From a virus: a stretch of DNA of 64,000 nt. Both the position numbers and the translations under genes were made by a program. Shown here in pieces: positions 1 to 64,000 of this stretch. Position 1 is the stretch's first letter. Each line of letters starts with the position of its first letter. The stretch lies in IMG/VR virus record IMGVR_UViG_3300020583_000014, positions 5,742-69,741 of that record. The stretch is one strand, 5' to 3'. The notes under the pieces were generated by a model. The model did not search any database. It saw nothing but the letters and a program-made list of their open reading frames with translations, and had not been told where the DNA came from.

Positions 1-69
1 CAGTTATTGTAGCTCCCTGGAGGCTCCCGGTTAGAATTGCAAGAAGGGCTATCGTTTCGGCTGGGGGTG

Positions 70-471
70 TCATTCCTCTTCCCCCTCATCCCCCTCTACC
101 CTCCCGATCCTAAGGGTATGTACAGTTTTATCCGGTCCCTTGCTAGCTTTAATCACACTCATGGGCACATTGTTTTGCAGGAGCAGTTCCATCTTTATAG
201 ATCCCTCTCGCACGGAACTGAAGTAGTTCACACTGATATCATCCACCATGCACTTAGAGATAGAGTGCTGCCCAAGGAGGATCTTTAGCTCATTGGATAG
301 CCGCTTCTTCTCCTTAACCAGGGGTGTAAGACTATCGTTGATCTCTTGGCACCGCTGGACTTTACGTAGTATAGTAAGGCGCTTAGCGGGCTGGGTAACC
401 AATTGATTGAGTTGGGGTACGGGCTCATCCTCTTCAGGGGGAGCCGGAACAAATACAGGTTTTGTGGTCAT
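70..471 (-). CDS. hypothetical protein
   Basis: 133-aa ORF downstream of the PurA-like gene, with an AAGGA SD; no recognisable domain. Confidence 0.6.
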   Translation of the reverse strand: MTTKPVFVPAPPEEDEPVPQLNQLVTQPAKRLTILRKVQRCQEINDSLTPLVKEKKRLSNELKILLGQHSISKCMVDDISVNYFSSVREGSIKMELLLQNNVPMSVIKASKGPDKTVHTLRIGRVEGDEGEEE

Positions 472-487
472 AGTTTATCCTTTAGAT

Positions 488-1573
488 TTAGGGTCTGTAT
501 TTAATACACGCCCTGTTTAGTGCCTTTCCAGGCTTGGTTATCCACTTCCAATTAGGGCCCCACGCATACAAGTCAGCAGGTACCTCAGGGGGTAGCTGAT
601 CCATATGGGTGAGTACTAGCTTGCTGGTGCCCCAGGTGTTATCTTTCTTTATCCTTTCCAAGAGGGCTGGGTAATCCAATGGGGCGAATCGTAGGGTACC
701 TTGGAACTGATGCTTCAGGTTAGTATTATCCGGGTACGATAGGTTAGCATTCTCCCCCGGTAGGGGGCCAGCACCATGGCGTGTTAGGTAAGTGCGGGAT
801 ACGTAATAGGTTTCTATATCCTTTATACCTGCCTGGGTGCATAGGGCCTGCACATTATGACTACCTGTGTTAGATCGTGTTAAGTGAGGGAAGAACTCCT
901 TGTTGTTTTGGTCAAGAAGTAATCCCTGTGCCCCCTCAAACACGGGATCTTTACATTGGGAAATCCCGAGGGGGTGTATCTCATTTGCTATCTGAGAGCA
1001 CCCTTGGAGGAAAGCATGGATCATGTTATCTGGATTACCTATGGGGCTTCCAATACGGAAGGTTGAGTATGTGGAGCACATATCTACCAATTTACTCTCT
1101 AGGGATTTTGAGTTATTCCAGAGATCGGCCATGGTGATCTTTAGCTCCGGCAACATGGATCTCTCCACTGTCTCATTTACCCCCAGGCCAACACTTCCAT
1201 GCCTATCCTTTCCGCGCCTAGTCTCTAACTCTTGGTTGATAAACATATCAACGAAGGTAGTTACGGTACATTCTGGGTGGGCAAATACAAGGGGGGTAAT
1301 CCCCAAAGTGGTAAGCTCTTCTTTCTCCCTGAAGTAGGCTATCGGGTTGACTACGAAGTATTTTGAGAGGTAGGTGGGGACCCCTCTCAGAGTCCCCGAT
1401 CCAAAGTGGCTGAATACATGCCGTCTTCCATCCTCATGGACTACAGTATGCCCTGCTTGAGCCCCACCATTGAAACGGACCACAATACCTGCCCCATGCA
1501 TACAAAGCCAATCGGTAACCAACCCCTTCCCCTCGTCTCCGAAGTTGGCACCGATTACAGCGCGTGCTATCAT
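488..1573 (-). CDS. purA: adenylosuccinate synthetase-like protein (short, divergent PurA family)
   Basis: Motifs GANFGDEGKG, RFNGGAQAGHTV, HGSVGLG, FEGAQGLLLD, YLTRHGAGP; start moved to ATG 1573 (MIARAVIG), next to the vWA stop. Confidence 0.85.
   Translation of the reverse strand: MIARAVIGANFGDEGKGLVTDWLCMHGAGIVVRFNGGAQAGHTVVHEDGRRHVFSHFGSGTLRGVPTYLSKYFVVNPIAYFREKEELTTLGITPLVFAHPECTVTTFVDMFINQELETRRGKDRHGSVGLGVNETVERSMLPELKITMADLWNNSKSLESKLVDMCSTYSTFRIGSPIGNPDNMIHAFLQGCSQIANEIHPLGISQCKDPVFEGAQGLLLDQNNKEFFPHLTRSNTGSHNVQALCTQAGIKDIETYYVSRTYLTRHGAGPLPGENANLSYPDNTNLKHQFQGTLRFAPLDYPALLERIKKDNTWGTSKLVLTHMDQLPPEVPADLYAWGPNWKWITKPGKALNRACIKYRP
491..513. repeat. 23-bp dispersed palindrome copy (3' end of PurA-like CDS)
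   Basis: gggtctgtatttaatacacgccc. Confidence 0.95.
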
Positions 1574-1574
1574 C

Positions 1575-2489
1575 TTAGACCCCCACCCCCGGCAGTAATC
1601 TAGGCCCTCTACCAGTGGGAATTTGCTGCACGGCATCGTAAACTACGGAGCCTACCCTTGGAGTCCAGCGGGATGCGCTGTCCTTTGCAGATAGCCCCTC
1701 TGCAATCTCAATGGCCGAGACGATTGTCTCTGCCAGCTTGGTATGGTCAGCAAGGGGGATAGTATGCTGACCTAATAGGGTATTCCAGCTTTCCATTACT
1801 TGACTAAAATGGGAACGGGCATGATCACCCTCTTTGATAACCACATGGAATACATCATAGTAGCGTTGTGCAGCTTCCAGGGATACAAGGGGGCTGATAT
1901 CCTCTTGAATATCATCCCCGATGAATCGTTTAATTTGTGCCTTGGTAAGGGACTTTGGGGATTCCTCATCCCCCACTGTAAAAAGGTACCCACGCTTAGC
2001 CCGCTTTTCATAACTGTCATGGACAGTATGTTCAGACGCGAAATACCAGGGGAAGTTATAGGATTCAAAGTTGTTCCCACCACCCCCACCCTCAAGGTAA
2101 ATCTGGGTAAGCTGTTCAATGATTCGTTTATCAGCTTCAAATTGGCTAACTTGGAGGGGAGCCGAATCACAATTGGCATCTCCTACCCCCATGAACATAA
2201 CGTGGGGGTCTGAGATAGGCTTACGATCAAGGATTGAGGTAAAGAGAGTACCCAGGCCCTCTTTGGCGATAACTGAGGCAATCATACCCATACTGCCCGT
2301 GACATCTAGGGCAATAATGACAGGGGTAGACTGTGGGTTACTTGCACTATCCCTGGATTCCCGTACTTTGATATGTAGGGGGTCCAGATTCTTATTCAGT
2401 CGAGATGAGTAAATCTCATCCACATGTTTGTGTCTTACCGAATCTGTAAAGGTCCGGTATGTTGTGGGATCAAAAGTACCTGCGCCCAT
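1575..2489 (-). CDS. vWA domain protein
   Basis: IIALDVTGSMG MIDAS-like motif, GGGGGNNFESY, LFTVGDE; adjacent to the PurA-like gene. Confidence 0.8.
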   Translation of the reverse strand: MGAGTFDPTTYRTFTDSVRHKHVDEIYSSRLNKNLDPLHIKVRESRDSASNPQSTPVIIALDVTGSMGMIASVIAKEGLGTLFTSILDRKPISDPHVMFMGVGDANCDSAPLQVSQFEADKRIIEQLTQIYLEGGGGGNNFESYNFPWYFASEHTVHDSYEKRAKRGYLFTVGDEESPKSLTKAQIKRFIGDDIQEDISPLVSLEAAQRYYDVFHVVIKEGDHARSHFSQVMESWNTLLGQHTIPLADHTKLAETIVSAIEIAEGLSAKDSASRWTPRVGSVVYDAVQQIPTGRGPRLLPGVGV

Positions 2490-2523
2490 CTTTATGGTTT
2501 CTCCTTTGCTTACTTACACTTCC

Positions 2524-2551
2524 ATCATACCATATATTGACTATTTGTCAA
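2524..2551 (-). promoter_or_regulatory. sigma70-type promoter for vWA-PurA operon
   Basis: TTGACA-16-TATGAT with extended -10 TG on minus strand. Confidence 0.65.
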
Positions 2552-2745
2552 GTTGTTTGGAGGTCATTTACCTCTTGCTATCCATGCAATTCCTAGGGTA
2601 GAATATGGCTGTGGAGGTCATTATGCTGAACTCGAATAAGATCATGGCCCCCGTTACTGTGCCGGTTGCGGGGGATACCATCCTCACCTTTGTTGAGGAT
2701 AGGAATGGGCGGTGGATTGCCATCCGCACCCCAAAAGCCCAAGAA

Positions 2746-2768
2746 CGGCCTGTATTAAATACAGACCC
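2746..2768. repeat. 23-bp dispersed palindrome copy
   Basis: cggcctgtattaaatacagaccc (reads RPVLNTDP in ORF 2605..2799). Confidence 0.9.
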
Positions 2769-2795
2769 TAAATCCTGGATTTTATCTAAGGTAGC

Positions 2796-2824
2796 TTGAC
2801 AAATAGGCAAACCTCTGGTATCCT
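2796..2824 (+). promoter_or_regulatory. sigma70-type promoter
   Basis: TTGACA-17-TATCCT with extended -10 TG. Confidence 0.7.
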
Positions 2825-2849
2825 AGAATTTGACTGGGGCTAGTATAGC

Positions 2850-3254
2850 ATGATGAAAGAGATCGGACTTGAGGCAGCGCGAGATCACTTCGTATCCAAG
2901 ACATGCAAGGGTGAAATCTGCGGAATGTGCTGGCGGGAAGGACGGCACCACATTGAGGCCACGCACAAGTTAGGTGAAGAGCTACCAGCGGATTACCCGC
3001 ACCACCGGCACAACGCAACGCAGTACGTTTGCTGCAAGCATTTCAGCGCAGTCGTCGGATTGATGACCGCGATTGATTGGTCCATTATGAAACGAGACTG
3101 GGCACTGTTGAGCGTGGTCGATGGTAAAGATACGGATCGAGTTATCCGCATAGAGACGGAAACGGAAGCAAGGAACTGGGTGGAGCGTTTTCCGAGGTCG
3201 TATCGGCTGCTTTCGAGGGCGTCAGCGGGGGAATGGGAGAGGGATGAATCGTGA
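2850..3254 (+). CDS. hypothetical protein (Cys/His-containing)
   Basis: 134-aa ORF downstream of promoter 2796-2824; CxxC and CCxH motifs. Confidence 0.6.
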   Translation: MMKEIGLEAARDHFVSKTCKGEICGMCWREGRHHIEATHKLGEELPADYPHHRHNATQYVCCKHFSAVVGLMTAIDWSIMKRDWALLSVVDGKDTDRVIRIETETEARNWVERFPRSYRLLSRASAGEWERDES

Positions 3255-3351
3255 GAAACCCAGGAGTTATTGCCGATGCCGCCGTCTATAGCAGGACTAC
3301 GAAGATTACGACGGCGAGTATGAAGCCAAACTGGGGGCTGCTTAAGGGACT

Positions 3352-3426
3352 GGCCCCTTAGCTCAGTGGGAGAGCATCCGACTCATAATCGGGGGGTCCT
3401 TTGTTCAATTCAAAGAGGGGCTACCA
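3352..3426 (+). tRNA. tRNA-Ile2 (CAT anticodon, probably lysidine-modified, reads AUA)
   Basis: GGCCCCT/AGGGGCT acceptor stem, TAGCTCAGTGG D-arm, CTCATAA anticodon loop, GTTCAA T-loop, encoded CCA; closely resembles ileX-type tRNAs; Met not excluded. Confidence 0.85.
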
Positions 3427-3432
3427 AAAAGG

Positions 3433-3455
3433 GGGTCTGTACTAAATACAGACCC
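3433..3455. repeat. 23-bp dispersed palindrome copy (between tRNA and Zn-finger gene)
   Basis: gggtctgtactaaatacagaccc. Confidence 0.95.
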
Positions 3456-3462
3456 TATTCTT

Positions 3463-3687
3463 ATGCCTAGAATAATTAATGATGAGTTCACCAATCTCCT
3501 TATAACCAAGCAATACCGGCGTCAGCTACGGCTACAGCGGGATGGTAAATGTATAACCTGTGGGGATGACCGCACGGACTCTAAGGTGTACTGCCCCGGC
3601 CATGCAGCATATTTTAGGGAGAAGAAACGGGACAGGGAAGGGTCAGGGAAGAGGTACAAGGGGGCAAGGAGCTACCATAATGGTTAG
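3463..3687 (+). CDS. small basic CxxC-CxxH Zn-finger protein (paralog of 31458..31682)
   Basis: DEFTNL..T.Q...QLR..RDGKC..C..C..H..KRY.G.RSY shared with 31458..31682. Confidence 0.75.
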   Translation: MPRIINDEFTNLLITKQYRRQLRLQRDGKCITCGDDRTDSKVYCPGHAAYFREKKRDREGSGKRYKGARSYHNG

Positions 3688-3880
3688 ATATTTAGCAGGA
3701 GTATGGTTCACAATTGGGCAGGTAATCTATCTCCTACCCTGCTTATATAAGGCAGTCTTTATCTGGGGATTACACCCAACTAACCCCGAGGATATTAGGG
3801 ATTTTATACAATCCCATTACCCCTTGGAGTGGGGTAAGTTTCAGTCAAATTGCAGGGAGTGGAAAGAGAAGTGGAATTAG
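3680..3880 (+). CDS. small protein with hydrophobic N-terminus
   Basis: ATG 3680 overlaps the upstream gene end; MVRYLAGVWFTIGQVIYLLPCLYKAVFIWG. Confidence 0.45.
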   Translation: MVRYLAGVWFTIGQVIYLLPCLYKAVFIWGLHPTNPEDIRDFIQSHYPLEWGKFQSNCREWKEKWN

Positions 3881-3884
3881 ATAA

Positions 3885-3966
3885 GGCCAGATGGCGGAAC
3901 TGGTATACGCAATGGACTTAAAATCCATCACCTTCAGGTATGTGGGTTCGATTCCCACTCTGGCTA
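3885..3966 (+). tRNA. tRNA-Leu (TAA)
   Basis: GGCCAGA/TCTGGCT acceptor stem, TGGCGGAACTGGTATACGC D-arm, CTTAAAA anticodon loop, long variable arm, GGTTCGATTCC T-arm; CCA not encoded. Confidence 0.9.
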
Positions 3967-4165
3967 CTTATGTCCTCTAAACTAATCCCCCATAAAGTTA
4001 CCATAGAGTCCTGTGATAAAGGGTATGGATTCTATTATAAAGGTGAGTGCTTTGCATATGTGTGGGCTATGCCAGCTTTCTCTCCTGGGTGGTGGAAAAA
4101 TCTGCTCTTATTCTCTAACCGTAGTAACCAGGATTTGCTAATGGCGGGGGAGAGAATAAAGAAGG

Positions 4166-5506
4166 CTACTTCTCGACATCACTCCATCTCTCTCCCTGTG
4201 CCCCACTCCATTTGATAGGAACTAGCATAGGCATTGCTCCCTCCATTACTCCCCCCACAGTTTGTATCCACTCCTCCGCAAGATCCTCTCGTACCTCATA
4301 CAGTAGCTCATCATGGATAGGTAGTAGGGGGTGTATAACCTCTTGTAGCCTGGCCTGCTCCCATATCTGATGGGTTTCTGCCATACACAGACGGAGTACC
4401 CCACATGCGGTACCTTGAATTGGGTGATTCCCTAACTCCCTCAGGGTAGAGCTTACCACCCATGGTAGTACACTCTTTACTCCGGGGGTATGTAACACAC
4501 GCCCGAAGAGATCCCAAACCATCTCTTTCTGTCGTGCCCGTGCATGGTCTACCTTCCGCATCCGTAGTAGTTCTGGGTACTTCAGATAGAAACTGTTTAT
4601 CAGGTCTTGGCATTTATTCTCTGTCCATCCCTTACCCACTGGCATCTGTGCGAGGAGTCCTGAGCCGGTAACATCATAGAGGCTGGCAAGGGTACAGGTT
4701 TTAGCGGGGAAGCGGTGCTCCTCTTTATCTACGTGGGGATACTTCCACTTACCTTTTTCATCCTGGTAGCGGCCATCTTCTAGGTGGAATGCTGTTATAG
4801 AGAAGTCAGAGTATAGGTCCTCATCGTTTAGGTACACCTTAATAAGTGCTTCACAGTTAGAGCGATGGGCTGCCACTCTGGGCTCTATTTGCGAGAGGTC
4901 TACGGTTATCAGGATCCAGCCGGGACGTGTTATGAACCCTTCCCGTAACCGCTTGGCCCTCTTGCTATGCGCTGGTATAGCCAGCAGATTTGGTTCCTCA
5001 GCCGCAAAGCGCCCACTTGGTACGCGGGTATATTTGAAATTAGGGAATAGTCTCCAGGTGCCGTCTGGGGCTTTGCGTGCAAGTTTGAGTATAGGTTGAC
5101 AATAGGTACCCCTATACTTTGAGCACTCTCGGTAGGCTTTAATTATAGGTACGACTATATGGTCGTGTAGTATCCCGCCCAAAACTTCACTATCTATGGA
5201 TTCCCTATCCCCACTCTTAGTCATCTTCCTTCTGGCTTGTTTTAAACCCAGAGTTTTGAACAGTAAATGAGAGACTTGATCCCCACTATCTAAATTGGTA
5301 TACACCCCCGTGATTCTCTTAACCTCCTCGGTAAGAGATTCCATTTCCTGCCCGAACTCTATATCTAACTTAGAAAAGTGAGATAATTCTACTTCTATCC
5401 CGTAATAACTGGCTGCCTCTACCCACGGCATACTATTGCTATCCAGCCTACGGATATTTATCATGGAGGGTCTATCTGGAAGGAATACCCCACCGAATAA
5501 TCTCAT
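4166..5506 (-). CDS. polA: family A DNA polymerase, polymerase domain only (split gene)
   Basis: SGRF..EPNL, motif A DLSQIEPR, motif B RFPAKTCTLASLY, NHPIQGTA, motif C IHDEL. Confidence 0.9.
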   Translation of the reverse strand: MRLFGGVFLPDRPSMINIRRLDSNSMPWVEAASYYGIEVELSHFSKLDIEFGQEMESLTEEVKRITGVYTNLDSGDQVSHLLFKTLGLKQARRKMTKSGDRESIDSEVLGGILHDHIVVPIIKAYRECSKYRGTYCQPILKLARKAPDGTWRLFPNFKYTRVPSGRFAAEEPNLLAIPAHSKRAKRLREGFITRPGWILITVDLSQIEPRVAAHRSNCEALIKVYLNDEDLYSDFSITAFHLEDGRYQDEKGKWKYPHVDKEEHRFPAKTCTLASLYDVTGSGLLAQMPVGKGWTENKCQDLINSFYLKYPELLRMRKVDHARARQKEMVWDLFGRVLHTPGVKSVLPWVVSSTLRELGNHPIQGTACGVLRLCMAETHQIWEQARLQEVIHPLLPIHDELLYEVREDLAEEWIQTVGGVMEGAMPMLVPIKWSGAQGERWSDVEK

Positions 5507-5937
5507 GGGATATGTAAGTGTGGACTCTTTTCAAGGCAGTCTGGATAGGGGCAATAGTAGGGGCCTGGAAGTAATACAGGTTTATCTGGTTCCTCTGGTA
5601 GATTAAGATAAACTAGTGGATGCTGTTCTTCCTCTACCATCCCCGCCATTAAGGTAAGGTAGCAAATAGCATCCACAAACCTACCCCGAATGCTCTCAGT
5701 GCTCTCTGTATGCCCTACCTTACAGTAGTGGGCTATAGCATCCAGGTGCTTCTTGGTATACACCCACCCTACCTGATAATTCTTGAGCCCTAGCTCATCT
5801 GCAAGCCGGTTGAAGTTTGCAAAACGGTCCTCACTGTTGGCATACTCCTTACCCTTTGAGGATTTCATTACCTCAACCTCAGTGAGGAGGTCCTTTTGGA
5901 AATCATCAAACTCTTTGAAGGTCATAAATTGAACCAC
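5503..5937 (-). CDS. all-alpha NTP pyrophosphatase (MazG-like) / nucleotide-modification-associated protein
   Basis: K..EYA...DRFANF, KH.DAI, ESIRGRFVDAICYL pattern. Confidence 0.55.
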   Translation of the reverse strand: MVQFMTFKEFDDFQKDLLTEVEVMKSSKGKEYANSEDRFANFNRLADELGLKNYQVGWVYTKKHLDAIAHYCKVGHTESTESIRGRFVDAICYLTLMAGMVEEEQHPLVYLNLPEEPDKPVLLPGPYYCPYPDCLEKSPHLHIP

Positions 5938-7298
5938 TCGTACGCTGACTTCTTTCTAACTAACCTTTCTGCCCGCTCCTGTATTGGCCATAGTTCTAAT
6001 GTACGGGCCGCGTCCTGACAAGCATAGGGCAGTATCTTCTCTAAGGGGGTATGGGATATGCACTTACCAGGATAGGGACCAAGCTTAGCCTCTATCTCTT
6101 CATGGTGCATTTCCCAGTTACCCCATCTATCAAACACATCCAGGTTTGGATTAGCCGCAAGATCCGTAAAGAACCTTTTTAGCTTAGTTCCAAAGGACTG
6201 GGGTTTATACCCTTTCCACTCCCCTTTGGTATCCCGTATACATTCCTCGGAGGGCCTGCTCCACTCTTCTTGTAGCCCCCTAGCATAGTATTCTAGAATC
6301 CTATAGGTAGAGTAGGGGCGTACAAGGTCATCAAAGCTCTGCATCTCTGCCCCCAGGAAGCGGTAGGCTAGGGTCTTTAGGCCCTGTGGCATATTCCCTA
6401 GATGATAGGCTTCAGCCATGGTATCTATAATCAGATGATGGGGTACTGGCACCCCCATCCGCTTAAGGATGGGCCGGTCGAACAGCCTATTGTGTAACAG
6501 TATATGACCCTTCCACCTTTGTATCCACCAAGCCAATCTACCCAAAGCACAACTGTCTCCGGCCTGGATAAGTCTAGCTGTGCCTGGGCGCACTGAGAAG
6601 GTAAGGCAAAATGGAGTACCATTACGTGTTATCTCTGTATCGAGGGCCATGTTACATTCTGTATCTTGTTGAATATACTCATCTACGGCACTGCTTGTAT
6701 TTAATACAAACCCGAAATCAGGATTTGGGTACTTATCCTGAGGGATGATTAACTCCCCTTTTAGATACTTGCGGAGGCGGATAAAGCAGCTTCGTAGATG
6801 GAGCATGAACTTGGGCTCATGTATCCCACGTGCTGGATGCCATATTGGAAATATGGCCCTCTCCATATCCCCAGGAACATCCCATATAAAAGGGAAAGCG
6901 AAGTGTACATCAAGATCCAACCCTGGTATCAGGGATGCAATTACTCCCCCTGCTGGTATGATAAGTTCTGGGTTAGTTTCCTTTATTTGCCTATATAAGT
7001 GGTGCTCGGCACAGGATCTTATCATAGCGGCATCTTTAGGGTTGCTGTGGTCTAGCTTACCCTCAGAACTAGTTGGGTAGCAGGCTACTGTGTTGGTTAT
7101 CCTAATATCTCCCCTACGTAATCCAGCCAAAGGTAGGTAGTGCTCCGTAAGCTCCTGCCCAGTTTTACCAACAAAGGGCCTTCCGTACTTTGACTCTTCC
7201 TTTCCAGGTGCTTCTCCAATCAACATGACACTACATTTTTCTGGACCACAAGGGGGCACGATTGGATTCTTACCTGGGCATAGGGGGCATCTATCCAT
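5922..7298 (-). CDS. family-4 uracil-DNA glycosylase fused to 3'-5' exonuclease (N-terminal half of DNA polymerase)
   Basis: CxxC, IGEAPG..E...GRPFVG, HPA (UDG4); LDTE, HNRLFD, YACQDA (Exo I-III). Confidence 0.85.
   Translation of the reverse strand: MDRCPLCPGKNPIVPPCGPEKCSVMLIGEAPGKEESKYGRPFVGKTGQELTEHYLPLAGLRRGDIRITNTVACYPTSSEGKLDHSNPKDAAMIRSCAEHHLYRQIKETNPELIIPAGGVIASLIPGLDLDVHFAFPFIWDVPGDMERAIFPIWHPARGIHEPKFMLHLRSCFIRLRKYLKGELIIPQDKYPNPDFGFVLNTSSAVDEYIQQDTECNMALDTEITRNGTPFCLTFSVRPGTARLIQAGDSCALGRLAWWIQRWKGHILLHNRLFDRPILKRMGVPVPHHLIIDTMAEAYHLGNMPQGLKTLAYRFLGAEMQSFDDLVRPYSTYRILEYYARGLQEEWSRPSEECIRDTKGEWKGYKPQSFGTKLKRFFTDLAANPNLDVFDRWGNWEMHHEEIEAKLGPYPGKCISHTPLEKILPYACQDAARTLELWPIQERAERLVRKKSAYEWFNL
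6691..6713. repeat. 23-bp dispersed palindrome copy (UDG/exonuclease linker)
   Basis: ctgcttgtatttaatacaaaccc, read as GFVLNTSS. Confidence 0.9.
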
Positions 7299-7310
7299 AG
7301 CTGACCTCTA

Positions 7311-7442
7311 TCAATCTGTTCCTTCGAGTTCTTTTACCCTATCGTCTAATTGAGCTATCCCTTTCTCCAGCAAGAGTATTCTCCAGATAAGTATACCTAT
7401 AATAACTAGTACACATACTAGAATACCTATTGAATTTATCAT
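7311..7442 (-). CDS. small single-TM protein (not in ORF track)
   Basis: MINSIGILVCVLVIIGILIWRILLLEKGIAQLDDRVKELEGTD fills the gap between flanking genes. Confidence 0.55.
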   Translation of the reverse strand: MINSIGILVCVLVIIGILIWRILLLEKGIAQLDDRVKELEGTD

Positions 7443-7450
7443 TGAATCTA

Positions 7451-8170
7451 TCATAACTTTACCCCTCTAATTTGCCGCACAATCTTTATAGCAGTAGGAA
7501 CCCCTATCCGGCTAATTTTCATCCAATCCTGCTCCTCCGCGTGTACCATGTTGGGCACAGTCTTGAAATGATCTACCACTTCCTTGCTTCTCTTCACTCC
7601 AATACCATCAATGAGGCAGGCAAACTTACGCTCAAACGAGGGCTTCTCGAATGATGGGACAATAATGTTCTGAGGCTGGGACATACTAGTATGGTTCCCC
7701 CACTCCTTCTGGAACCATTGGTACATAACTTTGATCTGGTATGCAGTCTCCTGAATGTCACCTGACCGCACATACACCGTCCCCGCTACTTGCTGCACAC
7801 TGAGCAGGAATCCAAATAGCTTGTCGTAGAGTACCCTTCGGCCCCCTATTGGTATCCACGTCCCAGCTTTGTACTCTAGAATCAGTCCGGTAGCGGAGGG
7901 CTTCCATAGACCTTCTATGATAAGTAACCTGCGGTGGTAATCTTCCATCATCCCCGGCTGCTGGAATCCAGAAAAGCGCCCATCGTCAATGCAGGATAAA
8001 ATGTCATTGGTCCGTTTGCGTTCCACCCCCACCATGATGTTACCCTCTGGGCCTTTACCCTCGAAGCACACGTCCCCCGCAGAGAGGGTTTCTATTTGCA
8101 CGCCCATGCCAAGGTTACGGAGGTATGGAGCAAGCTCTACAGAGCCCACACGTCTGTCCACCAAGATCAT
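7451..8170 (-). CDS. ERCC4 (XPF/Mus81-type) nuclease with HhH
   Basis: ILVDRR, GD...., VERKRTND...I.DGRF..Q, LIIEG, C-terminal GIGVK and IGVPT HhH motifs. Confidence 0.85.
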   Translation of the reverse strand: MILVDRRVGSVELAPYLRNLGMGVQIETLSAGDVCFEGKGPEGNIMVGVERKRTNDILSCIDDGRFSGFQQPGMMEDYHRRLLIIEGLWKPSATGLILEYKAGTWIPIGGRRVLYDKLFGFLLSVQQVAGTVYVRSGDIQETAYQIKVMYQWFQKEWGNHTSMSQPQNIIVPSFEKPSFERKFACLIDGIGVKRSKEVVDHFKTVPNMVHAEEQDWMKISRIGVPTAIKIVRQIRGVKL

Positions 8171-8481
8171 TTAGTTATCCAAAGTATTAACCACCCAAAT
8201 CCAAGGGAGCATAAAGGAGCAAGTATGATTGATGTATACATTTCCCATACGCTTTGCTCCTCCTTTGCGTATCTAGTGGGGTCGTGGGTTACTAATCCCC
8301 ATATTGTGGATATCCCAATAAAGGATACTTTTGTGGGGGTAGGGCCATGCCATATGGGATTAATGAACCATCCCCATAAAATGGATAGAGCCCACGCTTT
8401 AAGCACTAAACTAAGGGCTAGGGCTGGGATGGCGGCTAAACATCCTAGAGCTACCTCTTCCTTTTCCATTAAAGTCCCCAC
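8167..8481 (-). CDS. membrane protein
   Basis: Several hydrophobic segments; overlaps neighbouring genes by a few bp. Confidence 0.6.
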   Translation of the reverse strand: MGTLMEKEEVALGCLAAIPALALSLVLKAWALSILWGWFINPIWHGPTPTKVSFIGISTIWGLVTHDPTRYAKEEQSVWEMYTSIILAPLCSLGFGWLILWITK

Positions 8482-9314
8482 TCCCGCAAACTTGTCCCTG
8501 GATAGATAGCCTGTACCAGTCCTGAGAACGTAGCCTCAGGCCCCCATAACTCCATCCCTATAAGCTCTGGATCTGGTTTGCACTTTAGGATGCGAATACC
8601 AAAGCAGTCCGTCATCCCATGCTTATTACGGTTCTGGTGGGCCGGGTTGAAAATAGCCCGTAGCTGAACCTGCACAAGGAAGTCTTGCTCTCCAAATCCC
8701 TTTCGCTTGTAATCCCCTGTCTTTTCATCTATAGAGAAGGGTTTACCATTTAAATCTAATTTAATTACCTTCTCGTACTCTGCCCCAACTTTATACGTGA
8801 ATATGATATTTTTACCACTATCAAACCCACGCCCTATCATACGGCGTCTAGCCATGTTTACATCAGTCCGCGTTATTGGCATTATCTGTGTAGTCTTACC
8901 AAACCACGCCAGTAATTGGAGGTCCCACGTGTCGGAATCACCATCAATTACTACGGTCCTAAAGGTTGCGTTGGCTACCGCCCCTTGATAACTATCATAA
9001 AACTCCTTCCACATCTGGACATAGGCTGGCTGGTCTGCTTGTCCAGGTAGGGGCATATTAAATATCTTAATAAAGATATCCCTCTGCCTAGTTAATGGGG
9101 GTACATTTTTAGATACCATATGCTCATATCCACGATCTACGGCTAGAAGTCCAATTCCTGGGGGAGCAGATAGAGCAAATTCAGTCTTACCAGAGTCCGG
9201 TAACCCCTCAATTCCAATCAACAACCTATATGGGGATTTGAATTGGGCAATGGGTGTAAATCCATCAGGCAATACTGGCATAGGTTTTACTGAACCCCCG
9301 TAACGTGACCCCAA
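8469..9314 (-). CDS. AAA ATPase, Sak4-like single-strand annealing protein
   Basis: Walker A GLPDSGKT, Walker B VVIDG; next to PD-(D/E)XK nuclease and SSB-like gene. Confidence 0.7.
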   Translation of the reverse strand: MGSRYGGSVKPMPVLPDGFTPIAQFKSPYRLLIGIEGLPDSGKTEFALSAPPGIGLLAVDRGYEHMVSKNVPPLTRQRDIFIKIFNMPLPGQADQPAYVQMWKEFYDSYQGAVANATFRTVVIDGDSDTWDLQLLAWFGKTTQIMPITRTDVNMARRRMIGRGFDSGKNIIFTYKVGAEYEKVIKLDLNGKPFSIDEKTGDYKRKGFGEQDFLVQVQLRAIFNPAHQNRNKHGMTDCFGIRILKCKPDPELIGMELWGPEATFSGLVQAIYPGTSLREWGL

Positions 9315-9853
9315 TTCTTACCTGATACTACTCTGCCAATCTGGTGGGCGCTAATATTATAAAAAGGGGCTATCCTTTTCTGCGTCCAACCCCCCTTATA
9401 AAGGGTTCTTATGTTCAATACATCCTTATCCGTTAGCTTGCTACACCCAACCCTTTCTCCAAATGCCATACGCCCCTTTGAAAGAGCGTCTTGGGTATTA
9501 TCCCTATAAGAACCTGGACTAAGGTGATCTGGGTTTATACAGGGTTGACTATCACAACTATGAAGTAGGATTTTACCCTTAGGGACTGGACCATAAACCT
9601 GCTCATAAGAATATATGTGGGCTAAAACCCTAACCCCCCCAGTAAACTCGTACTGCCCATACCCATCCTCTGAGGTTCGGCTACCCATCCATAACCAGCA
9701 GGTTTCAGTTTTATTAACATAGGTCCAGAACTTATCTGGGGTAGCTGCCCAATACAATCGGCGGCATAATTGGCTACAAAACTTCTTACCCTCCCTAAAT
9801 CTTGAGGCCGGGGCCTCAAATATTCTATTGCATTCTAAGCAGGTACCTATCAC
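9287..9853 (-). CDS. HNH homing endonuclease
   Basis: CWLWMG, GYG, AH..SY, LHSCD...CINPDHL..G...DN..D, C-terminal HTH. Confidence 0.9.
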   Translation of the reverse strand: MIGTCLECNRIFEAPASRFREGKKFCSQLCRRLYWAATPDKFWTYVNKTETCWLWMGSRTSEDGYGQYEFTGGVRVLAHIYSYEQVYGPVPKGKILLHSCDSQPCINPDHLSPGSYRDNTQDALSKGRMAFGERVGCSKLTDKDVLNIRTLYKGGWTQKRIAPFYNISAHQIGRVVSGKNWGHVTGVQ

Positions 9854-10488
9854 ATTTCCTCCGCTGTAGTTAATACGGACCCGGTTTCCATATTTAGCCT
9901 GTACTGGGAATAATCTACTAGAACTGCCCAGTTGGTATCAATCTCGGCTTGCGTAAACTCTACCTCATAGACCTGATAAATGGGGGTGATTGGGTACTTA
10001 TAATCCCCACATATATAAAGGATATAGATGCGTGCGAACCGAGTGCCCAGCCCTTTGCAATAAGCCTTTAGCTGGGTAAGCCACATCCATTGTGTCTTTA
10101 GATCATGCTTGGCACTCTTATAGGTACATTTAACTTCATGCACCACCAACTCAAATCCCCTTGATCCCAGCAGGACTCTATCAACTGATTCACCATCAGG
10201 AGACATATATACCCCCTGCAATAGTATCTCCCCAGGATGGTCAGTCACCCCCTCAAGGGTAGGAATCAAATGTTCTTCCCAGGCCAAACCTATTCGCATT
10301 CTAAGTATCACATTTGGATCAGTAATCTCCCGTGCATCCACAAGGCTAAGGTCTTCTACCCACTTCTTATCCAGGAATCCTACCTCAACCGCCAGAGAGC
10401 GGATGATATTAGATACATGCAGACCCTCTGAGCGGGGGGTCTTAGAGGGAGGTAAAGTGAGCGGGGTGGTGATGTCTAAAATAGTCAT
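9850..10488 (-). CDS. PD-(D/E)XK exonuclease (Cas4/RecB-like)
   Basis: GLHVS, G.AWE, SPDG, HEVKCT, Q..AYC. Confidence 0.75.
   Translation of the reverse strand: MTILDITTPLTLPPSKTPRSEGLHVSNIIRSLAVEVGFLDKKWVEDLSLVDAREITDPNVILRMRIGLAWEEHLIPTLEGVTDHPGEILLQGVYMSPDGESVDRVLLGSRGFELVVHEVKCTYKSAKHDLKTQWMWLTQLKAYCKGLGTRFARIYILYICGDYKYPITPIYQVYEVEFTQAEIDTNWAVLVDYSQYRLNMETGSVLTTAEEM
9860..9882. repeat. degenerate copy of 23-bp palindrome (C-terminus of PD-(D/E)XK nuclease)
   Basis: tccgctgtagttaatacggaccc, read as GSVLTTA. Confidence 0.5.
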
Positions 10489-10492
10489 TTTG

Positions 10493-10515
10493 TGGTATGT
10501 ACTTAATACAGACCC
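10493..10515. repeat. 23-bp dispersed palindrome copy (intergenic)
   Basis: tggtatgtacttaatacagaccc. Confidence 0.9.
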
Positions 10516-10551
10516 TATTTGAAGGGGGGTTTTTAGGCCCCCCTTGTGAGG

Positions 10552-11469
10552 TTAGGGGATTAGTACTACCCTATCCCCCTCTATTTTGTATCCCCATTCG
10601 TTAAGAAGGGTATTAAGGGTATCATCGGACCCAAAATACTGATCCATGAGAGCTTGCCCGCTGGGGTGTGTTTTGATATCTTTGAATACACCCATGCGGA
10701 GAGACGCCTTTGCTAACCCATTTGGATTGGCTTCCAGCATCCCAGCAATCTTACTGGGGATATCAATATCGTCGGATTGTGGTGCTGGGACCGAGGTAGC
10801 CTTGGGTGGTGGGGGTAGCTTCCCTACATCAGCCTTAGTAAGTGTAACCTTCTCCCCTACTGGGGCATTCCCATTAGACTGCCAAGGGGCAGAGATTACC
10901 TCCGCTACCACTGGTATCTTTTTGGGGGCAGAGGGGGCTTGGGCTACCTCTGCAAGAGCATTCTGACTCCTTTTGTATTCTGTGCGGCTCTCAGGCTCAA
11001 GTATGCCCTGCATACGGGCTACTAATCCATCAACGAATCCAAGATCATCCCCACCAAAATCATCGGGGAATGTAACTGTATCATGTAGACTCTTTACCAA
11101 CATCTGAAAGTTAGAGCCCTCATACATTGGGGATGCAGGCCCCCCTGGAACTAGGATAAGTGTCTTACCCTTTGTAGCTGGGTCAGGTTGGTAAGTTAGG
11201 TGGGCATTCTTACCTGCGCTGTAATGTACATATTTCTTCTCCTCCTCTTTGGTAGCCCCGCCTTGTGGCTCCATAATTATCTGACAATCAAGGAATGGAG
11301 CCCCTACTGGAGTCCCATCCTTTTTTGTGTATTGGTGCATCTTCCATTGTGCATCCCTCCAAAGGTATATGCCATCGGGTAGAAATCCACCCTCTGAAAA
11401 GTCCTCTAGACGTAAAAAGCTAACCCTTTGTGGCTGGGCTGCTGGTGCTTTGCGTATTGGCGCTGCCAT
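10552..11469 (-). CDS. putative single-stranded DNA-binding protein
   Basis: Beta-rich N-domain, Pro-rich linker, small C-domain; position in the recombination module; function inferred. Confidence 0.45.
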   Translation of the reverse strand: MAAPIRKAPAAQPQRVSFLRLEDFSEGGFLPDGIYLWRDAQWKMHQYTKKDGTPVGAPFLDCQIIMEPQGGATKEEEKKYVHYSAGKNAHLTYQPDPATKGKTLILVPGGPASPMYEGSNFQMLVKSLHDTVTFPDDFGGDDLGFVDGLVARMQGILEPESRTEYKRSQNALAEVAQAPSAPKKIPVVAEVISAPWQSNGNAPVGEKVTLTKADVGKLPPPPKATSVPAPQSDDIDIPSKIAGMLEANPNGLAKASLRMGVFKDIKTHPSGQALMDQYFGSDDTLNTLLNEWGYKIEGDRVVLIP

Positions 11470-11638
11470 CTACTTCTCCTTTTTCATTTTCTTCTTCTGC
11501 GTGTGCTAACATGTGCTGCAAAAGTACGATTTGATCGGCTGGACTTATCCGTATCGTACTCACCCTTATCTGATCGGTATCCGATGGCCGGATGGCTACT
11601 AACTGCATGGTGCCATCCCGGTTAAAGTTTACCGTCAA
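11420..11638 (-). CDS. hypothetical protein
   Basis: 72-aa ORF with upstream GGAGGT; start uncertain. Confidence 0.45.
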   Translation of the reverse strand: MTVNFNRDGTMQLVAIRPSDTDQIRVSTIRISPADQIVLLQHMLAHAEEENEKGEVDGSANTQSTSSPATKG

Positions 11639-11921
11639 AAGTCTACGTTCACTTTCGCTTATTACCGTAACTTACCTCCTGTTGCTTTGGTTAGATCCGC
11701 CACATTATAAGAGGTTGTATGGACTATAGGGGTAGCATAGGTTACAGCCATTCCCAAGTTTCCCCCATCAACATTAGCTTGATTAGCCCAGTTGAGGGGA
11801 GAATCTATTATATCTTCCGATATAAAATTGGATACCGCCGCCTGCCCTAATGGACTTCTAGTTAATACCCCCGCTGGTCTTAGTATTGGATTACGCCGTT
11901 CCTGTTGATTACCAGAAACGG

Positions 11922-12125
11922 CTAAGCGAAAGGGCGTACTAAGACTTGGGCTTTGCTCATATCAATCCCAGTTGGGGCGTCTCCTCCTATTACCGCTGCA
12001 ATCGCGGCTGATTGTTCGTTGGTGGCTATAACAGCCTTCGGACCGAAGACAAGCTTCTCGGTTGCACCTTCTTCGGCCTCCTTCTTTGTCGGGCGTTCAA
12101 TGATCGCTACTTCAAATAGTGGCAA
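11922..12125 (-). CDS. small protein ending VLVRPFA; candidate -1 frameshift extension to 11662
   Basis: AAGGAG SD and TTG start; C CCT TTC slippery heptamer just before the stop. Confidence 0.75.
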   Translation of the reverse strand: MPLFEVAIIERPTKKEAEEGATEKLVFGPKAVIATNEQSAAIAAVIGGDAPTGIDMSKAQVLVRPFA

Positions 12126-12126
12126 G

Positions 12127-12297
12127 TTACTTCTCCTTTTCTATAAACTCAATTTTAGGTTTTATTGAGGGCCGTCTTTGGTTTAGGTAATGTACAGCAA
12201 ACCTAACTATCTCAGATTTGGTAACTCCCTTATAGTAGTCAACCAACTGATCCATAAGCCCAGGTTCCAACTGGATAGATGTCTTCTCATACTTCAT
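12127..12297 (-). CDS. ribbon-helix-helix DNA-binding protein (not in ORF track)
   Basis: MKYEKTSIQLEPGLMDQLVDYYKGVTKSEIVRFAVHYL..., a beta-alpha-alpha CopG/Arc pattern; ATGA overlap with helicase stop. Confidence 0.65.
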   Translation of the reverse strand: MKYEKTSIQLEPGLMDQLVDYYKGVTKSEIVRFAVHYLNQRRPSIKPKIEFIEKEK

Positions 12298-13847
12298 AAT
12301 TTTGGTGGGGGAGGGGGAGCCACTTGTAACTTTCTGAAAAATTGGTGAAATGTACGTGGCGCAAAATGCCCATACTTACCCCGCGCCCACTCGATATTGT
12401 CATCAATGATGAACGACTCTCCTCGATCCGATTTAGACCGCATGATCCGGCCTATTGTCTGTACCAAGGTCTGCATCATCTTATAAGGACCATACTCCGG
12501 GTCCGCTGCCTGCCGTGCCTGTACAATCTTGGAGCGGCCATCCTGGAAAGGTACCTTGAGAAGTATCTGGTATTCTGCCTCCTTTCCAGCGAAGTCAAAT
12601 CCAGTATTTATGCTGGGGCTTGCCAGTACAGCCGGGGGGCCTGATGCCTTAAACAGGTCAATAGCATCCGTAACCGATTCCCCCTTTGTATTCACTATCA
12701 TTCTGGGACTGTATTTAGTACACGCCAACATTTCCTCTAGCCGCTTCCAGGAGACTGTATGGATAAGCCCCTTTCTATCCCCCCTACGGCCCATGATCTG
12801 ATCTGCCCGTAGGTATAAAAGGGATAGGTCTGTCTGCTTATGGTCATTCCGCATAGTAGGAATCCAATATGTAGGGCAGCGGGAGGCATCAAAGTCTGAA
12901 GGGTACTCAAAGAAATCAAACCTCTCCTGGGGCACCCCAAGCATGTACATGGTCTTGGGCCGGATTGTGGCGGATACCATTATGATACGGGGGATACGGC
13001 AGAACAGTTTAAGTTCTGCGTACCGGGCAGGGCGGATAGGGTCGAACTGCCAGCCTACATCCCTGATCTCTTCTCCTATCCAGTCCTGGGGGGAAGCTGT
13101 TGAGAGGGTAAGTAGCCGCTGCTGAAGGTTAATAAGATGGGAGTATTCTTTAATCCAGGCTGGCTTAGGGTTAGCACATGCTATCTTGATTGTTGCAGCC
13201 TCCAGAGCAATAGTACAAACTATGTGGGCACTCTTAGCCCAGCGTTTCCAGTTCCAAAACTCATCAGCCTCAGTCCCATCTAAGAAAGGTAACCGTAGAG
13301 CTTCAATCTCCTTATGGTGGAGAAGTATTTGCATGTGATTAGCAAGAGCCTCAGGAGCCTCATGACCCTCATCACATATAAGTTGCTCAAAGTTGGAGAA
13401 AGGGGAGTCATCCTTACGGGTTACGAACCACTTGGAATAATTAGTAACACCAAGAGGGGCTACCCTAAGACGCATTTCTGCGGAACTGTAGGGGCACGAT
13501 ACAGAGCCCCAATAAGGGCATCGCCCCACCCTACCATCCTCACAGGTATAGTCCTCCCGTAGTTCACATTGATAGTTTGAGCGCCCACGGATCTCTACCA
13601 TCCCACAGGATGAAAAATCCTGGAGGTATTGATCCATTAACCCCTTAGTAGAGGTTAGAATAATAGTTCTTTTCTTGGAGGCTAATGCGGTAGCAACTAC
13701 GGCAGGGCTCTTTCCGAATCCGGTCGGAGCACAGAATACTGAGGATCTTTTGGGGGAGTTGAGGAGGGAGTTAATACCTTGTTCTTGATTAGTTCTCCAG
13801 GAGGAGAATTTCTTGGGCAACCCAATACTTTCGGGGGTAATTATCAT
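12294..13847 (-). CDS. DinG/Rad3-family SF2 helicase
   Basis: Q motif, APTGFGKS, Fe-S cysteines, DEGH, SAT, GFDF, QTIGRIMRS. Confidence 0.88.
   Translation of the reverse strand: MIITPESIGLPKKFSSWRTNQEQGINSLLNSPKRSSVFCAPTGFGKSPAVVATALASKKRTIILTSTKGLMDQYLQDFSSCGMVEIRGRSNYQCELREDYTCEDGRVGRCPYWGSVSCPYSSAEMRLRVAPLGVTNYSKWFVTRKDDSPFSNFEQLICDEGHEAPEALANHMQILLHHKEIEALRLPFLDGTEADEFWNWKRWAKSAHIVCTIALEAATIKIACANPKPAWIKEYSHLINLQQRLLTLSTASPQDWIGEEIRDVGWQFDPIRPARYAELKLFCRIPRIIMVSATIRPKTMYMLGVPQERFDFFEYPSDFDASRCPTYWIPTMRNDHKQTDLSLLYLRADQIMGRRGDRKGLIHTVSWKRLEEMLACTKYSPRMIVNTKGESVTDAIDLFKASGPPAVLASPSINTGFDFAGKEAEYQILLKVPFQDGRSKIVQARQAADPEYGPYKMMQTLVQTIGRIMRSKSDRGESFIIDDNIEWARGKYGHFAPRTFHQFFRKLQVAPPPPPKL
12705..12727. 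repeat. 23-bp dispersed palindrome copy (inside helicase)
   Basis: gggactgtatttagtacacgcca, read as LACTKYSP. Confidence 0.85.
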
Positions 13848-13858
13848 GGACAATAACA

Positions 13859-13887
13859 ATCATATAACAATATTGCCGGGATGTCAA
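13859..13887 (-). promoter_or_regulatory. sigma70-type promoter for replication operon
   Basis: TTGACA-17-TATGAT on minus strand. Confidence 0.75.
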
Positions 13888-13890
13888 CTA

Positions 13891-14154
13891 TCACGCGGCA
13901 TTTCTATGCCTATTTTTCTCGGATATTGCGTCAATTAAATCCTCCATTGACATTCCCAAAGCTTCAGCTATTAACCGTAATACGCGGGCACTTCCCTTGG
14001 ATTGGCCGCTAAAAATACGGGATAGATACCCAATATTCACTCCCGTTTTATGTCCTATTTTGGTTAGGCTAATGCGGGCTCCACAGAGTATAGGGCTACT
14101 TGAGGTTGGGTGTTCGGCAATACAATAAAAAGGGCCTTCCTGGACAGTTCTCAT
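13891..14154 (-). CDS. XRE/Cro-C1 HTH regulator
   Basis: SLTKIGHKTGVNIGYLSRIFSG...LRLIAEALGMSMEDL. Confidence 0.8.
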   Translation of the reverse strand: MRTVQEGPFYCIAEHPTSSSPILCGARISLTKIGHKTGVNIGYLSRIFSGQSKGSARVLRLIAEALGMSMEDLIDAISEKNRHRNAA

Positions 14155-14160
14155 ATCTTA

Positions 14161-14203
14161 ATCATACCATGCTATTGACAAATAAGCAATTGGGAGTTAT
14201 AAT
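14161..14203. promoter_or_regulatory. overlapping divergent sigma70 promoters, both apparently leaderless
   Basis: Plus: TTGACA-17-TATAAT, ATG 14210. Minus: TTGCTT-17-TATGAT, ATG 14154. Confidence 0.8.
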
Positions 14204-14209
14204 GTGTTT

Positions 14210-14614
14210 ATGAGATTAAGTGAAGCAATCCGGTTAGGGTCCTTACTGGGACCACAGGCATTTGGAACCCTGGCTGATATGCTTGGGGGCACTTGTGCCC
14301 TGGGTTCGGCTGCAAAAGCTATGGGTATACAAATTACAACGGCTTATGAAGCTGAAGATACCCTAAAAGAACTTTTCCCCATATTTGAGTGTGAACAAGA
14401 ACCCCCAGTACCAATGCCTGTGGTTGACTTGTATACGATAATAATGGAGCTTAATGATGCATATCGCTGGAGCCGGGAGAGAATAGCTGATTGGGTGGAG
14501 TTCATTGAGAAAGCTGAAGAGGCCAAAACAGGGCGTGTATTAAATACAGACCCTATTTCAGAGCCTACCGCCCCCTATACTCCTGATCTGGTTTGTAGCC
14601 TACTCCACCAATAG
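14210..14614 (+). CDS. hypothetical protein
   Basis: MRLSEAIRLG..CALG..LND...WSRERIADWV; ATG 7 nt after the -10 box. Confidence 0.7.
   Translation: MRLSEAIRLGSLLGPQAFGTLADMLGGTCALGSAAKAMGIQITTAYEAEDTLKELFPIFECEQEPPVPMPVVDLYTIIMELNDAYRWSRERIADWVEFIEKAEEAKTGRVLNTDPISEPTAPYTPDLVCSLLHQ
14531..14553. repeat. 23-bp dispersed palindrome copy (in CDS)
   Basis: gggcgtgtattaaatacagaccc, read as GRVLNTDP. Confidence 0.95.
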
Positions 14615-14879
14615 CAGCATGGTTGGTCCTGGAGAAATAAAACCCAACCACAGTACCGAACGCGACTGAGAATATAGTGGGTATCTGGAATTGGGGGTCT
14701 TTAACAGCTAGATATCCAGCTACTCCTAGAGTAGCAAATACCACGAATAGCGCTATTGTAGCTTGGGTCCTTTCCCATATGAGATTTATACGGCGCTGCC
14801 CTTCATGGGTCAAATCCTGCTGTGTTGTAGTTGTGGGGGGTAGAGGGCGGTCTGTTAGGGGTAGGCTCATTGTAATCAA
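14565..14879 (-). CDS. holin-like two-TM protein
   Basis: Two TM segments, GTVVGFYFSR ending; end of lysis cluster. Confidence 0.55.
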   Translation of the reverse strand: MITMSLPLTDRPLPPTTTTQQDLTHEGQRRINLIWERTQATIALFVVFATLGVAGYLAVKDPQFQIPTIFSVAFGTVVGFYFSRTNHAAIGGVGYKPDQEYRGR

Positions 14880-15229
14880 ACCATACCATCCTTATGAATT
14901 GGGTCTGCGGGGGTGATAGGAATAATAGGGGCTACAGGGACTATTTTCTCAGATACAATAGGGGCATTAGCTATAATATCACGGGCCTGCTGTAATACGG
15001 GCTTAGGAACCATGACGGATTCATGCCCGTTCATGGTATTCTGACTTTGTATACGCTGTCCTACTGCATACTGAATAACCCCCAGAAACCATCTCCCAAT
15101 ATCACTTTTAGGCATTGGGAACGTGTTTACTGCATGGCCCAGTAACCCTATAAACGTGGACCCTGATATGAAGTAAATAACATGGGTGGTGAAGTTATCA
15201 AATAGGGTTGTTGGATCGTAATTGGTCAT
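14876..15229 (-). CDS. membrane protein (lysis cluster)
   Basis: N-terminal hydrophobic segment. Confidence 0.5.
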   Translation of the reverse strand: MTNYDPTTLFDNFTTHVIYFISGSTFIGLLGHAVNTFPMPKSDIGRWFLGVIQYAVGQRIQSQNTMNGHESVMVPKPVLQQARDIIANAPIVSEKIVPVAPIIPITPADPIHKDGMV

Positions 15230-15897
15230 TTAATTCCTAGGTTAACTAAAGCTTGGCGATATAAAGGCAGGTGGTGGAAATTTAACGGACCCCAATCTGG
15301 CTGGGGGCCTGCGCTTCCCGGTGGAGCACATACATCTACCAAACCTGCCGGGTGAACATACATCTCCGGGGGGAATGATAGGGGGACGGCTGTTACCTCA
15401 TCCACGCTTTTATCGTCCCCGTTGCGGTAGCTTGCAGCAGGCACCACTGATATCATATCCGCTAATTTACCAAATCCAGGCTTGGGCTCCCCAAAGTTTA
15501 CCCGCCGTATGGGGGCTACTCCATCTAACATCATAAGGGCCGTTAGAATACATGCACGCCCCGCCCCGAGTGAGTGACCCGACACGCGGTAGGGGGGATC
15601 TATGCATCTCTTCATCTCTGCCCATGTTTCGGGAAGTCCCACGTAGAATCCAGGATGTACGGGTCCCATAAGGGAATGCCCGAATGGGTTAGCAAAGGCA
15701 TAGAAATCCCTAAGCCAATCTAGGAAATTAGACGACCCCCTGAGGTATATATCCATTACCCCATCGGGGGCTCGTAGGGCTCCCCATGCTATACCATGAT
15801 CCCCCTGTCCCAAATCCCCCTGCTCCCACCACCCAGGCTCTCCCTTCCAGGAATAGAGCTTTATAAGGTTATCACAGATATAGAGATCAGAAATCAT
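15226..15897 (-). CDS. class-3 lipase (alpha/beta hydrolase)
   Basis: LRGS...DW..D, VHPGF, GHSLG nucleophile elbow, FGEP, D.V..VP, HH...Y. Confidence 0.85.
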   Translation of the reverse strand: MISDLYICDNLIKLYSWKGEPGWWEQGDLGQGDHGIAWGALRAPDGVMDIYLRGSSNFLDWLRDFYAFANPFGHSLMGPVHPGFYVGLPETWAEMKRCIDPPYRVSGHSLGAGRACILTALMMLDGVAPIRRVNFGEPKPGFGKLADMISVVPAASYRNGDDKSVDEVTAVPLSFPPEMYVHPAGLVDVCAPPGSAGPQPDWGPLNFHHLPLYRQALVNLGIK

Positions 15898-16163
15898 GGG
15901 GTCTTCACCTGAGCTTGTGCTGCTTTAATACCTGCTGCATACCCAGCGGCTACTGCGGAACTGAGTTGCTGTAATTGGGCTACGGTGGTAACCCCAGAGG
16001 CCGGGATAGATCCCAGTACCCCCTCTAGAGCCGTGACCATAGGGCCAAGCGGGGGATCTAGCAAATCTATGATAGGCTCTGCTGCCTTTAGGCCCACATC
16101 GAGCCATTGGGCTACATGTCCCAAATCCTTACCAACTGCACCCAGCACAGACCTAAGTGACAT
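15894..16163 (-). CDS. hypothetical amphipathic protein
   Basis: 89-aa ORF coupled to its neighbours. Confidence 0.5.
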   Translation of the reverse strand: MSLRSVLGAVGKDLGHVAQWLDVGLKAAEPIIDLLDPPLGPMVTALEGVLGSIPASGVTTVAQLQQLSSAVAAGYAAGIKAAQAQVKTP

Positions 16164-16530
16164 TTTCTACCTCAGCGGGTACTTCTAGGGCTACTGCCAC
16201 AGGTATCCCCGGTTCAAAGCCGCCCCATTCACATACGTGTTGTAGGTAAATATCTGGTTCATTATCACCATCCCCTCTGGGAGCCTGCCTTTCTTCTATC
16301 ATCTGTTGGATAGTAAGACCCTCAGCGGACCATATCTCTAATTGCCGGTCAGCATCCTCCCACCCATGCTCTATTGTATCAATAACCCCTATACCATTGG
16401 GGTCATGGGGGTGGTGGGAATGAGGACTATGGCGAAGGTCCAAGGGATTGTTGTAAAGGGTAGGAACTTTGCCTGGAATACCGTAACCCTCTTGTTTTGC
16501 CATCACTTGCGCTAGTTTATACTTGGTCAT
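16153..16530 (-). CDS. putative endolysin (lysozyme-like fold)
   Basis: EG....NNPLDL, T.E.G, T.....AP..D.N....Y pattern of phage lysozyme-like proteins; lysis context. Confidence 0.55.
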   Translation of the reverse strand: MTKYKLAQVMAKQEGYGIPGKVPTLYNNPLDLRHSPHSHHPHDPNGIGVIDTIEHGWEDADRQLEIWSAEGLTIQQMIEERQAPRGDGDNEPDIYLQHVCEWGGFEPGIPVAVALEVPAEVENVT

Positions 16531-16535
16531 ATTTT

Positions 16536-16558
16536 GGGTGTGTACTAAATACAGACCC
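16536..16558. repeat. 23-bp dispersed palindrome copy (intergenic)
   Basis: gggtgtgtactaaatacagaccc. Confidence 0.95.
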
Positions 16559-16561
16559 TAT

Positions 16562-19486
16562 TTAGTGGGTTACCACGTTAGGCTGCATCATAAGGATGGA
16601 GCCACACCCCACAGTTATCCAGTTATAATTAGTACCTGAGGAAAGACCTGTCACGGTTACAGTACGGTAGGTAAGTCCATCGTGTGCCCCCCCACTATCA
16701 GATTGGCTAACAACCGGCTGACCTGATGCATTCCTAACTATGCTGGAATATACTTTGATTGTACACGTGGACGTGGAAGGCGCATTGTACTGGACTGTTG
16801 CGGTTGTAGTCCCCGGCGTAATCAATAGACCATACATTATATTCCAGGGTGGTGTACCGGCAGCCACACCGGAGGTTGCTTGGTTGATTACGTCGATGTC
16901 CGCGCCGAGGTCTGTGCCGTCCGAACTGAGTTGAGTTGCCGATCCGTTTGCCGCGCTGTATGGACTGCTACTTGTGAGGTGACAATCCCCGCCAAACGTC
17001 CCGCAGGACGTGAACTTAATTACCGTGTTGTCTGCTGGCTTCTGAAAAGCATTGGCCAGAACATTCCCGCTTCCGAACGATCCTGGGCTGGGATACGTAC
17101 CCGTGGCCCCCTTCAACGCATTTGAAGACCAATAGCTGTTCTGGTAATAGGACGCAAGGGGCAAGCTTGCTTGGCCGACAAAATCCCCAACTGTGATGCT
17201 ATTCATAAACGTAGTCGTATCTGGAAGGGGTGACCATGGGCCGTTGGTGACAAAGCTAGCTGCCGCAATCATCGAGAAATTACCAGTATACGGCCAGCTA
17301 TCGGGTTGCCAGATAGTGTTGTGATTCTGGAGGTCACCAGTGTAGCCGTTCGAGGGACCATTCTCTATGGCTTGTCCGGGGCCGTCCGCTTCCATTTGCC
17401 AGGATTGGTTGCTGAAGCCACAAAGTGATGCAAAAGATGTACCGCACACGAGAGGGTTGGTGACCACCAGATTATTAACGATTGAGTTGCTACCAGGGGG
17501 AATCAGGCAGGGAACCGTCTGTGGGTTGCATTGTGTATCACGTGTAGCGGTCTTGAAAACATCAACCGCGTAGTTATTCATATATAGGATATGATCGTTA
17601 GAGAACCCAGGACCAGATCCGGTTTCCGCGCTGATTTTCCAGGCTTCTCCGGGTTGTCCGTAGGCGAACCCATACCGATACAGATTACCTATGTACGAAA
17701 ATAACCGCCCATTTTTTTGCTCAGTGTGGTTCTTGAAATCACCGGTCTGGGTAGGAAAAGAGGCGAGCGTGGTGGCCCAGACTCCGCTTGAATTACAACG
17801 AAAGTTGGTTGTCGTGGTGGTGTTGTTGAACCATTCGCCTCCCGAGTGGCCTGGGTCGGCGGTATCGTACAGACAGGCGGTTCCTGTGATTGTACTATCC
17901 ATCGCGACCGCGCCGGAATTGACGCGCCACGTCGGAGCTTTGTAGAAGTAGTTGCCGGCGAAAAGCTTGTTGGCGTTAGGGGGCGAATAAGGGGACCATG
18001 CGCCGCCGTAGAGCGTTACCTCCCCAGCCGCTTCTAGAAAGTTATTACTGATCGATGTAGGCCCCATTGAAGCCGTTCCCGAAATTGCCTGCGCCTCTCC
18101 GTCGTCTGCCCCCGTGATCCACGAGTCATGAATGTTTAGAAATTGAGAGTTGTCCACCAATGCCGTCACGATGGAGTGGTGACCTGAAGTATCGTGCGCG
18201 TAGCAGTGGTCTACTTCAAAGTGATGCGCCATTGCATTCTGGGATGTTTCGTTGCCATTTCCTAGGAATATAAGCGCATGGCCGAAACTACCAGAGTCGT
18301 TCTCTAGCAGTTCTAGGCCGCGCAATACCCAGTTATAAGGCAAATCCGCGCTCGCCATGGAGATCATCCCGGCGCCTGAACTTGTTAGAACTATTGGAGT
18401 GCCGCCAGGGGTAAGAGCCAACTGAAACGTTCCAGTGTTGCCGGAGCAGCCAGAGCAGGCCACAACGTAATAGATTTGATCCAGTTGCAACGGGGCTGGT
18501 AGAGTGCCGAAGGAATTGAAGCCAGCCGTGGAAAAGCTCACTCTCATGCCGTTGCTGACATTGCCGCCGTAACTGTGATACATAGTCAACGTGTTAGCGC
18601 TCACATTGACGTTGATCGGTACCCCAACATTAATATAGTTTCCAGTGGTGAAGCCTCCAGCCGCTTGCCACGTAGGTCCAGTCGGGTTGCACCAAAAGGA
18701 ATTTCCGGTGTTGGGGTTGTACGCTCCTGTGCCAGGACCAGGAGTCCAGCCAGTGCAAGAACCGGACTGATCTGAGCTTACGGTAGTGAAGCAGCCAGCG
18801 GTTGCGCAGGTACCCACCGACACAGGCGTGGTACAGGTCGAGTCTAACAATTGGAAGGTCGCATTGTTTGCGCCAGATGACCCGCTGTAACCAGTTACAC
18901 AGTAATGAGTCTTGAAGGTAAGCCCTGAGGGTGGGGTGAGTCCTACGATGTGGGCAGATCCCTCAGCCCATGGCTCAAACTCTACTTGGTAGCCGTTTCC
19001 CAAGCCGGTATAAAGTAGGGAACCGTTCAGCGTGACCGTGTTTCCGTTGAAGCTAACCACTGAATAATTGAAACTGTTGCCTTGGATCTCGGTACTCCAA
19101 ACAGTGGGCTTTGCCGCCAACCCCCCTCCCGCAAACGAGAGCTTACCGTAGATCGCCGAATCGTTCGCTGGATTGGTGCGGTAGCCGATAGGTGAGAACT
19201 GATTCCATGCGCTGGATTGTAAAAAGGTTAACTGTCCACAGTTCTGGAAATATGGGAGGTTTGCGTCACCCACCGCATAAAAAGCGTTGGCTACAATGAT
19301 GACAGTATCTCCACAAGCAAGGCCGTTTGCTGGATTAACCGCATGAGCAAGGGTAGCCCATGGGGCAGAGGCGGACGTGCCAGCGTTGGAGTCTGAGCCC
19401 GCTGGAGTGGCTGATGGGCTTGATACATACCAGATGGCTGCGTAACCATGAACCGCCGCAGCCAAAACTAATATCAGCTTCCTCAC
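16562..19486 (-). CDS. large beta-helix (pectin-lyase-like) protein with signal peptide; tailspike/depolymerase-like
   Basis: GTG start in GTGA overlap; MRKLILVLAAAVHGYA leader; YVS..GSDSNAGT...PWATL motif; beta-helix repeats; FN3-like C-terminus. Confidence 0.7.
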   Translation of the reverse strand: MRKLILVLAAAVHGYAAIWYVSSPSATPAGSDSNAGTSASAPWATLAHAVNPANGLACGDTVIIVANAFYAVGDANLPYFQNCGQLTFLQSSAWNQFSPIGYRTNPANDSAIYGKLSFAGGGLAAKPTVWSTEIQGNSFNYSVVSFNGNTVTLNGSLLYTGLGNGYQVEFEPWAEGSAHIVGLTPPSGLTFKTHYCVTGYSGSSGANNATFQLLDSTCTTPVSVGTCATAGCFTTVSSDQSGSCTGWTPGPGTGAYNPNTGNSFWCNPTGPTWQAAGGFTTGNYINVGVPINVNVSANTLTMYHSYGGNVSNGMRVSFSTAGFNSFGTLPAPLQLDQIYYVVACSGCSGNTGTFQLALTPGGTPIVLTSSGAGMISMASADLPYNWVLRGLELLENDSGSFGHALIFLGNGNETSQNAMAHHFEVDHCYAHDTSGHHSIVTALVDNSQFLNIHDSWITGADDGEAQAISGTASMGPTSISNNFLEAAGEVTLYGGAWSPYSPPNANKLFAGNYFYKAPTWRVNSGAVAMDSTITGTACLYDTADPGHSGGEWFNNTTTTTNFRCNSSGVWATTLASFPTQTGDFKNHTEQKNGRLFSYIGNLYRYGFAYGQPGEAWKISAETGSGPGFSNDHILYMNNYAVDVFKTATRDTQCNPQTVPCLIPPGSNSIVNNLVVTNPLVCGTSFASLCGFSNQSWQMEADGPGQAIENGPSNGYTGDLQNHNTIWQPDSWPYTGNFSMIAAASFVTNGPWSPLPDTTTFMNSITVGDFVGQASLPLASYYQNSYWSSNALKGATGTYPSPGSFGSGNVLANAFQKPADNTVIKFTSCGTFGGDCHLTSSSPYSAANGSATQLSSDGTDLGADIDVINQATSGVAAGTPPWNIMYGLLITPGTTTATVQYNAPSTSTCTIKVYSSIVRNASGQPVVSQSDSGGAHDGLTYRTVTVTGLSSGTNYNWITVGCGSILMMQPNVVTH

Positions 19487-20847
19487 TCCACCACCTGTAC
19501 AATCAATGTATTTGTGGAGGCATTTGCGGACACGGTACCGCAGGTAGTGGGCATCACTAATCCAGCTCCACTTCCTGTAGGAGCATTGCTTCCGGTAAAC
19601 GCGCCCTTTGCAGCCCCCGCTCGCGATTGCCATTGAGCTAAGTTCCCGTTTGAGCTGTCCGTATTGAATCCAGCAGCCCCCGCTCCAGTGTCTTCTCCAA
19701 GACTATAATAGAAAATACCTGCTGGAATCGTGATTGGCGTGATAGTTACGGTCACAAAGCCTGTACTTGCAAGTGAGAAATTGAGATCACTGCCTGAGAT
19801 TTTCGTACAGGTAGCGTCGAAAAAGGCAATCACTCCAAATTTGGCTGCCACTGCCGTGTCCACGTGTATTTGAATAGTAGTCACAGTCATAGGAACCGGA
19901 GTGAACTCCTGCCAAAAATAGCTCGTAGCGGCGGTAAAGGTTCCAGTAGTCCACAAGTTAGACCCATTTGGCTGATTCAGCAGCCACGGTAGGAATACGT
20001 TATTACCTGTGGTGGTAGGAGCACTTCCCCCACCGTTCGCCTGCTTCCATGTATTAGTGGCATCGCAAAAGTAGAGGTTCAACCCGGTCGTGTCAGTATA
20101 GAAGTCTCTCCCGGCAGTACAGTTTCCAGAGGGGGCTCCAGACCCAGTGAAGTAACGGGGCACCGTTACTGGATCAGTGGTCAACGTCTGCGCTCCTGAT
20201 ATTGCGCTTGGAGTGGACGCAATCCCTTGCCCCGCCACGATCACGTTACGTGAGTAAATGGAACGCTGATCCATCGCTTTAGTGATCGTGTCCCAGACGT
20301 TCGAGTGTATTGTTGTCGTCCAGAGTGGTACGGAATCAGCCGGGAATGCTGTGATTCCAGAAGCAATCGTGCACCCAGAACAGGTAAGCGTTTCTGCCCC
20401 ATTCATACCTACATATAGGATACTATTCAGTTCATACCAATAGACAGTATCATTTGAACTTGTACCACTAATAGTGACAGTAGCCCCTGAAGTCAGGGTC
20501 AAGACGACAACGGACCCTACCCTAATTTGGCACGGTAATGTTGCACTACAAAGGGCTCCAATTGCCTGCACTGTACCGGATGTATTAGAGACATTAAAGT
20601 CAATAAGGCTTGTAGCCGCTAGAGTAGCTGAGGTAGTACAAGTTGGGCAACTGATAACACCAGTCCCAGTAGTTGGACTGGGGGTTACCACCACAGGGGA
20701 TGTGGCAGTTATACTGACAGAACCTCCCCCACCAGAGCTTACACAATCCAAAAGACCTGTGATTGGATTTAGGGTTAACACAGAGCACTGCCCATATGCT
20801 GCCTGAGATAGCCCTAACATTAGAAAAACTAATATAATCTGTTTCAT
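19483..20847 (-). CDS. Thr/Ser/Gly-rich fibre-like protein with signal peptide
   Basis: Start MKQIILVFLMLGLSQAAYG-Q at 20847; GSGAPSGNCTAGRDFYTD..LYFC motif; paired Cys. Confidence 0.65.
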   Translation of the reverse strand: MKQIILVFLMLGLSQAAYGQCSVLTLNPITGLLDCVSSGGGGSVSITATSPVVVTPSPTTGTGVISCPTCTTSATLAATSLIDFNVSNTSGTVQAIGALCSATLPCQIRVGSVVVLTLTSGATVTISGTSSNDTVYWYELNSILYVGMNGAETLTCSGCTIASGITAFPADSVPLWTTTIHSNVWDTITKAMDQRSIYSRNVIVAGQGIASTPSAISGAQTLTTDPVTVPRYFTGSGAPSGNCTAGRDFYTDTTGLNLYFCDATNTWKQANGGGSAPTTTGNNVFLPWLLNQPNGSNLWTTGTFTAATSYFWQEFTPVPMTVTTIQIHVDTAVAAKFGVIAFFDATCTKISGSDLNFSLASTGFVTVTITPITIPAGIFYYSLGEDTGAGAAGFNTDSSNGNLAQWQSRAGAAKGAFTGSNAPTGSGAGLVMPTTCGTVSANASTNTLIVQVVE

Positions 20848-20851
20848 TTTA

Positions 20852-20874
20852 TGGTGTGTATTAAATACAAGCCC
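20852..20874. repeat. 23-bp dispersed palindrome copy (intergenic)
   Basis: tggtgtgtattaaatacaagccc. Confidence 0.9.
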
Positions 20875-20884
20875 TGTTTTGGGG

Positions 20885-21493
20885 TTATTGATATGCAAGT
20901 GAGGCACGAGAGGAGCAGGCAAAACTACCCCCCGTAGAACTAGTAGTAAGGTTAGTACTACCTGCACCCCCGGCAGTGCCAGCCCAAGCCGATCCAATAA
21001 AGTTGTTGGACCCATCATAGAAAAGCTGCTGGATAGCCCATACAGGTTGATTAAGGCGTGGGCACATTGTTGTAACCACTGGGGTTCCTGTGACAGTACC
21101 AAATCCAGAGGAATTAACGGGGATAGTAAAGGCATTTGCTGAGGTAATAGTAGCGGCCCATACTCCGTTCGCCGGGCTCCATGCACCCGTAAACCCACTT
21201 ACCATTACTATAGGGGATATAACTAGGTTAGGCAAATTTGTATAATCACCAAGATTATGCGCTGTAGCTGTAAAACTGAGGGAACTTGCAGCGGTTGGGG
21301 AAGATACAACTATAGTGGTGAGCTTTGATCTAGATGCAGCTTTGCAAATATACTGAATTAATCCAGCATTATTGTAGGCTAAAGTCTGAATAGCAGTTGG
21401 TGGACTACCCGCAGACTGATTTACTGCTTGGCCATCTGGTATCTGTGCCCTTATAAGCGTAGCCGCCATTAACCCAAAAATAATCCTTTTCAT
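20885..21493 (-). CDS. beta-rich protein with signal peptide (FCCH-like domain)
   Basis: AAGGAG SD; MKRIIFGLMAATLIRA-Q; TATAHNL..VSG....NG....T.....FTI motif. Confidence 0.65.
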   Translation of the reverse strand: MKRIIFGLMAATLIRAQIPDGQAVNQSAGSPPTAIQTLAYNNAGLIQYICKAASRSKLTTIVVSSPTAASSLSFTATAHNLGDYTNLPNLVISPIVMVSGFTGAWSPANGVWAATITSANAFTIPVNSSGFGTVTGTPVVTTMCPRLNQPVWAIQQLFYDGSNNFIGSAWAGTAGGAGSTNLTTSSTGGSFACSSRASLAYQ

Positions 21494-21515
21494 TATTTCT
21501 CCTTAAGGCTATAAT

Positions 21516-21582
21516 AAGAAAAGGTGGGCTGCGTTAACAGACCCACCCTGTAGCACCGAGAATACAGGAGATTCTACGATGC
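21516..21582 (-). ncRNA. candidate small RNA / attenuator (anti-SD stem-loop plus terminator)
   Basis: Promoter TTGAAG-17-TATTAT (21589-21617); hairpin with CUCCUGU loop; GGUGGG..CCCACC hairpin followed by UUUUCUU. Confidence 0.5.
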
Positions 21583-21664
21583 CCCCTTATAATAGCATTC
21601 TGTTTACCTGTCTTCAATGTGGAACACCCATAGGGGATAGAAAAAGCTGGAGACATATTAAATC

Positions 21665-23995
21665 CTAGATTGGGTTGCCCTTAGAATCAGTACCATTTAG
21701 CAAAGTTGCACCGTGACGTACTAAATATAATCCCCCTGGTAGTTTGGAGTTAGACTTCATATCAATCTTTTCCATTTTAGGTTTTGACCCTACCCAATGA
21801 AGCCTATGTACAGATGTCGGAGGGTCATCGCCTTTCTGGGTCATCATCTTAGAATTAATCTCCATTGAATCAGGAAATCCTTTAGCGGCCCAACTTTGTG
21901 CCAGCCGCAAATCCCGATAGTGCGTAATAAGGGCCTTTCTCTCTGTTGGCTTAGATTTCAATTCCTGTAGGCGTTTCTTTAATCCACCCAAAGTTCTCCT
22001 TTTGAAATCTACGAAGCTCTCGCCTGGGGATGTTGATTTCTCCCCCATTCCAGGAACCTTAACATTGGGCTGCTTAATTATATAATTGTGAATCTTATCC
22101 AAGACCTTCATGGTTGGCTGGCCCTCTATAGAGCCAAGAGCCCATGGCCTAAGGTCCTTAACCTTCTTAGATATAGGTACCCCTATAGCCTTAGATATAG
22201 CTTCTGCGGTTTGTACTGCCCTATGCAAATTACTAACCTCGATAGAGTCCACACCACCCTTAGCCTTAAACCTATCCCCTAGTTCTCTAGCCTGCTCTAA
22301 TCCTTTTTTGGATAATGGAATATCGAAACTCCCTCTGATTACGTCTTGTCCAGAGCGGGCCATATCAGGTATTGATTCCTTATCAGGTACAACTACTCCC
22401 CCTTTAGCTAGGGCAATTACCCCCCCCCCAGCCATTCCAGGTGGTGGGGTAGGAGGTACCCCTAACTTATCCCGTACTATCTTTCTAGCCCCCTCACTTA
22501 AATCCATCTTGTCTAAGCTATTAGAGAACTCGGACAACTTATCCGGCTGTGTCTTTAGATCATCAAGGGTAGCCCCCTGCTCTTTCAATGAATCCCCAAA
22601 GGTCTTGAGGAAGGAATTAGCCTCATGAATAATAGGCCCATTGTTGACTGCTGGGGGGGCAATAGTAGCTACCCGTCCTGGGGGTGTACCGGGAGCCAAA
22701 ATACCCTTTAATTGCTCTGCTGCACTGCCCCCATTAGGGCTTGTATTTAATACAGACCCATTTTGTGGGGTTACCGGGGGGACCTGTTTACGCTGTAGTA
22801 CATTACGCATAGCATTCCCTAAATCCTGGGGATTACCAGGAGGGGGGATAGCTGGGCCACGATTGGGAGGGGGCTGCATAGATGGTTCTGGTGGGGACTG
22901 CATCCTCTTCTGTAAAACTTGGGCAGCGGGGGCTACCCAAGGCTTTGGCATAGGCCCAGACCCATTCTGAGGGGGGGTAGGCATAGGTTGGGCCGGTACA
23001 TCATTTGGTACAACTGGTCCGGTTGCCCCTTCAGCCATAACACCTTGATTATACACCCCCCCTACCGGGGGTGCAGGTTTAACTGGAGGTTGAACTATTC
23101 CAGGAGGTACTCTGGTATTGACTGTAGATGAGCCCCCCATACTAGGGACTGAGGTAGCCTGTGTAGGTTGGGGGGGCAACCCGGTACCAGTAGGGGCTGG
23201 TTTAACTGGGGGAACAACAGGTCCCATGGAGGGTACATTAGAGGGAGGCTTGACTAACTTAGGATTAGTAGCTGGAATTGGACCCCCAGGACCCCCAGTA
23301 GATTGGGTTGGGGGCTTAGGTGGCATTATGCCGGGGGGGGTACCAGTCTGGTTAGGGGGGGGTGGGGTACCCTCAGGGGGTATTTCTCCCCCCTTAGCTA
23401 TATAATCTAGAAGATTAGCCGCCCCTTTCATTATGGCTACCTTAGGGTGTAAAGCCGCCTCCGCTGCTGCTTTAGCCGCTGATCCAGGGGTTATCCCAGC
23501 ATTCCTCAAGGCCCCAAAAGTCTTAGTGGCTCCATGCAGTAATACCCCTGATGCTACTGTACCAGCTAAAGCACCATAATCATCATTCCTTATATCTTGC
23601 TCTGCCTGCCTAATTAAAGGGCCTAATAGTGGGATATCCTCTACAGTACTAAGGGCCGCACGCCCATAATTTCCCTTATTAAATGCGTCTGATGCCTCTT
23701 TAGCCACATCTTTATTTGGGGTTACTATAGATTGGGCTGTACCTATAGGATGCTTCAATAAAGCGGAGGCCAAAGGTAAAGGATTAAGATTCTCCTCCAA
23801 CCTACCAAAGAAACCAGTTTTTGTAGCTGGAGCAAATAGGTGGTTTACTATCTCTGTATCTTTATACCCATCTCCCCTAGCAGCCTGAATCTTAGAGGCC
23901 ATATCGGGTTGGCTTTGGGATATAAAGTTTAGGATAGCATCGTCTCCATAACCATCAGCACGGGCTTCGGCTATCTTTTTAGATAAATCAGCCAT
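21665..23995 (-). CDS. putative internal/ejected virion protein with C-terminal circularly permuted histidine phosphatase
   Basis: N-terminal AR.DGY.D..I repeats, Pro-rich linker, then DIPLS..G..QA, RA.QTA, PGES, LITH and finally LYLVRHG at the C-terminus. Confidence 0.7.
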   Translation of the reverse strand: MADLSKKIAEARADGYGDDAILNFISQSQPDMASKIQAARGDGYKDTEIVNHLFAPATKTGFFGRLEENLNPLPLASALLKHPIGTAQSIVTPNKDVAKEASDAFNKGNYGRAALSTVEDIPLLGPLIRQAEQDIRNDDYGALAGTVASGVLLHGATKTFGALRNAGITPGSAAKAAAEAALHPKVAIMKGAANLLDYIAKGGEIPPEGTPPPPNQTGTPPGIMPPKPPTQSTGGPGGPIPATNPKLVKPPSNVPSMGPVVPPVKPAPTGTGLPPQPTQATSVPSMGGSSTVNTRVPPGIVQPPVKPAPPVGGVYNQGVMAEGATGPVVPNDVPAQPMPTPPQNGSGPMPKPWVAPAAQVLQKRMQSPPEPSMQPPPNRGPAIPPPGNPQDLGNAMRNVLQRKQVPPVTPQNGSVLNTSPNGGSAAEQLKGILAPGTPPGRVATIAPPAVNNGPIIHEANSFLKTFGDSLKEQGATLDDLKTQPDKLSEFSNSLDKMDLSEGARKIVRDKLGVPPTPPPGMAGGGVIALAKGGVVVPDKESIPDMARSGQDVIRGSFDIPLSKKGLEQARELGDRFKAKGGVDSIEVSNLHRAVQTAEAISKAIGVPISKKVKDLRPWALGSIEGQPTMKVLDKIHNYIIKQPNVKVPGMGEKSTSPGESFVDFKRRTLGGLKKRLQELKSKPTERKALITHYRDLRLAQSWAAKGFPDSMEINSKMMTQKGDDPPTSVHRLHWVGSKPKMEKIDMKSNSKLPGGLYLVRHGATLLNGTDSKGNPI
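22737..22759. repeat. 23-bp dispersed palindrome copy (in CDS)
   Basis: gggcttgtatttaatacagaccc, read as GSVLNTSP. Confidence 0.95.
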
Positions 23996-26043
23996 TATTG
24001 TAGGTGCTCGGAAAGTGGCTTCCTATGTTGAGCCCCTGGAGGAGCCACATTGGTGCTAAGAGGATTTATACCATACTTGTCAAATACAGCTTTAGCAGAT
24101 GGCATAATAGGGCTCCAGACATTATCGTCTGGATTAGTCTGCTTATATCTATCCTCATATGTTCTTAATTTAGCCCCAAATACTTTAAGCCCTTCCTGTG
24201 TAATTCCAAGGGCCTGTTGTGGGGAAGAAAAACCACCCTGAAGGGATGCTAAGACATGAGCAATTTCCGGGTCAGTGGCATTACCTTTTAGGGCTGTAGC
24301 AGCTTCACCAGCAAGGGCATTTAATACAAACTGTTGGTTAGTTGGCTTATCAGATCCAAACTTCTGAGCTATATAATTGTACACAGCATTCCCAGGTTGG
24401 AAGGAACCATTATTCATAGCTACTACTGCATCATGTAACTGCCCTAAATGTATAGAAGCAGTATTGAGAGCCCCAATATTCCTACCATCAGGCCCAGTAG
24501 TAAAAGCTTTCCTAATCTGAGCCCTTTGTTCATTAAATTGGGGGTCATATTTGAAGACAGCATCCCTTATTAAAGCACCAGACCCTCTTGTTCCAAGAGG
24601 GGGTATAGTTGCCCTGCCCTCTGAAATTGCTTTAACCTGTGCTGCTGTCCCTGGGGCCGACTGCTGTAGGGCATCTAGATATTCCTGCCCAGTCAAAGAG
24701 CCACCAACAGGGGCTGAATTTGCCCCAGACCCCCCACCCAATCCAGGAATACCAACTATATTTATATTAGGATTAGTCTTAGATAGGGTTATAGCCTTCC
24801 TAAGAATATCGGGGCTTAACTTAGGATCATCCGGATTACCACCAAGGGACCGTATGGCTGCTCTAAGTTCCCCAGTATACTCTTTAGACTGGTTAGTTTC
24901 TTTTGGGTCATTGGTTGCAATTATATTAGCTGGATTACTAGCATCTCTAATTACAGATCCAGGAGGAGTAACAAGGGGCTTAGGAGTAGCGGGGGATTTA
25001 ACATCCCCAGTAGTGGTGCTAAATATTCCTTGAGGTGAAGATGCAAACTCCCTCTGTTTAACACCTGTTGGATTAAGGGCAAACTGCTGGGCTGTGCTAT
25101 CATCCATCCCAGGAATCTCCATGGCCTGTAAATATCTCTCCCTAACTGTTAATTGAGGCTTGATAGCAGCCAATCTATTGGCATTAGCCTCTTCCCTCCA
25201 AGCTCTAGTGGTAGCTATCTGGTCACTTCGGAGCATAGCTGCTTCCCGCTCTGCCTCCTGCTGCGTTTCTTGATTAGCCAAGGCCCCCACATGCTGGGCC
25301 ACACTAAAGGCCCCTGCTGCCTGCCCCTCTCGGCTCAATCTATTTCCTATTTGGGGGAGCCCAATACTACTGAGGGTAATCCCAAGAGCTTCCTTCCATC
25401 CTGGAACCTTCTTATGTACAGCATCCACATAAGCCTGATTAGCTTCCGCTGCTGGTTTATCTAAGGGCAGATTACCTATTCTGGATTGAAACGGGGGGGT
25501 AGAGGGCTGACCGGCTACCGATTGTGACATTTCTCCAGGAATGGCTCCTCCTGGAGTAGTCTCCCCAGCTTCTAACTTATTGATATCAGAGGGTGGAGGA
25601 GTGCTTGTATTTAATACACGCCCTGTTTGAGGGGGTGGGGGGGCAGTGGAATCTGGGGGGATAGGCCCATTTTGAGCTAACAAAGCCTCTTCCTCAGGGG
25701 TTTTCTTCTTCTTCCTCATCCCCGGCATGGGATTATTAGGCATAGGAGCCGGAGGCATACCCTGAGATTGAGGCATCGGGGGCATACTGGGTGATGTCCC
25801 CATTGGTGGAACTGCACCCTGAGAGCTTACTGGGGATTGATCGTAGGGAGAGAGCGGGGTAGGATTCTGGGGGGGAGCGGGCATAGGGTCATAGGAAGCC
25901 ACAACCCCATCTTGGGCAGGTTTCAACCCACGTTTTTGGGCAGTAGCAAAGAAGACAGACTTACCCTTTTTGTCCCCGTACTCGGAGCGCATATTCTCTA
26001 GGACCTCGGCCCCATGCCCTTTAAAATAGGCCGGTATGGGCAC
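23995..26043 (-). CDS. putative internal/ejected virion protein
   Basis: Middle of three large low-complexity genes after the tail genes; N-terminal M..EYG.KKG.SVF.A motif, Pro/Met-rich segment, helical C-terminus. Confidence 0.55.
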   Translation of the reverse strand: MPIPAYFKGHGAEVLENMRSEYGDKKGKSVFFATAQKRGLKPAQDGVVASYDPMPAPPQNPTPLSPYDQSPVSSQGAVPPMGTSPSMPPMPQSQGMPPAPMPNNPMPGMRKKKKTPEEEALLAQNGPIPPDSTAPPPPQTGRVLNTSTPPPSDINKLEAGETTPGGAIPGEMSQSVAGQPSTPPFQSRIGNLPLDKPAAEANQAYVDAVHKKVPGWKEALGITLSSIGLPQIGNRLSREGQAAGAFSVAQHVGALANQETQQEAEREAAMLRSDQIATTRAWREEANANRLAAIKPQLTVRERYLQAMEIPGMDDSTAQQFALNPTGVKQREFASSPQGIFSTTTGDVKSPATPKPLVTPPGSVIRDASNPANIIATNDPKETNQSKEYTGELRAAIRSLGGNPDDPKLSPDILRKAITLSKTNPNINIVGIPGLGGGSGANSAPVGGSLTGQEYLDALQQSAPGTAAQVKAISEGRATIPPLGTRGSGALIRDAVFKYDPQFNEQRAQIRKAFTTGPDGRNIGALNTASIHLGQLHDAVVAMNNGSFQPGNAVYNYIAQKFGSDKPTNQQFVLNALAGEAATALKGNATDPEIAHVLASLQGGFSSPQQALGITQEGLKVFGAKLRTYEDRYKQTNPDDNVWSPIMPSAKAVFDKYGINPLSTNVAPPGAQHRKPLSEHLQ
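25601..25623. repeat. 23-bp dispersed palindrome copy (in CDS)
   Basis: gtgcttgtatttaatacacgccc, read as GRVLNTST. Confidence 0.9.
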
Positions 26044-29000
26044 TATATGTAACCCCCACCGTAATCCCCATACCCCTGGTAACGTTGCATAAGTTTCGGA
26101 ACCATAGCTGGGGTAGTCTTATTACTCTTACGCTTAGTTAAAGGAAGTACCAACTGCGGGACTTGCTGACCCAACTCCCGTATCTGGGGTCTTGACACAA
26201 GTTCGACTCTAGGGGGCCTCACCCCCGCAATCTTAGCCCCTGGAATTACACCCCCCCCCATAGAGCCCAGCCCTTTATGTAACTTATCCCTATTCCCAAA
26301 GTAATGAGCCCCCTCCCCAGCTACCATACCAGTGGCAGCCATAGGATAGCTTCCATAGGGTATATTCACTCCTCCCTTAGCTTCACCAAAGCCCCCATCT
26401 GGACCTTGGACATTAGTGCCACCCCCACCACCTGGGTAAGTTAGAACAGGGGGGTCACCTGTCCCCCAATCAGGTATTGGGTCAGGTGTAATAGTATTAG
26501 TTCCAGTCCCACTATTGTAGGGATTCTGTTGCCCTGGACTAATAGTGGTGTTCCCACTACCTGGGTTAAGGGTCGGATCACCAGGATGCCCAGGTATCCC
26601 ATCCCAAACCACGGTGGTATCACCTATACCGGCATTGGGATCTGGTACAGTTGTTGCCCCACTACCTGGGTCTGGGGTAACCCCATATGGATTAAAAGTA
26701 GAGTTAACATTGGGGGTAGTCCCAGTTGGATCAGGTGGAGGGGTACCTACAGTGGGAGCCGGTACATTTGGATTAGAGGGAGTAGCTGGAGGAAGGGAGA
26801 ACTGGGTTGGTGGGGCATTCACCCCCCCTACTGTTGGCACCGGGGGCTCTATTGTACTCAACCCGGGCGGAACAGTATTAGGTGTGGAGGACCCAGTACC
26901 CGGAGAAGCGGGGGGAGTACCCCCGCCATAACCGCCCGCTCCACCACCATATGTATTATATATATTGGTATTGGAGCTTGCATAACTAGGGGGGGAAGGC
27001 ACACCCTCAACCGGAGCCCCTTGTCCAAATAGAGCTTTCAACATTGCCAGATACGCGGGGTCCTGGGTCTGAGGTTGTGAACTGGAAAGGTAGGGGTCGT
27101 TATATGATTGATCCCCTGGAGCCTCACCGTACATATCCTTCTTAACGGGAGCTAGATCCACAATAAGTTCAGGGCCAGCCTCCCCGACTAGAGCCATATG
27201 CGGACCCTGGAAAGTATTACCCTTGGCAGTACCGGGAATCTTGGGTTGAGTTGTGGTTGTAGTCGTACCCCCTGTGGGATTTGTAGTCGTAGTCTGTGAC
27301 CCACCTATGTTAGTGGCTTGGGACACATCTCCCAATACATTCTGAGCTAGGTTAGTTGGGGTAGTGGGATCTCCAGGCTTAGTCCCATAATTAGCAATTG
27401 CTCCCGCTGTGGCAGCATTAGCCCCACTAATTTGAGTTCCATACGTCCCTATCTGCTGTTGGTTACCAACCTGCTCGTTCTGGGAAGCCTGAGCCTGCTG
27501 ATTCTGGAGATAAGTCCGGTACTCCTGCTGTTGAGCTAGAGTCTGGTTAGCAAAGTTTAGGTTAGTAGCATTATTTTGCCCGTACACATACTGCCCTGAG
27601 GCTTCCTGTGCCGCTTGGTTAGCCTCACTGGTAGTCTGCCGGTTGGTACCTAAGAGAGCGGCCCGATTGGATTGATTCTGCTCAGCAGTCTGGTTAGCCC
27701 CAAGGTTAGTGGTAGCCATGAACTGTTGGGCCTGTTGCTGCTGATTACCAAGGTACTGCTCAGCCCCCAACTGTGCGGCAGAAAGTGTATTCTGAGTATT
27801 GAGGGCAGAAGTCCCAAGATATTGCTGATTCTGTAATGCCTCAGCTTCCTGGGCTTGATTAGCAGCTACATTCTGTTGCCCTAAAGCCTCCTGAGTCCCA
27901 GTCCCCAACGCAGCATAACTCTGGGCGGCCCCCAAGCGGGTAGCTTCCTCAGTCTGAGTGGTGTTTAACTGAAGCTGCTTAGCCTGTACCTGGGCATTAG
28001 TCATTGCCTGGGCTTGCGCGGCAGCATTCGCCTCAGCCAATCTCGTTTGGGCATCAGCCAAAGCCAAAGGGTTGGTATTGCCCGCTGCGTTTGCCTGCTG
28101 TAACAGTTGGGCTTGGTTAGTTGCATTCTGATTACCAACTGTATAACCTGCCGCATTGAGAATAGCTTGCTGATCTTGTGGAGTTACAGTCTCGTTCTGG
28201 GCATACTGTTGGGATACATTAAGGGCCGTGGGGTCTACATAAGGATTGACATTAGCAGCCTCAGTGGCTAAAGCCCCCTGCACGCTTTGTTGGCCTGTAT
28301 TCAGAGCATTCCCAGTTAAGGCACTTTGGTTGGCTTCGTTTGTGGCCTGGGCCTGCTGGTACTGCCCAATATCAGTACCTATGTTACCAGCGGTAGTACC
28401 AAGAGCATTGTTGATATTACCCTCATCGGAGGTTAGTTGCTGTACAGGTTGGTAGGGGTTACCAGCTATAGCAGACTGCTCCCCAGGAGTAAGGTAATTC
28501 TGTCCTACCTGCTGATCGGTTAACTGAAGTGCTTGCAGCGCAGGCTCGTTAAGGATGGCATTCTGCTGCTCCTGAGTGTACCCCCCTTGACCGGAAGCTA
28601 TAGGAGCATACGCGGAGGTTAGCTGCTGCTGATCGTTAAGATTCTGCCCCGCGTTATAGTTTACATAGTTCTGCAACTGCTGATCTATACCTGCACCCTC
28701 ACCTAAGGCCAAGTTACGATTCTGCTGGGCCATTTCATTGATGGCGGGTCCGGTATAGGGGGTACCATACTGTCCAGCAAAGGGACCTAACGGCTGCGAA
28801 GGATTGTTAGTAGCCAGATAAGAATAAGGGTTACCATTACCTGGAGTAGTATTATATTGATAATTTGGGGCTCCTTGTGTAGATGGGTTAGAGGGGGCTT
28901 GGGTTGGGGCAGGGCCTTGTCCAGGACCCATTATACCAGCCGCATCAGTCCCAAGAGTACCCCCGCCAAAATCATAAGCGGGGTTAACACCCCCAGGATA

Positions 29001-30338
29001 GGCAGTGTTACCACCAGTGGAAGCTGCGGTAGTAGGGGGGGTGGTGGTTATTGGATTTGTGGGATTTGAAGGGTTAACTCCAGTCTTAAGTGGGGTACCA
29101 ACAGGGTGATTAAGACCTGGAGGGGTTGGGGTACTTGTCGTAGGTGGAGTACCTGTTGTAGATGGGGTTCCAGTAGTAGACGGTGGAGTCCCAGTAGTTG
29201 GAGGGGGGGTACCTGTGCCAGTTCCAGAATAAGGATTCCCTGTAGGTGCAAAGTTGGGATCACCAGCAGCCTGCTGGAAGGAACTTACAATATTCTGTGC
29301 AAGGCTGGGGTCCAGAGTTGCAGTTATATCATTACCATTAGAGTCCCAAATCTGACCATCGGGAGTAACCGCCACTGTCTGCACCTGTCCGTTGATGTTA
29401 ACCTCACCCTCGTAGGAGCTATTTATGTCAGCAGTTACTCCCCCTGTGAGAGCACTATCGGTGGGAGCATTGGCTCCTGGTATCCTACCTAAAGTAGGCC
29501 CCCCACCTAAAGAGGATGCCCCAAACCCAGTTCTTGAAGAGGGAGTCTGTCCAGCAGGCATTGACCCCCCTGGAGTTTGGCCCGCAGGTGTAGATCCCCC
29601 AGGAGTAGTGGCATAAGCGTTATAATTTCCGTTACCAGTGGGGGCAGCGGCCCCAGCCCCACTAATAGACATCCCGTTAGCCTGCTCCATCTCCCCTATA
29701 GCTTGTGCGGGGGAGAGCCCAGTCTGCCCTGTCGCCTGATTGGTATAACTTCCAGTAGCGGGATTATATACCATATTATATCCAGGCCCAGAATTAGCAA
29801 GGAGCGGGTTGAGGGAGAAATTAGGGTTGCTCATTGCATACTGAGCATAGCTTTGCCCAACTGGTACTGCCCCTGTAGACTGCCCCACAGAATATGCCCC
29901 ATAACTGGTGGGGGAGGAGCCATATTTGCCATATGTCTGGGCGTCTAGACCCGCGTTAGTCTGATTACCCCCCGGTACATTGATCTGATTCTGGGCAATG
30001 GGATTACCATTAGCATCCAGATAGGCCATATTGGGTCCAGATAGCTGTTGGCCCGATACAGTACCTCCCATCTGCTGGGCTATAGCAGCAGCGGCAGCCG
30101 GGGTAGCAAATTGGAGAGGATTTAGCGGGGAAGTGGTAGGTTGCCCTGTAGTGGGATCGGTGTACTGTACTACATTACCCTGCTCGTAGTTATTAGGGTC
30201 CAGATATGGGTTAGGAGCTTGGGTTTGAGGGATAGATGAGGCCGTGGTGGCTGTGGGTAGTGCATAACCTGGATTTTGGGCATTCACGTATCCAACACCC
30301 CCCGGCATCCAGACGGTTGTGCTGTTAAACCCCCCCAT
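26043..30338 (-). CDS. large Gln/Ala/Gly/Pro/Thr-rich internal (pilot/ejection-like) protein
   Basis: 1431 aa, few charged residues, Q/A-rich helical core, ALVGEAGPELI motif. Confidence 0.6.
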   Translation of the reverse strand: MGGFNSTTVWMPGGVGYVNAQNPGYALPTATTASSIPQTQAPNPYLDPNNYEQGNVVQYTDPTTGQPTTSPLNPLQFATPAAAAAIAQQMGGTVSGQQLSGPNMAYLDANGNPIAQNQINVPGGNQTNAGLDAQTYGKYGSSPTSYGAYSVGQSTGAVPVGQSYAQYAMSNPNFSLNPLLANSGPGYNMVYNPATGSYTNQATGQTGLSPAQAIGEMEQANGMSISGAGAAAPTGNGNYNAYATTPGGSTPAGQTPGGSMPAGQTPSSRTGFGASSLGGGPTLGRIPGANAPTDSALTGGVTADINSSYEGEVNINGQVQTVAVTPDGQIWDSNGNDITATLDPSLAQNIVSSFQQAAGDPNFAPTGNPYSGTGTGTPPPTTGTPPSTTGTPSTTGTPPTTSTPTPPGLNHPVGTPLKTGVNPSNPTNPITTTPPTTAASTGGNTAYPGGVNPAYDFGGGTLGTDAAGIMGPGQGPAPTQAPSNPSTQGAPNYQYNTTPGNGNPYSYLATNNPSQPLGPFAGQYGTPYTGPAINEMAQQNRNLALGEGAGIDQQLQNYVNYNAGQNLNDQQQLTSAYAPIASGQGGYTQEQQNAILNEPALQALQLTDQQVGQNYLTPGEQSAIAGNPYQPVQQLTSDEGNINNALGTTAGNIGTDIGQYQQAQATNEANQSALTGNALNTGQQSVQGALATEAANVNPYVDPTALNVSQQYAQNETVTPQDQQAILNAAGYTVGNQNATNQAQLLQQANAAGNTNPLALADAQTRLAEANAAAQAQAMTNAQVQAKQLQLNTTQTEEATRLGAAQSYAALGTGTQEALGQQNVAANQAQEAEALQNQQYLGTSALNTQNTLSAAQLGAEQYLGNQQQQAQQFMATTNLGANQTAEQNQSNRAALLGTNRQTTSEANQAAQEASGQYVYGQNNATNLNFANQTLAQQQEYRTYLQNQQAQASQNEQVGNQQQIGTYGTQISGANAATAGAIANYGTKPGDPTTPTNLAQNVLGDVSQATNIGGSQTTTTNPTGGTTTTTTQPKIPGTAKGNTFQGPHMALVGEAGPELIVDLAPVKKDMYGEAPGDQSYNDPYLSSSQPQTQDPAYLAMLKALFGQGAPVEGVPSPPSYASSNTNIYNTYGGGAGGYGGGTPPASPGTGSSTPNTVPPGLSTIEPPVPTVGGVNAPPTQFSLPPATPSNPNVPAPTVGTPPPDPTGTTPNVNSTFNPYGVTPDPGSGATTVPDPNAGIGDTTVVWDGIPGHPGDPTLNPGSGNTTISPGQQNPYNSGTGTNTITPDPIPDWGTGDPPVLTYPGGGGGTNVQGPDGGFGEAKGGVNIPYGSYPMAATGMVAGEGAHYFGNRDKLHKGLGSMGGGVIPGAKIAGVRPPRVELVSRPQIRELGQQVPQLVLPLTKRKSNKTTPAMVPKLMQRYQGYGDYGGGYI

Positions 30339-31014
30339 ATTTTGCCCCCTTCTTTTGATTATCTACGTTCCACATTGGACGTAAATTTCTATAATTAAAA
30401 CATAGCTTTTGCTGCTCTGGGTCCGATAAGTCAAAAGAAACACAGGGTCTAATATGGTCAATATGTATCCTACCCATAGCAGACCAGGACATACCCTCTG
30501 TAAATTGATTCTCAATATGGATTCTCAATTCCCCCCATGAGCACCCTACCACATCCACCATATGTGAATCCCTAGAACCATTAAGTGTCTTCAAAAATCT
30601 ACGAAGGCGGTTACTCAATAAACATCTAAGTCTAAAGGAGGGGTCATTGTTATACTTATCTAATCTCCATTTATTCTGATAGGATCTGAAGGCTTCTTTG
30701 TTATTTTTAATATACTCTTTATCCTGCTCTGTATGTGTTCTATGGTATTCCCTAGTATTGGCCCTTTCCCTATCTCTATTAACTGAGTGGTAGTACTCCG
30801 AATACTCTTTTTCCTTTAACTGTACAAGGATAGAACTTCTATGCTTCTTCCTAGACTCAATTACTTTTTCAGGATTATCCCTCTGCCATTGCTTAGAAAC
30901 CTCCAATCGCTTATCCAAGACGGCCCGTTCCTCTGGAGTACAATTTGTCTTTCGTGCTGGCATACCTACAGCATAAATCGATAGTAGTGGGATTGCAAGA
31001 ACTTTATACCACAT
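30325..31014 (-). CDS. HNH endonuclease
   Basis: GCS..EL..HIE.QF..GMSW, HIDHIRP..SFDL, CF.Y.NL.P.W..DN..KG; true start may be ATG 30963. Confidence 0.85.
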   Translation of the reverse strand: MWYKVLAIPLLSIYAVGMPARKTNCTPEERAVLDKRLEVSKQWQRDNPEKVIESRKKHRSSILVQLKEKEYSEYYHSVNRDRERANTREYHRTHTEQDKEYIKNNKEAFRSYQNKWRLDKYNNDPSFRLRCLLSNRLRRFLKTLNGSRDSHMVDVVGCSWGELRIHIENQFTEGMSWSAMGRIHIDHIRPCVSFDLSDPEQQKLCFNYRNLRPMWNVDNQKKGAKYGGV

Positions 31015-31022
31015 TAGAAATA

Positions 31023-31045
31023 CTGCGTGTACTTAATACAGACCC
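31023..31045. repeat. 23-bp dispersed palindrome copy (intergenic)
   Basis: ctgcgtgtacttaatacagaccc. Confidence 0.9.
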
Positions 31046-31056
31046 TATTTGATGCC

Positions 31057-31437
31057 CTAAACAAGGGGTATAGCCCCTGTTTTCACTGTCCCATCCGAGT
31101 ACTGTACAGCAAAGATAAGCTGGTTTGTGGTCTGATTCACGGTCACAGTCATGATTGTAGACCCAAAAGCTACTTTTCCCGTAGTACTCACTGCCCCTAT
31201 GGAAGCTATACTGGCAATGTTAGAGGTTACTATCTGCCCTAGGGTATTAGCCCAACTCTGAATAGCCTGGAGCATACCAGCCATCACCTGAGCTAAGGAT
31301 ACAGGCCCAGTTAACTCACTTTTCTCTACTCCCATGCTACCCCCACTACCTCCTATAACAGAGGATAGGCCGGTACCCCGCACGCGGGTTATGCGGGAGG
31401 CTATATTCAGTTGAGGTACTACTTGACTAACAGGCAT
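31057..31437 (-). CDS. hypothetical virion protein
   Basis: Start set at MPVSQ; C-terminal LIFAVQYSDGTVKTG is typical of fibre ends. Confidence 0.5.
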   Translation of the reverse strand: MPVSQVVPQLNIASRITRVRGTGLSSVIGGSGGSMGVEKSELTGPVSLAQVMAGMLQAIQSWANTLGQIVTSNIASIASIGAVSTTGKVAFGSTIMTVTVNQTTNQLIFAVQYSDGTVKTGAIPLV

Positions 31438-31452
31438 TTGTAATGGTATTAT
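31423..31452 (+). promoter_or_regulatory. sigma70-type promoter of inverted two-gene moron
   Basis: TTGACT-18-TATTAT with extended TG; ATG at 31458. Confidence 0.55.
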
Positions 31453-31457
31453 TAGAT

Positions 31458-31682
31458 ATGATACAAGATGAATTTTCAAACTTACCTATTACTAGGCAGA
31501 GGAAAGAGCAATTACGTCACGTAAGGGATGGAAAATGTCAGTACTGCTCCAACCCCCTTGCGAAAGAATCCACATTAAATTGCGTTACCCATATGATAAA
31601 GATTCGGGAAAGGCAAAGGAAAAATAGGGGTCGTAAGAAAAGGTATCTAGGGTCCCGTAGTTATAAAGTTACGATGGTATGA
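31458..31682 (+). CDS. small basic Zn-finger protein (paralog of 3463..3687)
   Basis: Clear by-eye alignment with 3463..3687. Confidence 0.75.
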   Translation: MIQDEFSNLPITRQRKEQLRHVRDGKCQYCSNPLAKESTLNCVTHMIKIRERQRKNRGRKKRYLGSRSYKVTMV

Positions 31683-31975
31683 AATATCTAATTATCAAGG
31701 GGCTCTTGGTTGTCAGTACGGCCCTAGATGCCCACTCCAGTTGGAAAGCTACTAAGGCTGGGGCTATTGAGGCTAATCCTATTCTCTCCTCCCATGGAAC
31801 TTATGCTACCAAAGGGGCTACCATTGAATTTGGGATAACCAGTGCCACCCTGCTGACAGAGTACTTGATTGAGAGAAACCATCCCAATATTAGAAATAAG
31901 ATTGCCATTGCGGAAGCTGTATCCGCTGGGGCTCACTTTGGTATCGCTGCTCATAACTATTCTCTAGCGAAATAA
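31679..31975 (+). CDS. membrane protein
   Basis: ATGA overlap; D..SS......G..EANP motif; hydrophobic helices. Confidence 0.6.
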   Translation: MKYLIIKGLLVVSTALDAHSSWKATKAGAIEANPILSSHGTYATKGATIEFGITSATLLTEYLIERNHPNIRNKIAIAEAVSAGAHFGIAAHNYSLAK

Positions 31976-32521
31976 TTCGCGTTCTGAATACCAATGCCGC
32001 AGGGCTGATAGCTCAAAGTTACCACCTGAGGTAATCACAAACACAGAATCCACACACCAGAACCCATGCAGGTTGCTAAAGGATCTCACCACTGGGACCG
32101 CTGTAACCGCAAAGGCCGGGACTGGGATATTGCCAAATACCTGAGTCCAGTTAGCATATTGGGAAGCAGGGTTGGTAGTCTCAACAAAGGTGGACCCTAT
32201 TAAAACATTAGCTGCATTATAGAAAGATAACCCAAACCCTATCTGCCCATCAGCGGCTACACTGGACTTAACCCAGAAACTAGCAAACAGAGAAGCCCCA
32301 GCGGTAACTGAGAAAGGTACCGTGGAAGTAACATCACTAGAGCCTAAGGAACCGTTAGCTGTTCTTTGTATCCCATATAATCCATTCTTGGCACATATAA
32401 TAGACTGAATCCATAAGGCCCCCAAAGTCCAGGCGGGTAAAGGAGGGGGGGGTATAAATAAAACTGAGCCCTGTCTTAATGCCCCTATAAAGGATGGGTT
32501 GGATACGCCTGCTGTTGGCAC
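31964..32521 (-). CDS. carbohydrate-binding-domain virion protein
   Basis: V.AG....SFWVKS, FYNA....IG, WTQV....VP..A, DSV galactose-binding-like pattern. Confidence 0.55.
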   Translation of the reverse strand: MPTAGVSNPSFIGALRQGSVLFIPPPPLPAWTLGALWIQSIICAKNGLYGIQRTANGSLGSSDVTSTVPFSVTAGASLFASFWVKSSVAADGQIGFGLSFYNAANVLIGSTFVETTNPASQYANWTQVFGNIPVPAFAVTAVPVVRSFSNLHGFWCVDSVFVITSGGNFELSALRHWYSERELFR

Positions 32522-33670
32522 CTAGCTTCCTACATTATCCACTATAAGCTGGGCTGTACCACTAGTAGTCGCTGTAGATTGCCATGCCGTAGTTATCCCA
32601 TCCTCTTCCAGGTAAGAAATAGTGGACCCAGAGATAGTGAATCCATTCCTAAGAGGACGGAGGGCATTCATGGTTGAGCGGGAAGCGGGTTGACCCACTG
32701 CTACTGTAGTTGCCGTCCAATCCCTAATAAGGGCCGAATCGGCTATAGCGTTTTTAGTGTTAGCATCAAATAAACCAGCAGTGGGTCCTGATATACCTTG
32801 GTCAGCAGAGAGGGAAGACTGGCCTACCCCAGTTAGGGACATCCCGGCTCCATTACCAGTAGCAGTCCCAAAAATACCAGATCCAGAAGTAGCCCCACCC
32901 ACACCAGATATTCCTCCTCCCGTTCCCCCTCCCACCCCAAGTACACCATTTCCAGACCCATTTCCGGCAGCGTTTATCCCGTTACCATTGGAGGCTCCAA
33001 CTAGGTGCATTCCATCCCCCCCACCTGCTGCATAGGCATAAATTCCAGAACCGGAAGTGGCCCCCCCCGCTGCCACTATTCCCTGTCCCGTACTACCCCC
33101 AGAGGATAACACCCCACTACCAGAGCCATTACCAGAGGCATTTATACCATTACCGTTAGATCCAGTAGAGGAAGCTATAATAGCATCCCCAGTTGAATTA
33201 ACTATATTCAATTGCCTTAAGGAGAGGGTAGCATTAGGGCCATTTGTGAAAGATCCATTTATCTTTACCACGTTAGCTGGTATTTCCGTACCCAAGGGGC
33301 TATATCCTAAATAGGCTATGTCTATAGGGGTAGACTGCATATTAGCGGCCCCCGAAAGCATAATTACACAGCCTAGATTTCCAGTAGAAAAAGCCGCATT
33401 AGGGGGGCAGAATTGATAATACCCCGGCATATGGGTAGCATCTATCTCAGCAAAACCACCAGAAGTATACACCCCCAGAGTCATAGTGGTAAGCGTTATG
33501 GCAGTTGGGGACAAGACAGTATCCGGCATAAAATAGGCAATTAACCCGGAGGTTGCAGATGTTAATCCCGTAAGCCCAGCCCCAGTTGTCACAGAAGAGT
33601 TACCAATAAAAATCTGTAATATGTTAGAAACTGATTGTTTCTGTATCTGCTTAAACTGTGGTGCTGCCAT
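32522..33670 (-). CDS. Gly-rich tail fibre-like protein
   Basis: EIDATHMPG.Y N-domain followed by G/S/A-rich repeats. Confidence 0.6.
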   Translation of the reverse strand: MAAPQFKQIQKQSVSNILQIFIGNSSVTTGAGLTGLTSATSGLIAYFMPDTVLSPTAITLTTMTLGVYTSGGFAEIDATHMPGYYQFCPPNAAFSTGNLGCVIMLSGAANMQSTPIDIAYLGYSPLGTEIPANVVKINGSFTNGPNATLSLRQLNIVNSTGDAIIASSTGSNGNGINASGNGSGSGVLSSGGSTGQGIVAAGGATSGSGIYAYAAGGGDGMHLVGASNGNGINAAGNGSGNGVLGVGGGTGGGISGVGGATSGSGIFGTATGNGAGMSLTGVGQSSLSADQGISGPTAGLFDANTKNAIADSALIRDWTATTVAVGQPASRSTMNALRPLRNGFTISGSTISYLEEDGITTAWQSTATTSGTAQLIVDNVGS

Positions 33671-33679
33671 ATGATATCT

Positions 33680-33702
33680 CGGTGTGTACTAAATACAGAC
33701 CC
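33680..33702. repeat. 23-bp dispersed palindrome copy (intergenic)
   Basis: cggtgtgtactaaatacagaccc. Confidence 0.9.
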
Positions 33703-33705
33703 TAT

Positions 33706-35643
33706 TTAGGTATTACCTTCAAAACTGGGATCGTGGACAAGATTCATACCCTGAGTTATCAAATGACTCATACCCTCAGAGATATTATCAAAGCTGCGGT
33801 GTGGCATCAAACCAGGACTCTGGGATAGGGTAACTGGTAGAACATTGAAAACTTGGGCATGATCCAGACTAAATGCCTGAATTTGGGCTACCCCGTTACC
33901 AGTTAGGCGGTAGTCTGCCCCGTGATGATGATAGATCACCCCCTTTGCAGACTTCCCACCCATGTTGGGAAAAAGGGATGTCTCATAGGTTGAGAATATG
34001 GGGAACCCATTGTCTAAGTATGGGTTAACATCTGTAGACTGGTTATTCCTTAGTATACCATCGTGGAGGGAGGAGCCAAGCCATAATTCCTGCTGTTGGG
34101 AGGCTGCTGTAACCGCCCCCGGCAGTGAGTTTTTCACAGAAGCAATAGCCCCCATATTGAACCCCTGAAGGAAATCAGGACCCGAGAAGTTAGCCGCTGA
34201 GGGAGTAAATCCCAAAGTGTAATCCCATACCAATTCCGCATTGGGAGTGGTAGCCCCATCTAGACAGGCTAGAACTGTAACGGTCCTTTTATGGGGTACA
34301 TCCACTATCTGGATAGCTTGTGCAGCATTCCAGTTAATCCGGTTCCATATATGATCCTGGTTATAGGAGATAGGAAGGGCCGGGAACGTACCCTGGAAAT
34401 AATACATACCATCTTGGGCAGCTACCCAAGCATATGTACCCGAGGGGGCAACCTGTACACCCCGTATCGCTAAAGTTCCACGGCTACCATCAATTAACTG
34501 AGGAGTAGCCCAAGTAGAGGGGTCACCCTGGTTATCTGTGGTCTGATAAGTCCACTCAGGCCCGAACATGTATAATACACCATCCATAGAAATACAGGTG
34601 GTAATATCCCTCAGGCCGGGAAGCTGAATTAAGGAGAGAGCGGGGTCTATCTGCTGGTACGCTCCAATAGCAGATACAAAAAGAGCACTCGACAGACCTC
34701 CAACATTATTAGGTATTTGACAGACATATACCATCCTATTTCCATGGGTTAGGACCACAGAAGGATAAAATTGTGGGACGTTAGAGACTGAGTTAGTCAA
34801 TAGGGTAAGGGAATAGGTAACATCCTGTCCTGTGGCAAGTAACTGCTGATCGGAGATATTGATAATGAAGGTAATGGTAGAGCTTGCACCCCCTACTACA
34901 GCTTGGGACAACCCTTGCGGGATAAACCATTGGGCAGGATTTCCGAAGGCAGTCATCATGGGATGAACTGCAATCGCCCCTACAGGCCAAGTAGTAGTCA
35001 GACTCCAGGAGAGGTAGGTCCCTCCTCCGACTGTGTAGGCAATTGGGGTGAAGGTGTTGATATTGGGATTAGTTCCCACTCCAGAATCAGGACTGGGGCG
35101 TGTAATGAAGCCAGAGCGATATTCGATAAGATAACCGAACAGGTGCAATCCGGGGGTACTGTTTCCAGGTCCCGGTTCTGATGGGGGCGGCGGAACATAA
35201 GTTATAGGGGGCAAGAATGCCAAATCGTTTACAAAGCCGGATTGGTATGTAAGGATGCGGGCACCACTCGCCCCCTGCCCTGACACAGTAAAGAAAGATA
35301 GGAATAGTCTAGCCCCAGCTTGTGAGAATGTAGCAGCTATTCCTATTAGACTACCGGCTATTAGCTCAACCTGGGGTAGAGGTTGATTGGTGATATCTAT
35401 AGCCCATACAGACTGATCTGAAGCCCGGTACCATAGCAGGAGGTTACCCAGGTCTGATATCCAATTGGACATGGCTGAGATTTCATCAGTAGTAGCAAAG
35501 GCCACTGAATACCCAAGCCGGGTACCTACCTGCATCCCAGATCTGCCCTTAATAAAGGATACGTTCTGGGCCTGTAGGCCATTAGAGGAGGGAACCTGGG
35601 TAGGGTCCTGGTACGACCAGCCCCCACCAAAGCTCATCGACAT
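33706..35643 (-). CDS. tail nozzle / DNA-stabilisation protein (P22 gp10- or T7 gp12-like)
   Basis: 645-aa beta-propeller-like composition; N-terminal GG....P......NV motif; position after adaptor. Confidence 0.5.
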   Translation of the reverse strand: MSMSFGGGWSYQDPTQVPSSNGLQAQNVSFIKGRSGMQVGTRLGYSVAFATTDEISAMSNWISDLGNLLLWYRASDQSVWAIDITNQPLPQVELIAGSLIGIAATFSQAGARLFLSFFTVSGQGASGARILTYQSGFVNDLAFLPPITYVPPPPSEPGPGNSTPGLHLFGYLIEYRSGFITRPSPDSGVGTNPNINTFTPIAYTVGGGTYLSWSLTTTWPVGAIAVHPMMTAFGNPAQWFIPQGLSQAVVGGASSTITFIINISDQQLLATGQDVTYSLTLLTNSVSNVPQFYPSVVLTHGNRMVYVCQIPNNVGGLSSALFVSAIGAYQQIDPALSLIQLPGLRDITTCISMDGVLYMFGPEWTYQTTDNQGDPSTWATPQLIDGSRGTLAIRGVQVAPSGTYAWVAAQDGMYYFQGTFPALPISYNQDHIWNRINWNAAQAIQIVDVPHKRTVTVLACLDGATTPNAELVWDYTLGFTPSAANFSGPDFLQGFNMGAIASVKNSLPGAVTAASQQQELWLGSSLHDGILRNNQSTDVNPYLDNGFPIFSTYETSLFPNMGGKSAKGVIYHHHGADYRLTGNGVAQIQAFSLDHAQVFNVLPVTLSQSPGLMPHRSFDNISEGMSHLITQGMNLVHDPSFEGNT

Positions 35644-35681
35644 AACTCGTTGAAAAGATGGGTCAACCGTATGAGTATCCT

Positions 35682-35704
35682 AGGCGTGTACTTAATACAG
35701 ACCC
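35682..35704. repeat. 23-bp dispersed palindrome copy (intergenic)
   Basis: aggcgtgtacttaatacagaccc. Confidence 0.9.
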
Positions 35705-35716
35705 TATTTTAGGGTT

Positions 35717-37063
35717 TTAACGGGGGCGTAAAGTGACTGTTACTACCGCACCGGCTAAAGAACCTACGGTAGTAGAAAAGTTAAGACTTAACCTATCCCC
35801 CGCCAGTAGGTAATTATTAGGGAGAGACAATAGAGTAGCTACTTGAGTGGTATTAGCTGTTGAATTTAGGTTGAAAGTACCAGACTGAATAGAGGTACCC
35901 GATCCGGGGGCTGTGGTGCTAGACTCACGGGTTAATCCTACAGTGAGAGCAGACCCATTGGTGGTAGCAAATGTACAGGAGGCAACGATTAATTCATAGG
36001 TCCTGTTAGCAGTAAGAATAACTTGATTAACAGCTAGGTTAGCGTTTAGAGCTAAAGTCCATGAGACATCAATTGCATCCTGGATAGGAGCATAAGTGAC
36101 AGTAACTACCAAACCCGCTAGGGCTGTAAGGGTACCTGTAGCTTTAAAGGAAATGCGGCTACCCGCGTTGATACGTAGGTTAGCAGCCGTAGCACTTAAA
36201 GCCACAGTCTGTACTGTATTTGCTACAGCCCCGCCAGCAGTGTTTAGGGCAAATGCGGCGGCAAGTACAGAAGTCCCGGCACCGGGGGCAGCAGTTCCAG
36301 TATCAATAGTTACATCCCCAGTTACAGTTCCCCCATTAGTACCTACCGTAGAAGCTACAGCTTGCACCCCTGTTATGATATAAGAGCCATTGGATACCAT
36401 CAGGGCAGTAGTGGCAATACTGCTGTTCAGGTTCATCACGTAATCTACAGAAAGGTGCTTATTTCCAGGGGCAAGTTCAAGTGTGATGGATACCCCAGCT
36501 AGATTGGTGACAGCACTGGCAAGATTGAATACAAGCCGGTCACCCTTCATCAATTGGACGGCTGGATTTTGTGTGACAGCGGGGGAGGGGGCTAACCAGT
36601 TGGGTAGAACCGCATTCTGTACAGTATTGGCGGTAGCATTCATGTTGAACGTACCAACCATCATAGGGATGTTAGTGGTAGCTCCGGGGGCCTGAGTTCC
36701 CGTAGCTTTTGCAATAAACGCGGTATTTGCAGCCCCGTCAGTGGTAGCAAATACACAGCTTATACTGGTGACAATATAAGTATCATCTGCAACCCAAAAC
36801 GCCTGGGAGGTAATGGAGGCGTTAGTGGCAAGATCGAAAGTCTTATTTACCCGCGCACTATGTAGGACCGCTGCCCCAACATGCAAGTTATCACTAGCAT
36901 CCAAGGCATACAGTGGGACAAGGCGGGTTCCGGCATTATTGTTGAAGAAGTCTCCAAATCCGGGACTTTTCCCATAATTCTTGGAGGCAATATTGGGGTC
37001 TAGCCCCATCTCTTTTGCGAACGGGGCGCGAATGCATTCCTCTAAAGTAGCAAGAAAACCCAT
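35717..37063 (-). CDS. virion decoration/fibre protein with three tandem beta-domain repeats
   Basis: Three copies of APG.GT....GTF..N..ANT.Q...L...GDR.........LAG..VT. Confidence 0.65.
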   Translation of the reverse strand: MGFLATLEECIRAPFAKEMGLDPNIASKNYGKSPGFGDFFNNNAGTRLVPLYALDASDNLHVGAAVLHSARVNKTFDLATNASITSQAFWVADDTYIVTSISCVFATTDGAANTAFIAKATGTQAPGATTNIPMMVGTFNMNATANTVQNAVLPNWLAPSPAVTQNPAVQLMKGDRLVFNLASAVTNLAGVSITLELAPGNKHLSVDYVMNLNSSIATTALMVSNGSYIITGVQAVASTVGTNGGTVTGDVTIDTGTAAPGAGTSVLAAAFALNTAGGAVANTVQTVALSATAANLRINAGSRISFKATGTLTALAGLVVTVTYAPIQDAIDVSWTLALNANLAVNQVILTANRTYELIVASCTFATTNGSALTVGLTRESSTTAPGSGTSIQSGTFNLNSTANTTQVATLLSLPNNYLLAGDRLSLNFSTTVGSLAGAVVTVTLRPR

Positions 37064-37072
37064 TTTAATCTC

Positions 37073-37255
37073 CTAATTGTCTTGCAGCCTTTTGAGGGCC
37101 GCTATTCTCTCAGTTAGCAGTCTGATTAACCTGGAATACAAATCTTTGGTATTGGGATCATCTGACCCCTCGATTTGTGTTCGTAGATGCCACACTTCAG
37201 TCTGAAGCTCGGCTATTCTACCTGCAATTTTACTGGGATCTTCTACCCTTACCAT
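37073..37255 (-). CDS. small coiled-coil protein
   Basis: 60-aa ORF in structural operon. Confidence 0.5.
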   Translation of the reverse strand: MVRVEDPSKIAGRIAELQTEVWHLRTQIEGSDDPNTKDLYSRLIRLLTERIAALKRLQDN

Positions 37256-37264
37256 GCTATAGGT

Positions 37265-38221
37265 CTACCAGCTATACCACCTGCGATTCCTCAAACGTCC
37301 AAAGGGGGGACTTCTACGCTTAGATGGTGGAAGCCTCTGTAGATTACGGATAGCGGGAGAAAGTAGTTGAGCTAACATCCCCCCTGGAATTTGTTGGGAT
37401 AACCAATTAGGGCCAACAGATAAATTCTCATATACGGATGCTCTCTGAACTAAACTACGAGATAAGGCGGCAAGGGAGGCGGTCCTATAAGATAAGAATC
37501 CCAGGCAGTCATCCACCCCCACGGGTTGGGTAATAATTGTGGGGGCGTTCCCCGAAAGAGAGTATACAATTCGCAACTGCACAATCCCACTGCAAGGGGG
37601 AAATCGGAATACATTCCCCTCCCAAGCGTAGAAAAGAGGACGGTCTACTGGGGCTACATCTTCCCAACTTAATCTTTCCACAGGGGTAAGGGCATTAAAT
37701 TGCTCCGCTGAGGAGGAAAGTACAGCAGTAGTAGTTACCGGGGTACCTACAGCAATGGAGGCACATCCATTAAGTACTATAGTAGATGGGTTAGTTACTG
37801 TTACTGTCCACTGATCGTTTGCATCATCACTTACCCCAGCAAGCCCATATAGGACGGCCTGATTCCCAGAATTAAGGGTAGTATTAGTACTGGTTGTGAG
37901 GGTTGCAAATCCCAACCCCGGAGTGGTTGGGGAGAAGGAGGATACGGACCATACCGTAACATTTATACGGACCTCTACGGACTCCGGCTGCCCCAAGTTA
38001 TAAATAAAGGCGGTAGCCGGATTTAGATACCCAGTATTAGCGGGGAGATTATAGTAACTCTCCCTACGAACTAGAGGATATTGGGCTGACTGGGCTGCCC
38101 TATACATCTCAGAGTAGGCAGCCTGATAATGGGTTTGGAGAAGAGTATCGGTATAAATCTCCCCACCGGGGACTTGGGTATCCCCCATAATCCCCCGTAC
38201 TGCATCGTAGACATTTTCCAC
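37265..38221 (-). CDS. head-tail adaptor-like protein with inserted beta domain
   Basis: Helical N- and C-termini, P..Y......F.P...LRIVY motif, FCCH-like insert; upstream of nozzle gene. Confidence 0.5.
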   Translation of the reverse strand: MENVYDAVRGIMGDTQVPGGEIYTDTLLQTHYQAAYSEMYRAAQSAQYPLVRRESYYNLPANTGYLNPATAFIYNLGQPESVEVRINVTVWSVSSFSPTTPGLGFATLTTSTNTTLNSGNQAVLYGLAGVSDDANDQWTVTVTNPSTIVLNGCASIAVGTPVTTTAVLSSSAEQFNALTPVERLSWEDVAPVDRPLFYAWEGNVFRFPPCSGIVQLRIVYSLSGNAPTIITQPVGVDDCLGFLSYRTASLAALSRSLVQRASVYENLSVGPNWLSQQIPGGMLAQLLSPAIRNLQRLPPSKRRSPPFGRLRNRRWYSW

Positions 38222-38250
38222 AATCGGTATAATTAGATTATCCTCATTTT

Positions 38251-38273
38251 GGGTGTGTATTTAATACAAACCC
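38251..38273. repeat. 23-bp dispersed palindrome copy (intergenic)
   Basis: gggtgtgtatttaatacaaaccc. Confidence 0.95.
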
Positions 38274-38446
38274 TATTTGATAGGGTTACCAAATACCCTA
38301 TACCCTAGGATAGCTAACAGTATAAAGATTAGAAGACCCCTACCAGCCCGTGGGTATGGATAGGGATTACCGGCACTATACTCACCCCATAGGGTGAACA
38401 CAATACCAAAGGCATAGATTATCCAAAACCACATTGATGGTGCCAT
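38273..38446 (-). CDS. small two-TM membrane protein (not in ORF track)
   Basis: MAPSMWFWIIYAFGIVFTLWG...GLLIFILLAILGYRVFGNPIK; TAATG overlap with upstream stop. Confidence 0.65.
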   Translation of the reverse strand: MAPSMWFWIIYAFGIVFTLWGEYSAGNPYPYPRAGRGLLIFILLAILGYRVFGNPIK

Positions 38447-39114
38447 TATTGCTCTGCCTCCGCTGCTATCTGCCCAATCACGTAATTAGGACTGAGCGGG
38501 TACCGGCTGAACTTATCCAGGATAAGCCCCACATTCATCCCACTCATGCCATTCTTGAACCTCAGGCAGAGGGTCCAATATTGAGTCCCATCAGGCCCTA
38601 TAGCGGAAGGTTGTGGGAATGGTGATCCAGAAGCCCAACTAGGCTTATAAATTCCTGGGCTCACAAGTGGGGGAATCTCAGTAAGTTCATCATCCCCAGG
38701 TTGTACCCCCCCTCCCATCGGACGCGGATCTCCGGTGGCAAATTGAATCTTGAGGGAGTTGATGGCAGCAGCCAAGGTGCGAGCTTGGGCGTAACTGGCA
38801 AGCTGCATGGAATTGTAGGGCTGTACCCACTGCCCAAAGGGTGGAGGAGGAGGGGCAGTAACGCGGGAATACCCAAATAGATTGAAGAACTCAGCATCAC
38901 TAATACCACCTTGAGACTCAGATACCGCAATGGTGCTAGGATTTGCGGGGGTAGAAGGTGAAGTACTGAGAGTAGGCCCAGCGGGAACACCACTGAAGGC
39001 CCCCCCAGGCTCAGTAAGATGCTGGGTAAGTGGATTAGTATCGGGCTGAACTATTCCCCCCACAGTAGGAGGCTGCCCGGTTACAGGGAGAACAGGTTGA
39101 CTTAGAGAAGACAT
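38446..39114 (-). CDS. hypothetical protein
   Basis: 222-aa ORF coupled within the structural operon. Confidence 0.6.
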   Translation of the reverse strand: MSSLSQPVLPVTGQPPTVGGIVQPDTNPLTQHLTEPGGAFSGVPAGPTLSTSPSTPANPSTIAVSESQGGISDAEFFNLFGYSRVTAPPPPPFGQWVQPYNSMQLASYAQARTLAAAINSLKIQFATGDPRPMGGGVQPGDDELTEIPPLVSPGIYKPSWASGSPFPQPSAIGPDGTQYWTLCLRFKNGMSGMNVGLILDKFSRYPLSPNYVIGQIAAEAEQ

Positions 39115-39884
39115 TAGTTATCCTTTCCTTTACTATGCCCTTTACCAAAATTCATCTTTGCTATAAAAGCTGCAACCATAGGATCGGCAGCAGTATCCAG
39201 GTTGTACTGTAGATACCTAGCAGGAAGATCAGTTTTGCATTCTGGGCAGACAAGGGCGCGGGTTTCAATCTGCTTACCGCAAGCAATACAATCCTTAACC
39301 TCAGTAAAGGCTACAGTCGGATACCAAGGCAATTTCTCTGCCCCCTTATCCAGCATTTCCTTAGCAGCCATACGGTGAATCTCGTTAATCTCTGTAGCCT
39401 CACCTTTAAGATGCTTTCCGTTAGCATCCAGAATATACCAATTGAAAAGTTTATTCTGCATATCCCGGAGGGCTTTCAATTCAGTGGTGGTAGGTTCATC
39501 TCCCTCAATGATACCCACTCCTGGAGCGAACCCGGACTTGTTACCCAGAGAACTCCTAGCCCAAATCTGCACAAGGGCATTAGCTACAACCCGTGCGGGA
39601 ATAGGGCCTGGAAGCCATGTGGGTTTACCATCCGTGGGGTCTGGGCGGTTCATCCACTCCTCAGTATCATATACCCGGAGCCCGGAATAGCCCCCCCTTG
39701 GTGGGGGTTTAAGGGTATATACGGGTAATCCATAATGGCGGGAGCGGTACTCCAATAACCCAGGATATATGGATACAATAGTCACATACCCCCGGCCCAT
39801 CATGGCGCGGGTATGATCCTGAAATTCCTTAGTAGGGGCGTCCTCAATAAGAGAGCCCATAATTGGTTCAAGTGTTGATGTCAT
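39114..39884 (-). CDS. hypothetical protein with C-terminal zinc ribbon
   Basis: CIACG..I...A.VCPEC. Confidence 0.65.
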   Translation of the reverse strand: MTSTLEPIMGSLIEDAPTKEFQDHTRAMMGRGYVTIVSIYPGLLEYRSRHYGLPVYTLKPPPRGGYSGLRVYDTEEWMNRPDPTDGKPTWLPGPIPARVVANALVQIWARSSLGNKSGFAPGVGIIEGDEPTTTELKALRDMQNKLFNWYILDANGKHLKGEATEINEIHRMAAKEMLDKGAEKLPWYPTVAFTEVKDCIACGKQIETRALVCPECKTDLPARYLQYNLDTAADPMVAAFIAKMNFGKGHSKGKDN

Positions 39885-40514
39885 TTAATTCCTTTCTGCG
39901 TCCGAAGGTTGAACAGATGGGAAGCTAGTAGACCCTTTCTTACCAGGGCATCCATAAAATGCAGCGCTTTCCATAGCAATCTGTTCGTAAATCTTCATCC
40001 AGTGCTGCTTTTCACGCTTTCTGCGGGATTCCTCATCCTCAGTTATGATATCTTTTACCCGGCGTGCCCGATCCTTACGGATAGAATCAATGAGACACTG
40101 AGTCATTCCTAAATCTGGGGTTTCCCCTTCAGGTAAAGCCACAGGCCCAGAATTGCTGCTAGAAACAGGAACCCAAGAATGGTTTCCAGTTCCATAAATA
40201 TTACCATCCCGCTCATTGACTTCAATAAGGGCACAAACCACCCAATTTGCGGGATGGTTGGGTAAAAGCAGGCGAGTTTCAGTATCCACTTCTGCTACCA
40301 TAATTGGAGACATATCTACTTCCCCTAGGCCATCATAATTTGGTTTGTGGTTAGGGCTAAGAGAGTAGTTCAACTTAGGTCTACCCATGTCATCTACTAA
40401 TACCATTACGTGTAGGAGATCCCCAGACCATCTCCAGGCATAGAGGGGGTTAGTACCCAACTCGGCCCGTACCAGATCGTTCAGTTTCCTAATATCTTTA
40501 GGATAATCAATCAT
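39885..40514 (-). CDS. hypothetical protein
   Basis: 209-aa ORF downstream of capsid genes. Confidence 0.6.
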   Translation of the reverse strand: MIDYPKDIRKLNDLVRAELGTNPLYAWRWSGDLLHVMVLVDDMGRPKLNYSLSPNHKPNYDGLGEVDMSPIMVAEVDTETRLLLPNHPANWVVCALIEVNERDGNIYGTGNHSWVPVSSSNSGPVALPEGETPDLGMTQCLIDSIRKDRARRVKDIITEDEESRRKREKQHWMKIYEQIAMESAAFYGCPGKKGSTSFPSVQPSDAERN

Positions 40515-40554
40515 ATAAGGGGGTTAGCATTGAACTAACCCCCACTCTCCTTTC

Positions 40555-40577
40555 GGGCTTGTATTAAATACAGACCC
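40555..40577. repeat. 23-bp dispersed palindrome copy (intergenic)
   Basis: gggcttgtattaaatacagaccc. Confidence 0.95.
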
Positions 40578-40581
40578 AGTT

Positions 40582-40875
40582 TTAGGGATTCTTAAGCTTA
40601 GCTTTAAGCTTCTTAAACCCATCTATTTCCTTCAGAGCCCCGTTATGTTGCATAATGAGGGCATTCAACTTGTTTTTGTCCTCATCAAGCCCACTGGTGA
40701 AGGTACTGATCTTTGCGTGAAGGTCATCCATCTGTTTCTGGATATCGGACACGCGGGATTGTGCCCCAGTAATTGCAGAATCACACTCTTCTGGAGAAGC
40801 TGGGGCCGGGGGTGCCACGGTTGGGGCTACAACAGGGGCCGGGGCTGGCTTAGCTAACACATCTTGTTCTGGCAT
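40582..40875 (-). CDS. coiled-coil protein
   Basis: AAGGAG SD; Pro-rich N-terminus then heptad repeats. Confidence 0.65.
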   Translation of the reverse strand: MPEQDVLAKPAPAPVVAPTVAPPAPASPEECDSAITGAQSRVSDIQKQMDDLHAKISTFTSGLDEDKNKLNALIMQHNGALKEIDGFKKLKAKLKNP

Positions 40876-40890
40876 ATTCTCTCCTTCTTC

Positions 40891-42249
40891 CTAGCTTGGA
40901 ACCTTTAACGAGTCAACGTAGAAGCCCGCGCCAGGGTCATAATCTACAAAATCGAACGCCTGCTCGATATGAAACTCACGGCTTGCGGCAATAGTCCCAT
41001 CCGAGTTACGAACCTCAAACACATTTCGTCCAGTCACAGTCTTGAACCGTACATCATGGGTCTGGGCTCGGCCCCAGATTGTGGGATTGATAAAGTCAAT
41101 ACGATCCTGGAACTGCCGCTTACTTACCATTGTGGGGATTCCGCACAGATAGAAAACATCTGTGTAGTCGATATTATTAGGCATCAAATCTGGCATCTTA
41201 CCCTGAGAATCACCGGGCTTCAGGAAGATATTACTGATATTGACACCAATCTGGAAGACTGCCTCACGCTGTTTCATATGGGCAATCCCGCGAAGACCAT
41301 TAGTGATAGTCTTATCACGGCGTTGCTGCAATTGATCCAGACCCTCAAGTACTAACCCAAAGGAGAAAGTAGCTCCAGAAGCGGAGATATGGGAAGCCAA
41401 AAGCTGCGGGATAGTGGACTTTAGCTTACCCAGATAGTAGTTAGACCCATTCGCGTCATTAGCATAGTATAGGCCGTGGCGGAAGGAATCACCAGTCAAA
41501 CCAGGACCGTTGGTCAGACCACCACCGGGCCATGTGGAACTGAAAGAGGTAAGAGTGGACGGACCATAAATATCCAAGTTAGGAAATGCAAGGATATCAG
41601 TGGCCGTAATCGAAGCAATAGACTGGCTGAGGGTAACAACCAATCCAATATAATCAATAGCGGTAATAAAGGTAGGGGCGGTACCAGAGCTAGGAGCCCG
41701 CTTAGTAGTCCCGCCCGCATTCCACACATCTACGCACATACCCTCACGGAGCCGGTTAACCCCGAGGGTATCAGTAGATCCTGCGAAAGTTATAGTTGTG
41801 GAAGTAGCAGCCGAAGATTGATTTGTGAGTATACCAGTTCCATCAGTATGAAGAGTGATATCATCGTCAATCTGGGATTCTGTCATCGCATCGGCAAGAG
41901 TCTTATTAAAGACGTTAACCACAGACTGGGCTGTGGTAGCTGATGTGTCCGACTCTTCATCCGTTACCCGATAGGACCGTACGGTGGTGATATACCCCGC
42001 CTGAAGGGAGGTAATCAACATGCCAGTACCGACTCCGAGGGAGCCCCCATCAGCAGTGTACTTATGGAAGTTACCGCCACGGAACTGTTGCAGGGGTATA
42101 CGGTAAAGATAACGCGAGATATCCACCTTATCGCCCCCAGCTTTCTTAATCATGCTGGAGACTTCGGATGAACTCTCAAAAATAGGTTGAAGTTTCTGAC
42201 GGACACGTTCAATCTGTGCCGCCACTACATCTGTTACGGAAACAGCCAT
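40891..42249 (-). CDS. major capsid protein (HK97 fold)
   Basis: 452 aa directly after scaffold; DGTG motif with insertion domain; C-terminal P.A.....L pattern. Confidence 0.75.
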   Translation of the reverse strand: MAVSVTDVVAAQIERVRQKLQPIFESSSEVSSMIKKAGGDKVDISRYLYRIPLQQFRGGNFHKYTADGGSLGVGTGMLITSLQAGYITTVRSYRVTDEESDTSATTAQSVVNVFNKTLADAMTESQIDDDITLHTDGTGILTNQSSAATSTTITFAGSTDTLGVNRLREGMCVDVWNAGGTTKRAPSSGTAPTFITAIDYIGLVVTLSQSIASITATDILAFPNLDIYGPSTLTSFSSTWPGGGLTNGPGLTGDSFRHGLYYANDANGSNYYLGKLKSTIPQLLASHISASGATFSFGLVLEGLDQLQQRRDKTITNGLRGIAHMKQREAVFQIGVNISNIFLKPGDSQGKMPDLMPNNIDYTDVFYLCGIPTMVSKRQFQDRIDFINPTIWGRAQTHDVRFKTVTGRNVFEVRNSDGTIAASREFHIEQAFDFVDYDPGAGFYVDSLKVPS

Positions 42250-42276
42250 AATAACCTCTATATAGGGGTTATGATT

Positions 42277-43605
42277 CTAGGAGTTAAGCTGGCGGAAATT
42301 GAAGTCGGAAGCGGACTCCCCAGGACGCCGGGTAACCGGAGCCCCTTTTCCAGGGGTAGGATTAGTGCCATTGCCACCTACATCCCTCTTAGAATCAATG
42401 CTGGAAAGCTGTGCATGGCGGGCGTCAGAGATATTCGTCATGACGGCACCAGTCTCTCTTAGAAACTGTCTGAAGCTAGCCTTTATAGCAGGGATAGCCA
42501 TCTGCATATACTCACCAACTACCTGTTGTGCAGCCTGGGGGGTACCCAATCTACGGGCTTGTGATATCTTAACCTGAAACATATCCCAGGCATGTTTATT
42601 AGACTGAACCGCACGGACAATACTATCATAGTAGTCCTTGCGGGCAGCCTCATACATCCTAGGGGCCTTTGAATGCATACTCTTCAAAGGAGCTAAAGCC
42701 TTATCTACCTCAGATAACAGACTATTAGTGGTAGAAGTTGCAATACCATTATCCCAACGCTGGTTAAAGGCAGTTACGTTCTGCTGCCGCTCCTGCTGGA
42801 TCTGCTGCCTCTGCTCCTCTAACTGCTGTCTCTCACCAGCTAAAGGATCTGGCTGATTCCCACCTTGAGGAGCAACCCCAAGATCCCCTTCTGACATCCA
42901 GTTACCAGTAAGGTCCCTATGAACCATCTGGGCTGTACGCCATAAATCCTCCTTATCGGGGCCAGCGGGGGTTGTCTTCCATCTATCCCATAATGCCGTC
43001 TCATAATTAGTCATGAAAGGCATTGATGCCGCAACATAAGCATCTGGATTAGAAGAGGCAAGGGTAGGGGCAATATTAGCTGCCAGAATTTCAGCGGCCT
43101 GCCCCCGGTTCTGCCCCATTGCAAACTGAATAAAGGTCTGAGCCCCCTTAGGATCTCCAGAGTTAAGATGGTGATCCATTACCACCCTATCCCTATATGC
43201 AGCATGGTAATCCCGCATTTGTGCCACAGTTGGCACATGCCCAATTCCACCCTGCTCAATAGGTTTAGCCAGTTCCGTGATAATCTTATGGTTCTGGTAA
43301 ATCTCGCGGCCCCGTGGGGATTTCAGTATTACATCTAGAGTTTGCTTTGGTGCTTCACCTTCGGTATCAGTCTCTACAGCATAAGGATTCTCTTCTACCT
43401 GGGGCTCGGTCGCGGTAGCGTCCGCGCTCTGTTCGCTTGTTACCTGCTCCGGTTGAGATTCCGTCTGTGTTTCAGGTTGAGTTTCTACTGGGGTATCAGT
43501 CCCAGTAGGGGTAGATTCAGTCCCAGCGCTAGTGGTTGTATCCACAGCAGGGGGGGCAGAATCAGGTATTGAGGCTATCTGATCGTAGTTAGAAACGGCT
43601 GCCAT
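42277..43605 (-). CDS. scaffolding protein
   Basis: Acidic T/E/P-rich N-terminus, Q-rich coiled coil, directly upstream of capsid gene; start at ATG 43605 after SD. Confidence 0.65.
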   Translation of the reverse strand: MAAVSNYDQIASIPDSAPPAVDTTTSAGTESTPTGTDTPVETQPETQTESQPEQVTSEQSADATATEPQVEENPYAVETDTEGEAPKQTLDVILKSPRGREIYQNHKIITELAKPIEQGGIGHVPTVAQMRDYHAAYRDRVVMDHHLNSGDPKGAQTFIQFAMGQNRGQAAEILAANIAPTLASSNPDAYVAASMPFMTNYETALWDRWKTTPAGPDKEDLWRTAQMVHRDLTGNWMSEGDLGVAPQGGNQPDPLAGERQQLEEQRQQIQQERQQNVTAFNQRWDNGIATSTTNSLLSEVDKALAPLKSMHSKAPRMYEAARKDYYDSIVRAVQSNKHAWDMFQVKISQARRLGTPQAAQQVVGEYMQMAIPAIKASFRQFLRETGAVMTNISDARHAQLSSIDSKRDVGGNGTNPTPGKGAPVTRRPGESASDFNFRQLNS

Positions 43606-43726
43606 TGCTATCCTTTCTCCATTTTCACTATATAACGGTTGTGAACCGATAGGAGACAAAATAAAAGCTTGATTAAATTTAAAACTAACGCTATATCTTA
43701 ATGACTCGGGGGAGAACTACTAAAGA

Positions 43727-43749
43727 GGGTCTGTATTAAATACAAACCC
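43727..43749. repeat. 23-bp dispersed palindrome copy (intergenic)
   Basis: gggtctgtattaaatacaaaccc. Confidence 0.95.
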
Positions 43750-43764
43750 TATAAATCATTGAAA

Positions 43765-44907
43765 CTATTGACCAACCCCCATCAGGCTACGGAGGGGTGC
43801 TGAGGTTAAAACCGCCCCACATGCATTTCCCCATGAGGATGATGCAAGAAATCCGCTAGGGCTGGATTGATTATTGTACTCGGCTGTGATCCAATCCACA
43901 GAGCGGTTAGTATTAGATACACGTAATTCATCAAGAGAACCTGGGAAATTGAAGAATGGATTACCTATACTAGACCCCAGCGCCCCAGCTACTACATGTA
44001 CACTATTATTCTGGGGAGCTTGGGAGTCAGTAGAAGTACAGAACTGTACACCGTCTAAGTATGCTGTCCAAGCTGTCCCATTCCAAGTGCCTACCAGATG
44101 GTGCCATGTACCCGTGGAGGTAGTTGTAGATGCGCTACAGCCATGGATGGAGCCTGTATTGGTATCCCAATATATATAATTGGTGGATGAGAAGTTATAA
44201 AGGCGTAACTCCCAACCGCGAGTATTACTCCCAAAGGAATACCCCTCATCGAACATAACATAATCATTTCCGGTGGGGGGCCAACTGGTAGCGTTAAACC
44301 ACAGTTCGGCGGTGATGTTTCCCGTGATCTGGAGAGACGATGCTAATCCGAAGTCAATATCTGCGTTAGAGCCATTGAATGCCGCTCCACCATCAATCTC
44401 CCCAGTAGTGGCAGTGGCATTAGCATTAGTTCCGTTATTTGCGTTAGCTGTCGAATCATTTGCCGTAAGTGAACTTCCATTAGGCAAATGCTGGACCATC
44501 GCATAGTTTGAATCCCAGGGGCTTGACTGTTGATCCGTTGTAACGCTCGCGTTACCATAAAATACATAAAACGTCGTATTGGATGAATGGCTAAGGGTCG
44601 GGATCTCTGCCCACCACTCCCCACCACTACCAGACGAGGCAGACCATATTACCCTTTCAAAATTATATGCTGAACCACTTACTGAACCTACTATAATGTC
44701 ATAACCACTAGAAGATTGAACCTTACCCCCATTACCCACTGTCTTTAAGCTAGTATCCCCAGTAAAGAGTACGGGGAAATTAGAGGAGTCAGAACTACCA
44801 ACTTGGGTGTGGTCAATAGTAAGAGATCCCCAATATCCATAACCCGCTGGGCAAGTTACTCCCCATAAAGGTAAGGTCACTAGAATAAGGGCGATTAACT
44901 TAATCAT
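43765..44907 (-). CDS. DUF2341 + LamG/concanavalin-A-like lectin protein with signal peptide
   Basis: TIDHT.V....NFPVL, YV.YGN, DST.N.N.GT, W.HLVGTW.G....Y.DG, G.LDE.RVSN..RS.DWI.AEYNNQ. Confidence 0.8.
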   Translation of the reverse strand: MIKLIALILVTLPLWGVTCPAGYGYWGSLTIDHTQVGSSDSSNFPVLFTGDTSLKTVGNGGKVQSSSGYDIIVGSVSGSAYNFERVIWSASSGSGGEWWAEIPTLSHSSNTTFYVFYGNASVTTDQQSSPWDSNYAMVQHLPNGSSLTANDSTANANNGTNANATATTGEIDGGAAFNGSNADIDFGLASSLQITGNITAELWFNATSWPPTGNDYVMFDEGYSFGSNTRGWELRLYNFSSTNYIYWDTNTGSIHGCSASTTTSTGTWHHLVGTWNGTAWTAYLDGVQFCTSTDSQAPQNNSVHVVAGALGSSIGNPFFNFPGSLDELRVSNTNRSVDWITAEYNNQSSPSGFLASSSWGNACGAVLTSAPLRSLMGVGQ

Positions 44908-45380
44908 TGCTGCACGTAAGTAAGTGCGCCGGATACTTGTCCCGTACTGGATGATGTAAAACAGATATCATCTGCCGAGCTAGTATCCCGTGCAATAGCG
45001 GATGCTCCATTACCCAAAACCCATCCACCATTCGCGGCAAGATTAGGACCATTTGCTGCTGCACCACTACTGGTATTTGTACCAAATAATGACCCATTAA
45101 TAGTGCCACAGTTTGTTCCAGTTCCAGAGAGCAGGTTAATATTCTGAGCCGTGGCGGATATAACAAAGATAGAACAGAGATACGTATGTTTAGAAGAAGT
45201 GCCAGAGATAATCTTGGTAGTGCTAGATGTAGCCTCAGAAACAGACAAGTAACTCTTTGTAGCGGTAGAACAGGGATCGGCAACAAGGGGGGTACCTGCA
45301 ATCTGGCTAGTATTAATAGGCTGTTGGGCTACCACAGCACTTATTAGTAATAGTCCAAGAACAATGGATAACCTACTCAT
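44904..45380 (-). CDS. small beta-sandwich protein with signal peptide
   Basis: MSRLSIVLGLLLISAVVA-QQ; four Cys. Confidence 0.65.
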   Translation of the reverse strand: MSRLSIVLGLLLISAVVAQQPINTSQIAGTPLVADPCSTATKSYLSVSEATSSTTKIISGTSSKHTYLCSIFVISATAQNINLLSGTGTNCGTINGSLFGTNTSSGAAANGPNLAANGGWVLGNGASAIARDTSSADDICFTSSSTGQVSGALTYVQQ

Positions 45381-46023
45381 AATAAGCTGACACGGAAACA
45401 GTTGTCGTACATCCAGTAGTGGTAGCCCCCGAATCAGTTGTTGCTCCCCCTATAGCTATACCCGTTGAGAAATTCTGGTATGCGAAAATAGCGGGGGGGA
45501 CCACTACCGTAACTCCAGCCTGGACGTAGATAGAGTCAATAACACTTGTACCAACCGTGGGTGTACTGGCATTATTGAAAAGCTGAACCCAACATGGGAT
45601 AGTGCCAGAGTTCCCAATTATCATACTATATAGGTTACCCGCACTGGCTTTTACATTAGCCGCAGCCGCTGTATTAGCATGAAACTTAGATAGGGCATAG
45701 GTTGATGTAGCTGAGGGAGTAAAGCTCCCACTAATTGGGATAGCCGTACCTCCAGAAACACCTTGTACACTAAGGACTCCACCACTGGGGGTGCCAGCAG
45801 TACCCTCACCATCTACATGCCCTACATTATTGGACCCGGCATTCAACCCTACTACACCAGTACCATCAGTAGGCAGTTCAACACGTAATCCAGTAGCCGC
45901 AGTACCATGCCCTAATGCAACCGCACCTCCACCATTGTAGGTCTGCAATTGGACGGGTTGTTGGGCTATAAGGATGGCTGTTATAACCATAATACTTACT
46001 ATGGTCTTCCACTTATTTCGCAT
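45373..46023 (-). CDS. Gly/Thr-rich protein with signal peptide
   Basis: Start at MRNKWKTIVSIMVITAILIA-QQ; C-terminal KASAG.LY......Q.FN...P beta domain. Confidence 0.65.
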   Translation of the reverse strand: MRNKWKTIVSIMVITAILIAQQPVQLQTYNGGGAVALGHGTAATGLRVELPTDGTGVVGLNAGSNNVGHVDGEGTAGTPSGGVLSVQGVSGGTAIPISGSFTPSATSTYALSKFHANTAAAANVKASAGNLYSMIIGNSGTIPCWVQLFNNASTPTVGTSVIDSIYVQAGVTVVVPPAIFAYQNFSTGIAIGGATTDSGATTTGCTTTVSVSAYYE

Positions 46024-46158
46024 TTTGCTTTCTCTCCCAAGAGGCATGGATAGCCCGCCTATCAATCCAATTTATAACCTTATTAATATGCCTTTCCCCA
46101 GATTCCCAAGCTATAATGGTTACCCCTATAGCAATCCAACCTAAGAGAATATCTACTA

Positions 46159-46731
46159 TCATGTCAATTCCTCAATGGAACAGGAGCCCCCAGACGAGCT
46201 AGAGACTGCACAGTAAGCACCCTGCCACATGGGGTCTTGATAAAAGGGGCTGGAACCGTCCGCTGTATTACCCCCCGCTGGTAATATAAAATGATAATTG
46301 CTCAAGGTTGCCCCACTCGCAGCCCGTAGTACATACAGTCTAGTAGTACCCACATTCTGTAACCCAGCCCGCTTCCTATTTGCATTAGCCGCCAATAACA
46401 AAGCAGAACTTGTTCCTACCGTAACTATGCTAGGACTACTTACTGTACTGCTAACTACAGGGGAGACTGTTATAGCCCCCGCCGCTATGTTTACTTTAAG
46501 GTTACGGGAGGCATCACAGGCAAGGACTAAGTTCTCCCCCCCGTTCTCAGCCATTGCGGGAGTACCCGCAGTCACCCCAGCAGAGAAGGTAGATTCGTCT
46601 ACAGCGGAAGTACCACCTGATCCTGCCCCCGTTACCGATACTAATAAGTTCCCGCTACCATCTAGGTTGAGATTTCCCCAATCGGAGGTCGGATCTAACG
46701 CCGATATTGGAGAACCGCCCTTAAAAGCCAT
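46159..46731 (-). CDS. virion decoration-like protein
   Basis: LLAANANRK...QN.G beta-sandwich motif common in phage structural modules. Confidence 0.55.
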   Translation of the reverse strand: MAFKGGSPISALDPTSDWGNLNLDGSGNLLVSVTGAGSGGTSAVDESTFSAGVTAGTPAMAENGGENLVLACDASRNLKVNIAAGAITVSPVVSSTVSSPSIVTVGTSSALLLAANANRKRAGLQNVGTTRLYVLRAASGATLSNYHFILPAGGNTADGSSPFYQDPMWQGAYCAVSSSSGGSCSIEELT

Positions 46732-46759
46732 GAAATCGTGTACTTTTTACACTAAAAAG

Positions 46760-46782
46760 GGGCGTGTACTTAATACAAACCC
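46760..46782. repeat. 23-bp dispersed palindrome copy (at portal stop codon)
   Basis: gggcgtgtacttaatacaaaccc. Confidence 0.95.
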
Positions 46783-49286
46783 TACTTGGGGGGTCCTTGT
46801 GCGGCTTGGCCGCCCACTGGGGGCATAAGAACTGGAGGTTTGCTAACTAACCCATTTGGGGCTGGCGCGGGTGGACCTCCCGGTTTAGGCGGTCCAGGGG
46901 GGGCAGCAAGAGCGGGGGGAGCTACTCCCGGAGGTCCAGGAGGACCTGGAGGCGTAGGTCCCCCAGGCCCAGGTGGTGCCCCCATCGGGGGTGGAGGGGG
47001 CAAGCTCAATCCTTTATGGGACTTCCAGAAGGCTACCACGTTAGCATACCCATTCGGGTTAGATTGCCTTATACCTTGTGCCTTCTCAGTCTGAAACCAC
47101 TCTTCCAATGCAGCGGCCACAAAATCATGGGGATCATACTCATCCACAGGAATACTCGGGATATCTACGGTCTGACCTGGGGCCATCTGACTGGGCTGCT
47201 GGGTGGGTTGGGCCTGTAAAAGCTGCCGGATCTCGTTCTTTACCTTTGAGAGAGCTTCCTGGTTAGGAATCTCCCAGTTAGGCATCCCTATTATCTTATC
47301 TTGTAGGGCTGGAATGTTGGACGGTAGATTGTAGCCCAGTTGCGTAAGCATCTGCGGATTACCAGCCAGATTCTTAAGATTCTCATTTAGCTGCTCCCTC
47401 TGCTCCGGCCAACTCATTGGTATGGCATCAGCCCCCTCAAAGTGGAATCCACCCTGAAGTAACTCCTCAATGCCATCTACAATATCTACCTCTTGCTGGG
47501 GGGAGAAGGGAGAAGGGATTCTTCCACCTGAATACTTAGCCATCAGTATAACAGCATTATAGGTAACTCCGCACCAATAATCTCTCGCGGAATCTGCCGC
47601 CATGGATAACTGAAGCATGGCCTGATTTCTCTTCAGGTTAGTAGCATACGCAGTAGTCTCTGCTGTACCCGCTCCATAAATTTGAGGAGTGATACCAATA
47701 ATCCCCGCACCAATTTCCCTCTGACCGTCAGAATACTGCTGCATTTCGGGCTCAGGTTTAGCCACAGGTACATGGCCGATTGCGTCGTTAATATTCCCAC
47801 CTTGGCCCGATTGAATAGGGATAAAGGAAGCTGGCAACTGCCTATAGCGGTGTTGAAAGGTTGTATCAATCCTTCTGGTGTCAATGAGTACCTGGGGGAT
47901 AGCCCGCTCCCAGGTTTGTCTTTGGATATTGGCAAGGTCATTTATTAAATCCTGTACGTCTACAAAATCAGTACAAACTGGGTCTGCATATGCTGTCTCC
48001 GCAGGCTCCGGTTGAGCCATACAGAAAAAGTCATCTAAGCGGGCTTCCTTAATCTCAGCAATATAATCACCCGATATAAGGTTAACCTGCATCCCCGTTG
48101 GGTACAATTTCCGCAGGGCATCCCGTGTCTTCATAGTCTGCCCGTTAATCTCCACATCCCCCTGGCAAAGCTCATACATCGTAGGGCGCAGCCATACTTC
48201 AGTGAACATCAGGGTATTTTTGCGGGGGGCAAGATATATACCAGAAGGAGAGGAGGCAATTTCGCGGGTAATCTGGCCCGCTGTGGTGGAAGTACCGCCC
48301 CCACCATAAGCATCCTGCCCCTCGTTCCTGAACTTATCCCTATACTGAGGATACTGCCTGAATATCCGGCCCTTATGTAACTCCCGCTCCCGCATAAGCC
48401 AGTTTGTATCCACAAGGGACTGGATATCAAACTCCGTGGTAATCCTCATCTCGGACTCCACAGTATGTTCTACACAACCATTAGCATATCTCTTAACCCC
48501 CACCTGTTGGGGGAGGGTCATTACCTCAGGCTCTCTGAAATCCTCTTGGCTAAGGGGCTCCCCACAGGTAGGGCACATTTCAGGGAGAACATTGATATCT
48601 TCTACTGAAGTAGAAGTCCCACAGAATTTACATTGCATCGTAGGGGAGCCAACTGGAACTGGAGTATCTTTCATTACCGGCTCCTCTACATACCCATACT
48701 TCTCCCCATCAGCCACAAAGCGGGTATAGCCAAACGCGGGCCCATTCTTATAAAAGGTTAAGAACAACTTCTGGTTATCCCGTTTCACCTTCCATAGATT
48801 ATGAAGTTTGTCGGCTATATCCTGTGCAAGCTTAGCCCTTCTTACATGGTCATCGTTCGTTTCATCATTGGGCTCAGCTTTTACGTTTGGGGGGCCTTGG
48901 GCAAGGACGGCAATGAATTTCCTCCCATATCCCCGGAGATCGTTAACCACTGTATAATAGGTTCCATCGGAGTCGTCGTCCACAAATTCATGCCAAGTTC
49001 CATCGATGGGCTTATAATCAACCAATTGCCCATCTTGATTGTATATCTCGTCGAGGTATTGATTTCCCCTCCAGTAGAGTTCATTTCTGCGTAACTGAGC
49101 ATACCTATATATCTTCTCCGGGTCGATGGCTAACCGTACATCATCTTGTACAAGTCTACCCACAGGCCCACGCAGATTTTCTAGTATAGGGTCCTTTTCA
49201 GGCTTAGAATCAGGGCGTGTATTTAATACAGACCCAGAATCAGAGGGTATATTTGAGGGGGGAAAGGGGGCCAAAGGGGGGGTCAT
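46782..49286 (-). CDS. portal protein (P22/podovirus-like) with zinc-ribbon insert
   Basis: Y..G.Q, N......, P..K..P...D...A..A, QD.IN, G..TA..T...NQA pattern; Pro-rich tail; downstream of terminase. Confidence 0.8.
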   Translation of the reverse strand: MTPPLAPFPPSNIPSDSGSVLNTRPDSKPEKDPILENLRGPVGRLVQDDVRLAIDPEKIYRYAQLRRNELYWRGNQYLDEIYNQDGQLVDYKPIDGTWHEFVDDDSDGTYYTVVNDLRGYGRKFIAVLAQGPPNVKAEPNDETNDDHVRRAKLAQDIADKLHNLWKVKRDNQKLFLTFYKNGPAFGYTRFVADGEKYGYVEEPVMKDTPVPVGSPTMQCKFCGTSTSVEDINVLPEMCPTCGEPLSQEDFREPEVMTLPQQVGVKRYANGCVEHTVESEMRITTEFDIQSLVDTNWLMRERELHKGRIFRQYPQYRDKFRNEGQDAYGGGGTSTTAGQITREIASSPSGIYLAPRKNTLMFTEVWLRPTMYELCQGDVEINGQTMKTRDALRKLYPTGMQVNLISGDYIAEIKEARLDDFFCMAQPEPAETAYADPVCTDFVDVQDLINDLANIQRQTWERAIPQVLIDTRRIDTTFQHRYRQLPASFIPIQSGQGGNINDAIGHVPVAKPEPEMQQYSDGQREIGAGIIGITPQIYGAGTAETTAYATNLKRNQAMLQLSMAADSARDYWCGVTYNAVILMAKYSGGRIPSPFSPQQEVDIVDGIEELLQGGFHFEGADAIPMSWPEQREQLNENLKNLAGNPQMLTQLGYNLPSNIPALQDKIIGMPNWEIPNQEALSKVKNEIRQLLQAQPTQQPSQMAPGQTVDIPSIPVDEYDPHDFVAAALEEWFQTEKAQGIRQSNPNGYANVVAFWKSHKGLSLPPPPPMGAPPGPGGPTPPGPPGPPGVAPPALAAPPGPPKPGGPPAPAPNGLVSKPPVLMPPVGGQAAQGPPK
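49213..49235. repeat. 23-bp dispersed palindrome copy (portal N-terminus)
   Basis: gggcgtgtatttaatacagaccc, read as GSVLNTRP. Confidence 0.95.
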
Positions 49287-49291
49287 TTATA

Positions 49292-49320
49292 TTGACAAAT
49301 AAGCAATATTAACCTACAAT
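49292..49320 (+). promoter_or_regulatory. sigma70-type promoter, leaderless
   Basis: TTGACA-17-TACAAT, ATG at 49327. Confidence 0.75.
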
Positions 49321-49326
49321 AGATAT

Positions 49327-49536
49327 ATGAATGGACGTGGCCCAGCTATAGGAATAGAAGAGGCAGTAGAAGACCTAAATAAACGTATTAAAGGTCTTCC
49401 AGTAACAGCCATAGAATTAGTTGAGTGTAGGGACAAATCAATAGCATTTGAGCTAGAGTTTGGGGAGTGCTTCCGTATCTCTTTCCCCCTTGAGTCCATG
49501 CAGAATGTCAAGTTTGGGGCTAGACGGCCCATATAG
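49327..49536 (+). CDS. small inverted moron gene
   Basis: Own promoter; opposite strand to the packaging operon. Confidence 0.65.
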   Translation: MNGRGPAIGIEEAVEDLNKRIKGLPVTAIELVECRDKSIAFELEFGECFRISFPLESMQNVKFGARRPI

Positions 49537-49539
49537 TTA

Positions 49540-50049
49540 TCATTGCTTAACTTCAGGGGTATCAGGGTCAAAGTCCATTGCTTCCCGTAACTTCTGACGA
49601 TTCTCTAAAGCCTGCTGCCTAGACTTTGCGCGGGCTTCCATCACCTTCTGTCTTGCAGTCATAGGACCGGAGGGGGAATCCCCATCCATATCCCCAGCGG
49701 GGGTGGGAGGGGGGGTATAAACCTCCGGGAAGGGAACCATAGGCATCCCAGTTCTCAGGGATTCAAAGTTGGCTATCTTCTTTATAGACTGAAAATACTC
49801 TTCCCTTATCTTATCCCGCTCAAGTGAGGCAACCTCAGCCCTATCCTTCCAAAGCCTCATCTTATCCTCCGCATCTATGCGGGCAGATGCAGCTTCAGAT
49901 AGTTCATAGGCTAACTCCTCAGACTCAATTTCTAGATCATAAGCTAGGTCAGCCCACTTGGAATCCTTAAGCTCTAAAGCGCGGTAGGCTACGAATAATC
50001 TAAGGAACTTGAGAATCCATGGTCCCGGATTCGGACCCCATTTCCTCAT
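49540..50049 (-). CDS. coiled-coil hypothetical protein
   Basis: GGAGGAG SD before ATG 50049. Confidence 0.55.
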   Translation of the reverse strand: MRKWGPNPGPWILKFLRLFVAYRALELKDSKWADLAYDLEIESEELAYELSEAASARIDAEDKMRLWKDRAEVASLERDKIREEYFQSIKKIANFESLRTGMPMVPFPEVYTPPPTPAGDMDGDSPSGPMTARQKVMEARAKSRQQALENRQKLREAMDFDPDTPEVKQ

Positions 50050-50416
50050 CTCCTCCACTGGACTCTGTCCCTTCTTCACTCCCACCCCCACCAGCAGTAA
50101 ATAAGATACATCGTTCCTCAGGTTCCCAACTACCCTCTACCTTACTGCACTCTTGGGAATCTGCCATATAATACTGGCAATTACCACAGTTATCCTCTGG
50201 ACCTGATTTATGCACAAGGTCAACAGAGAGCTTATCACCACCATCTGGAGAGGCAGTATCCCCCTCAGCAGCCATTTTCATACCGGGGCGTAACCCCCCC
50301 ATAGGATTTATAGGAGGCCGTGCCACAGCAGGCTTCATAGCGGGCATTGGACCTATAGAACGTCCAGGTGGCCGTCTCTGAAGACCCATAATAGAAGGTA
50401 AACCGGGTCGCATCAT
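50000..50416 (-). CDS. protein with HiPIP-like four-cysteine domain
   Basis: CGNCQYY....ECSKVEG.W.PEERC. Confidence 0.5.
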   Translation of the reverse strand: MMRPGLPSIMGLQRRPPGRSIGPMPAMKPAVARPPINPMGGLRPGMKMAAEGDTASPDGGDKLSVDLVHKSGPEDNCGNCQYYMADSQECSKVEGSWEPEERCILFTAGGGGSEEGTESSGGDEEMGSESGTMDSQVP

Positions 50417-50736
50417 ATAGTAAGTTCCTTCATTCTTCTAACTGAAGTATTAGGCCAAGCCACACAAGCGTATCTATCCCCTAAAGATAATAACCCTTTT
50501 GACCAAGCTGCTAGAGCGGCTGCACCCACACAAGCGTCTTTAGCCCCATTATATATTGCCCTATTTAGATGGGGGCGTAAATATTCATTAGTAAAAACCA
50601 TCCCCCCTGGGAGTAAATCATTAAGTAGAAACCTAATAGTAGAATAACGAGGATCAGATTCTACCCCCTTATTATTGGGGTGACTATTACCAGCAATTAG
50701 CCCCACTGGGGCTAAAAAAAAGGATCTACGGTTCAA
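50413..50736 (-). CDS. small protein with twin-arginine-like leader, resembling adaptor termini
   Basis: MNRRSFF; segments similar to 37265..38221. Confidence 0.55.
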   Translation of the reverse strand: MNRRSFFLAPVGLIAGNSHPNNKGVESDPRYSTIRFLLNDLLPGGMVFTNEYLRPHLNRAIYNGAKDACVGAAALAAWSKGLLSLGDRYACVAWPNTSVRRMKELTI

Positions 50737-52772
50737 TTCACCCTCCTAGGCTGCTTAAAGAAGCGGGAAGACTCAGGGCGCACATTGAAAGGCTGCATTT
50801 TACCCTTTCCATGCTTAAATTCATCTTCGTATTGACGGGCTACATGACAAAGGGAGTTATAATCCATATTAGGATTCATTGCGCGGGCCTCATCAAGCTT
50901 TCTTTTGACGAAACTCTGCTGTGGCTCGGGAATCTGATGAACGTTCTCAGAAAATAGGGTATACCTAAGGCTATCGCAAAAATCGTCTTCTGGAGTGTTA
51001 CGTTTGAGCACATCCTCTGTGCCCTCTTTATACTCTGCCGTAGGTATTGCTTCAATTAGCTTAGAACAGTTATCGAAAATAAGCAACTTGGGTAAAATCT
51101 CAGGCTTGCGGGCCTCAAATGATCTCAAATACTCCTTATAAAGTTGTGTATTCTCGTGCAACAGCTTCATGGAATACTCATAATCAAAAGTCTGCTTACT
51201 TGACTCAGAAAGTTGCCGGAAACGGAGCATTTCCCGTATGTGCTGCCATCCTAGGATACGATCATTAGGGGCCTTCTCTATGGTAATGCCAAATTCCCTC
51301 TGTTTGCGGGCTTTTTTGACATCCGAAAGCCCCCATTCCGGGCTTGTATTAAATACAGACCCTGTTTGAGGGGCCAACTGCTCATAAAATTCAGGTATAT
51401 AGGCGGCTCCAACCCCTAAAACGGAGTCAATCCCCTTCCCGATATGGGCGGCAATGGTGTTCTCCCCAGCATCCCGTGAAAATGCGTCAAAAGAGAGCCA
51501 TAACTGCATGTGGGGGGGTACCCCGGCCTTCTCCATAGCCATCAAATCATGGAAACTAGCCCTTGCGATAGCTGCCCCAACAGCATCAGAGCTAGTTTCG
51601 TTACCAGAAAGCTCCCTATATATGATAGTTTGACCATTCTGATCCCGACAGGCCCATAGGAAGACGTAATTATGACCATAACCCCAGTCCCCACCTATCC
51701 AGCGGGGCCAAAAAGGAGCCAAAGCATGACTTCCAGCAGGAATAACATGGCGAGCCACGTCACCAGGAGGGTCACCAGCAAGGGGACCTTTGGGCCGGAA
51801 GTCACGAAAGTACTGCCCACCAAGAGCATCCCAATCCCCAAGCAACCAAGCGGATCTAGTGGGCTCAGGTAACGCATCCAGTTGCTTAACATATTGACCA
51901 TCCCGCATCAGATAGGGATTATCCGTCACTTTTGAGGGTATATAAATGCGGGTAAGACCGCTGCGCTCGTCCTTATATATAGTGTCCGGTGGGCCTACCG
52001 ATATAAACCGTTTCTTAACCCAAATTGCACCCTTCCCTCCAGGATTAGTAGTACATAAAATCTGGGGTTTGAGGGCTCCACAAACACAATTCCCAGGTCT
52101 GCATTTACCCTTACAGGAGAAAGTTGAGCGGCAAGAGGCTGCAATTCGGAGATATAGAAGCTCATCGGATACCTGAGTAAGCTCCTCGAATACAATTCTA
52201 TGGAACTCCTGCCCCATATAATCAGTATAGGAAGATTCATCCCGCATATGACCTAATACAAAGGTGGCCCCACTGGGCCACACTGCGCGGGCAGGCTTCT
52301 CTGTTACATTTGCTCCCATAGGTCCGTAAAGCATCTTGGCACGGGAAAGCCAATCCGCAAGATCCTTCTCATTTTCTCTAAGGATGAGAGCGCGGTAGTG
52401 AGGGTGGGCTATATAACTAATGTTGACACAGATTCCACAGTAGGAATCATCCCCTACCCCCTGCATGATATGTTCCCCACCAGGGTGGGTACCAGTCTCC
52501 GAAGGGTTACCCTTAAGAAGGAATCCCCTACCACATTCCGTCTTACCCCCTCCGCGAGCACCCCCAAAAAGTATCTCAAATGCAGGGCTTATGAGAGTAC
52601 GAATCATCGGTCCAGGGGGGCACCCATAGATACAAGTAGACTTACCCTTCTCCAATAATTCAAAATGATGGCGGCAATAAGTTGGAACCCAATGGGCCTG
52701 CCCCTTAATCTCCCCAGTCTCAAATCCAATAGGGGGGGCAACACCCCTAGGTTTAGCCATAGATACTACCAC
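50733..52772 (-). CDS. terL: terminase large subunit
   Basis: Walker A GGARGGGKT, Walker B FEELTQ, motif III TTNPGG, nuclease GGDWGY and DDFCDSLRY. Confidence 0.92.
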   Translation of the reverse strand: MVVSMAKPRGVAPPIGFETGEIKGQAHWVPTYCRHHFELLEKGKSTCIYGCPPGPMIRTLISPAFEILFGGARGGGKTECGRGFLLKGNPSETGTHPGGEHIMQGVGDDSYCGICVNISYIAHPHYRALILRENEKDLADWLSRAKMLYGPMGANVTEKPARAVWPSGATFVLGHMRDESSYTDYMGQEFHRIVFEELTQVSDELLYLRIAASCRSTFSCKGKCRPGNCVCGALKPQILCTTNPGGKGAIWVKKRFISVGPPDTIYKDERSGLTRIYIPSKVTDNPYLMRDGQYVKQLDALPEPTRSAWLLGDWDALGGQYFRDFRPKGPLAGDPPGDVARHVIPAGSHALAPFWPRWIGGDWGYGHNYVFLWACRDQNGQTIIYRELSGNETSSDAVGAAIARASFHDLMAMEKAGVPPHMQLWLSFDAFSRDAGENTIAAHIGKGIDSVLGVGAAYIPEFYEQLAPQTGSVFNTSPEWGLSDVKKARKQREFGITIEKAPNDRILGWQHIREMLRFRQLSESSKQTFDYEYSMKLLHENTQLYKEYLRSFEARKPEILPKLLIFDNCSKLIEAIPTAEYKEGTEDVLKRNTPEDDFCDSLRYTLFSENVHQIPEPQQSFVKRKLDEARAMNPNMDYNSLCHVARQYEDEFKHGKGKMQPFNVRPESSRFFKQPRRVN
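51340..51362. repeat. 23-bp dispersed palindrome copy (inside terminase nuclease domain)
   Basis: gggcttgtattaaatacagaccc, read as GSVFNTSP. Confidence 0.95.
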
Positions 52773-53568
52773 CTATCTGCAACCGGCTACCAGGAGCACC
52801 CCCTACTACCGGAGGACCCTGCGAAACCATACTCCCATAAGCCCCATACGGTACTTGCTGAGGGGGAGCCGCTACGTTTCCAGTAGCATGACGGGGCAAT
52901 TTCTGAGATATAACTGGTCGTGTGGCAATAGGGCTCCTAGCTCCCCCCGTAGTAGGTAGAGGGGCTCTAAGCTGTTGAGGTACAACACGTTTAGTTGCAG
53001 GGTGGGGTACTCGGCGCACCTGCTGTTGACCGTATGCACCCATAGAGGGGGGCATGGGAGCAGCCATAGAGGGGGCAGCTACATTACCAAAAGCGTGGTG
53101 CTGCATCGGGGGCTGACCATGGTGGGGCATAAGGATCATCAAAAGCCCTTTATGTGGTCCAGAAGGGCTGTCCCCAGAAGGCTCGGATACACAACCTTCT
53201 GCATGATGTTTCATGCCCATAAGGGTCTGAGCTAACCGTGCTCTACGCCCTAAAACTCCTGAGTCACCTTTATGCTCAGAGGCAAAAGCACTGGTAGATT
53301 TACCGGCTTTATGGGCAGCTTTAGAGAATGAACCTTTATGTTTTATAGCTCCCTTGATCCAATTACCAGCCACAACCCCCTCCTTTCTTGCACTAATTCC
53401 ACCCATGCCAGCCATAGATAAGGCTTTCCTTACGTTATGCCTGCCAATTTTTCGGGTATTCTGCTTCACACTGTCATTATATATATGTGGGCTATACCCA
53501 GCCTGCTCGGATGCAGTAGGGGCATTCCCCCGATTCGCAATAGCCTGCTGCTGCCATTGATTCTTCAT
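52753..53568 (-). CDS. basic low-complexity protein (possible internal head protein)
   Basis: WIKGAIKH.G...GRRARLAQTL motif; repeated HAxGxV. Confidence 0.55.
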   Translation of the reverse strand: MKNQWQQQAIANRGNAPTASEQAGYSPHIYNDSVKQNTRKIGRHNVRKALSMAGMGGISARKEGVVAGNWIKGAIKHKGSFSKAAHKAGKSTSAFASEHKGDSGVLGRRARLAQTLMGMKHHAEGCVSEPSGDSPSGPHKGLLMILMPHHGQPPMQHHAFGNVAAPSMAAPMPPSMGAYGQQQVRRVPHPATKRVVPQQLRAPLPTTGGARSPIATRPVISQKLPRHATGNVAAPPQQVPYGAYGSMVSQGPPVVGGAPGSRLQIGGSIYG

Positions 53569-53927
53569 TCTAGTGTTATCTTACTGAGAACAGAGCATCT
53601 TATCCGTAAAGCAGGCATCCTATTATTACCCTTATTAAATAGGATCTGTGCGGGGCCTGCCAGCGGGAGCCCCTGAGCCTGATCCACGGTCATCATTCCT
53701 ACTCCATCATACCCAGCCTGATCGGGGGATCTCCGCAGGCTCAATATCCTCTCCCGGTCCAGGGCCATCTGTACCTGTCCAGGATGAATGAAGCGGATGC
53801 AGTTGGAATCCCACACTGCTTTACCATCAGCTACATATTGAGATGCCCGCTTCAGGCTAGTATAGGATGAACTCTCGGGGAGGGGATTCAGTATCCTTAT
53901 AATAGGTTGCTTCTTGTGTTTGGACAA
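53565..53927 (-). CDS. hypothetical protein, first gene of packaging/structural operon
   Basis: 120-aa ORF after consensus promoter. Confidence 0.55.
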   Translation of the reverse strand: MSKHKKQPIIRILNPLPESSSYTSLKRASQYVADGKAVWDSNCIRFIHPGQVQMALDRERILSLRRSPDQAGYDGVGMMTVDQAQGLPLAGPAQILFNKGNNRMPALRIRCSVLSKITLE

Positions 53928-53979
53928 TGGGAGGACCCCTATGGGGATACCCTAGAGACTAGGGCAGAATGATACCCTG

Positions 53980-54008
53980 ATTATAGGGGTGGGGGAGAGG
54001 GGTGTCAA
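53980..54008 (-). promoter_or_regulatory. perfect-consensus sigma70 promoter upstream of packaging/structural operon
   Basis: TTGACA-17-TATAAT on minus strand; a second promoter TTGACT-17-TATCAT lies at 54104-54132. Confidence 0.8.
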
Positions 54009-54128
54009 CTACTATTTAGGAAGAGGGATATGGGGTGGGTTTACAAGGCCCACCCCTCGGAGTACCTTAGATGCAAGCTTACTATGCGAACAGCATTATA
54101 ATAATGATACAAGAAGCCGTTCCTGAAG

Positions 54129-54926
54129 TCAACCTAGATTTTCACGTCTCTTAGATTCATTACACCCTATACACATAGGCATAAAAGAGTCATCTTTTAT
54201 AGAAATGGGGGCCTTGTATGATCTATCCCCCCAGATGCACCGTGGGATGCCAGCAGCCTTAACTTTGTCTTCAAGATCAGAGATTTGTATAGCGGCCTCT
54301 GGGTAGTTCTTCCATATCAGTTGAAATTCAGAGGGGGATGCAAAAGCACCACATAGACATTCCCCACTCATGCCAAGTTTCCTACTAACTTCACTTTGTG
54401 GTAAGGAATGGGTAGTTCTATACTTATGGAGGTCTATCTTTGAATACATATAGATTGGAGCAACCCATACGGAAGACCCTACCCGTAATATAGGATTAGT
54501 ATATCCCATCCTCCTGGCACTCTCTTGATTTCTAACTCCAGTTACAAGAGCTATCCTATCCTTCCTAGATTTCTTATTTTCCCTAATAATTTTATTCAGT
54601 GCCCTTTCCTTCAACCATACATAAGCATACCTATGGGCAGCTGGCCCCGGAAATCCATATTTTAAAACAAACTGTTCATATGTTTTATCTGGGGGGAACT
54701 CTTCTATTAAGGGCCACCCATATCGGTTACAGGTGTCTCTGACAAACTCCCTTGTCTCTCTAATACCAATGCCTGTGTTTATATGCACCACAGAATCAGC
54801 CCCCTTTTCCATAGCAAAATGGGTCGATACTATAGAGTCATTACCTCCAGAAAATAAGGCAAATACCTTTATTGGCTTATGTAATAGCATAGCCCCCTCA
54901 TATATAGCGTGTGATGTATCTATCAT
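54129..54926 (-). CDS. PAPS reductase family (PP-loop) protein
   Basis: LFSGGNDS, HINTG, GFPG, LKER, GVR..ES.RR, SGECLCG. Confidence 0.85.
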   Translation of the reverse strand: MIDTSHAIYEGAMLLHKPIKVFALFSGGNDSIVSTHFAMEKGADSVVHINTGIGIRETREFVRDTCNRYGWPLIEEFPPDKTYEQFVLKYGFPGPAAHRYAYVWLKERALNKIIRENKKSRKDRIALVTGVRNQESARRMGYTNPILRVGSSVWVAPIYMYSKIDLHKYRTTHSLPQSEVSRKLGMSGECLCGAFASPSEFQLIWKNYPEAAIQISDLEDKVKAAGIPRCIWGDRSYKAPISIKDDSFMPMCIGCNESKRRENLG

Positions 54927-55219
54927 TTATTCCTCCAACTCAACCAGCTACAGGCATCATGTATCTCTTTCTGAAGGAGTAACAAGTTACAGTGGCAGTT
55001 ATTCTGCCGGTTATGGTCTACATGATCCACAGTAAAATAGGACCCCTCTAGAATGGGCCAGCCCTGCTCATCCAAGGTATAATAACACTGTTGTAAGCAA
55101 AGTTGAGTGACTAACACTCTATGTAGGTACTTACCCCGGTTTCTACCCGCTGTATAACGGTAATACCCTTTAGAATTAACAGTATAACCATTCTTAAGCC
55201 TATTCCCTGGATTGAGCAT
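54923..55219 (-). CDS. HNH endonuclease
   Basis: GY.RY, YLHR, VDHVDHNRQNN..CNL. Confidence 0.75.
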   Translation of the reverse strand: MLNPGNRLKNGYTVNSKGYYRYTAGRNRGKYLHRVLVTQLCLQQCYYTLDEQGWPILEGSYFTVDHVDHNRQNNCHCNLLLLQKEIHDACSWLSWRNK

Positions 55220-55222
55220 TTA

Positions 55223-55245
55223 GGGTCTGTATTTAGTACCCGCCT
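55223..55245. repeat. 23-bp dispersed palindrome copy (intergenic)
   Basis: gggtctgtatttagtacccgcct. Confidence 0.8.
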
Positions 55246-55405
55246 ATATTGAGGTTTCCTCGTAAAGGTTATAACTCTCTACAAATACCCCCATAATACC
55301 CAAAAGGTCTACTAGATCCTTAACTCTAGCCTCAGTACTTTTAACATTTATAGCATGTCTAAACCTTGAATCATCCAACAACCATATTCTCCAAACTTGT
55401 CTCAT
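55244..55405 (-). CDS. small hypothetical protein (leaderless)
   Basis: ATG 55405, 7 nt after the -10 box. Confidence 0.55.
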   Translation of the reverse strand: MRQVWRIWLLDDSRFRHAINVKSTEARVKDLVDLLGIMGVFVESYNLYEETSI

Positions 55406-55411
55406 ATAATA

Positions 55412-55455
55412 AGTGTATAGGAATATTGACAAATAAGCAAGGTAACTGGTATCCT
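55412..55455. promoter_or_regulatory. overlapping divergent sigma70 promoters, both apparently leaderless
   Basis: Plus: TTGACA-18-TATCCT, ATG 55462. Minus: TTGCTT-17-TACACT, ATG 55405. Confidence 0.75.
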
Positions 55456-55461
55456 TATACT

Positions 55462-55701
55462 ATGTACAAGTTTGAAGACCCTAACCTAAGGAAATCCTTC
55501 GCAGAAGTACACCCTTTTATCATATATATGGACGGCTCCTACCAGTCTCGGTTCTCTACCCTAAATTGCGCGGCTAGTACTGCTTCCCACCTAAGACTTA
55601 AGAATCCAGACGCAACAATAGAAATAAAAGATGATTCGGGTAGGCCGTATGAGTACTCCTCAGCAACCTCTTTTAGAGGTAATATAAGACATGGATCTTA
55701 A
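55462..55701 (+). CDS. small hypothetical protein (leaderless)
   Basis: MYKFEDPNLRK start 7 nt after the -10 box. Confidence 0.6.
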   Translation: MYKFEDPNLRKSFAEVHPFIIYMDGSYQSRFSTLNCAASTASHLRLKNPDATIEIKDDSGRPYEYSSATSFRGNIRHGS

Positions 55702-56449
55702 ATGCCCCCTATGCACACACGATCTGGCAGAAGACATAAACCGTGATCTTGTCCTCTATCATATGTCAGCCACCGCTGTGGCTCTCAAGTATGGTATCAA
55801 CCACCACAAGCTTGTAACTAAACATAAACCCCATATCACAAAGAGTCTAGCAGCGGCAGCAGAACGCCGGGAGATCACTGCCCATGACCGCCTCCTAGCT
55901 GATACAGAAATGCTATGGAGGGAGACACAAGAAGCCTTAAAGGAAAGTAAGAGTGCAGTCAAGAGTATGGCGGTAACAGAAGGCTACGGGAAGGAGGCAA
56001 GGACAGCATACCGGGAGTATAAGGATCTAGCCCCCCTTATATCTGCCCTCAAAGTAGCCCATGATAACCGCAGACTTTTTGGGGATGCCACAGGAGCTAT
56101 AAAAGGGGGGGCATCTACCTCACAGGTAGGGGTTTACCTCTCTATTGCCATGCCCCGTATGGAGGGGGGACCCCCTGCAATAGAAGGGCGTGTACTAAAT
56201 ACAAACCCTGTTCTAGAGAGTGAAACAGAGGAAGAAAACGAGTTATGGGCCGGGGCGGGTAATGCCGCACGGGAGGTATCCCCTATACCACCTGAAGACC
56301 ACCCGGCCCTATCCAAACGCAAGAAAGTGTATAAGCCACTCAAGAAAGGGGTACCGGACTTCCGCGCAGGCAGCCCGGGTAAGATGACGCGGGTAAAGCA
56401 ACATGTGAAGGATAAAATCTGGGGTAAGGATAGGGAGTACGGAAAATAA
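55691..56449 (+). CDS. possible terminase small subunit / HTH protein
   Basis: CxxC..H, HTH-like ATAVALKYGI..., KH..H, helical oligomerisation segment; function inferred. Confidence 0.45.
   Translation: MDLKCPLCTHDLAEDINRDLVLYHMSATAVALKYGINHHKLVTKHKPHITKSLAAAAERREITAHDRLLADTEMLWRETQEALKESKSAVKSMAVTEGYGKEARTAYREYKDLAPLISALKVAHDNRRLFGDATGAIKGGASTSQVGVYLSIAMPRMEGGPPAIEGRVLNTNPVLESETEEENELWAGAGNAAREVSPIPPEDHPALSKRKKVYKPLKKGVPDFRAGSPGKMTRVKQHVKDKIWGKDREYGK
56186..56208. repeat. 23-bp dispersed palindrome copy (in CDS)
   Basis: gggcgtgtactaaatacaaaccc, read as GRVLNTNP. Confidence 0.95.
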
Positions 56450-56649
56450 ATGCCTACTATCTTTGCTAACAATCCTAAATGGCTACCAAAGAGATTAGTT
56501 TTAGCAGTCACTAATCCCCCCTTAGAATCTATAAAGTGGGCACGTAAGGAGATACCCCCTAGAGCCTTTACTATACCAGGGTGCGTAGGTTCAAAAGAAG
56601 AAAAACAGCAGTGAATGAGGGATAAACAGAAAAGTAAGAGGGATAGGAA

Positions 56650-56982
56650 ATGACTAGACGATCTTTGCTAACTTTACTAGGGCTGTCCCCGGCTTTAGCC
56701 TTAGACCCAGAGAAAGCTCTCTGGACCCCTGGTAAGAAAATGATATCCATACCCGCCGTGGGTAGTCTCTTATCATATAAGGATATGGCTTCTGTGGGGG
56801 GTATCATGTTCTTCCATATACTGAACCACAGAGGGCATATCCTACGAGACTTAGCTGTGGTAGATAAGATTACCCAACAGCCGTATATCTTCAGGTATTC
56901 AGGACAGGGGGGTGTATATGTGGGTAAAAGAATATGTGATACCCTTCTAGTAGGCGAGTACCCAGTCAGGTTATATAAATGA
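56650..56982 (+). CDS. hypothetical protein with twin-arginine-like leader
   Basis: MTRRSLLTLLGLSPALA. Confidence 0.6.
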   Translation: MTRRSLLTLLGLSPALALDPEKALWTPGKKMISIPAVGSLLSYKDMASVGGIMFFHILNHRGHILRDLAVVDKITQQPYIFRYSGQGGVYVGKRICDTLLVGEYPVRLYK

Positions 56983-57182
56983 TACGCTCAGCTAAAATCT
57001 ATCCGGATATAACCCTCTCCCAAGAGGACCAACAGGTTAGTCTAATAGTAAACCGCTACCATGACTTCCTGATAGATAGTGAACTAAGCCCAGAGGAAGT
57101 AGTTATGTGGGCAGCAGAGCGGTCGCAGGAAATACAAAGGATAAGGATAATGTATGCCACAAAAGCATTTGCCCAATCTTGA
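56979..57182 (+). CDS. hypothetical protein
   Basis: Start overlaps upstream stop. Confidence 0.5.
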   Translation: MIRSAKIYPDITLSQEDQQVSLIVNRYHDFLIDSELSPEEVVMWAAERSQEIQRIRIMYATKAFAQS

Positions 57183-57671
57183 TGAACGATGTGAGCAATG
57201 TAGAGGGGATCTTCCAGAATTTATAAAAGTATGGTTTGGAAAATCTGGGAGGCATTACTGCTCAGAGAGATGTATGCTAGATGCAGGAGACATACCAGAG
57301 TAAGGATGGGGAATGAAAATTATAAGAGTTGAAGAAGGGGTTAAGGACCAAAGTCAATTGTATTACTGCCATCCACTGACTAATAGCGGGGACTACCTTC
57401 TTAAACTATTACACGATGGTTGGTGTATTAGGATAGACCCTACCAGACCAGCCTTCCGGGTTTTGCCTATTAAGCAAAATACCTTAGTGTCCCCCCCAGG
57501 TTCTTAGTAATCTCCTCCCCCCCTCATAAGAGATATTATAACATCAAAATCCCACATTGTATATAATTATTTCTTGGGCTTATACCATGCTAGGGCTCTT
57601 GAGTGCTCGCTCGCTTCGCTCGCTGCGCGCTCAGTATTATACGTTATAGTTGATTTTATCCCCTCTTGACG

Positions 57672-58049
57672 CTATACTAAGGTGGAGGTTGGGGCGGTGG
57701 CAGGCCGGGTATAGCACCTTCCCTGTAAGTAGCCCAGCCTTTTATAAATCCCCACCCTAATACAATAAGGTACACTGGTAGGGGGACCCTTCTCGTATAA
57801 ACACTCTACCCCAGGTATCTTATCCCTATACACCCTATGCACAAATTTATGGCAGCCTTTGCACATCACCTGTAGATCCTGCTCCCGCTCCTGCCCCAGC
57901 CTCTCGTACGTTATGTGATGTATAACCATCTTCTCCCGCACACGCCCACAACGGATGCACGCAGGGTATTTCTGTAACATCTTATAACGTAGGGCTCTCC
58001 AATGAGGGGTGTATAGGTAAACTTGATACCATTGTGCTATGTGTGGCAC
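57672..58049 (-). CDS. HNH endonuclease
   Basis: YL.TPHW..LR, C.RCG, HH.TY.RLG.E...DL..MC..CH..VH. Confidence 0.8.
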   Translation of the reverse strand: MPHIAQWYQVYLYTPHWRALRYKMLQKYPACIRCGRVREKMVIHHITYERLGQEREQDLQVMCKGCHKFVHRVYRDKIPGVECLYEKGPPTSVPYCIRVGIYKRLGYLQGRCYTRPATAPTSTLV

Positions 58050-58071
58050 CTAGAAAGGGTACCATGAAAAC

Positions 58072-58094
58072 GGGCGTGTACTAAATACAAACCC
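58072..58094. repeat. 23-bp dispersed palindrome copy
   Basis: gggcgtgtactaaatacaaaccc. Confidence 0.95.
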
Positions 58095-58613
58095 TACCCT
58101 GAATGGGGTCCTTTTATGGCTTGCATACCCCTATAACCACTCCCAGATAGCCTTTCCTGCTCCCTTGAAACACCGCACTTTACTGGCCGAGGGGACCCTA
58201 AATCCCACATTGGGGGCATACCCCCGGTGGTATACCATATACCCCTGCCGGTATGCTTTATTGTGTCAATACATACACGCGCCTAAGTTGTTGATAACCA
58301 CTCCAGCGCGTTTCTATAAGAATCAATAGGTTAGGCCACCAAAGTTAATGTGGGTTTATTGAGCATTAGAAGCCCGCCACGCGATCGGGTTGGATTTCAG
58401 CGGGTATGGCATTGGGGAGACTGCGCGGGGGGCGTGTAGGGGAATGGCCCTGAAATTGCCATATACAGTTCTTGTGATGAGCGCGCAAACTTTTAACCGG
58501 AGGGCCCGAAGGGCCCGTAGGTTAATAGTGGTATGAGCACTCAAATGCTACGAAGCGGAGTGAGATCGCCCGAAGGGCGAGCTACGGAGCGGAGTATATA
58601 AGGATACCAAGTA

Positions 58614-58636
58614 GGGCGTGTATTAAATACAGACCC
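58614..58636. repeat. 23-bp dispersed palindrome copy
   Basis: gggcgtgtattaaatacagaccc. Confidence 0.95.
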
Positions 58637-58645
58637 TCTTTTGTG

Positions 58646-58764
58646 GTAGCACGATTATCATAATTCGTAGCACTGTCAGTAGCACGATTGTACAATTCGT
58701 GATACTGGTTATGGCTGCATGGGGACTAGTAAGCGCGTAGCACGATCGGAGGGGTTCGTGCTAC
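58646..58764. repeat. three tandem GTAGCACGA...TCGTGCTAC-type inverted repeat units
   Basis: Units start at 58646, 58679 and 58737; the third has a perfect 9-bp inverted repeat. Confidence 0.75.
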
Positions 58765-59030
58765 TGGTATATCCACTATATCCCTTGGTTGTAGACTCAT
58801 AGACCACATAGGCATAGTACCCCGTCACACAAGGGGTTAGACAGGGATATAGGTAGATACAGGGTTAAGGCTATGTATAAGCTCTGTAGGGACGTTGCCC
58901 GCGCTGGTAGGTACCAGACATCCAGATAACGAGGTAGGAGAGCACCTAGGCCAGGGGGTAGCCCGCGAAAGGCATAAAAAATGGCCCACTGCCAAAGCAG
59001 ATGGGCCATTAGGTAAGTATGTGCGGAGGC

Positions 59031-59228
59031 CTACCTAGGTACCAGTAGGGGGGCATAGAACGTTCTGGATAACCCCTGTATACGGGCAATTTGGGTAAAT
59101 CCATTTGCGCGTGCGAACCGCATTACCGCTTTAAGAGTAGTAAAGGTTCTACCAATATGGGATGGGGTAACATCTGCCCATTCCCCAACATCGATAACTT
59201 TTGGTAACTCACGTGATTGATTATGCAT
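59031..59228 (-). CDS. small early protein
   Basis: AGGAG SD and own promoter. Confidence 0.6.
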   Translation of the reverse strand: MHNQSRELPKVIDVGEWADVTPSHIGRTFTTLKAVMRFARANGFTQIARIQGLSRTFYAPLLVPR

Positions 59229-59249
59229 TTTGATACTCTCCTATTTAGG

Positions 59250-59278
59250 ATCATACCATAGGTTTGCCTATCTGTCAA
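59250..59278 (-). promoter_or_regulatory. sigma70-type promoter
   Basis: TTGACA-17-TATGAT with extended TG. Confidence 0.75.
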
Positions 59279-59284
59279 GAACAT

Positions 59285-59319
59285 AAAAAAGCCCTACCAG
59301 CGTGCATGGCTGGTAGGGC
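59285..59319 (-). terminator. rho-independent terminator
   Basis: 11-bp stem GCCCTACCAGC/GCTGGTAGGGC followed by T6 on minus strand. Confidence 0.8.
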
Positions 59320-59614
59320 AAAGGGAAGAAACAGGGTTTAGCGGGGATGTCTGGAAACACGCTTGCGGCGGTCCGCTTTGAACCGTGGGACGAACCATAT
59401 CCCTTTTGCGCTACCATCGTGCCATGCGATCACGGCTGATAGTAGAGCTAGTAACCACGCGATTGCTAACCACATCAGGGTAATCATAACGCCACCATCG
59501 CAAGGGACACGGCCGAGGATACCCAATAGATCCCGCGCCGATAGTCGCCGGTGTAGATTGACACAATGGCTGCGCCGATGTTGATAGCGATAAGGCAAGC
59601 TGGAAACAGTTTGC

Positions 59615-59950
59615 TCATAGGGCACCTTCCGGTTGAATGTTCGTGACGGTTGCCAAACCTGGGACTGTGACCGATACCTCTACTTTGGTAGCGTAGGGCG
59701 CAGAACGGTGAAAATGCTTGGCAGCTTTGAGCACTAAAAGCTCGCAGCTATCGGCAGTTTCCCGCAACTCGCGGAAGTACTTGCCGTACACGGTATTGTC
59801 TAGCAGAAAACCGTGCTCGTTGAGCGCTGAATCGGGAAACGACAAGGTAGCAGCCCACTCGAAAGACTTGGGAGAGTCACTGCCAGGGCCACAATGGAAA
59901 TCGCCTTTGATGGTCACTGAGAAAGAACCGTGCGCGTGTTGGGTAAACAT
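59615..59950 (-). CDS. QueD/PTPS-like T-fold protein
   Basis: LNEHGFLLDN and SCELL resemble the QueD G.V.DF and T.E.LA segments; weak. Confidence 0.4.
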   Translation of the reverse strand: MFTQHAHGSFSVTIKGDFHCGPGSDSPKSFEWAATLSFPDSALNEHGFLLDNTVYGKYFRELRETADSCELLVLKAAKHFHRSAPYATKVEVSVTVPGLATVTNIQPEGAL

Positions 59951-60452
59951 TAGCGTATCCTCCGATCTAGGATAAACACCACTAGAACCCAGCATGCCAG
60001 AGACAGGAAAAACCAAAGGGGAGACGAGAGTATTAGCCGTAACATGTTACTTTCCTCCTTTGCGGTATTCCTTCAGTATCATGCGAGCATGATTGACGCG
60101 TTTGGCGCGGTACCACGCTATAACCTTGCGGTGGATTCCCGCGAAAATGATAACCTCGCGAGTACCGTCAAGAACGAAGAATAACGCGGCGGCCGCGAAT
60201 TCCTTTGATGCTACGAAAGCTGTGAGTATTTCCATGGCTAGTTTCCTCCCATGTAATGCCGGGAAACGACCATGGGTAGACCGTTGGCGCATTCTACGCG
60301 TACGGTATTGACTGTGCCATAAATCCACTCTATGGCAAGAAAAGTGAAAGGCCCTACCACGTCCGAGTGGTAGTTCAGGCCGTCTGTTACCGATTCAAAT
60401 ATGCTCATAAGCTTTAGCTCCTTTTGTGTCCGCATCAACGCGGTACACAGTC

Positions 60453-60481
60453 AGAGTAAAGCACTTTTGCCTGCTAGTCAA
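60453..60481 (-). promoter_or_regulatory. sigma70-type promoter
   Basis: TTGACT-17-TACTCT. Confidence 0.55.
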
Positions 60482-60537
60482 ACTAAATCTGCATGATAAA
60501 TGTTTATGGGGTTATAACAGGAATTTATGAGGGATTA

Positions 60538-60560
60538 GGGTTTGTATTTAGTACAAACCC
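60538..60560. repeat. 23-bp dispersed palindrome copy, followed by an extra half-site
   Basis: gggtttgtatttagtacaaaccc, then tagtacacaccc at 60566-60577. Confidence 0.95.
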
Positions 60561-60588
60561 AATTCTAGTACACACCCTAAACTGAGGG

Positions 60589-60617
60589 AAGCCTGCTAGG
60601 GTTAGTAGCAGGCTTTT
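60589..60617. terminator. probable terminator hairpin
   Basis: AAGCCTGCTA/TAGCAGGCTT stem, T-run on plus strand. Confidence 0.55.
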
Positions 60618-60754
60618 CGAGCGGTAGGCCAATGGTTGTTAGCTACATACCGCATGATGCGGAGTAGCTTAAGCATTCCCGGTAAGGATGCTTGCATATA
60701 GGCACGGTGGAGTACATCGTGCGCGGTAAGATGTGGTTTGTAGCAAGCCATAGT

Positions 60755-61132
60755 TTATGTCTCCCAGGATATTGGGATAACTGCCCAATTATCCATTGTC
60801 CTAGCCTGTTTCGCGTGTCGGTCGCATAGGGTTAGGACAGTCCTGTTTCGTCCCAGGTTGCAACATGGGGTGCCTGGGTTGCCGCAAGCTGGGGTATGGA
60901 ATCCTGGGTTATCCCAATGGACTGGGCATTCCATAACCAATCCATGCTTGCGGGTTTCCTCTAGGCCAGCGGTAAGACCATAGTAATAGGCATTATCGCG
61001 GGCGGATTTGCCGTACTCGAAGGATCGGTGCGGATGCTTGGTACCATACTCCCGAGCATCCGTATAGCCTAGGTAGTAGGCGTACTCAGGGTCGAAGCTA
61101 CTCTTGACAGGTTCCATTATTCTACCCCACAA
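60755..61132 (-). CDS. hypothetical early protein
   Basis: Y..GY.D repeats, Cys-rich C-terminus. Confidence 0.5.
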   Translation of the reverse strand: MWGRIMEPVKSSFDPEYAYYLGYTDAREYGTKHPHRSFEYGKSARDNAYYYGLTAGLEETRKHGLVMECPVHWDNPGFHTPACGNPGTPCCNLGRNRTVLTLCDRHAKQARTMDNWAVIPISWET

Positions 61133-61288
61133 GCGGATAGGAAAAAATGGTAGTCAAACCGGCTATTTGACTGTAAGCAGACTTCCGCTATGGATTGGGT
61201 ATCCCGCTTCCATTGAGAGTACTTAATCAGGTACTCAGTACCTTCTCCCTTGCTAGGTTTAGTGTTTTTCATGGCATCAGCCAATGCA

Positions 61289-61891
61289 TTAAAGTGTTTC
61301 TTGGACATCTGTGTTTTCTCCTTCCGTATCCGATGCGGCAACCGTGACCGAAGATTCAACCAGGCTGCCATCCGCTACCGAATACACCGGATAAGGAGCT
61401 TTGTTATCCTCGAACCAATCAGGGCCTAGGCAATAGGTCTTTAATCCACGGTATTCAGATGACTGCCCTAACTCTGAGTTGTCCAGATCACCGGCGTTAG
61501 GGGCACATGGTGAGCACGGTCTAGCAAAGGTATACCATGGGCTATTTTCCACGAATAGACATACCAGAGAGGGGCTGTTGGATATCTTGTACCCATACTG
61601 CTCGTATAGATATACCTCATCTTCCCCTTGGTATTGGTCGTTCCAGGTATCCGATATGGCATCCCATGCGGCATCCGTCTCCCGATCCAGGGTAGACGGT
61701 TTTCCACCGTAGGTGCCTTCATTGAACCATTCCCCTAAGCAGGACCGTAGGGAAGCCTTAGCAGTCTCCATGGCTTCTTTATAGGTCAGGTTATCTCCTT
61801 GGATGAACACATCGTCCAAGGCTTCCGGTATTACCGAATGGTAGGATATGGCTCCGTAGTGGATGCCGGTCTTATCGTCAAAATTGGTCAT
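61289..61891 (-). CDS. hypothetical early protein
   Basis: D.KTGI.YG.I, CSPC.PNAG.L, YCL..DWF; SD present. Confidence 0.65.
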   Translation of the reverse strand: MTNFDDKTGIHYGAISYHSVIPEALDDVFIQGDNLTYKEAMETAKASLRSCLGEWFNEGTYGGKPSTLDRETDAAWDAISDTWNDQYQGEDEVYLYEQYGYKISNSPSLVCLFVENSPWYTFARPCSPCAPNAGDLDNSELGQSSEYRGLKTYCLGPDWFEDNKAPYPVYSVADGSLVESSVTVAASDTEGENTDVQETL

Positions 61892-62187
61892 TCACATTTC
61901 TCCTTTTCTCTTAGCATAGACACTATTTCCTCATGTCCTTTAAGGGCTTCATCCCAAGTGCAATAACGCTCTTGGATATACTGGTTAGGGTCAGCAGGGC
62001 CAAACACCATTGTCTCAAACAGGACTGGACTAGCATGCTGACCATATCCATGATCTAGACCTAAGAACACAGTGGAGACTAGCGTTTCCCCTATCATAGT
62101 TTTCCCTACGATTCTTCCCCAGTCTTTATCCACTGGATATGTCCCGGCGCGTAGAATGTTATGGTTTTCGTCTAACGTGTACCACAT
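61888..62187 (-). CDS. hypothetical early protein
   Basis: VSTVFLGLDH..., LFETMVF, RY.TW.EA..GH motif; AAGGAG SD. Confidence 0.7.
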   Translation of the reverse strand: MWYTLDENHNILRAGTYPVDKDWGRIVGKTMIGETLVSTVFLGLDHGYGQHASPVLFETMVFGPADPNQYIQERYCTWDEALKGHEEIVSMLREKEKCE

Positions 62188-62256
62188 CAGGTTTCTCCTT
62201 TGTCAGAGTTAGATGCGAGCCCCACGGAATTGGATTCAACCGTGGGGCTTGCAGGG

Positions 62257-63072
62257 TTAGACCAGTTTTGCCATTGCCTCTGTTAGTTGCCAGAGGGACT
62301 TGTTGAGGCGTGTGTTCTCTCCAATCCCGGTTACAGCGCGGACCTTCACACGCCTATTGGTATGGGGATTCCTACCACGTGGGCCGCCTTGTGTAAGGTG
62401 TTCCTGCACCACGTTGAAGGTGTTCCAAAGGGTAGGAGCTTTATCCTCATACCGCCTGGGACGGATGATCTGTTCAGCGGATACCGGCGCTTCTCCCTCA
62501 TCGTAGCGGAGAGCAAGGGCAGAGTCAGCATATGCGGTCTGTTGTGGCGCGGTAAGGAGTTTCTGAGAGAAGGATTCCACTGACTCCAGCACTTTAGGGA
62601 ACTGCTCAATGACTTCAAAAGATGCTTCCAGGATATCATCCACACTCCCCTTGTGTACCTGATGGATGCGGGCCACCGTGGAATCTGCTACCACTAGACC
62701 ATTCAGGCAAGCCAACCGCCATAATGCCGCATCCAGGTTATGGGCCGAAGATCCATCATGGGCATTAGTCAGTAGCAGTTCTGGGTATAGGGTACCCAGT
62801 TTAAGGTTAAGTGGGCTATCCCCCTGCCGCATATCGCGGAAGCGGATAGCATGTTTGGTAAAGTCTCCCTTGCCGGGGATGCGGGTACGGGATTGGACCG
62901 CGCTAACCGGAACGAATCCCTCAGAGCGCATCTTATCCACAATTTGGATGGTGGGGATGAATGTATACCGTTCACTCATACGTTCCCATGGTTCGGTAGC
63001 GAAGATAGAAGGGGCTTCCTTCCATAGCTGCTCGTTGCTCATTGGAGTGGGCTGGTATTTTGCGTTAGTCAT
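62257..63072 (-). CDS. DUF932 family protein
   Basis: APSIFA...S.RYT.IPT, KH.IRFR, N.HDGSS, RL.C.NGLV, RR.ED...LW.TFN.VQE.L..GG, LN..LW. Confidence 0.85.
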   Translation of the reverse strand: MTNAKYQPTPMSNEQLWKEAPSIFATEPWERMSERYTFIPTIQIVDKMRSEGFVPVSAVQSRTRIPGKGDFTKHAIRFRDMRQGDSPLNLKLGTLYPELLLTNAHDGSSAHNLDAALWRLACLNGLVVADSTVARIHQVHKGSVDDILEASFEVIEQFPKVLESVESFSQKLLTAPQQTAYADSALALRYDEGEAPVSAEQIIRPRRYEDKAPTLWNTFNVVQEHLTQGGPRGRNPHTNRRVKVRAVTGIGENTRLNKSLWQLTEAMAKLV

Positions 63073-63096
63073 CTTTTGGCTCCTTTGCCTGTTCCT

Positions 63097-63125
63097 ACAG
63101 TACCAAACATTTGCCAAGGATGCAA
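63097..63125 (-). promoter_or_regulatory. sigma70-type promoter
   Basis: TTGCAT-17-TACTGT with extended TG. Confidence 0.55.
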
Positions 63126-63157
63126 CACTTACTTAATTAAGGTTTGTTAATCAAACA

Positions 63158-63180
63158 GGGCGTGTATTTAGTACACGCAG
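63158..63180. repeat. 23-bp dispersed palindrome copy
   Basis: gggcgtgtatttagtacacgcag. Confidence 0.85.
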
Positions 63181-63493
63181 CTTTATAACTTAAAGTACCC
63201 TACCAAACATAGCCCACAAGCTATTGAGGATAAAGGGGAGAAAAGTATTTGTTTGGTACAGAATTGTGATATTATGGGTTTGTACCAAGATTGACAGAGA
63301 GGCAAAAGATGATCCCAACTTGTTTTTACGATGTGGAGGATAGCATGGAAACCATAGGGTTTTCCTGTATCCATATCCCTAGTGGTAACCAGAAGCGGAC
63401 CTTCTACTATCTGCGGGATAGGGCCGGGTATACTAAGGGGTCCCTTGTGATAGACCCCCTAACTGGACAGGTAGTCGCTGGACCAGAGGTTTT

Positions 63494-63516
63494 GGGTCTG
63501 TACTAAATACACACCC
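63494..63516. repeat. 23-bp dispersed palindrome copy
   Basis: gggtctgtactaaatacacaccc. Confidence 0.95.
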
Positions 63517-63532
63517 TATTTTTGAGGAGATT

Positions 63533-63988
63533 ATGTTCGATATCAAAACGTTCGATGTTAAGAAGTATGATGCCATCCTTGCTCGTGGACTTTCCAATGG
63601 GGTAGGGGATAGAGGGGGCCAAATGTGTATTGAGGCCGCTATCTGTGCCACCTTGGATTTACCTCATGGTGACGATCCAAGGTGTGTTAGCCCTGCTGTG
63701 CGCGAGTTCAAGATTAAACTGAATGATTCAAACTGGAGTAGTCCGGAAGCCAGGAGCCATGGCCTACACGATTTAGGAATAGCCCAGCTAGGCAGTTTGG
63801 GGGTTATATCCGATCAGGAGTTTAGCACAAGGTTAGCCAGGGCTACTATTCAGTTTCTCTTACCCCCTCTCTTTAGAGAGCTACACCCTAATGGGAGTAT
63901 GGAAGATATTGCAAAAAGGTGTGAGATAGAGGGTACAGAAGAGGCGGCGTGGGCGGCGAGGGTGGAGGCGGCGGTGGGAGATAAATAG
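63533..63988 (+). CDS. hypothetical protein
   Basis: GAGGAG SD; MC.EAA......H.D.P.CV.P.V......LND motif. Confidence 0.7.
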   Translation: MFDIKTFDVKKYDAILARGLSNGVGDRGGQMCIEAAICATLDLPHGDDPRCVSPAVREFKIKLNDSNWSSPEARSHGLHDLGIAQLGSLGVISDQEFSTRLARATIQFLLPPLFRELHPNGSMEDIAKRCEIEGTEEAAWAARVEAAVGDK

Positions 63989-64000
63989 CTACTCCTATAG

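Follow-up and report, generated by a model that had tools for sequence, protein, structure and literature searches.

The 69,741-base soil-phage record IMGVR_UViG_3300020583_000014 carries 29 sites of a 23-bp element dispersed along its whole length. The element is best explained as a double-stranded DNA operator whose 13-bp core would be read by a protein dimer, the likeliest reader being the phage's own orphan ParB-like protein, an assignment in which we have moderate confidence. The array, its conservation and even spacing, the family-wide link to the ParB-like gene and, from modelling, the fold of the protein can be taken as established. Coordinates below refer to the analysed window (64,000 nucleotides, bases 5742-69741 of the record) unless given as genome positions.

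Number, position and spacing of the sites

Within the window the exact pattern GGGNNTGTAYTWARTACANNCCC occurred 16 times and the core TGTAYTWARTACA, with at most one mismatch, 27 times, far above the frequency in 100 shuffles (none for the exact pattern; mean 0.34 and maximum 3 for the core). All 27 copies listed by a sequence-only reading were thus recovered where 0.34 were expected by chance, the core lying +5 bases from each start coordinate in that list. The degenerate copy that it reported (9860..9882, no orientation assigned) was also present, with two core mismatches and the core TGTAGTTAATACG followed by GACCC, as was the half-site AGTACACACCC (60566..60576, no orientation assigned). 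Across the whole record, 32 matches to the 23-mer were found with up to four substitutions; exclusion of three four-substitution matches (genome 27453, 34032 and 41951) left 29 sites, two of which (genome 481 and 3658) precede the window.

Several sites lie within coding sequences. They cover the last eight codons of a PurA-like gene (491..513, orientation ambiguous), codon 172 of the exonuclease gene, as a five-residue insertion relative to distant relatives (6691..6713, -), codon 374 of the helicase gene, in the opposite orientation (12705..12727, +), codon 413 of a 776-aa ORF, in phase 0 within a Pro-rich linker (22737..22759, -), and codon 141 of a 682-aa ORF, again in phase 0 (25601..25623, orientation ambiguous). 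Others fall at codon 18 of an 834-aa ORF, with a + strand sigma-70-type promoter scoring 11/12 about 57 nt away (49213..49235, -), at codon 467 of the large terminase gene, in a variable loop where homologs of 60-70% identity have TVLNT or TVLST (51340..51362, -), and in phase 0 within a 228-aa + strand ORF (56186..56208, -). Intergenic sites were located at 10493..10515 (-, with a - strand ATG 4 nt downstream), 14531..14553 (-), 16536..16558 (-, filling a stop-to-start gap, with the stop 3 nt and the start 5 nt away), 31023..31045 (-), 33680..33702 (-), 35682..35704 (-), 38251..38273 (-), 40555..40577 (-), 43727..43749 (+) and 46760..46782 (-), the end of the last abutting the stop codon of the 834-aa ORF. 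The remaining sites comprise one with a single outer-arm mismatch (2746..2768, -), a perfect palindrome 7 nt past tRNA-Met (3433..3455, -), one followed 4 nt downstream by an ATG that is probably the true gene start (20852..20874, -), one with two mismatches at the divergent junction of the - and + gene blocks (55223..55245, +), two in a small-gene region (58072..58094 and 58614..58636, both -), a nearly perfect palindrome preceding the half-site (60538..60560, no orientation assigned), one with two right-arm mismatches (63158..63180, +) and one 16 nt ahead of a + strand gene with a Shine-Dalgarno sequence (63494..63516, -).

Gaps between sites ranged from 336 to 5422 bases (mean 2405), and the even spacing claimed previously withstood comparison with random placement: the coefficient of variation (CV) was 0.47 against 0.97 under the null, none of 100,000 simulations was as even, and the probability that no gap exceeds 5422 bases was 0.0037. 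The same was observed for the main leftward gene block (CV 0.38; 0/100,000) and when the null was restricted to placement at gene boundaries (0/20,000). With phase 0 sites in linkers and loops of long genes and spacing beyond chance, placement appears to have been chosen for spacing. Even spacing was absent from the early and replication loci of distant relatives (CV 0.60-0.93).

The majority orientation was shared by 21 of the 29 sites and tracked the genome strand rather than local transcription (1/4 in + gene regions), two sites adjoining + strand tRNA genes being oriented opposite to those genes. This strand bias, the outer GGG/CCC arms and the conserved mismatch at positions 5/19 are features that a symmetric dimer leaves unexplained.

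Palindromes in related phages

In a relative with about 76-97% nucleotide identity, 20/20 comparable sites were kept, with changes almost confined to the variable positions even where the flanks were only 77-79% identical; two orthologous sites had one core change each. Eight further IMG/VR loci, retrieved with a profile of the ParB-like family, all contained a 13-bp palindrome of two 6-bp arms around one central base (6-1-6), in 4 to 19 copies with at most one mismatch (shuffles, at most 0.07). The motif varied by lineage (TGTAAT-S-ATTACA, CGTAGT-N-ACTACG or TGTAGC-N-GCTACA) and each genome held its own variant only. Among 80 control loci found through terminase (898 kb), no 6-N-6 palindrome reached four dispersed copies, three being the maximum and seen in one locus, and none of the loci encoded the ParB-like protein.

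The cores in these relatives are perfect two-fold palindromes found as often in genes as between them (15 of 19 copies within ORFs in locus L142), as fits a site read by a dimer at the DNA level. Being short and A/T-rich, they form no stable hairpins, which lends weight to the earlier preference for dimeric recognition of double-stranded DNA over an RNA hairpin. The PolA proteins of the eight loci are about 50% identical to that of the phage and a replication module is common to all, so the link between protein and motif could reflect shared ancestry.

The ParB-like protein as candidate reader

About 0.6 kb to the left of the window, an orphan protein of the ParB/RepB/KorB family (466 aa) is encoded at genome 3713-5113 on the + strand. 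The profile of its family matched Spo0J (E 9.9e-14), Noc (7.7e-13) and KorB (4.4e-5) over the N-terminal domain and the helix-turn-helix, and the RepB model TIGR03454 matched with an E-value of 1.2e-15, although the Pfam ParB_N and TIGR03454 scores were under the curated cut-offs. The AlphaFold model (mean pLDDT 85) retrieved Noc, ParB and KorB as top Foldseek matches (E about 3e-8), with a best target-normalised TM-score of 0.57-0.58 for KorB 8qa9, and shows the DNA-binding and dimer domains separated by a long coiled coil (residues 193-360). On this sequence and model evidence the protein is a genuine ParB-family member. Its C-terminal domain was predicted to homodimerize with a score of 0.59 against 0.02 for the best control, a mark reached in calibration by 20/30 solved pairs and 1/23 single chains, though such a pass may stem from likeness to solved complexes; at least 76% of contacts agreed among runs, with a partner pLDDT of at least 69.

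The gene was present in 9/9 array-bearing genomes and encodes the sole recognised site-specific DNA binder. The core of one site ends 37 nt before its start codon, a site lies 37-264 nt upstream of the corresponding ORF in 8/9 genomes, and in 5/8 related loci (L135-L138 and L141) the upstream site precedes a TTGACA -35 box by 13-42 nt. The recognition-helix region reads SNSF(I/L)NM in the six TGTAAT genomes and SN(S/A)W(L/V)NI in the three with other motif variants, a difference that could merely track phylogeny. Nucleotide-binding box II reads G-N-Y-R (G-x-Y-R in the family) instead of GERR, and CTP-driven clamping is for this reason only putative.

In Bacillus, Noc is an orphan ParB paralogue that binds and spreads from many dispersed palindromic sites on the chromosome and times cell division by tethering DNA to the membrane. 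Noc was among the top sequence and fold matches of the phage protein, but its sites are far less dense than the phage array.

The operator of RK2 KorB is likewise a 13-bp palindrome, TTTAGC(G/C)GCTAAA, with 12 copies on a 60-kb IncP plasmid, at distances from promoters that range between a few bp and over 1 kb, according to the available part of PMC13768133. The phage protein resembles KorB in its N-terminal domain, helix-turn-helix and C-terminal dimer domain, in its apparent 6-1-6 operator and in superposing best on KorB. The phage system differs in residing on a phage rather than a plasmid, in having 29 evenly spaced sites, partly in genes, instead of 12, in extending the operator to 23 bp, and in the G-N-Y-R box and long coiled coil of the protein. 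A search for an IncC/ParA partner was negative, and no KorA-like partner is known. With the orphan ParB-family protein, the analogy to parS- and KorB-like sites gains a concrete candidate in the same genome.

The closest phage precedent is provided by the Cluster O mycobacteriophages. As described in the available part of PMC4351075, Corndog is a siphovirus of about 70 kb, without integrase or parAB, that encodes an orphan ParB-like protein (gp90, 502 aa) and carries 34 exact palindromic copies of the 17-bp repeat TGTTCGGNNNCCGAACA, in and between genes and mostly distant from promoters; there the function of the repeat was left open and the ParB-like protein set aside. Our own count confirmed the 34 copies, and an hhalign comparison of gp90 with the phage protein family (probability 88.8, E 2.5e-6) gave an alignment that spans the N-terminal domain and reaches into the first part of the helix-turn-helix. 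Phage, host and motif are nevertheless unrelated, and the Corndog copies, judged by eye, are clustered where those described here are even. With Cluster O and RK2 as precedents, the earlier label of a candidate undescribed system does not hold as written. For the stoperators of L5 and Bxb1, the available parts of PMC3203893 and PMC4351075 describe some 20-30 genome-wide copies of a short repressor site, mostly in short intergenic gaps. The proposed analogy to them fails on symmetry, orientation and lack of integrase. Stoperators are asymmetric 13-mers aligned with transcription, and the phages that carry them are temperate, encoding both an integrase and an immunity repressor; the core in this phage is two-fold symmetric, its orientation is not set by local transcription and no integrase was found.

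Competing readings and the role of the array

A possible, if unlikely, alternative is that another dimeric transcription factor, a small unannotated phage regulator or a host factor, uses the sites as its operators, binding each statically without ParB-type spreading and serving as global repressor, activator or roadblock. The two-fold symmetry and lineage-specific variants suit such a factor, many phage ORFs are without a family match, and the Cluster O authors, in the available part of PMC4351075, likewise preferred unnamed dimeric DNA-binding proteins. Sites within 120 nt of a sigma-70-type promoter (at least 10/12) numbered only 3/29 against 2.05 expected in the phage, a point against the ParB-like reading, and 14/113 against 6.3 over all nine sequences, the latter a modest excess. 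However, the proteins scanned included no further recognisable helix-turn-helix protein, and the ParB-like protein accompanies all nine arrays. A host factor is unlikely in particular, given that the variants differ among related phages and that a search of 185,579 species genomes returned the 23-mer at 15 loci, only as single matches per contig. Static binding would also leave the even spacing and the sites inside long genes unexplained. Most ORFs of the phage are without known function, and another DNA-binding protein could be the reader.

Because sites occur inside genes, promoter, terminator and RNA-hairpin readings are weak. It is very improbable that the element works by folding into a hairpin, as single-stranded mRNA or lagging-strand DNA, for termination, RNA stabilisation, processing, antitermination or priming. 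The 23-mer could form a 9-bp stem, many sites occupy stop-to-start intervals, and folding of the majority strand is favoured by a mean of 1.1 kcal/mol (-7.8 against -6.7, Wilcoxon p 0.009). In that strand positions 4/20 and 10/14 have T opposite A or G, which suits G-U pairing, and one of the orthologous core changes is A to G opposite T. The earlier statement that pairing is not kept at the variable positions is borne out at 5/19 (paired in 5/29 sites, mismatched in 24/29) but not at 4/20, which by our own reading of the sequences are pairable in 26/29 on the majority strand when G-U is counted. Against a hairpin stand the 5/19 mismatch, the relatives' cores, which clearly belong to the same system, the sites inside essential genes (terminase, helicase, polymerase exonuclease) and the orientation by genome strand; terminator-like matches were not enriched (17, 17 and 15 against 18.2, 19.1 and 18.8 in shuffles) and Rfam gave no family match.

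It is scarcely credible that the element serves as a promoter, comparable to the 23-bp T7-type promoters, for an RNA polymerase or sigma factor that the phage encodes. Compatible with this are the high conservation across 23 bp, the density of about one site every 2.4 kb, the AAAYA flank upstream, a pyrimidine-purine step with the purine at position 20, and a start codon 3-9 nt downstream in about seven cases. Yet no phage RNA polymerase, sigma factor, ParA or integrase was found in the genome; a T7-type polymerase was detected neither by Pfam among large ORFs nor by a six-frame search, whose control also gave no signal, nor was sigma-70 region 4, and all non-structural ORFs are 520 aa or shorter. 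Consensus sigma-70 promoters (two at 12/12, five at 11/12) indicate use of the host polymerase, and the strong host-type promoters sit away from the sites. The relatives' sites are, moreover, perfectly symmetric and often inside genes, and orientation in + regions does not track gene direction. It is hardly to be believed either that the copies bind nothing themselves and were left behind by mobile or recombinogenic DNA (MITE-like ends, homing sites or module-shuffling boundaries). Homology to a more distant relative breaks exactly at 5/8 sites in the compared stretch and sites inside genes resemble short insertions, but assembly and ordinary recombination would also be expected to produce breaks at a shared repeat. 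The sites are neither flanked by direct repeats nor embedded in a longer element body common to them, the 20/20 retention and even spacing speak against such an origin, and the terminase-gene position appears conserved in homologs of 60-70% identity. Retention of the array under purifying selection on the core in independent genomes, which would also contradict it, is in part already apparent.

The sequence-only reading, that a protein is loaded along the whole phage chromosome, is thus partly supported, while the functions that it listed (silencing, compaction and protection among them) are not supported as written. In the reading preferred here, the core TGTAYT-W-ARTACA, a pair of 6-bp arms separated by a single base, would be contacted by a dimer of the ParB-like protein. 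As in the analogous KorB, Noc and ParB, this protein would be loaded at every site before spreading or sliding into the neighbouring DNA; binding, spreading and any effect of coating are what we infer. The likeliest purpose would be genome-wide control of transcription by the host polymerase, followed by the organisation or protection of replicating phage DNA. With one site per about 2.4 kb and every base within 2.7 kb of a site, the whole chromosome would be covered; a single plasmid provides a known counterpart of this layout, and a few phages offer hints of it.

An evenly spaced array of a conserved palindrome

The 23-bp palindrome that a sequence-only reading had described is real, as its exact pattern occurs 16 times in the window and not once in 100 shuffles. 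A core with at most one mismatch was found 27 times, against an expected 0.34, at the same 27 places listed in that reading; the degenerate copy at 9860 was likewise found, as was the half-site at 60566. Over the whole record, 32 matches were found at up to four substitutions; the three with four substitutions were dropped, leaving 29 sites, two of which lie left of the window. In the oriented alignment of these 29 sites, 11 of the 13 positions of the core TGTAYT-W-ARTACA (a 6-1-6 palindrome) are invariant. The complete 23-mer is imperfectly symmetric, its left half and the upstream AAAYA flank being better preserved than its right half, and positions 5 and 19 can pair in 5 of the 29 sites and are mismatched in the remaining 24. 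An extra weak core copy, GTGTAAAAAGTACAC, read on the minus strand at window 46710-46745, lies 9 nt past site 46760 and resembles the half-site that follows site 60538.

The even spacing also claimed for the array withstood comparison with random placement, the coefficient of variation of the gaps being 0.47 against 0.97, with none of 100,000 simulations as even. Within the main gene block the coefficient was 0.38, and none of 20,000 simulations restricted to gene boundaries was as even. The distance from a base to its nearest site has a median of 653 nt and a maximum of 2711 nt.

The record is a tailed-phage genome that encodes a large terminase, a family A DNA polymerase with a separate exonuclease, an SF2 helicase, an ERCC4 nuclease, an HNH endonuclease, a PurA-like enzyme and two tRNAs; its long structural ORFs had no protein-family match. 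Genes run mostly leftward, from about 60,960 to 5,143 in genome coordinates, and an intergenic site often occupies the whole gap between stop and start codons. At least five sites are clearly intragenic, in the terminase, helicase and exonuclease genes and in two large structural ORFs. The co-oriented intragenic sites are all in phase 0, read G-x-V-L/F-N-T and lie in proline-rich linkers. The terminase site falls in a variable loop where homologs at 60-70% identity carry TVLNT or TVLST, the peptide expected from the core, and the exonuclease site is a five-residue insertion relative to distant relatives. These two placements imply that coding sequence can accommodate sites, which were apparently put there where genes are long. 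Several large-terminase homologs (P0007, P0015, P0019, P0056 and P0064) are 960-1040 aa long and contain intein/homing-endonuclease Pfam domains. Start codons without a Shine-Dalgarno sequence just past sites were considered as a possible signal and set aside as uninformative, since by a crude test 35 of 60 genes have none anyway.

A metagenome scan recovered eight loci of a close relative at ~76-97% nucleotide identity. An orthologous stretch was available for 20 of the 29 sites and the element was kept in all 20, the changes falling almost entirely at variable positions, with one core change at each of two sites. Metagenome contigs with several copies were those of the close relative only. 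Searches of 185,579 species genomes and of IMG/VR gave 15 and 12 loci, respectively, with a single match in each, so the motif is not a host repeat or MITE. A 12-kb megablast and a tblastn search with the phage's ParB-like protein (described below) found no match among cultured phages, and the terminase alone found none in IMG/VR. Repeated 11-mers in comparison loci L057 and L096 proved to be tandem coding repeats, and no palindrome array was found in loci L055 and L056, which have the structural module in common with this phage (terminase identity 43-46%).

In contigs from a DNA run (X3) of a more distant relative, covering window 31000-50900, homology stops exactly at motif sites, with loose ends at 33681, 35714/35717, 38255, 40577 and 43722; at 43722 the flank is swapped for sequence resembling the flank of site 58614. 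These sites may mark recombination points or the edges of modules; alternatively, assembly at a repeat may have produced the pattern.

Several further genes were annotated. The PurA-like gene (361 aa; window 488-1573, minus strand) matched PurA models over residues 4-277 and the PurZ model in its first 60 residues only; with neither a MazG nor an HD partner gene found, a 2-aminoadenine genome is unsupported. The tRNA genes, tRNA-Met (CAT) at window 3352-3426 and tRNA-Leu (TAA) at 3885-3967, are both on the plus strand, and the sole perfectly palindromic site starts 7 nt past tRNA-Met and was flagged as terminator-like on both strands. The polymerase-associated exonuclease (window 5922-7226, minus strand) carries an additional domain at its N-terminus, marked by a GEAPG...FVGKTG signature and also present in its relatives; we take this domain to resemble family 4 uracil-DNA glycosylase. 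A 776-aa ORF in the tail-fibre region (window 21665-23995, minus strand) contains a histidine phosphatase domain (His_Phos_1) at residues 550-708. A second ParB-fold protein, of the DGRHR type (270 aa; genome 1073-1885, left of the window, plus strand), and a PAPS-reductase-like protein (265 aa; window 54129-54926, minus strand) presumably recall the IbrB/IbrA-type pairs of prophages.

Orientation, transcription and RNA structure

When internal positions only were scored, 21 of the 29 sites pointed in the majority orientation. Co-orientation with genes was seen for 17 of 24 assignable sites: the leftward block contributed 16 of its 20 and the rightward (plus-strand) regions 1 of their 4. Two sites counted with the block in fact lie beside the rightward tRNA genes, and both point leftward. 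The orientation bias tracks the genome strand, not local gene direction. A link between orientation and transcription, suggested by a flank-inclusive weight matrix (18 of 20), was abandoned once scoring by internal positions alone, with leave-one-out, had given the lower counts above.

A role of the sites as RNA hairpins, either intrinsic terminators or REP-like elements, might be read from the folding of the majority strand, which has a mean energy of -7.8 kcal/mol and is 1.1 kcal/mol more stable than the other strand. This reading is disfavoured by the rarity of pairing between positions 5 and 19, the intragenic position of at least five sites and the shortness of the cores in related phages. 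A role as T7-type or other phage promoters fared no better. No T7-type RNA polymerase (PF00940) was found in the scanned ORFs or in a six-frame search, a weak search in which the control also had no match, and sigma-70 region 4 was not found; moreover, host-type promoters occur elsewhere in the genome and the symmetric sites of the relatives are often intragenic. Promoter, terminator and RNA-element readings are all weakened by the strand-wise bias, the small difference in folding energy and the 5/19 mismatch.

Two perfect sigma-70-type promoters (TTGACA-17-TATAAT) and five 11/12 matches were detected, the expectation for a perfect one being ~0.007 per 20 kb by our own arithmetic, and the phage is transcribed by the host polymerase. 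Examples of these consensus promoters lie at window 54008-53980 and 13887-13859. Promoter-like and terminator-like matches showed no enrichment as a class. On the minus strand at window 59250-59319, a strong terminator-like hairpin (an 11-bp stem, then TTTTTT) is found immediately upstream of an 11/12 extended -10 sigma-70-type promoter, apparently a clear boundary between transcription units in the small-gene region.

Two soil metatranscriptome runs contained short contigs 99% identical to the phage, 22 in X4 and 14 in X5, a hint of phage activity in those soils, although carried-over DNA may account for them. Among the eight pieces listed for each run, 3 of 32 ends fall no more than 8 nt from a motif edge (38245, 40547 and 46790), from which no conclusion follows because contigs cannot show RNA ends or strand. 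Apparent joints between sites (31018/46755 and 33706/49212) were the motif matching itself. The contigs were deepest over a 442-aa ORF at window 42288-43615, possibly the major capsid gene.

An orphan ParB-like protein and its link to the array

Just left of the window, at genome 3713-5113, the phage encodes a 466-aa protein whose start codon is preceded by a site, the core ending 37 nt before it. The protein is a member of the ParB/RepB/Noc/KorB family, with an N-terminal ParB fold followed by a helix-turn-helix. Over these two regions its family profile matched Spo0J (9.9e-14), Noc (7.7e-13) and KorB (4.4e-5) in the PDB as well as ParB structures, and the RepB model TIGR03454 matched at E 1.2e-15, with the scores of TIGR03454 and Pfam ParB_N lying below their curated cut-offs. 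An AlphaFold model (mean pLDDT 85) returned Noc, ParB and KorB as top Foldseek matches (E ~3e-8), with KorB giving the best structural superposition. Beyond the helix-turn-helix region, a long coiled coil leads to a C-terminal domain (residues 372-466), through which the protein is predicted to dimerise: the homodimer scored 0.59 against 0.02 for the best control, passing a mark reached by 20 of 30 solved pairs and 1 of 23 single chains, with contact agreement of at least 76% and pLDDT of at least 69. The canonical CTP-binding box II (GERR), associated with clamp closure and sliding, is replaced by G-N-Y-R here and by G-x-Y-R across the family. The protein collection contains 40 family members, the longest of their contigs being ~63 kb.

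A ParABS partition system was not supported by the search for a ParA partner. No ParA ATPase (PF13614) was matched in the record, which may lack ~1-2 kb, while all 14 control genomes gave a match, and the N-terminus of the protein has no ParA-binding motif of the LG[KR]GL type, as that motif is defined in PMC12704722.

Eight related IMG/VR loci found with the family profile all carry a dispersed 6-1-6 palindrome, at 0.35-1.1 sites per kb, compared with at most 0.07 copies in shuffles. Each genome uses its own variant exclusively: TGTAAT-S-ATTACA in six loci, CGTAGT-N-ACTACG in one and TGTAGC-N-GCTACA in one. These sites are perfect 13-bp palindromes, too short to fold and often within ORFs; like the 6-1-6 core of the present phage, they are short palindromes of the kind expected of cognate sites. 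The terminase was used to collect 80 control loci (898 kb), of which none encodes the ParB-like protein and none has any one 6-1-6 palindrome in at least four dispersed copies. In a second control of 45 unrelated loci, counted without a spread filter, four had at least three 6-N-6 copies, two of these being ATATAT low-complexity sequence with four copies.

Gene and array thus co-occur in nine of nine genomes. A site precedes the ParB-like ORF by at most 264 nt in eight of them, and in five of the eight related loci (L135-L138 and L141) a TTGACA -35 box follows that site at a distance of 13-42 nt. The predicted recognition-helix region varies with the motif variant. Co-occurrence, upstream placement and helix variation speak indirectly for the ParB-like protein as the likely reader of the sites. 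The eight loci and the present phage also have a replication module in common, so protein and array both characterise a single phage family, and may be linked by ancestry instead of interaction.

Comparison with known systems and a possible role

The sequence-only reading had favoured recognition of double-stranded DNA by a dimeric protein, a view supported by the symmetric core and by perfect palindromes in the relatives that are too short to fold. Its analogy with mycobacteriophage stoperators fails: identity with the Cluster A elements was rejected on the symmetry of the core, the poor co-orientation with genes in plus-strand regions and the lack of any match to a tyrosine integrase (PF00589). 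As described in PMC3203893, stoperators differ from the present sites in symmetry and orientation, and so do the start-associated sequences of Cluster K phages.

The closest phage precedent is found in Cluster O mycobacteriophages, in which a 17-bp palindrome is reported 34 times in ~70 kb, within and between genes (PMC4351075); we recounted the same 34 copies. These phages are described as encoding an orphan ParB-like protein, gp90, without an integrase or parAB, and their authors left the function of the repeat open, predicting unnamed dimeric binders (PMC4351075). The N-terminal domain of gp90 aligns with the ParB-like family; however, the Cluster O repeats are clustered, whereas the present array is evenly spaced.

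The KorB plasmid system is, to our knowledge, the only one in which long-range silencing by a sliding clamp of the ParB family has been elucidated. KorB recognizes TTTAGC(G/C)GCTAAA, present in 12 copies on the 60-kb plasmid RK2, and acts as a sliding clamp with a kilobase range (PMC13768133). Orphan ParB-fold proteins are widespread in phages, with mostly unknown roles (PMC12704722), and one subclass without a DNA-binding domain activates thymine dioxygenases (PMC13229309). Our literature search found no description of a phage-wide array of ParB-type loading sites, although the supplement of PMC12704722, which tabulates the phage ParB-fold proteins surveyed and assayed there, may include this family.

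We infer binding, spreading and purpose alike for the ParB-like protein. The core would be an operator read by a dimer, most likely of this protein. On the model of KorB, ParB and Noc, the protein would be loaded at the sites and from there spread along adjoining DNA. Even spacing, with every base within 2.7 kb of a site, would fit a KorB-like distance-limited process, and together with the forcing of sites into coding sequence points to a process limited by distance. A tentative reading, which we consider possible but on balance unlikely, is that in this uncultured soil phage family without ParA or integrase an orphan ParB-like protein coats the whole chromosome from sites held by selection at a spacing of ~2.4 kb. 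Selection would then even have placed sites in frame in the linkers of essential genes. Such a coat might serve genome-wide as a timing switch for transcription by the host polymerase; alternatively, it might be a condensate in which replication and packaging are organised, or might protect the DNA from host nucleases.

A distance-limited process would be directly measurable, and the orthogonal variants TGTAYT, TGTAAT, CGTAGT and TGTAGC could serve as a natural set of protein-operator pairs. The ParB-like protein and its dense, conserved and lineage-specific array form a clear testable case for the roles of such proteins in viruses, and suggest a candidate reader for the Cluster O palindromes. 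If a ParB-like protein does coat the whole chromosome, the same logic may explain those long-unexplained repeats.

Follow-up and report, generated by a model that had tools for sequence, protein, structure and literature searches.

Why should a short palindrome recur inside essential proteins of a phage as well as in the gaps between its genes, and which protein could recognise it? We addressed this question in a contiguous stretch of 64,000 nucleotides (the window) from a phage genome of 69,741 bp. The source is an uncultured soil phage. The original observation of a recurring palindrome was confirmed, and the repetition is far above chance: TGTAYTWARTACA, whose outer arms are mostly GGG...CCC, has 26 exact matches in the window against 0.01 expected (none of 100 shuffles gets to 26), and GGGNNTGTAYTWARTACANNCCC, with up to three mismatches allowed, has 27 matches against 0.10 expected. 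The whole genome contains 28 exact palindrome cores. The site comprises 23 letters, 16 of them fixed and 7 degenerate, and it is a quasi-palindrome, none of the 28 copies being perfectly palindromic. Ten copies lie within ORFs and 18 are non-coding; regions outside ORFs of at least 80 aa, which represent 13% of the genome, hold these 18 sites (P = 4.6e-10), most of them in short gaps that directly follow a stop codon and closely precede a start codon. The sites in the window are given below, together with remarks from two relatives, L014 and L029, that have 91% and 84% DNA identity.

491..513: last 7 codons of the PurA/PurZ-like ORF 488..1636 (minus strand); frame 3, ACIKYRP followed by the stop.
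2746..2768: one mismatch; in a doubtful 80-aa ORF, 2568..2810 (minus strand), frame 1; absent from the earlier list.
3433..3455: non-coding, 6 nt past tRNA-Met (3352-3426, plus strand); identical in L029.
6691..6713: two outer-arm mismatches; UDG-exonuclease linker, frame 1.
10493..10515: intergenic, 36 nt past a stop codon and 4 nt ahead of a start codon.
12705..12727: one mismatch; helicase ORF, frame 3, ACTKYSP.
14531..14553: 11 nt past the stop of the minus-strand gene 14565..14879; within the putative plus-strand ORF 14204..14614, GRVLNTDP.
16536..16558: fills a 31-nt gap, 3 nt past a stop codon and 5 nt ahead of a start codon.
20852..20874: one mismatch; 10 nt past a stop codon and in frame with the long ORF 19483..21198; probably intergenic, because an ATG lies 4 nt downstream.
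22737..22759: 776-aa ORF 21665..23995 (minus strand), frame 1, GSVLNTSP at aa 413.
25601..25623: one mismatch; Pro-rich stretch of the 682-aa ORF 23995..26043 (minus strand), frame 1, GRVLNTST.
31023..31045: two mismatches; intergenic, 11 nt past a stop codon and 8 nt ahead of a start codon.
33680..33702: intergenic, 3 nt past a stop codon and 9 nt ahead of a start codon.
35682..35704: intergenic, 12 nt past a stop codon and 38 nt ahead of a start codon.
38251..38273: intergenic, 29 nt ahead of a start codon.
40555..40577: intergenic, 4 nt past a stop codon and 40 nt ahead of a start codon.
43727..43749: intergenic, 15 nt past a stop codon.
46760..46782: shares 1 nt with the stop codon of the 834-aa ORF.
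49213..49235: aa 18-25 of the 834-aa ORF 46782..49286 (minus strand; the putative portal), frame 1, GSVLNTRP; identical in L014.
51340..51362: terminase large subunit, aa 471-478, frame 1, GSVFNTSP; identical in L014.
55223..55245: degenerate, two mismatches; full core in L014; absent from the earlier list.
56186..56208: plus-strand gene 55691..56449 (252 aa), frame 1, GRVLNTNP; its only differences from L014 are at degenerate positions 14, 19 and 20.
58072..58094: non-coding, 22 nt ahead of a start codon.
58614..58636: non-coding.
60538..60560: non-coding, with an extra half-site immediately adjacent.
63158..63180: two mismatches, flipped polarity; divergent region between the minus- and plus-strand gene blocks.
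63494..63516: 16 nt ahead of the plus-strand gene 63533..63988.

Eight of the copies within ORFs share one reading frame, which gives the peptide G-x-V-L/F-N-T-x-P and is the sole frame open for every site variant; the remaining two, in the helicase and the PurA-like ORF, are in another frame. Three of the genes that carry copies are the following.

5922..7298, minus strand: UDG and 3'-5' exonuclease ORF, 458 aa (Pfam UDG, 5.8e-20; DNA_pol_A_exo1, 2.9e-5).
12294..13859, minus strand: Rad3/DinG-type helicase ORF, 521 aa, bearing site 12705.
50733..52772, minus strand: terminase large subunit (TerL) ORF, 679 aa, bearing site 51340.

The peptides previously reported in the UDG-exonuclease, the 14210 ORF, two Pro-rich proteins, the terminase, and the proteins called portal and TerS-like were all recovered. 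In contrast, the GSVLTTA copy ascribed to a PD-(D/E)XK tail (9859-9882) was not recovered at up to three mismatches and is at best a decayed relic, and sequence comparisons with Pfam, PHROG and PDB lend no support to the designations portal, TerS-like, PD-(D/E)XK or internal protein. The 776-aa ORF includes a His_Phos_1 domain at 550-708, and 55691..56449 (plus strand) shows 9, 9 and 43 substitutions by codon position against the 91%-identical relative, which indicates that it is a real gene. The alignment of homologues that had been proposed for telling insertion from replacement revealed three different situations: in TerL the copy is an insertion of 7-10 residues in a variable loop, missing in homologues of 61% identity or less; in the UDG-exonuclease the copy GFVLNTSS (aa 196-203, between Pfam UDG at 17-157 and DNA_pol_A_exo1 at 201-319) is a replacement with a net gain of one residue; and in the helicase it consists of conservative substitutions inside a conserved, indel-free segment. 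The idea that sites are placed in tolerant loops and termini thus describes the TerL loop, the UDG-exonuclease linker, the Pro-rich stretches, and an N-terminal and a C-terminal tail, but not the helicase.

The palindrome is found about every 2,500 letters (roughly one per 2-3 kb) along the whole 69.7-kb genome, and the coefficient of variation (CV) of the spacing is 0.47 versus 0.95 under random placement (P < 5e-5). Intergenic copies are missing from four long stretches, and it is there that the seven clearly intragenic copies lie (P = 4e-5 for the CV and 0.0017 for the largest gap). The regular spacing and this filling of the long gaps support the selection for site density that had been suggested. 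Among related loci, the CV is under the random mean in 19 of 19, with P < 0.05 in 14 of 19, these loci being kin and not independent; a complete 63-kb relative has 44 sites with a CV of 0.66 (P = 0.0017).

Orthologous site positions are retained in L014 and L029, where only 1 of 112 fixed positions is changed versus 13.4 expected (P = 2e-5), and 6 of 49 degenerate positions are changed. One of these site changes alters the protein (F to S in the UDG-exonuclease) but brings the DNA closer to the consensus. Given these counts, the non-coding majority of the copies and the use of two frames, the constraint acts on the DNA and not on the protein, as originally proposed; the peptide was not conserved in homologues that lack the palindrome, and synonymous positions did not vary freely among relatives. 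Similar arrays exist across the clade: an iterated 11-bp word, GTA-N5-TAC, is present in 31 of the 36 IMG/VR loci that encode a homologue of the UDG-exonuclease, with a common architecture and inner letters that differ from phage to phage. TGTA-N5-TACA is enriched 10-60-fold in the 12 of 12 loci retrieved through the ParB-like protein described below, and in one relative (G004, 74% complete) the array is built on a different palindrome, TTTACTWAGTAAA.

These comparisons bear on whether the site could be a tiny mobile element inserting in frame, as MITEs and Rickettsia palindromic elements do, the peptide being a by-product of transposition. The clean insertion in TerL would fit, as would an additional VV(N/T)TG insertion about 20 residues downstream in two UDG-exonuclease relatives. 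Nevertheless, we consider this very improbable: the helicase copy involves no indel and the UDG-exonuclease copy a single extra residue, orthologous positions are kept, the spacing is even with no clustering, there are neither target duplications nor flanking repeats, a transposase was not found, and related phages have the same layout with other inner letters. Rickettsia palindromic elements are selfish insertions of 100-150 bp, translated as extra peptide segments in otherwise conserved proteins, whereas the sites described here have 13-23 bp, are evenly spaced and conserved in position, and one of them arose by point substitutions alone.

Regarding the form in which the site is recognised, complementarity at the mirror positions 4/20, 5/19 and 10/14 of the 28 copies is no higher than in shuffles. 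The 33 related loci gave 178 unique GTAATSATTAC sites, whose flanks (±6 to ±13) have mirrored base preferences but a complementarity at shuffle level (z 0.2-2.3). The half-sites therefore vary independently, and the pattern is that of double-stranded DNA recognised by a dimer and not that of a hairpin. A hairpin in RNA or single-stranded DNA, acting as a transcript 3' end or terminator, as a processing or stabilising stem-loop, or as a lagging-strand priming signal, would agree with the position of the site at 10 tight minus-strand gene junctions (its start lies from -1 to 36 nt past the stop codon), and the minus strand is the sense strand for most genes. On this strand, mirror positions 4/20 and 10/14 show T.G more often than C.A (24 versus 7; P = 0.003), and at 18 of 28 sites its RNA fold is the more stable one (P = 0.046); the site spacing of 1.2-2.5 kb also resembles the length of Okazaki fragments. 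A hairpin is improbable, however, since covariation is absent from both sets of sites, position 5/19 is Watson-Crick in only 5 of 28 copies (6 with G.U), and the folds are weak (mean -7.8 kcal/mol). Moreover, most relatives have a palindrome of just 13 bp, leaving a 5-bp stem; the tails beside the sites (about one third T-rich, several with A-runs) have no consistent T-run; copies occur mid-way in essential ORFs on either coding strand; and an Rfam search returned only two tRNAs and nothing at the sites.

Neither the T.G-over-C.A bias nor the weak polarity of the sites (18 of 25 have one orientation, with a one-sided AAATA extension) would be expected of a purely symmetric dimer site. This genome-wide polarity is independent of local gene direction, as illustrated by the site within 55691..56449, which retains minus polarity in a plus-strand gene, and it could point to a target for a site-specific enzyme, either a place where the HNH enzyme or some other nuclease of the phage makes strand-specific nicks, or a hot spot of recombination. 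Strand-specific nicks occur in T5-like and some Pseudomonas phages; genes for an HNH endonuclease and an ERCC4-type nuclease are present in this phage, as are other nuclease-like ORFs, and the contigs of one relative stop or diverge at palindromes. We judge an enzyme target quite improbable given that contig breaks can be assembly artefacts caused by repeats, that the polarity is not uniform (7 of 25 sites flipped), that the sites of relatives are symmetric 13-mers, and that the HNH gene region is unalignable in the 84%-identical relative, which retains all its sites.

For a double-stranded dimer site, the following gene encodes the best candidate binder.

3713..5113 of the genome, plus strand, just outside the window: ParB/Noc/KorB-family protein, 466 aa.

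The profile of its family matches Spo0J (2e-14), Noc and KorB (1e-8) across the N-terminal and helix-turn-helix domains. With its AlphaFold model (pLDDT 91), Foldseek retrieved Noc, ParB and KorB at about 1e-8, the best match being Noc 7ng0 (1.3e-8; KorB, 9e-8), and residues G69, R72, N109 and R112 are invariant across 48 family members. The predicted homodimer scored 0.52 versus 0.00 for the best control, with an interface at residues 398-465, at least 72% of contacts reproduced from run to run and a partner pLDDT of at least 75; this mark is attained by 20 of 30 solved homomers and 1 of 23 monomers, and here it may reflect likeness to ParB-family dimers already solved. The protein is present in every related record in which the syntenic region is covered, and each of 14 genomes or loci has a site 39-782 nt upstream of its gene; two incomplete array-bearing relatives, G005 (58% complete) and G004, gave no ParB_N match. 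The co-occurrence of gene and array is confounded by common descent, both being traits of one clade. The residues of the recognition helix partly track the inner letters, and ATSAT goes with two different helix types. Of the ParB GERR box only the second Arg is kept (GxxR), which makes CTP binding uncertain, and the ORFs scanned included no ParA-like partner. From sequence and structural models, we infer that this ParB-like protein is the most likely binder.

The evidence for a double-stranded dimer site fits equally well another dimeric DNA-binding protein of the phage acting as a genome-wide repressor or roadblock, after the model of the dispersed operators of phage P1; an 87-aa Cro/C1-type (HTH_3) protein is encoded at 13891..14154 (minus strand). 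The location of most non-coding sites just after stops or before starts recalls stoperators as described in the accessible text of PMC9283540, and dimeric regulatory proteins were likewise proposed for the Cluster O repeats (PMC4351075, accessible text). Such a repressor is a possibility that we regard as rather unlikely: an HTH_3 homologue was detected in 1 of 12 related loci (L018; short proteins are easily missed) versus 12 of 12 for the ParB-like gene, promoter control needs neither even spacing nor copies in the middle of ORFs, and no integrase or other lysogeny genes were found among the ORFs scanned.

Overall, we somewhat favour a scheme in which the palindrome is the docking site of a dimeric, phage-encoded ParB-like clamp. 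Selection would maintain roughly one site per 2-3 kb across the genome, and where a run of long or overlapping genes offers no free gap, the site would be built into coding sequence, mostly in the always-open frame, so that Gly-x-Val-Leu/Phe-Asn-Thr-x-Pro appears in linkers, loops and tails; the helicase site would have arisen instead by conservative amino-acid replacements. The clamp, once loaded, would slide about 1 kb either way, and evenly spaced sites would allow it to cover the entire chromosome; such coverage might serve to control transcription globally, to organise the genome or to protect it.

Among published systems, the Cluster O mycobacteriophages come closest, with genomes of about 70 kb and more than 30 copies of a 17-bp dyad repeat, 5'-TGTTCGGNNNCCGAACA, located in short intergenic gaps and in ORFs (11 clearly coding in Corndog) at positions conserved among relatives (PMC4351075). 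According to the accessible text of that report, a dimeric protein was predicted to bind the repeats, whose function was left unknown, and a link with the ParB-like domain protein that these phages encode was judged unlikely (PMC4351075). The two systems differ in sequence, phage lineage and host, and the inner letters vary clade-wide in the present one; even spacing and an imprint on protein sequences, both found here, do not appear in the accessible text (PMC4351075). As for the stoperators of Cluster A mycobacteriophages, more than 20 repressor-site copies are distributed genome-wide, many in short intergenic spaces, and, as far as the accessible text describes them, they are asymmetric 13-mers bound by a monomer and oriented with transcription (PMC9283540), whereas the present site is a quasi-palindrome with weak, gene-independent polarity.

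Noc from Bacillus subtilis is a ParB-family CTP switch that, as described in the accessible text of two reports, nucleates on a 16-bp palindrome (NBS) chromosome-wide and not at a single centromere (PMC8429893, bioRxiv 10.1101/2022.02.28.481274). In both systems the palindrome is dispersed over the whole chromosome, and the closest fold hit for the candidate binder is Noc; unlike the present protein, Noc, in those accounts, is of cellular origin and anchors DNA at the membrane, and the site density is far higher here.

The IncP plasmid RK2 carries about a dozen OB operators for KorB. It resembles the present system in that a ParB-family protein recognises a short palindrome which recurs along a mobile replicon of about 60 kb, and, in the accessible text, the KorB clamp closes at OB and slides up to 1.5 kb to promoters (PMC11790492), a range that matches the site spacing observed here and so provides an argument of scale for a ParB-like binder. 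No KorA-like partner was identified in this phage. Unlike KorB and RK2, the present system belongs to a phage without sign of plasmid maintenance, and it comprises 28 evenly spaced sites with copies inside ORFs.

The palindrome behind the original prediction is real: TGTAYTWARTACA has 26 copies in the window, where 0.01 would be expected, and the 23-bp form GGGNNTGTAYTWARTACANNCCC has 27 matches at no more than 3 mismatches against 0.10 expected. Of the 28 copies of the core in the whole genome, 10 lie wholly within ORFs of at least 80 aa. Such ORFs span 87% of the genome, a count as low as 10 having P = 4.6e-10. The copies are evenly distributed; the 28 gaps have a CV of 0.47, random placement gives 0.95, not one of 20,000 simulations reached the same evenness, and 20 gaps measure 1.8-3.3 kb. 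When the 21 intergenic or gene-end copies are kept in place, the 7 clearly intragenic copies occupy the 4 long empty stretches; with random placement of these 7, the observed CV was matched in 4e-5 of trials, and the observed largest gap in 0.0017. The earlier inference that site density is under selection is therefore supported both by the even spacing and by the intragenic copies that fill the long gaps. The peptides quoted for individual proteins were all found in place, but the copy assigned to a PD-(D/E)XK tail, at 9859-9882, departs from the site at 4 or more positions and cannot be counted as one. Neither Pfam nor PHROGs nor PDB sequences supported the labels portal, TerS-like, PD-(D/E)XK or internal protein, and the site-bearing ORF 14204..14614(+) is considered a putative gene. 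The decayed palindrome-like copy at 9859-9882 lies at the junction of an HNH endonuclease region (9267-9891) that cannot be aligned with the 84%-identical IMG/VR relative L029, both flanks of the region being alignable.

The contig ends of the 69,741-bp record share a 137-bp repeat with 99.3% identity, and because the ends repeat each other the phage genome is taken as complete or nearly so. Its G+C content is 48%, and the public sequencing runs that contain the phage are soil metagenomes. Nearly all genes are carried on the (-) strand; one (+) block runs from window position 63533 across the contig end to genome position 5113, and a second, small one lies at about 55366-57500. The latter is real, given that its ORF 55691..56449(+) shows 9/9/43 substitutions by codon position relative to the 91%-identical metagenome contig L014. 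The genes recognised encode a split family-A DNA polymerase, a protein combining UDG and a 3'-5' exonuclease, a Rad3/DinG-type helicase, a PurA/PurZ-like synthetase, an ERCC4 nuclease, an HNH endonuclease, an AAA_24 ATPase, the terminase large subunit (TerL) and two ParB-domain proteins. The structural proteins are mostly without any match. Searches of the phage collection with DNA, TerL, UDG-exonuclease and the ParB-like protein recovered no cultured relative, the best TerL identity there being ~28%, and neither the TerL searches of genome contigs nor a first viral search from a single TerL protein gave a match. Some further features of the gene content were observed. The 1023-aa ORF 16562-19633 (-) resembles right-handed beta-helix (pectate-lyase-like) proteins, many of them from Acidobacteriota (scores 0.89); as a lead, it is probably a tailspike, and the Acidobacteriota among its look-alikes give a weak hint of the host. 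The 776-aa Pro-rich ORF 21665-23995 (-) includes a histidine-phosphatase domain, His_Phos_1, at residues 550-708 (9.6e-21), and the 265-aa ORF 54129-54926 (-) is missing from L014 (786 indel columns).

The frame that starts at the first G of the site is open in every site variant and by direct translation gives G-x-V-L/F-N/S-T-x-(P); a central T is required for the second frame to be open, and a central A for the third. Eight of the 10 in-ORF copies use the first frame, two the third (both with a central A) and none the second. Since the first frame is open for all variants and is used by most copies, the recurring peptide is the site translated in its most permissive frame. The preference of the in-ORF copies for this frame is suggestive: the probability of at least 8 is 0.003 with equal frames and 0.055 with the first frame given half weight, and after removal of two doubtful ORFs (6/8 in the first frame) it becomes 0.02 or 0.14. 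The Rfam search returned two tRNAs only, which are the following:

3352-3426, (+): phage tRNA gene, tRNA-Met(CAT)
3885-3967, (+): phage tRNA gene, tRNA-Leu(TAA)

The tRNA-Leu(UAA) decodes TTA, which is also the codon set by the palindrome for Leu in its usual frame (4 in-ORF copies), possibly by coincidence.

Conservation of the sites as DNA was evaluated with L014 (8.9% mismatches, 4 sites) and L029 (16% mismatches, 3 sites), where 7 of 7 orthologous sites are kept. Only one of 112 letters is changed at the 16 fixed positions, where the overall mismatch rates predict 13.4 (Poisson P = 2e-5); at the 7 degenerate positions 6 of 49 letters are changed (Fisher P = 0.003). In the UDG-exonuclease gene 28% of the identical-residue codons differ between the window and L029; the site in this gene is changed at degenerate position 5 alone, at the cost of an F-to-S replacement. 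The use of two frames by the in-ORF copies and the conservation of the fixed positions in relatives indicate that the constraint acts on DNA, which had been the central claim, and neither a peptide kept without the palindrome nor free synonymous variation was seen in the comparison with homologues and with L014 and L029.

The alignments with homologues reveal how the sites entered the proteins: as an insertion in TerL, a replacement in the UDG-exonuclease linker and conservative substitutions in the helicase. Among 40 TerL homologues (one a fragment without the site region), a 99% relative shares PQ(T/V)GSVFNTSPEW with the query and a 70% relative has PTVLNTGQSGPQW; in relatives of 53-61% identity (P0003-P0017) the region is shorter by 7-10 or more residues, and below this group its length is variable. 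In the AlphaFold model of TerL, which is poor overall (mean pLDDT 50.6), the peptide falls within residues 464-490, a coil of low confidence. In the alignment with 28 UDG-exonuclease homologues, the site falls in the linker separating two Pfam domains, with one residue gained relative to distant relatives. Of the 11 relatives at 57-79% identity, 8 have V-L-N-T and another two VVST or VVTT, whereas V-L-N-T occurs in 0 of 17 at no more than 51%. A further VV(N/T)TG insertion ~20 residues downstream in two relatives suggests site turnover inside this linker. The helicase segment, aligned with 28 homologues, has no indel and reads C-T-K-Y-S in the query, C-(S/T)-K-Y-S in 4 of the closest relatives and x-S-R-F/Y-S in 21 more distant ones, hence this site was made by conservative replacements. 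Intein or homing-endonuclease Pfam domains (PF14890, PF14528, PF05204, PF07591) occur in several relatives' terminase and helicase genes, and the domain-bearing homologues of TerL (P0007, P0015, P0019, P0033) and of the helicase (P0242, P0244, P0311, P0320) are 300-400 residues longer.

The array extends to the related phages, which share a replication module (PolA 45-54%, UDG-exonuclease 43-46% and helicase 50-54% identity) and were collected from IMG/VR as 12 loci via the 466-aa ParB-like protein and 36 loci via the UDG-exonuclease. TGTA-N5-TACA is enriched 10-60-fold in 12 of 12 loci of the first set, and an iterated 11-bp GTA-N5-TAC word is present in 31 of 36 of the second. The inner letters are phage-specific; ATCAT is the commonest, and ATAAT, AAGAT, ACCGT, ACCAT, AATAT, AACTT and GCNGC are also used, the window's own inner word being found in L029, the 82% relative. 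The 5 loci lacking the word are the most distant or the shortest, and one of them has GTAATGCATTAC four times. Another of the five, the distant relative L063 (an IMG/VR provirus record, 74% complete, with 35% identity in the UDG-exonuclease), has an iterated palindrome of another kind, TTTACTWAGTAAA, in which the inner nine letters are one variant of the window core; no ParB_N match was found in this partial record. In 19 of 19 loci the CV of the spacing is under the random mean, with P < 0.05 in 14 of them and a combined P = 6.5e-18 over loci that are related and thus non-independent. A complete 63-kb relative has 44 sites with a CV of 0.66 (P = 0.0017), 11 within ORFs over 150 aa, and relatives have their own sites at other positions of the PolA, nuclease and helicase genes. 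The exact 23-bp pattern was found in 12 IMG/VR contigs, L029 among them, with one copy each and hence no array, and no iterated word was present in 13 and 22 kb of structural genes from two distant TerL relatives (46-47% identity; L013, L015). A full-text motif search of main articles returned no description of this clade's sites. For each of the 8 palindromes of 31001-51000, contigs of a ~93-95% identical relative in one soil run stop, jump or diverge no more than ~12 nt away, at the following break points:

31018: contig break point near a palindrome
33681/33706: contig break points near a palindrome
35714/35717: contig break points near a palindrome
38255: contig break point near a palindrome
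40577: contig break point near a palindrome
43722: contig break point near a palindrome
46755: contig break point near a palindrome
49212/49218: contig break points near a palindrome

These are either assembly breaks at the repeat or mosaic boundaries.

Regarding the kind of element, none of the 28 copies is a perfect palindrome. Watson-Crick pairs are formed at the variable mirror positions in 11/28, 5/28 and 13/28 copies versus 12.6, 8.0 and 16.1 expected from shuffles, and the RNA folds of the sites are weak (mean -7.8 kcal/mol). The flanks of 178 unique GTAATSATTAC sites from 33 loci show mirrored base preferences with complementarity at shuffle level (z 0.2-2.3). A hairpin is disfavoured given that complementarity does not exceed that of shuffles in the 28 copies or in the 178 relatives' sites. 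The site is instead a 13-16-bp dyad-symmetric double-stranded element with independently degenerate halves, as are those of the parS, OB and NBS type; since the half-sites vary independently around a 13-bp core, the pattern fits a dimeric protein on double-stranded DNA rather than a hairpin. A 2-aminoadenine (PurZ) genome that might favour hairpin-type signals was also considered, and dropped on account of the nearest phage homologues of the PurA-like gene being in large myoviruses; this ORF, 488-1636 (-), matches the PHROG '2-aminooxy adenylosuccinate synthetase' (PurZ-type; 1.7e-54), its nearest phage homologues occur in large Rhizobium, Vibrio and Mycobacterium phages, and a full-text search of main articles for PurZ, phage and palindrome returned nothing relevant. 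Intrinsic terminators were predicted 13 times versus 19.3 expected, none at a site, and the site tails are inconsistently T-rich; sigma-70-like host promoters numbered 23 versus 30.8 expected, none at the palindromes. A signal for a phage RNA polymerase was discarded, no such polymerase family being found among the phage ORFs examined; a 305-aa ORF of the replication module, followed up with this idea, obtained no name. Mobile miniature elements (MITE, REP or RPE) are opposed by the indel-free helicase copy, the retention of 7/7 orthologous sites and the even spacing. An oriented site of the stoperator type does not agree with a quasi-palindrome, nor with the site in the (+) gene 55691..56449, which retains (-) polarity. 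As a minor alternative to the dimeric protein, a strand-specific process involving RNA, single-stranded DNA or nicking may act at the sites; it is kept alive by a one-sided AAATA extension (which partly corresponds to stop codons), by a polarity common to 18 of 25 sites, and by T.G combinations outnumbering C.A ones on the (-) strand (24 versus 7). The preferred arms also differ (left GGGTC, right CGCCC), and the polarity does not follow the local gene direction.

The candidate for a dimeric binder of the palindrome is encoded next to the window:

Genome 3713..5113, (+): ParB-like candidate binder P0362, 466 aa, just beyond the window

Its family profile matches Spo0J, Noc, ParB and KorB over the N-terminal and helix-turn-helix domains (E 2e-14 to 1e-8). 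The N-terminal ParB/Srx domain is recognised by box II (GxxRxxA), box III (ENxxR) and the alignment of the profile with Spo0J residues 43-211 (E = 2e-14); all 48 family members have G69, R72, N109 and R112, and E108 is almost invariant among them. Only the second Arg of the 'GERR' box is kept, and CTP binding, as judged from these residues, is uncertain. Profile and fold matches cover both the N-terminal domain and the helix-turn-helix domain that follows it, and a fold search with the AlphaFold model (pLDDT 91) recovers the same ParB-family structures. The DNA-binding domain is followed by two long helices spanning about 170 residues and then by a small C-terminal domain, through which (residues 398-465) the modelled homodimer is formed. 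The homodimer model scores 0.52 versus 0.00 for the best control, with at least 72% of contacts agreeing and a partner pLDDT of at least 75. Among reference cases, 20 of 30 solved homomers and 1 of 23 monomers attained this mark. The C-terminal domain is thus predicted to dimerise, and its likeness to solved ParB dimers may explain the result.

The gene of the ParB-like protein is present in every related record whose syntenic region is covered, and all 14 genomes or loci compared have a site 39-782 nt upstream of the gene, a weak comparison in that its null was random positions and not other gene starts. The recognition helix partly tracks the inner letters (His with GTAAA..., Phe/NMT or Met/NIY with AT(S/W)AT), and two helix types share one motif. 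From this co-occurrence and partial covariation we infer that the ParB-like protein is the most likely binder of the palindrome. Against the link, the co-occurrence is inside one clade, two incomplete related records have arrays and no ParB match, CTP binding is uncertain, and a partner protein was not found among the ORFs searched. The 87-aa Cro/C1-type HTH_3 protein is an alternative candidate for the binder; its gene (13891-14154, (-)) is divergent from the putative (+) ORF 14204..14614. A ParABS partition system finds no support: a ParA-like family was not found among 46 ORFs searched with Pfam, 30 of them also with PHROGs and the small ORFs covered in part, and the sites are dispersed rather than clustered. 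The second ParB/Srx-domain protein (genome 1073-1885 (+), locus L016, beyond the window, 270 aa, DGRHR motif) has no homologue that could be found in the related loci.

Taken together, both the observation and the interpretation of the original prediction stand. The array is a clade-wide lattice, most likely of protein docking sites, and the recurring peptide is the shadow of this lattice in proteins. A more ambitious proposal, to which we would give somewhat less than an even chance, is that in this large and entirely uncultured soil and freshwater phage clade a ParB-family clamp would load from palindromes 1-2.5 kb apart and coat the entire chromosome, the need for gap-free coverage being strong enough to rewrite the terminase, the helicase and the polymerase-associated exonuclease. 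The specificities of site and protein would co-evolve phage by phage via the inner five letters of GTA-N5-TAC, and a partition protein without a partition role would have become a phage 'chromatin' or self-marking system. The homologue alignments and the relatives' DNA show that a non-coding DNA signal can dictate amino acids in essential phage proteins by insertion, replacement or conservative substitution; for annotation, the recurring peptide should not be taken for a protein motif. In practice the lattice can also help to identify genomes that belong to this uncultured clade, and a single purified protein with a single 23-bp oligonucleotide would be enough to test site function.

The published system closest to this array is the 17-bp dyad repeat of the Cluster O mycobacteriophages, described in PMC4351075 as having 34 copies, 11 clearly intragenic, at positions conserved among relatives, and for which its authors predicted a dimeric binder. 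The palindrome shares with it tens of copies of one dyad word, inside and between ORFs, at conserved positions; dispersed phage repeats of this unexplained kind, published only for Cluster O, are here tied to even spacing, a phage-specific but clade-wide code and a candidate protein. In contrast, the Cluster A stoperators, as presented in PMC9283540, are asymmetric and oriented with transcription, unlike the quasi-palindrome. The nearest mechanistic models for the palindrome and the ParB-like protein are KorB/OB and Noc/NBS; KorB is reported in PMC11790492 to slide as far as 1.5 kb from its site, in line with the site spacing in the phage genome.

Follow-up and report, generated by a model that had tools for sequence, protein, structure and literature searches.

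Why would a tailed phage give signal peptides to proteins of a structural type? The fibres of tailed phages normally lack signal peptides, and the question is raised here by an uncultured soil phage of ~70 kb, available in one piece as an IMG/VR record of 69,741 bp, whose host is probably a member of the Acidobacteriota. The window that was analyzed is a stretch of 64,000 nucleotides of this record. A first-pass annotation of the window had proposed six leader-bearing ORFs, and at the coordinates that it gave each of the six is an open frame of the minus strand. They are referred to here as p1-p6 and are listed below with the genes that serve as landmarks.

16562..19486, minus strand: p1, 974 aa; large protein of beta-helix-like type, FN3-like in its C-terminal part, behind a leader (codons 19439-19486)
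19483..20847, minus strand: p2, 454 aa; Cys-rich mosaic protein with 12 Cys, behind a leader (20791-20847)
20885..21493, minus strand: p3, 202 aa; small and beta-rich protein, behind a leader (21446-21493)
43765..44907, minus strand: p4, 380 aa; LamG / concanavalin-A-like lectin domain, behind a leader (~44860-44907)
44904..45380, minus strand: p5, 158 aa; small four-Cys protein, behind a leader (45327-45380)
45373..46023, minus strand: p6, 216 aa; leader 45964-46023, then a flexible stalk of ~85 residues and a C-terminal jelly-roll knob
46159..46731, minus strand: leaderless partner, 190 aa, that accompanies p6 and p5
40891..42249, minus strand: major capsid protein; first Atlas matches 0.99 with 227 shared features, in viral clusters
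50733..52772, minus strand: terminase large subunit; PHROG 2, E 1.8e-27
14565..16530, minus strand: lysis-like block directly downstream of p1; Lipase_3 and small membrane proteins

The six genes lie in two clusters, each embedded in a structural operon on one strand with the genes translationally coupled to one another, and this placement suggests that they are expressed late. The p3-p2-p1 cluster comes after three large leaderless ORFs and before the lysis-like block, which presumably serves in lysis and contains the Lipase_3 match (15226-15897, E 2.9e-8) and two small ORFs bearing hydrophobic segments (14565-15229). The p6-p5-p4 cluster is found between a portal-sized ORF, a candidate portal by its size, and a scaffold-like ORF followed by the major capsid protein. 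The capsid ORF has no Pfam or PHROG match, and one of the viral Atlas clusters that it matches carries SU10_MCP on 15% of its members. When the terminase was compared with 652 phage records by tblastn, identity was at most 27% among the 15 records listed and below 60% in all 652. No match to p1, p2 or p6 was found among 50,697 GenBank phage records.

The N-termini of all six proteins run from basic to hydrophobic to a small-x-small end, as had been claimed. With a slash marking the predicted cut, p1 has a GTG start and reads MRKLILVLAAAVHGYA/AIWY, p2 reads MKQIILVFLMLGLSQAAYG/QCS, p3 reads MKRIIFGLMAATLIRA/QIP and p4 reads MIKLIALILVTLPLWG/VTC, the last being the least certain site, where our crude leader test cuts after A21; the leaders of p5 and p6 end in ISAVVA/QQP and AILIA/QQP. 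The junctions from p1 to p6 are thus GYA/A, AYG/Q, IRA/Q, LWG/V (uncertain), VVA/Q and LIA/Q, and the four mature parts said to begin with Gln (p2, p3, p5 and p6) do so. The features of Sec/signal peptidase I substrates can be read from each sequence: a positive n-region, an uncharged h-region of ~7-15 residues, small side chains at positions -3 and -1, and a residue other than Pro at +1. Lipoprotein processing by signal peptidase II is not indicated, as the lipobox, [LVI][ASTVI][GAS]C at the leader end, is present in none of the six; p4 reads WGVTC, in which -1 is occupied by Thr. Tat export is not indicated either, the twin-arginine motif being absent from p1-p6. Two other ORFs of the window contain a twin-arginine motif.

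Leaders of this kind could be an artefact of wrongly called start codons or of N-termini that are hydrophobic by chance. There is no clear ribosome-binding site upstream of p2, and longer upstream frames are open for p1, p2 and p6. Against this, overlaps or ribosome-binding sites favor the called starts of five of the six genes (p2 is the exception). The start of p1 overlaps the stop of p2 (GTGA), the start of p4 overlaps the stop of p5 (ATGA), p6 and p5 overlap by 8 nt, and AAGGAG and GGGAGAG stand upstream of p3 and p6, respectively. The crude test has a background of 1.3% on internal windows (154/12,026) and 1.7% on random N-termini (336/20,000); it marks 9 of the 54 window proteins, five of which belong to p1-p6, p3 being missed because of the Arg at -2. 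The probability of at least six in 54 at 1.7% is 3e-4, and that of six marks falling into two runs or fewer is 2e-4. Leaders also occur in hundreds of independent homologues. We regard an artefact as very improbable; judged from their sequences, the leaders are neither chance nor mis-called starts.

Conservation of the leaders among homologues had been put forward as a further check, and it holds for four families (p1, p2, p3 and p6). A leader was found in 94 of 119 homologues of p6, in 37 of 45 of p2 (46 matches less the window's own protein), in 12 of 14 of p3, where it ends in [A/S/C]/Q or similar, and in 108 of the 149 relatives of p1 listed. Gln occupies +1 in 79/94, 25/37 and 9/12 of the leaders of the p6, p2 and p3 families, in a test that awarded Gln a small bonus. 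In the p6 and p5 alignments the leader sequence drifts while the junction A/QQP is fixed. In p6, A20, Q21, Q22, P23, C144 and C205 vary little or not at all. Copies of p5 in the related contig L001 and in L005 differ in their leaders, and A18-Q19-Q20-P21 and Cys 37, 69, 91 and 140 are invariant. In viral contigs L124-L126, three or four leader-bearing ORFs stand in a row, the last of them p1-like; this last ORF adjoins a p2-like ORF in L126 and a leader-bearing relative of p4 (35% identical) in L125.

The same alignments bear on whether the N-termini are cleaved at all or are retained as membrane anchors or as tethers for assembly at the inner membrane. A hydrophobic N-terminus alone cannot distinguish a signal peptide from a signal anchor, and lambda Rz and RexB score in the crude test as well. 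In all six proteins, though, the h-region is short and is followed by small residues at -3/-1, the conserved part is the junction (A/QQP) and not the hydrophobic stretch, and the junction copies that of cleaved outer-membrane receptors of the candidate host. Retention as anchors is thus improbable.

The candidate host is known through L001, which is binned in a Bryobacterales genome (G001). We infer, from the genome bins and the composition of relatives, that G001 is the kind of host that this phage infects; weak partial matches are also present in Chloroflexi and Acidovorax bins. Among 30 TonB-receptor loci of G001, a fixed rule found a leader in 27, with Gln as the first polar end residue in 19 of the 27, and Gln was counted in 27 of 29 when the leaders were judged by eye. 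G001 also encodes a glutamine cyclase (Glu_cyclase_2, E 1e-97). By sequence, p2, p3, p5 and p6 follow the rule of Gln at +1, with Q21 of p6 and Q19 of p5 invariant. That the junction is the one used by the candidate host's exported proteins argues that p1-p6 are real Sec precursors.

The six could instead be genes of a bacterium, brought in by chimeric assembly of the contig or lying in the flanks of a prophage, and distant relatives of p1 and p2 do sit on long bacterial contigs. We consider this origin extremely unlikely for p1-p6 themselves, which belong to a single virus record and lie, coupled and on one strand, inside structural operons. The p6 profile matched 2 of 301 Acidobacteriota genomes (one match is the bin with L001 and the other is weak) as against 49 IMG/VR loci, and p1 gave partial weak matches only, in 7 of 151 genomes.

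Cysteine content points to the compartment in which the proteins fold. Mature p1-p6 contain 46 Cys in 2,279 residues (2.0%). The figure for the other 48 window proteins is 1.05%, and the three largest leaderless tail ORFs, with 2,889 residues between them, have no Cys at all. This enrichment relative to Cys-free leaderless tail proteins suggests that p1-p6 fold outside the cytoplasm. The counts from p1 to p6 are 21, 12, 3, 4, 4 and 2; paired Cys, as first described, therefore suit p6 with its invariant C144/C205 and p5 with its four invariant Cys, and do not suit p1 and p3, in which the numbers are odd.

Because leaders are conserved in four families, the junction is host-like, the candidate host has a glutamine cyclase and Cys is enriched, p1-p6 are very probably precursors of the Sec/signal-peptidase-I type that are exported and fold outside the cytoplasm. 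The earlier reading is in this way upheld in part, by several independent lines of sequence evidence, as far as Sec precursors that fold outside the cytoplasm are concerned. In the pathway that we propose, SecYEG would export p1-p6 into the periplasm of a diderm Acidobacteriota host, where signal peptidase I would cut the leaders, the host's glutamine cyclase would cyclise the new N-terminal Gln of p2, p3, p5 and p6, and disulfides would form. The proteins would stay in the periplasm until lysis and would act as glycan-recognition and glycan-cutting gear: p6 as a trimeric knob on a flexible stalk, p5 as its small Cys-rich partner, p4 as a LamG lectin, p1 as a beta-helix enzyme, and p2 and p3 as two smaller proteins. 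At lysis, at least p1-p3 and p6 would meet particles built in the cytoplasm and remain on them as appendages.

The term structural-type, used of all six in the first-pass annotation, is fair for p6, with its phage jelly-roll knob, and for p1, with its beta-helix lead. The AF2 model of p6 has a helix at 4-20, a region of low confidence at 21-105 and a beta sandwich at 107-216 with pLDDT ~90. Comparison of p6 with BFVD gave 41 matches at E<=1e-3 (best 2e-8), phage proteins throughout, and p6 has 171 homologues in all. A knob of the same type ends leaderless ORFs of 1,178-1,245 aa in three contigs (L020, L023 and L027), and ends are swapped within the family in the mosaic fashion typical of fibres. 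The knob is a phage-typical jelly roll, a domain of the fibre-tip type. A three-copy model of residues 100-216 scored 0.65, against 0.00 for the best control, with at least 93% contact agreement between runs and a partner pLDDT of at least 89, and it supports self-binding of the knob as a trimer; in calibration, 20 of 30 proteins with solved same-chain pairs attained the mark used, as did 1 of 23 solved as single chains, a calibration from which this run departs in having its own alignment and three copies. The conserved mature N-terminus (QQPVQLQT...) could be a particle-binding segment.

The leaderless partner was found by tblastn in 8 of 53 loci, each time just upstream of a p6-like gene. 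Its model is disordered at 1-95 and forms a beta sandwich at 100-190, whose best PDB fold match, 7a02 (E 5e-3), is the same entry as that of p6; a profile comparison of the partner with the p6 family gave no relation (probability 4%). The fold class common to the p6 knob and the C-terminal domain of the partner is that of the Ena endospore appendage subunits (7a02, 8pdz), phage cement proteins (7dou, 3j4u, 7eel) and C1q, with PDB matches that are weak and generic (E 4e-3 to 6e-2, TM 0.3-0.5), and we do not claim membership of these families for p6 or the partner. Together, p6, p5 and the partner make up a cassette that is placed differently among phages: between a portal-sized and a scaffold-like ORF here, in the gap between terminase and portal in L005, and before the endolysin in L007 and L011.

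The large protein p1 looks like a beta-helix enzyme. Its nearest Atlas clusters are right-handed beta-helix families, mostly from Acidobacteriota (score 0.89, 172-176 shared features), with structure rows at TM 0.45-0.48 by query, and serve as a lead only. No Pfam, PHROG or NCBIfam family was assigned to p1 at curated cut-offs and no PDB sequence match was noteworthy; p1, 10 homologues and the family profile likewise gave no beta-helix match by sequence in Pfam or PDB. The weak matches were to Pur_ac_phosph_N (E 0.034, with 15.2 bits where the cut-off is 30) and to a xylosidase (E 0.61). There are 638 relatives of p1 at E<=1e-3, and the full-length ones begin with the leader followed directly by ATYYV..GSDSN.G..PW.T, with no recognizable particle-binding domain between leader and conserved family core. 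In p4, Laminin_G_3 (PF13385) was matched at residues 179-340 (E 3e-18, 66.8 bits against a gathering cut-off of 27.6).

What the exported proteins then do is less certain than the export; the first-pass annotation had offered two fates, docking on virions at lysis or a coat on the host surface that remodels it. We rate docking of at least p1-p3 and p6 on particles at lysis as just short of an even chance. It is favored by the precedent of cultured phage phi18:3, in which leader-bearing proteins are annotated from virion MS, although this detection could reflect co-purifying envelope material. The p1 family core, which begins directly after the leader, argues against docking, and the p6/p5 cassette junction, which varies between phages, argues against a fixed structural role. 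Since leaderless, nearly Cys-free fibre-like candidates are encoded at 31964-35643, p1-p3 may be dispensable for adsorption.

A rival explanation has p1-p6 exported and never becoming virion parts, as moron-like accessory late proteins that work on the envelope of the infected cell or free outside it, a reading that we take seriously while holding it to be clearly short of even. Possible functions are the cutting or binding of capsule or exopolysaccharide for progeny escape, the masking of receptors against superinfection and feeding on polysaccharide. Variable presence or position among related phages, by which morons are recognized, is found for the cassette, and such mobility is easier to reconcile with accessory genes than with virion parts of fixed role. 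In addition, LamG domains of the p4 type are common in secreted bacterial proteins, and the Atlas neighbours of p1, as a lead only, are bacterial clusters. Set against this, p1-p6 account for 2,384 of the ~20,300 coded residues, far above the 456 of lambda Lom, Bor and Rz together, the p6 knob is a fibre-tip type domain, the phi18:3 precedent points to virion association, and lysis would free a cytoplasmic enzyme too, so export would need some other reason. Nor did a promoter or terminator of their own exceed chance: promoter-like sites numbered 3 against 5.9 and 9 against 5.7 expected from shuffling, by a sigma-70 consensus that may not suit the host, and terminator-like sites 0 against 2.9 and 1 against 4.3.

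More broadly, we would offer only tentatively, as a rather doubtful generalization, that tailed phages whose diderm hosts live in soil and water have a second, extracytoplasmic branch of virion assembly, in which tailspikes, fibre knobs and head add-ons pass through Sec, acquire pyroglutamate and disulfides in the periplasm and dock when the envelope breaks. If this is true, the cassette of p6, p5 and partner is a swappable appendage kit matured in the periplasm, and the branch spans Acidobacteriota here and Bacteroidota elsewhere.

The closest known arrangement is that of Cellulophaga phage phi18:3 (NC_021794, Pachyviridae), in which gp085-087 are three consecutive large late proteins just upstream of the endolysin/lysis genes, like p3-p2-p1, and all have a basic-hydrophobic leader ending in a small residue followed by Gln. 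The record annotates them as virion, structural or tail proteins 'based on experimental MS/MS proteomics analysis', and the proteomics study is reportedly that of Holmfeldt et al. 2013. The host is likewise a diderm with Gln-rule exported proteins, but belongs to the Bacteroidota; in sequence, no similarity of gp085-087 to p1-p6 could be detected (best E 0.29), and gp085-087, unlike p1-p6, are Cys-poor (0, 1 and 3).

The late regions of phages also encode exported accessory proteins, such as T5 Llp and Cor of T1/phi80. Lambda Lom and Bor are signal-peptide products among late or tail genes, as here; Lom directly follows tail gene J, and the leaders of both are marked by the crude test. They are single small proteins (206 and 97 aa) with known envelope roles, whereas the present phage has two coupled clusters that together encode six proteins, 158-974 aa long, whose folds are of fibre-tip and enzyme-like kinds. 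The canonical podovirus tailspike P22 gp9 and fibre T7 gp17 are leaderless, bind the particle through an N-terminal domain and fold in the cytoplasm. Like them, the beta-helix lead p1 closes a tail module and the p6 family swaps ends; unlike in them, in p1 the conserved family core follows immediately on the leader.

The Q-rule, Gln at +1 after the signal-peptidase-I cut, is described for Bacteroidetes in PMC5837995 and PMC10653852; the coverage of its authors leaves out Acidobacteriota, and 'acidobacteria' occurs 0 times in PMC5837995. Phages of Porphyromonas gingivalis carry five Q-rule signal-peptide genes to which no function is assigned in PMC10367356 and which its authors propose as outer-membrane modifiers, a proposal in keeping with a non-virion role. 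Those phages and the present one are alike in that their genes imitate the signal-peptidase-I junction of the host, including Gln at +1, and differ in that p1-p6 are large proteins of fibre, lectin and beta-helix types within structural operons.

The six proteins lie on the minus strand in two clusters of three, here called p1 to p3 and p4 to p6, and the second cluster has a leaderless neighbour that forms a cassette with p6 and p5:

16562-19486 (-), p1, with a GTG start codon
19483-20847 (-), p2
20885-21493 (-), p3
43765-44907 (-), p4, with a LamG domain (Pfam)
44904-45380 (-), p5
45373-46023 (-), p6
46159-46731 (-), leaderless 190-aa ORF upstream of p6

Re-reading of the sequence bore out the six ORFs with the N-termini given in the first-pass annotation, as well as its statement that Gln directly follows the leader in four of the six. 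Every leader carries Lys or Arg close to its N-terminus and then a hydrophobic stretch free of charged residues, with small residues at positions -3 and -1. It is unlikely that wrong start codons were chosen for these genes. The start of p1 is overlapped by the stop codon of p2 (GTGA) and the start of p4 by that of p5 (ATGA), p6 and p5 share 8 nt, and purine-rich ribosome-binding sites are present at p3 and p6; none was seen upstream of p2. Our crude rule-based test for leaders gives positives at a rate of 1.3% for internal windows and 1.7% for random N-termini, and at this background six leaders among 54 proteins are unlikely to have arisen by chance (P = 3e-4); for their placement in two runs of three, P = 2e-4. 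The test was also positive for four further ORFs in the window, two of them Tat-like. Twin-arginine-like leaders are found on two small ORFs, 50413-50736 (-), which overlaps the terminase stop, and 56650-56982 (+) (MNRRSFFLAPVGLIAG..., MTRRSLLTLLGLSPALA...). By the crude test, 10 of 78 ORFs of this phage and 5 of 61 ORFs of lambda were positive, the latter being three true envelope proteins (Lom, Bor, and Rz), a membrane protein (RexB), and a false positive (NinC). The number of leader-like ORFs was therefore dropped as a mark of distinction from lambda; the unusual feature is the size and kind of the proteins that carry the leaders. With the exception of p4, none of the six matched a family in PHROG, Pfam, or NCBIfam at the curated cut-off, and no mutual similarity among the six was detected.

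Homologues were used to examine how the leaders are conserved. In a collection of 5.8 billion proteins p6 has 171 homologues, and in the p6 alignment (47 sequences) the leader is freely variable while A20, Q21, Q22, P23, C144, and C205 are invariant or nearly so. A relaxed test found a leader in 94 of the 119 p6 relatives listed, with Gln at +1 in 79 of the 94; the 25 leaderless relatives are a few fragments and about 18 full-length proteins with another, hydrophilic N-terminal domain (MADN...). Leaders were also found in 37 of 45 p2 relatives (the other eight are mostly cut sequences), in 12 of 14 p3 relatives, and in 108 of the 149 listed among 638 p1 relatives at E<=1e-3. Two more distinct copies of p5 (72% and 44% identity) have differing leaders with an identical AQQP junction and four Cys. 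A drifting leader followed by a fixed junction and mature N-terminus is, as read from these alignments, the signature expected of a cleaved signal peptide, and it is unlikely that the leaders are retained as anchors.

The mature parts of the six contain 46 Cys in 2,279 residues (2.0%) compared with 1.05% in the other 48 proteins. The capsid protein contains 0.44% Cys, and there is none in the 2,889 residues of the following ORFs:

21665-30338 (-), the three largest leaderless tail-region ORFs (776, 682, and 1,431 aa), Cys-free

A low charge (7% D+E+K+R) is common to the six and the leaderless fibre-like ORFs and so gives no basis for telling them apart. From the sequence, there is good support for a predicted route in which the six proteins are exported, cleaved, and oxidatively folded in the periplasm. 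Several neighbouring genes also have recognizable features. The Cys-free 776-aa ORF has a histidine-phosphatase domain at residues 550-708, and a 227-aa ORF at 7506-8189 of the viral contig L007 may be a separate copy of this domain, based on its N-terminus and a 33% tblastn match of the 776-aa ORF somewhere in L007. Between the tail genes, a basic 229-aa ORF at 30325-31014 (-) has a leader-like N-terminus by the crude test and an HNH-like motif read from its C-terminal sequence, with no family match. A class 3 lipase domain (GHSLG; Pfam E 2.9e-8) is encoded at 15226-15897 (-) in a lysis-like block beside small membrane proteins, and this protein is possibly an envelope-lipid esterase for lysis.

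The host was approached through the p6 family and the Gln that follows the leaders. The best match of the family in the genome collection is a 59-kb contig in a bin titled Bryobacterales (G001), followed by a weaker match in an Acidobacteriaceae bin and weak partial ones in Chloroflexi and Acidovorax bins. The p6 profile was found in 2 of 301 sampled Acidobacteriota genomes, namely the Bryobacterales bin itself and one weak match, and in 49 IMG/VR loci, which indicates that the family is phage-borne. The Q-rule is described as specific to Bacteroidetes in the available passages of two publications (PMC5837995; PMC10653852). A Bacteroidota host, the first guess from this rule, was given up on the basis of the genome-bin titles, the receptor test, and the Atlas taxa, and a T9SS C-terminal sorting domain, considered because of the same rule, had no Pfam match in support. 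For the receptor test, a fixed rule that takes the first polar residue closing the uncharged run was applied to 30 TonB-receptor loci of G001 (L054-L083). This rule found a leader in 27 loci, with Gln ending 19 of the 27. An automatic choice of cleavage site that is blind to Gln, which the fixed rule replaced, was unreliable (14 Gln in 28 compared with small|Gln ends in 27 of 29 recognisable leaders by eye). In 28 receptor loci from other genomes in the phylum (L089-L117, omitting one locus from an unpublished genome), the fixed rule gave Gln in 11 of 27. A gene for glutamine cyclotransferase is likewise present in G001 (L088; PF05096, E 1e-97). A literature search combining Acidobacteria, pyroglutamate, and signal peptide returned nothing relevant. 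The receptor sequences suggest that the Gln-after-leader rule holds in at least some Acidobacteriota. Cultured phages of this phylum include the Tunturi isolates, which, as far as the accessible text of PMC11924767 describes them, are distinct from this genome.

The virus record is a single contig of 69,741 bases, of which the window covers 64,000, and it is unlikely to be chimeric; the long ORFs of the window are nearly all on the minus strand. The principal phage genes are:

50733-52772 (-), terminase large subunit (PHROG 2, E 1.8e-27)
40891-42249 (-), major capsid protein (Atlas feature search score 0.99, 227 shared features)
46782-49286, portal-sized ORF of 834 aa, a candidate by size and place
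left part of the window, replication genes (family A polymerase, helicase, ERCC4 nuclease)

Identity of the terminase to the best-listed cultured phages does not exceed about 27%, and the Atlas clusters of the capsid ORF are viral, with SU10_MCP on 15% of the members in one cluster. PHROGs, Pfam, and PDB sequence searches gave no support for the portal, and without a significant PDB sequence match this assignment stays unconfirmed. PDB sequence searches were likewise empty or at chance level for p1, the capsid protein, and a scaffold-like ORF, and most structural ORFs have no family match in PHROGs or Pfam. Scanning IMG/VR with p1, p6, or the terminase as single proteins yielded no relatives; the IMG/VR relatives discussed here were found with family alignments, and the p1 locus scan used the 12 closest sequences rather than the broad p1 alignment. 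Judged by its sequence, the phage is very divergent. The family A DNA polymerase is split over 4166-5506 (-) and 5922-7298 (-), with the polymerase domain alone in one ORF, a 3'-5' exonuclease fused to a uracil-DNA-glycosylase-superfamily domain in the other, and a 144-aa ORF between the halves. A short adenylosuccinate-synthetase-like protein (488-1636 (-), Pfam E 5e-38) falls far under the NCBIfam cut-offs for PurA (106 vs 402 bits), matches PurZ weakly (41.5 vs 300 bits), and may belong to a modified-adenine pathway. Genes for tRNA-Met(CAT) and tRNA-Leu(TAA) are located at 3352-3426 and 3885-3967 (+), and a PAPS-reductase-domain protein is encoded at 54129-54926 (-).

Among 53 related loci only p6 (41 loci), p5 (4), and the leaderless 190-aa ORF (8) recur; the rest of the phage does not. 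The cassette is found between terminase and portal in L005, downstream of the capsid gene and just before the endolysin in L007, before the endolysin in L011, and after the portal-sized ORF in the window. Close full-length copies of p6 have a leader followed by Gln in 9 of 9 cases, and the next ORF also bears a leader in 7 of the 9. In IMG/VR, p1-like genes come last in series of successive leader-bearing ORFs. The series in L125 and L126 include a p4-like and a p2-like gene, respectively, so the two clusters of the window form one class. Promoter-like and terminator-like sites do not exceed the shuffled expectation in either cluster, and both are probably transcribed with the late operons.

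In the p6 model, a helix formed by the leader is followed by about 85 residues of low confidence and then by a C-terminal jelly-roll domain (the knob) with a pLDDT of about 90. Fold matches in the PDB are weak and generic (E >= 4e-3) and include Ena spore appendage subunits, PirA, phage cement proteins, C1q, and carbohydrate-binding modules. Predicted viral structures gave 41 matches at E<=1e-3 (best 2e-8 at 30% identity), all of them uncharacterised phage proteins, one named tail fiber. Leaderless ORFs of 692 to 1,245 residues in other viral contigs also terminate in this type of knob, among them:

L020, about 10001-10340, knob of a 1,184-aa leaderless ORF
L023, about 10001-10340, knob of a 1,245-aa leaderless ORF
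L027, about 10001-10340, knob of a 1,178-aa leaderless ORF

One tip type is thus used with and without an export signal. The stalk repeat of p6 (...GHGTAA.ALRVELPTDGTG...) is common to many other proteins, leader-bearing or not. A three-copy model of the knob scored 0.65 compared with 0.00 for the best control, with runs agreeing in at least 93% of contacts and a partner pLDDT of at least 89. In the calibration, made with two copies and other alignments than those used for the knob, this mark was attained for 20 of 30 proteins whose solved structure is a pair of one chain, and for 1 of 23 whose structure is a single chain. The modelling supports knob-knob binding in three copies. Profile comparison of the 190-aa ORF with the p6 family found no relation (probability 4%), and the idea that the two are paralogues was dropped on this basis; PHROGs returned nothing for this ORF or for nine family relatives. 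For p1, no family was found at the curated cut-off with the protein, its homologues, or the family profile, and Pur_ac_phosph_N matched below the cut-off (E 0.034). In the Atlas, clusters of right-handed beta-helix proteins, most of them from Acidobacteriota, are nearest to p1 (0.89); this serves only as a lead. The p1 relatives share a conserved 'ATYYV..GSDSN.G..PW.T' directly after the leader.

Assembly of tailed phages is entirely cytoplasmic in textbook accounts. The six proteins, if exported, could reach the virion by docking on the particle at lysis, and this is the reading we tentatively put slightly ahead, at somewhat less than even likelihood, because of the precedent in Cellulophaga phage phi18:3, the resemblance of the p6 knob to a fibre tip, and the position of the genes in late operons. 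It is also possible, though ranked a little after docking, that the six act free or on the envelope. In favour of such a role are the mobility of the cassette, the failure to recognise any particle-binding domain in p1, and the occurrence of leaderless fibre candidates elsewhere in the genome. About a tenth of the coding capacity of the phage is host-recognition-type protein with the export signal of the host, and hundreds of uncultured relatives show this design. If the parts join the particle as docking proposes, the adsorption gear could undergo oxidative folding and N-terminal capping that suit it to acid soil, and phage assembly would gain an extracytoplasmic step. If the proteins stay free, soil phages would secrete lectins and glycan-cutting enzymes at a scale absent from soil carbon models. 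In both cases, leader sequences on fibre genes provide a usable mark for host prediction.

A literature search, with most subscription journals outside its coverage, found no paper on periplasmic maturation of tailed-phage appendages. Phages of P. gingivalis also encode proteins with Q-rule signal peptides, described as of unknown function in the available portion of the report (PMC10367356). The closest comparison is with phi18:3 (NC_021794), in which gp085, gp086, and gp087 are encoded consecutively a few genes upstream of the endolysin. These three proteins have no sequence similarity to the six, but the record annotates them as virion, structural, or tail proteins 'based on experimental MS/MS proteomics analysis', and all three start with a leader ending small|Gln.
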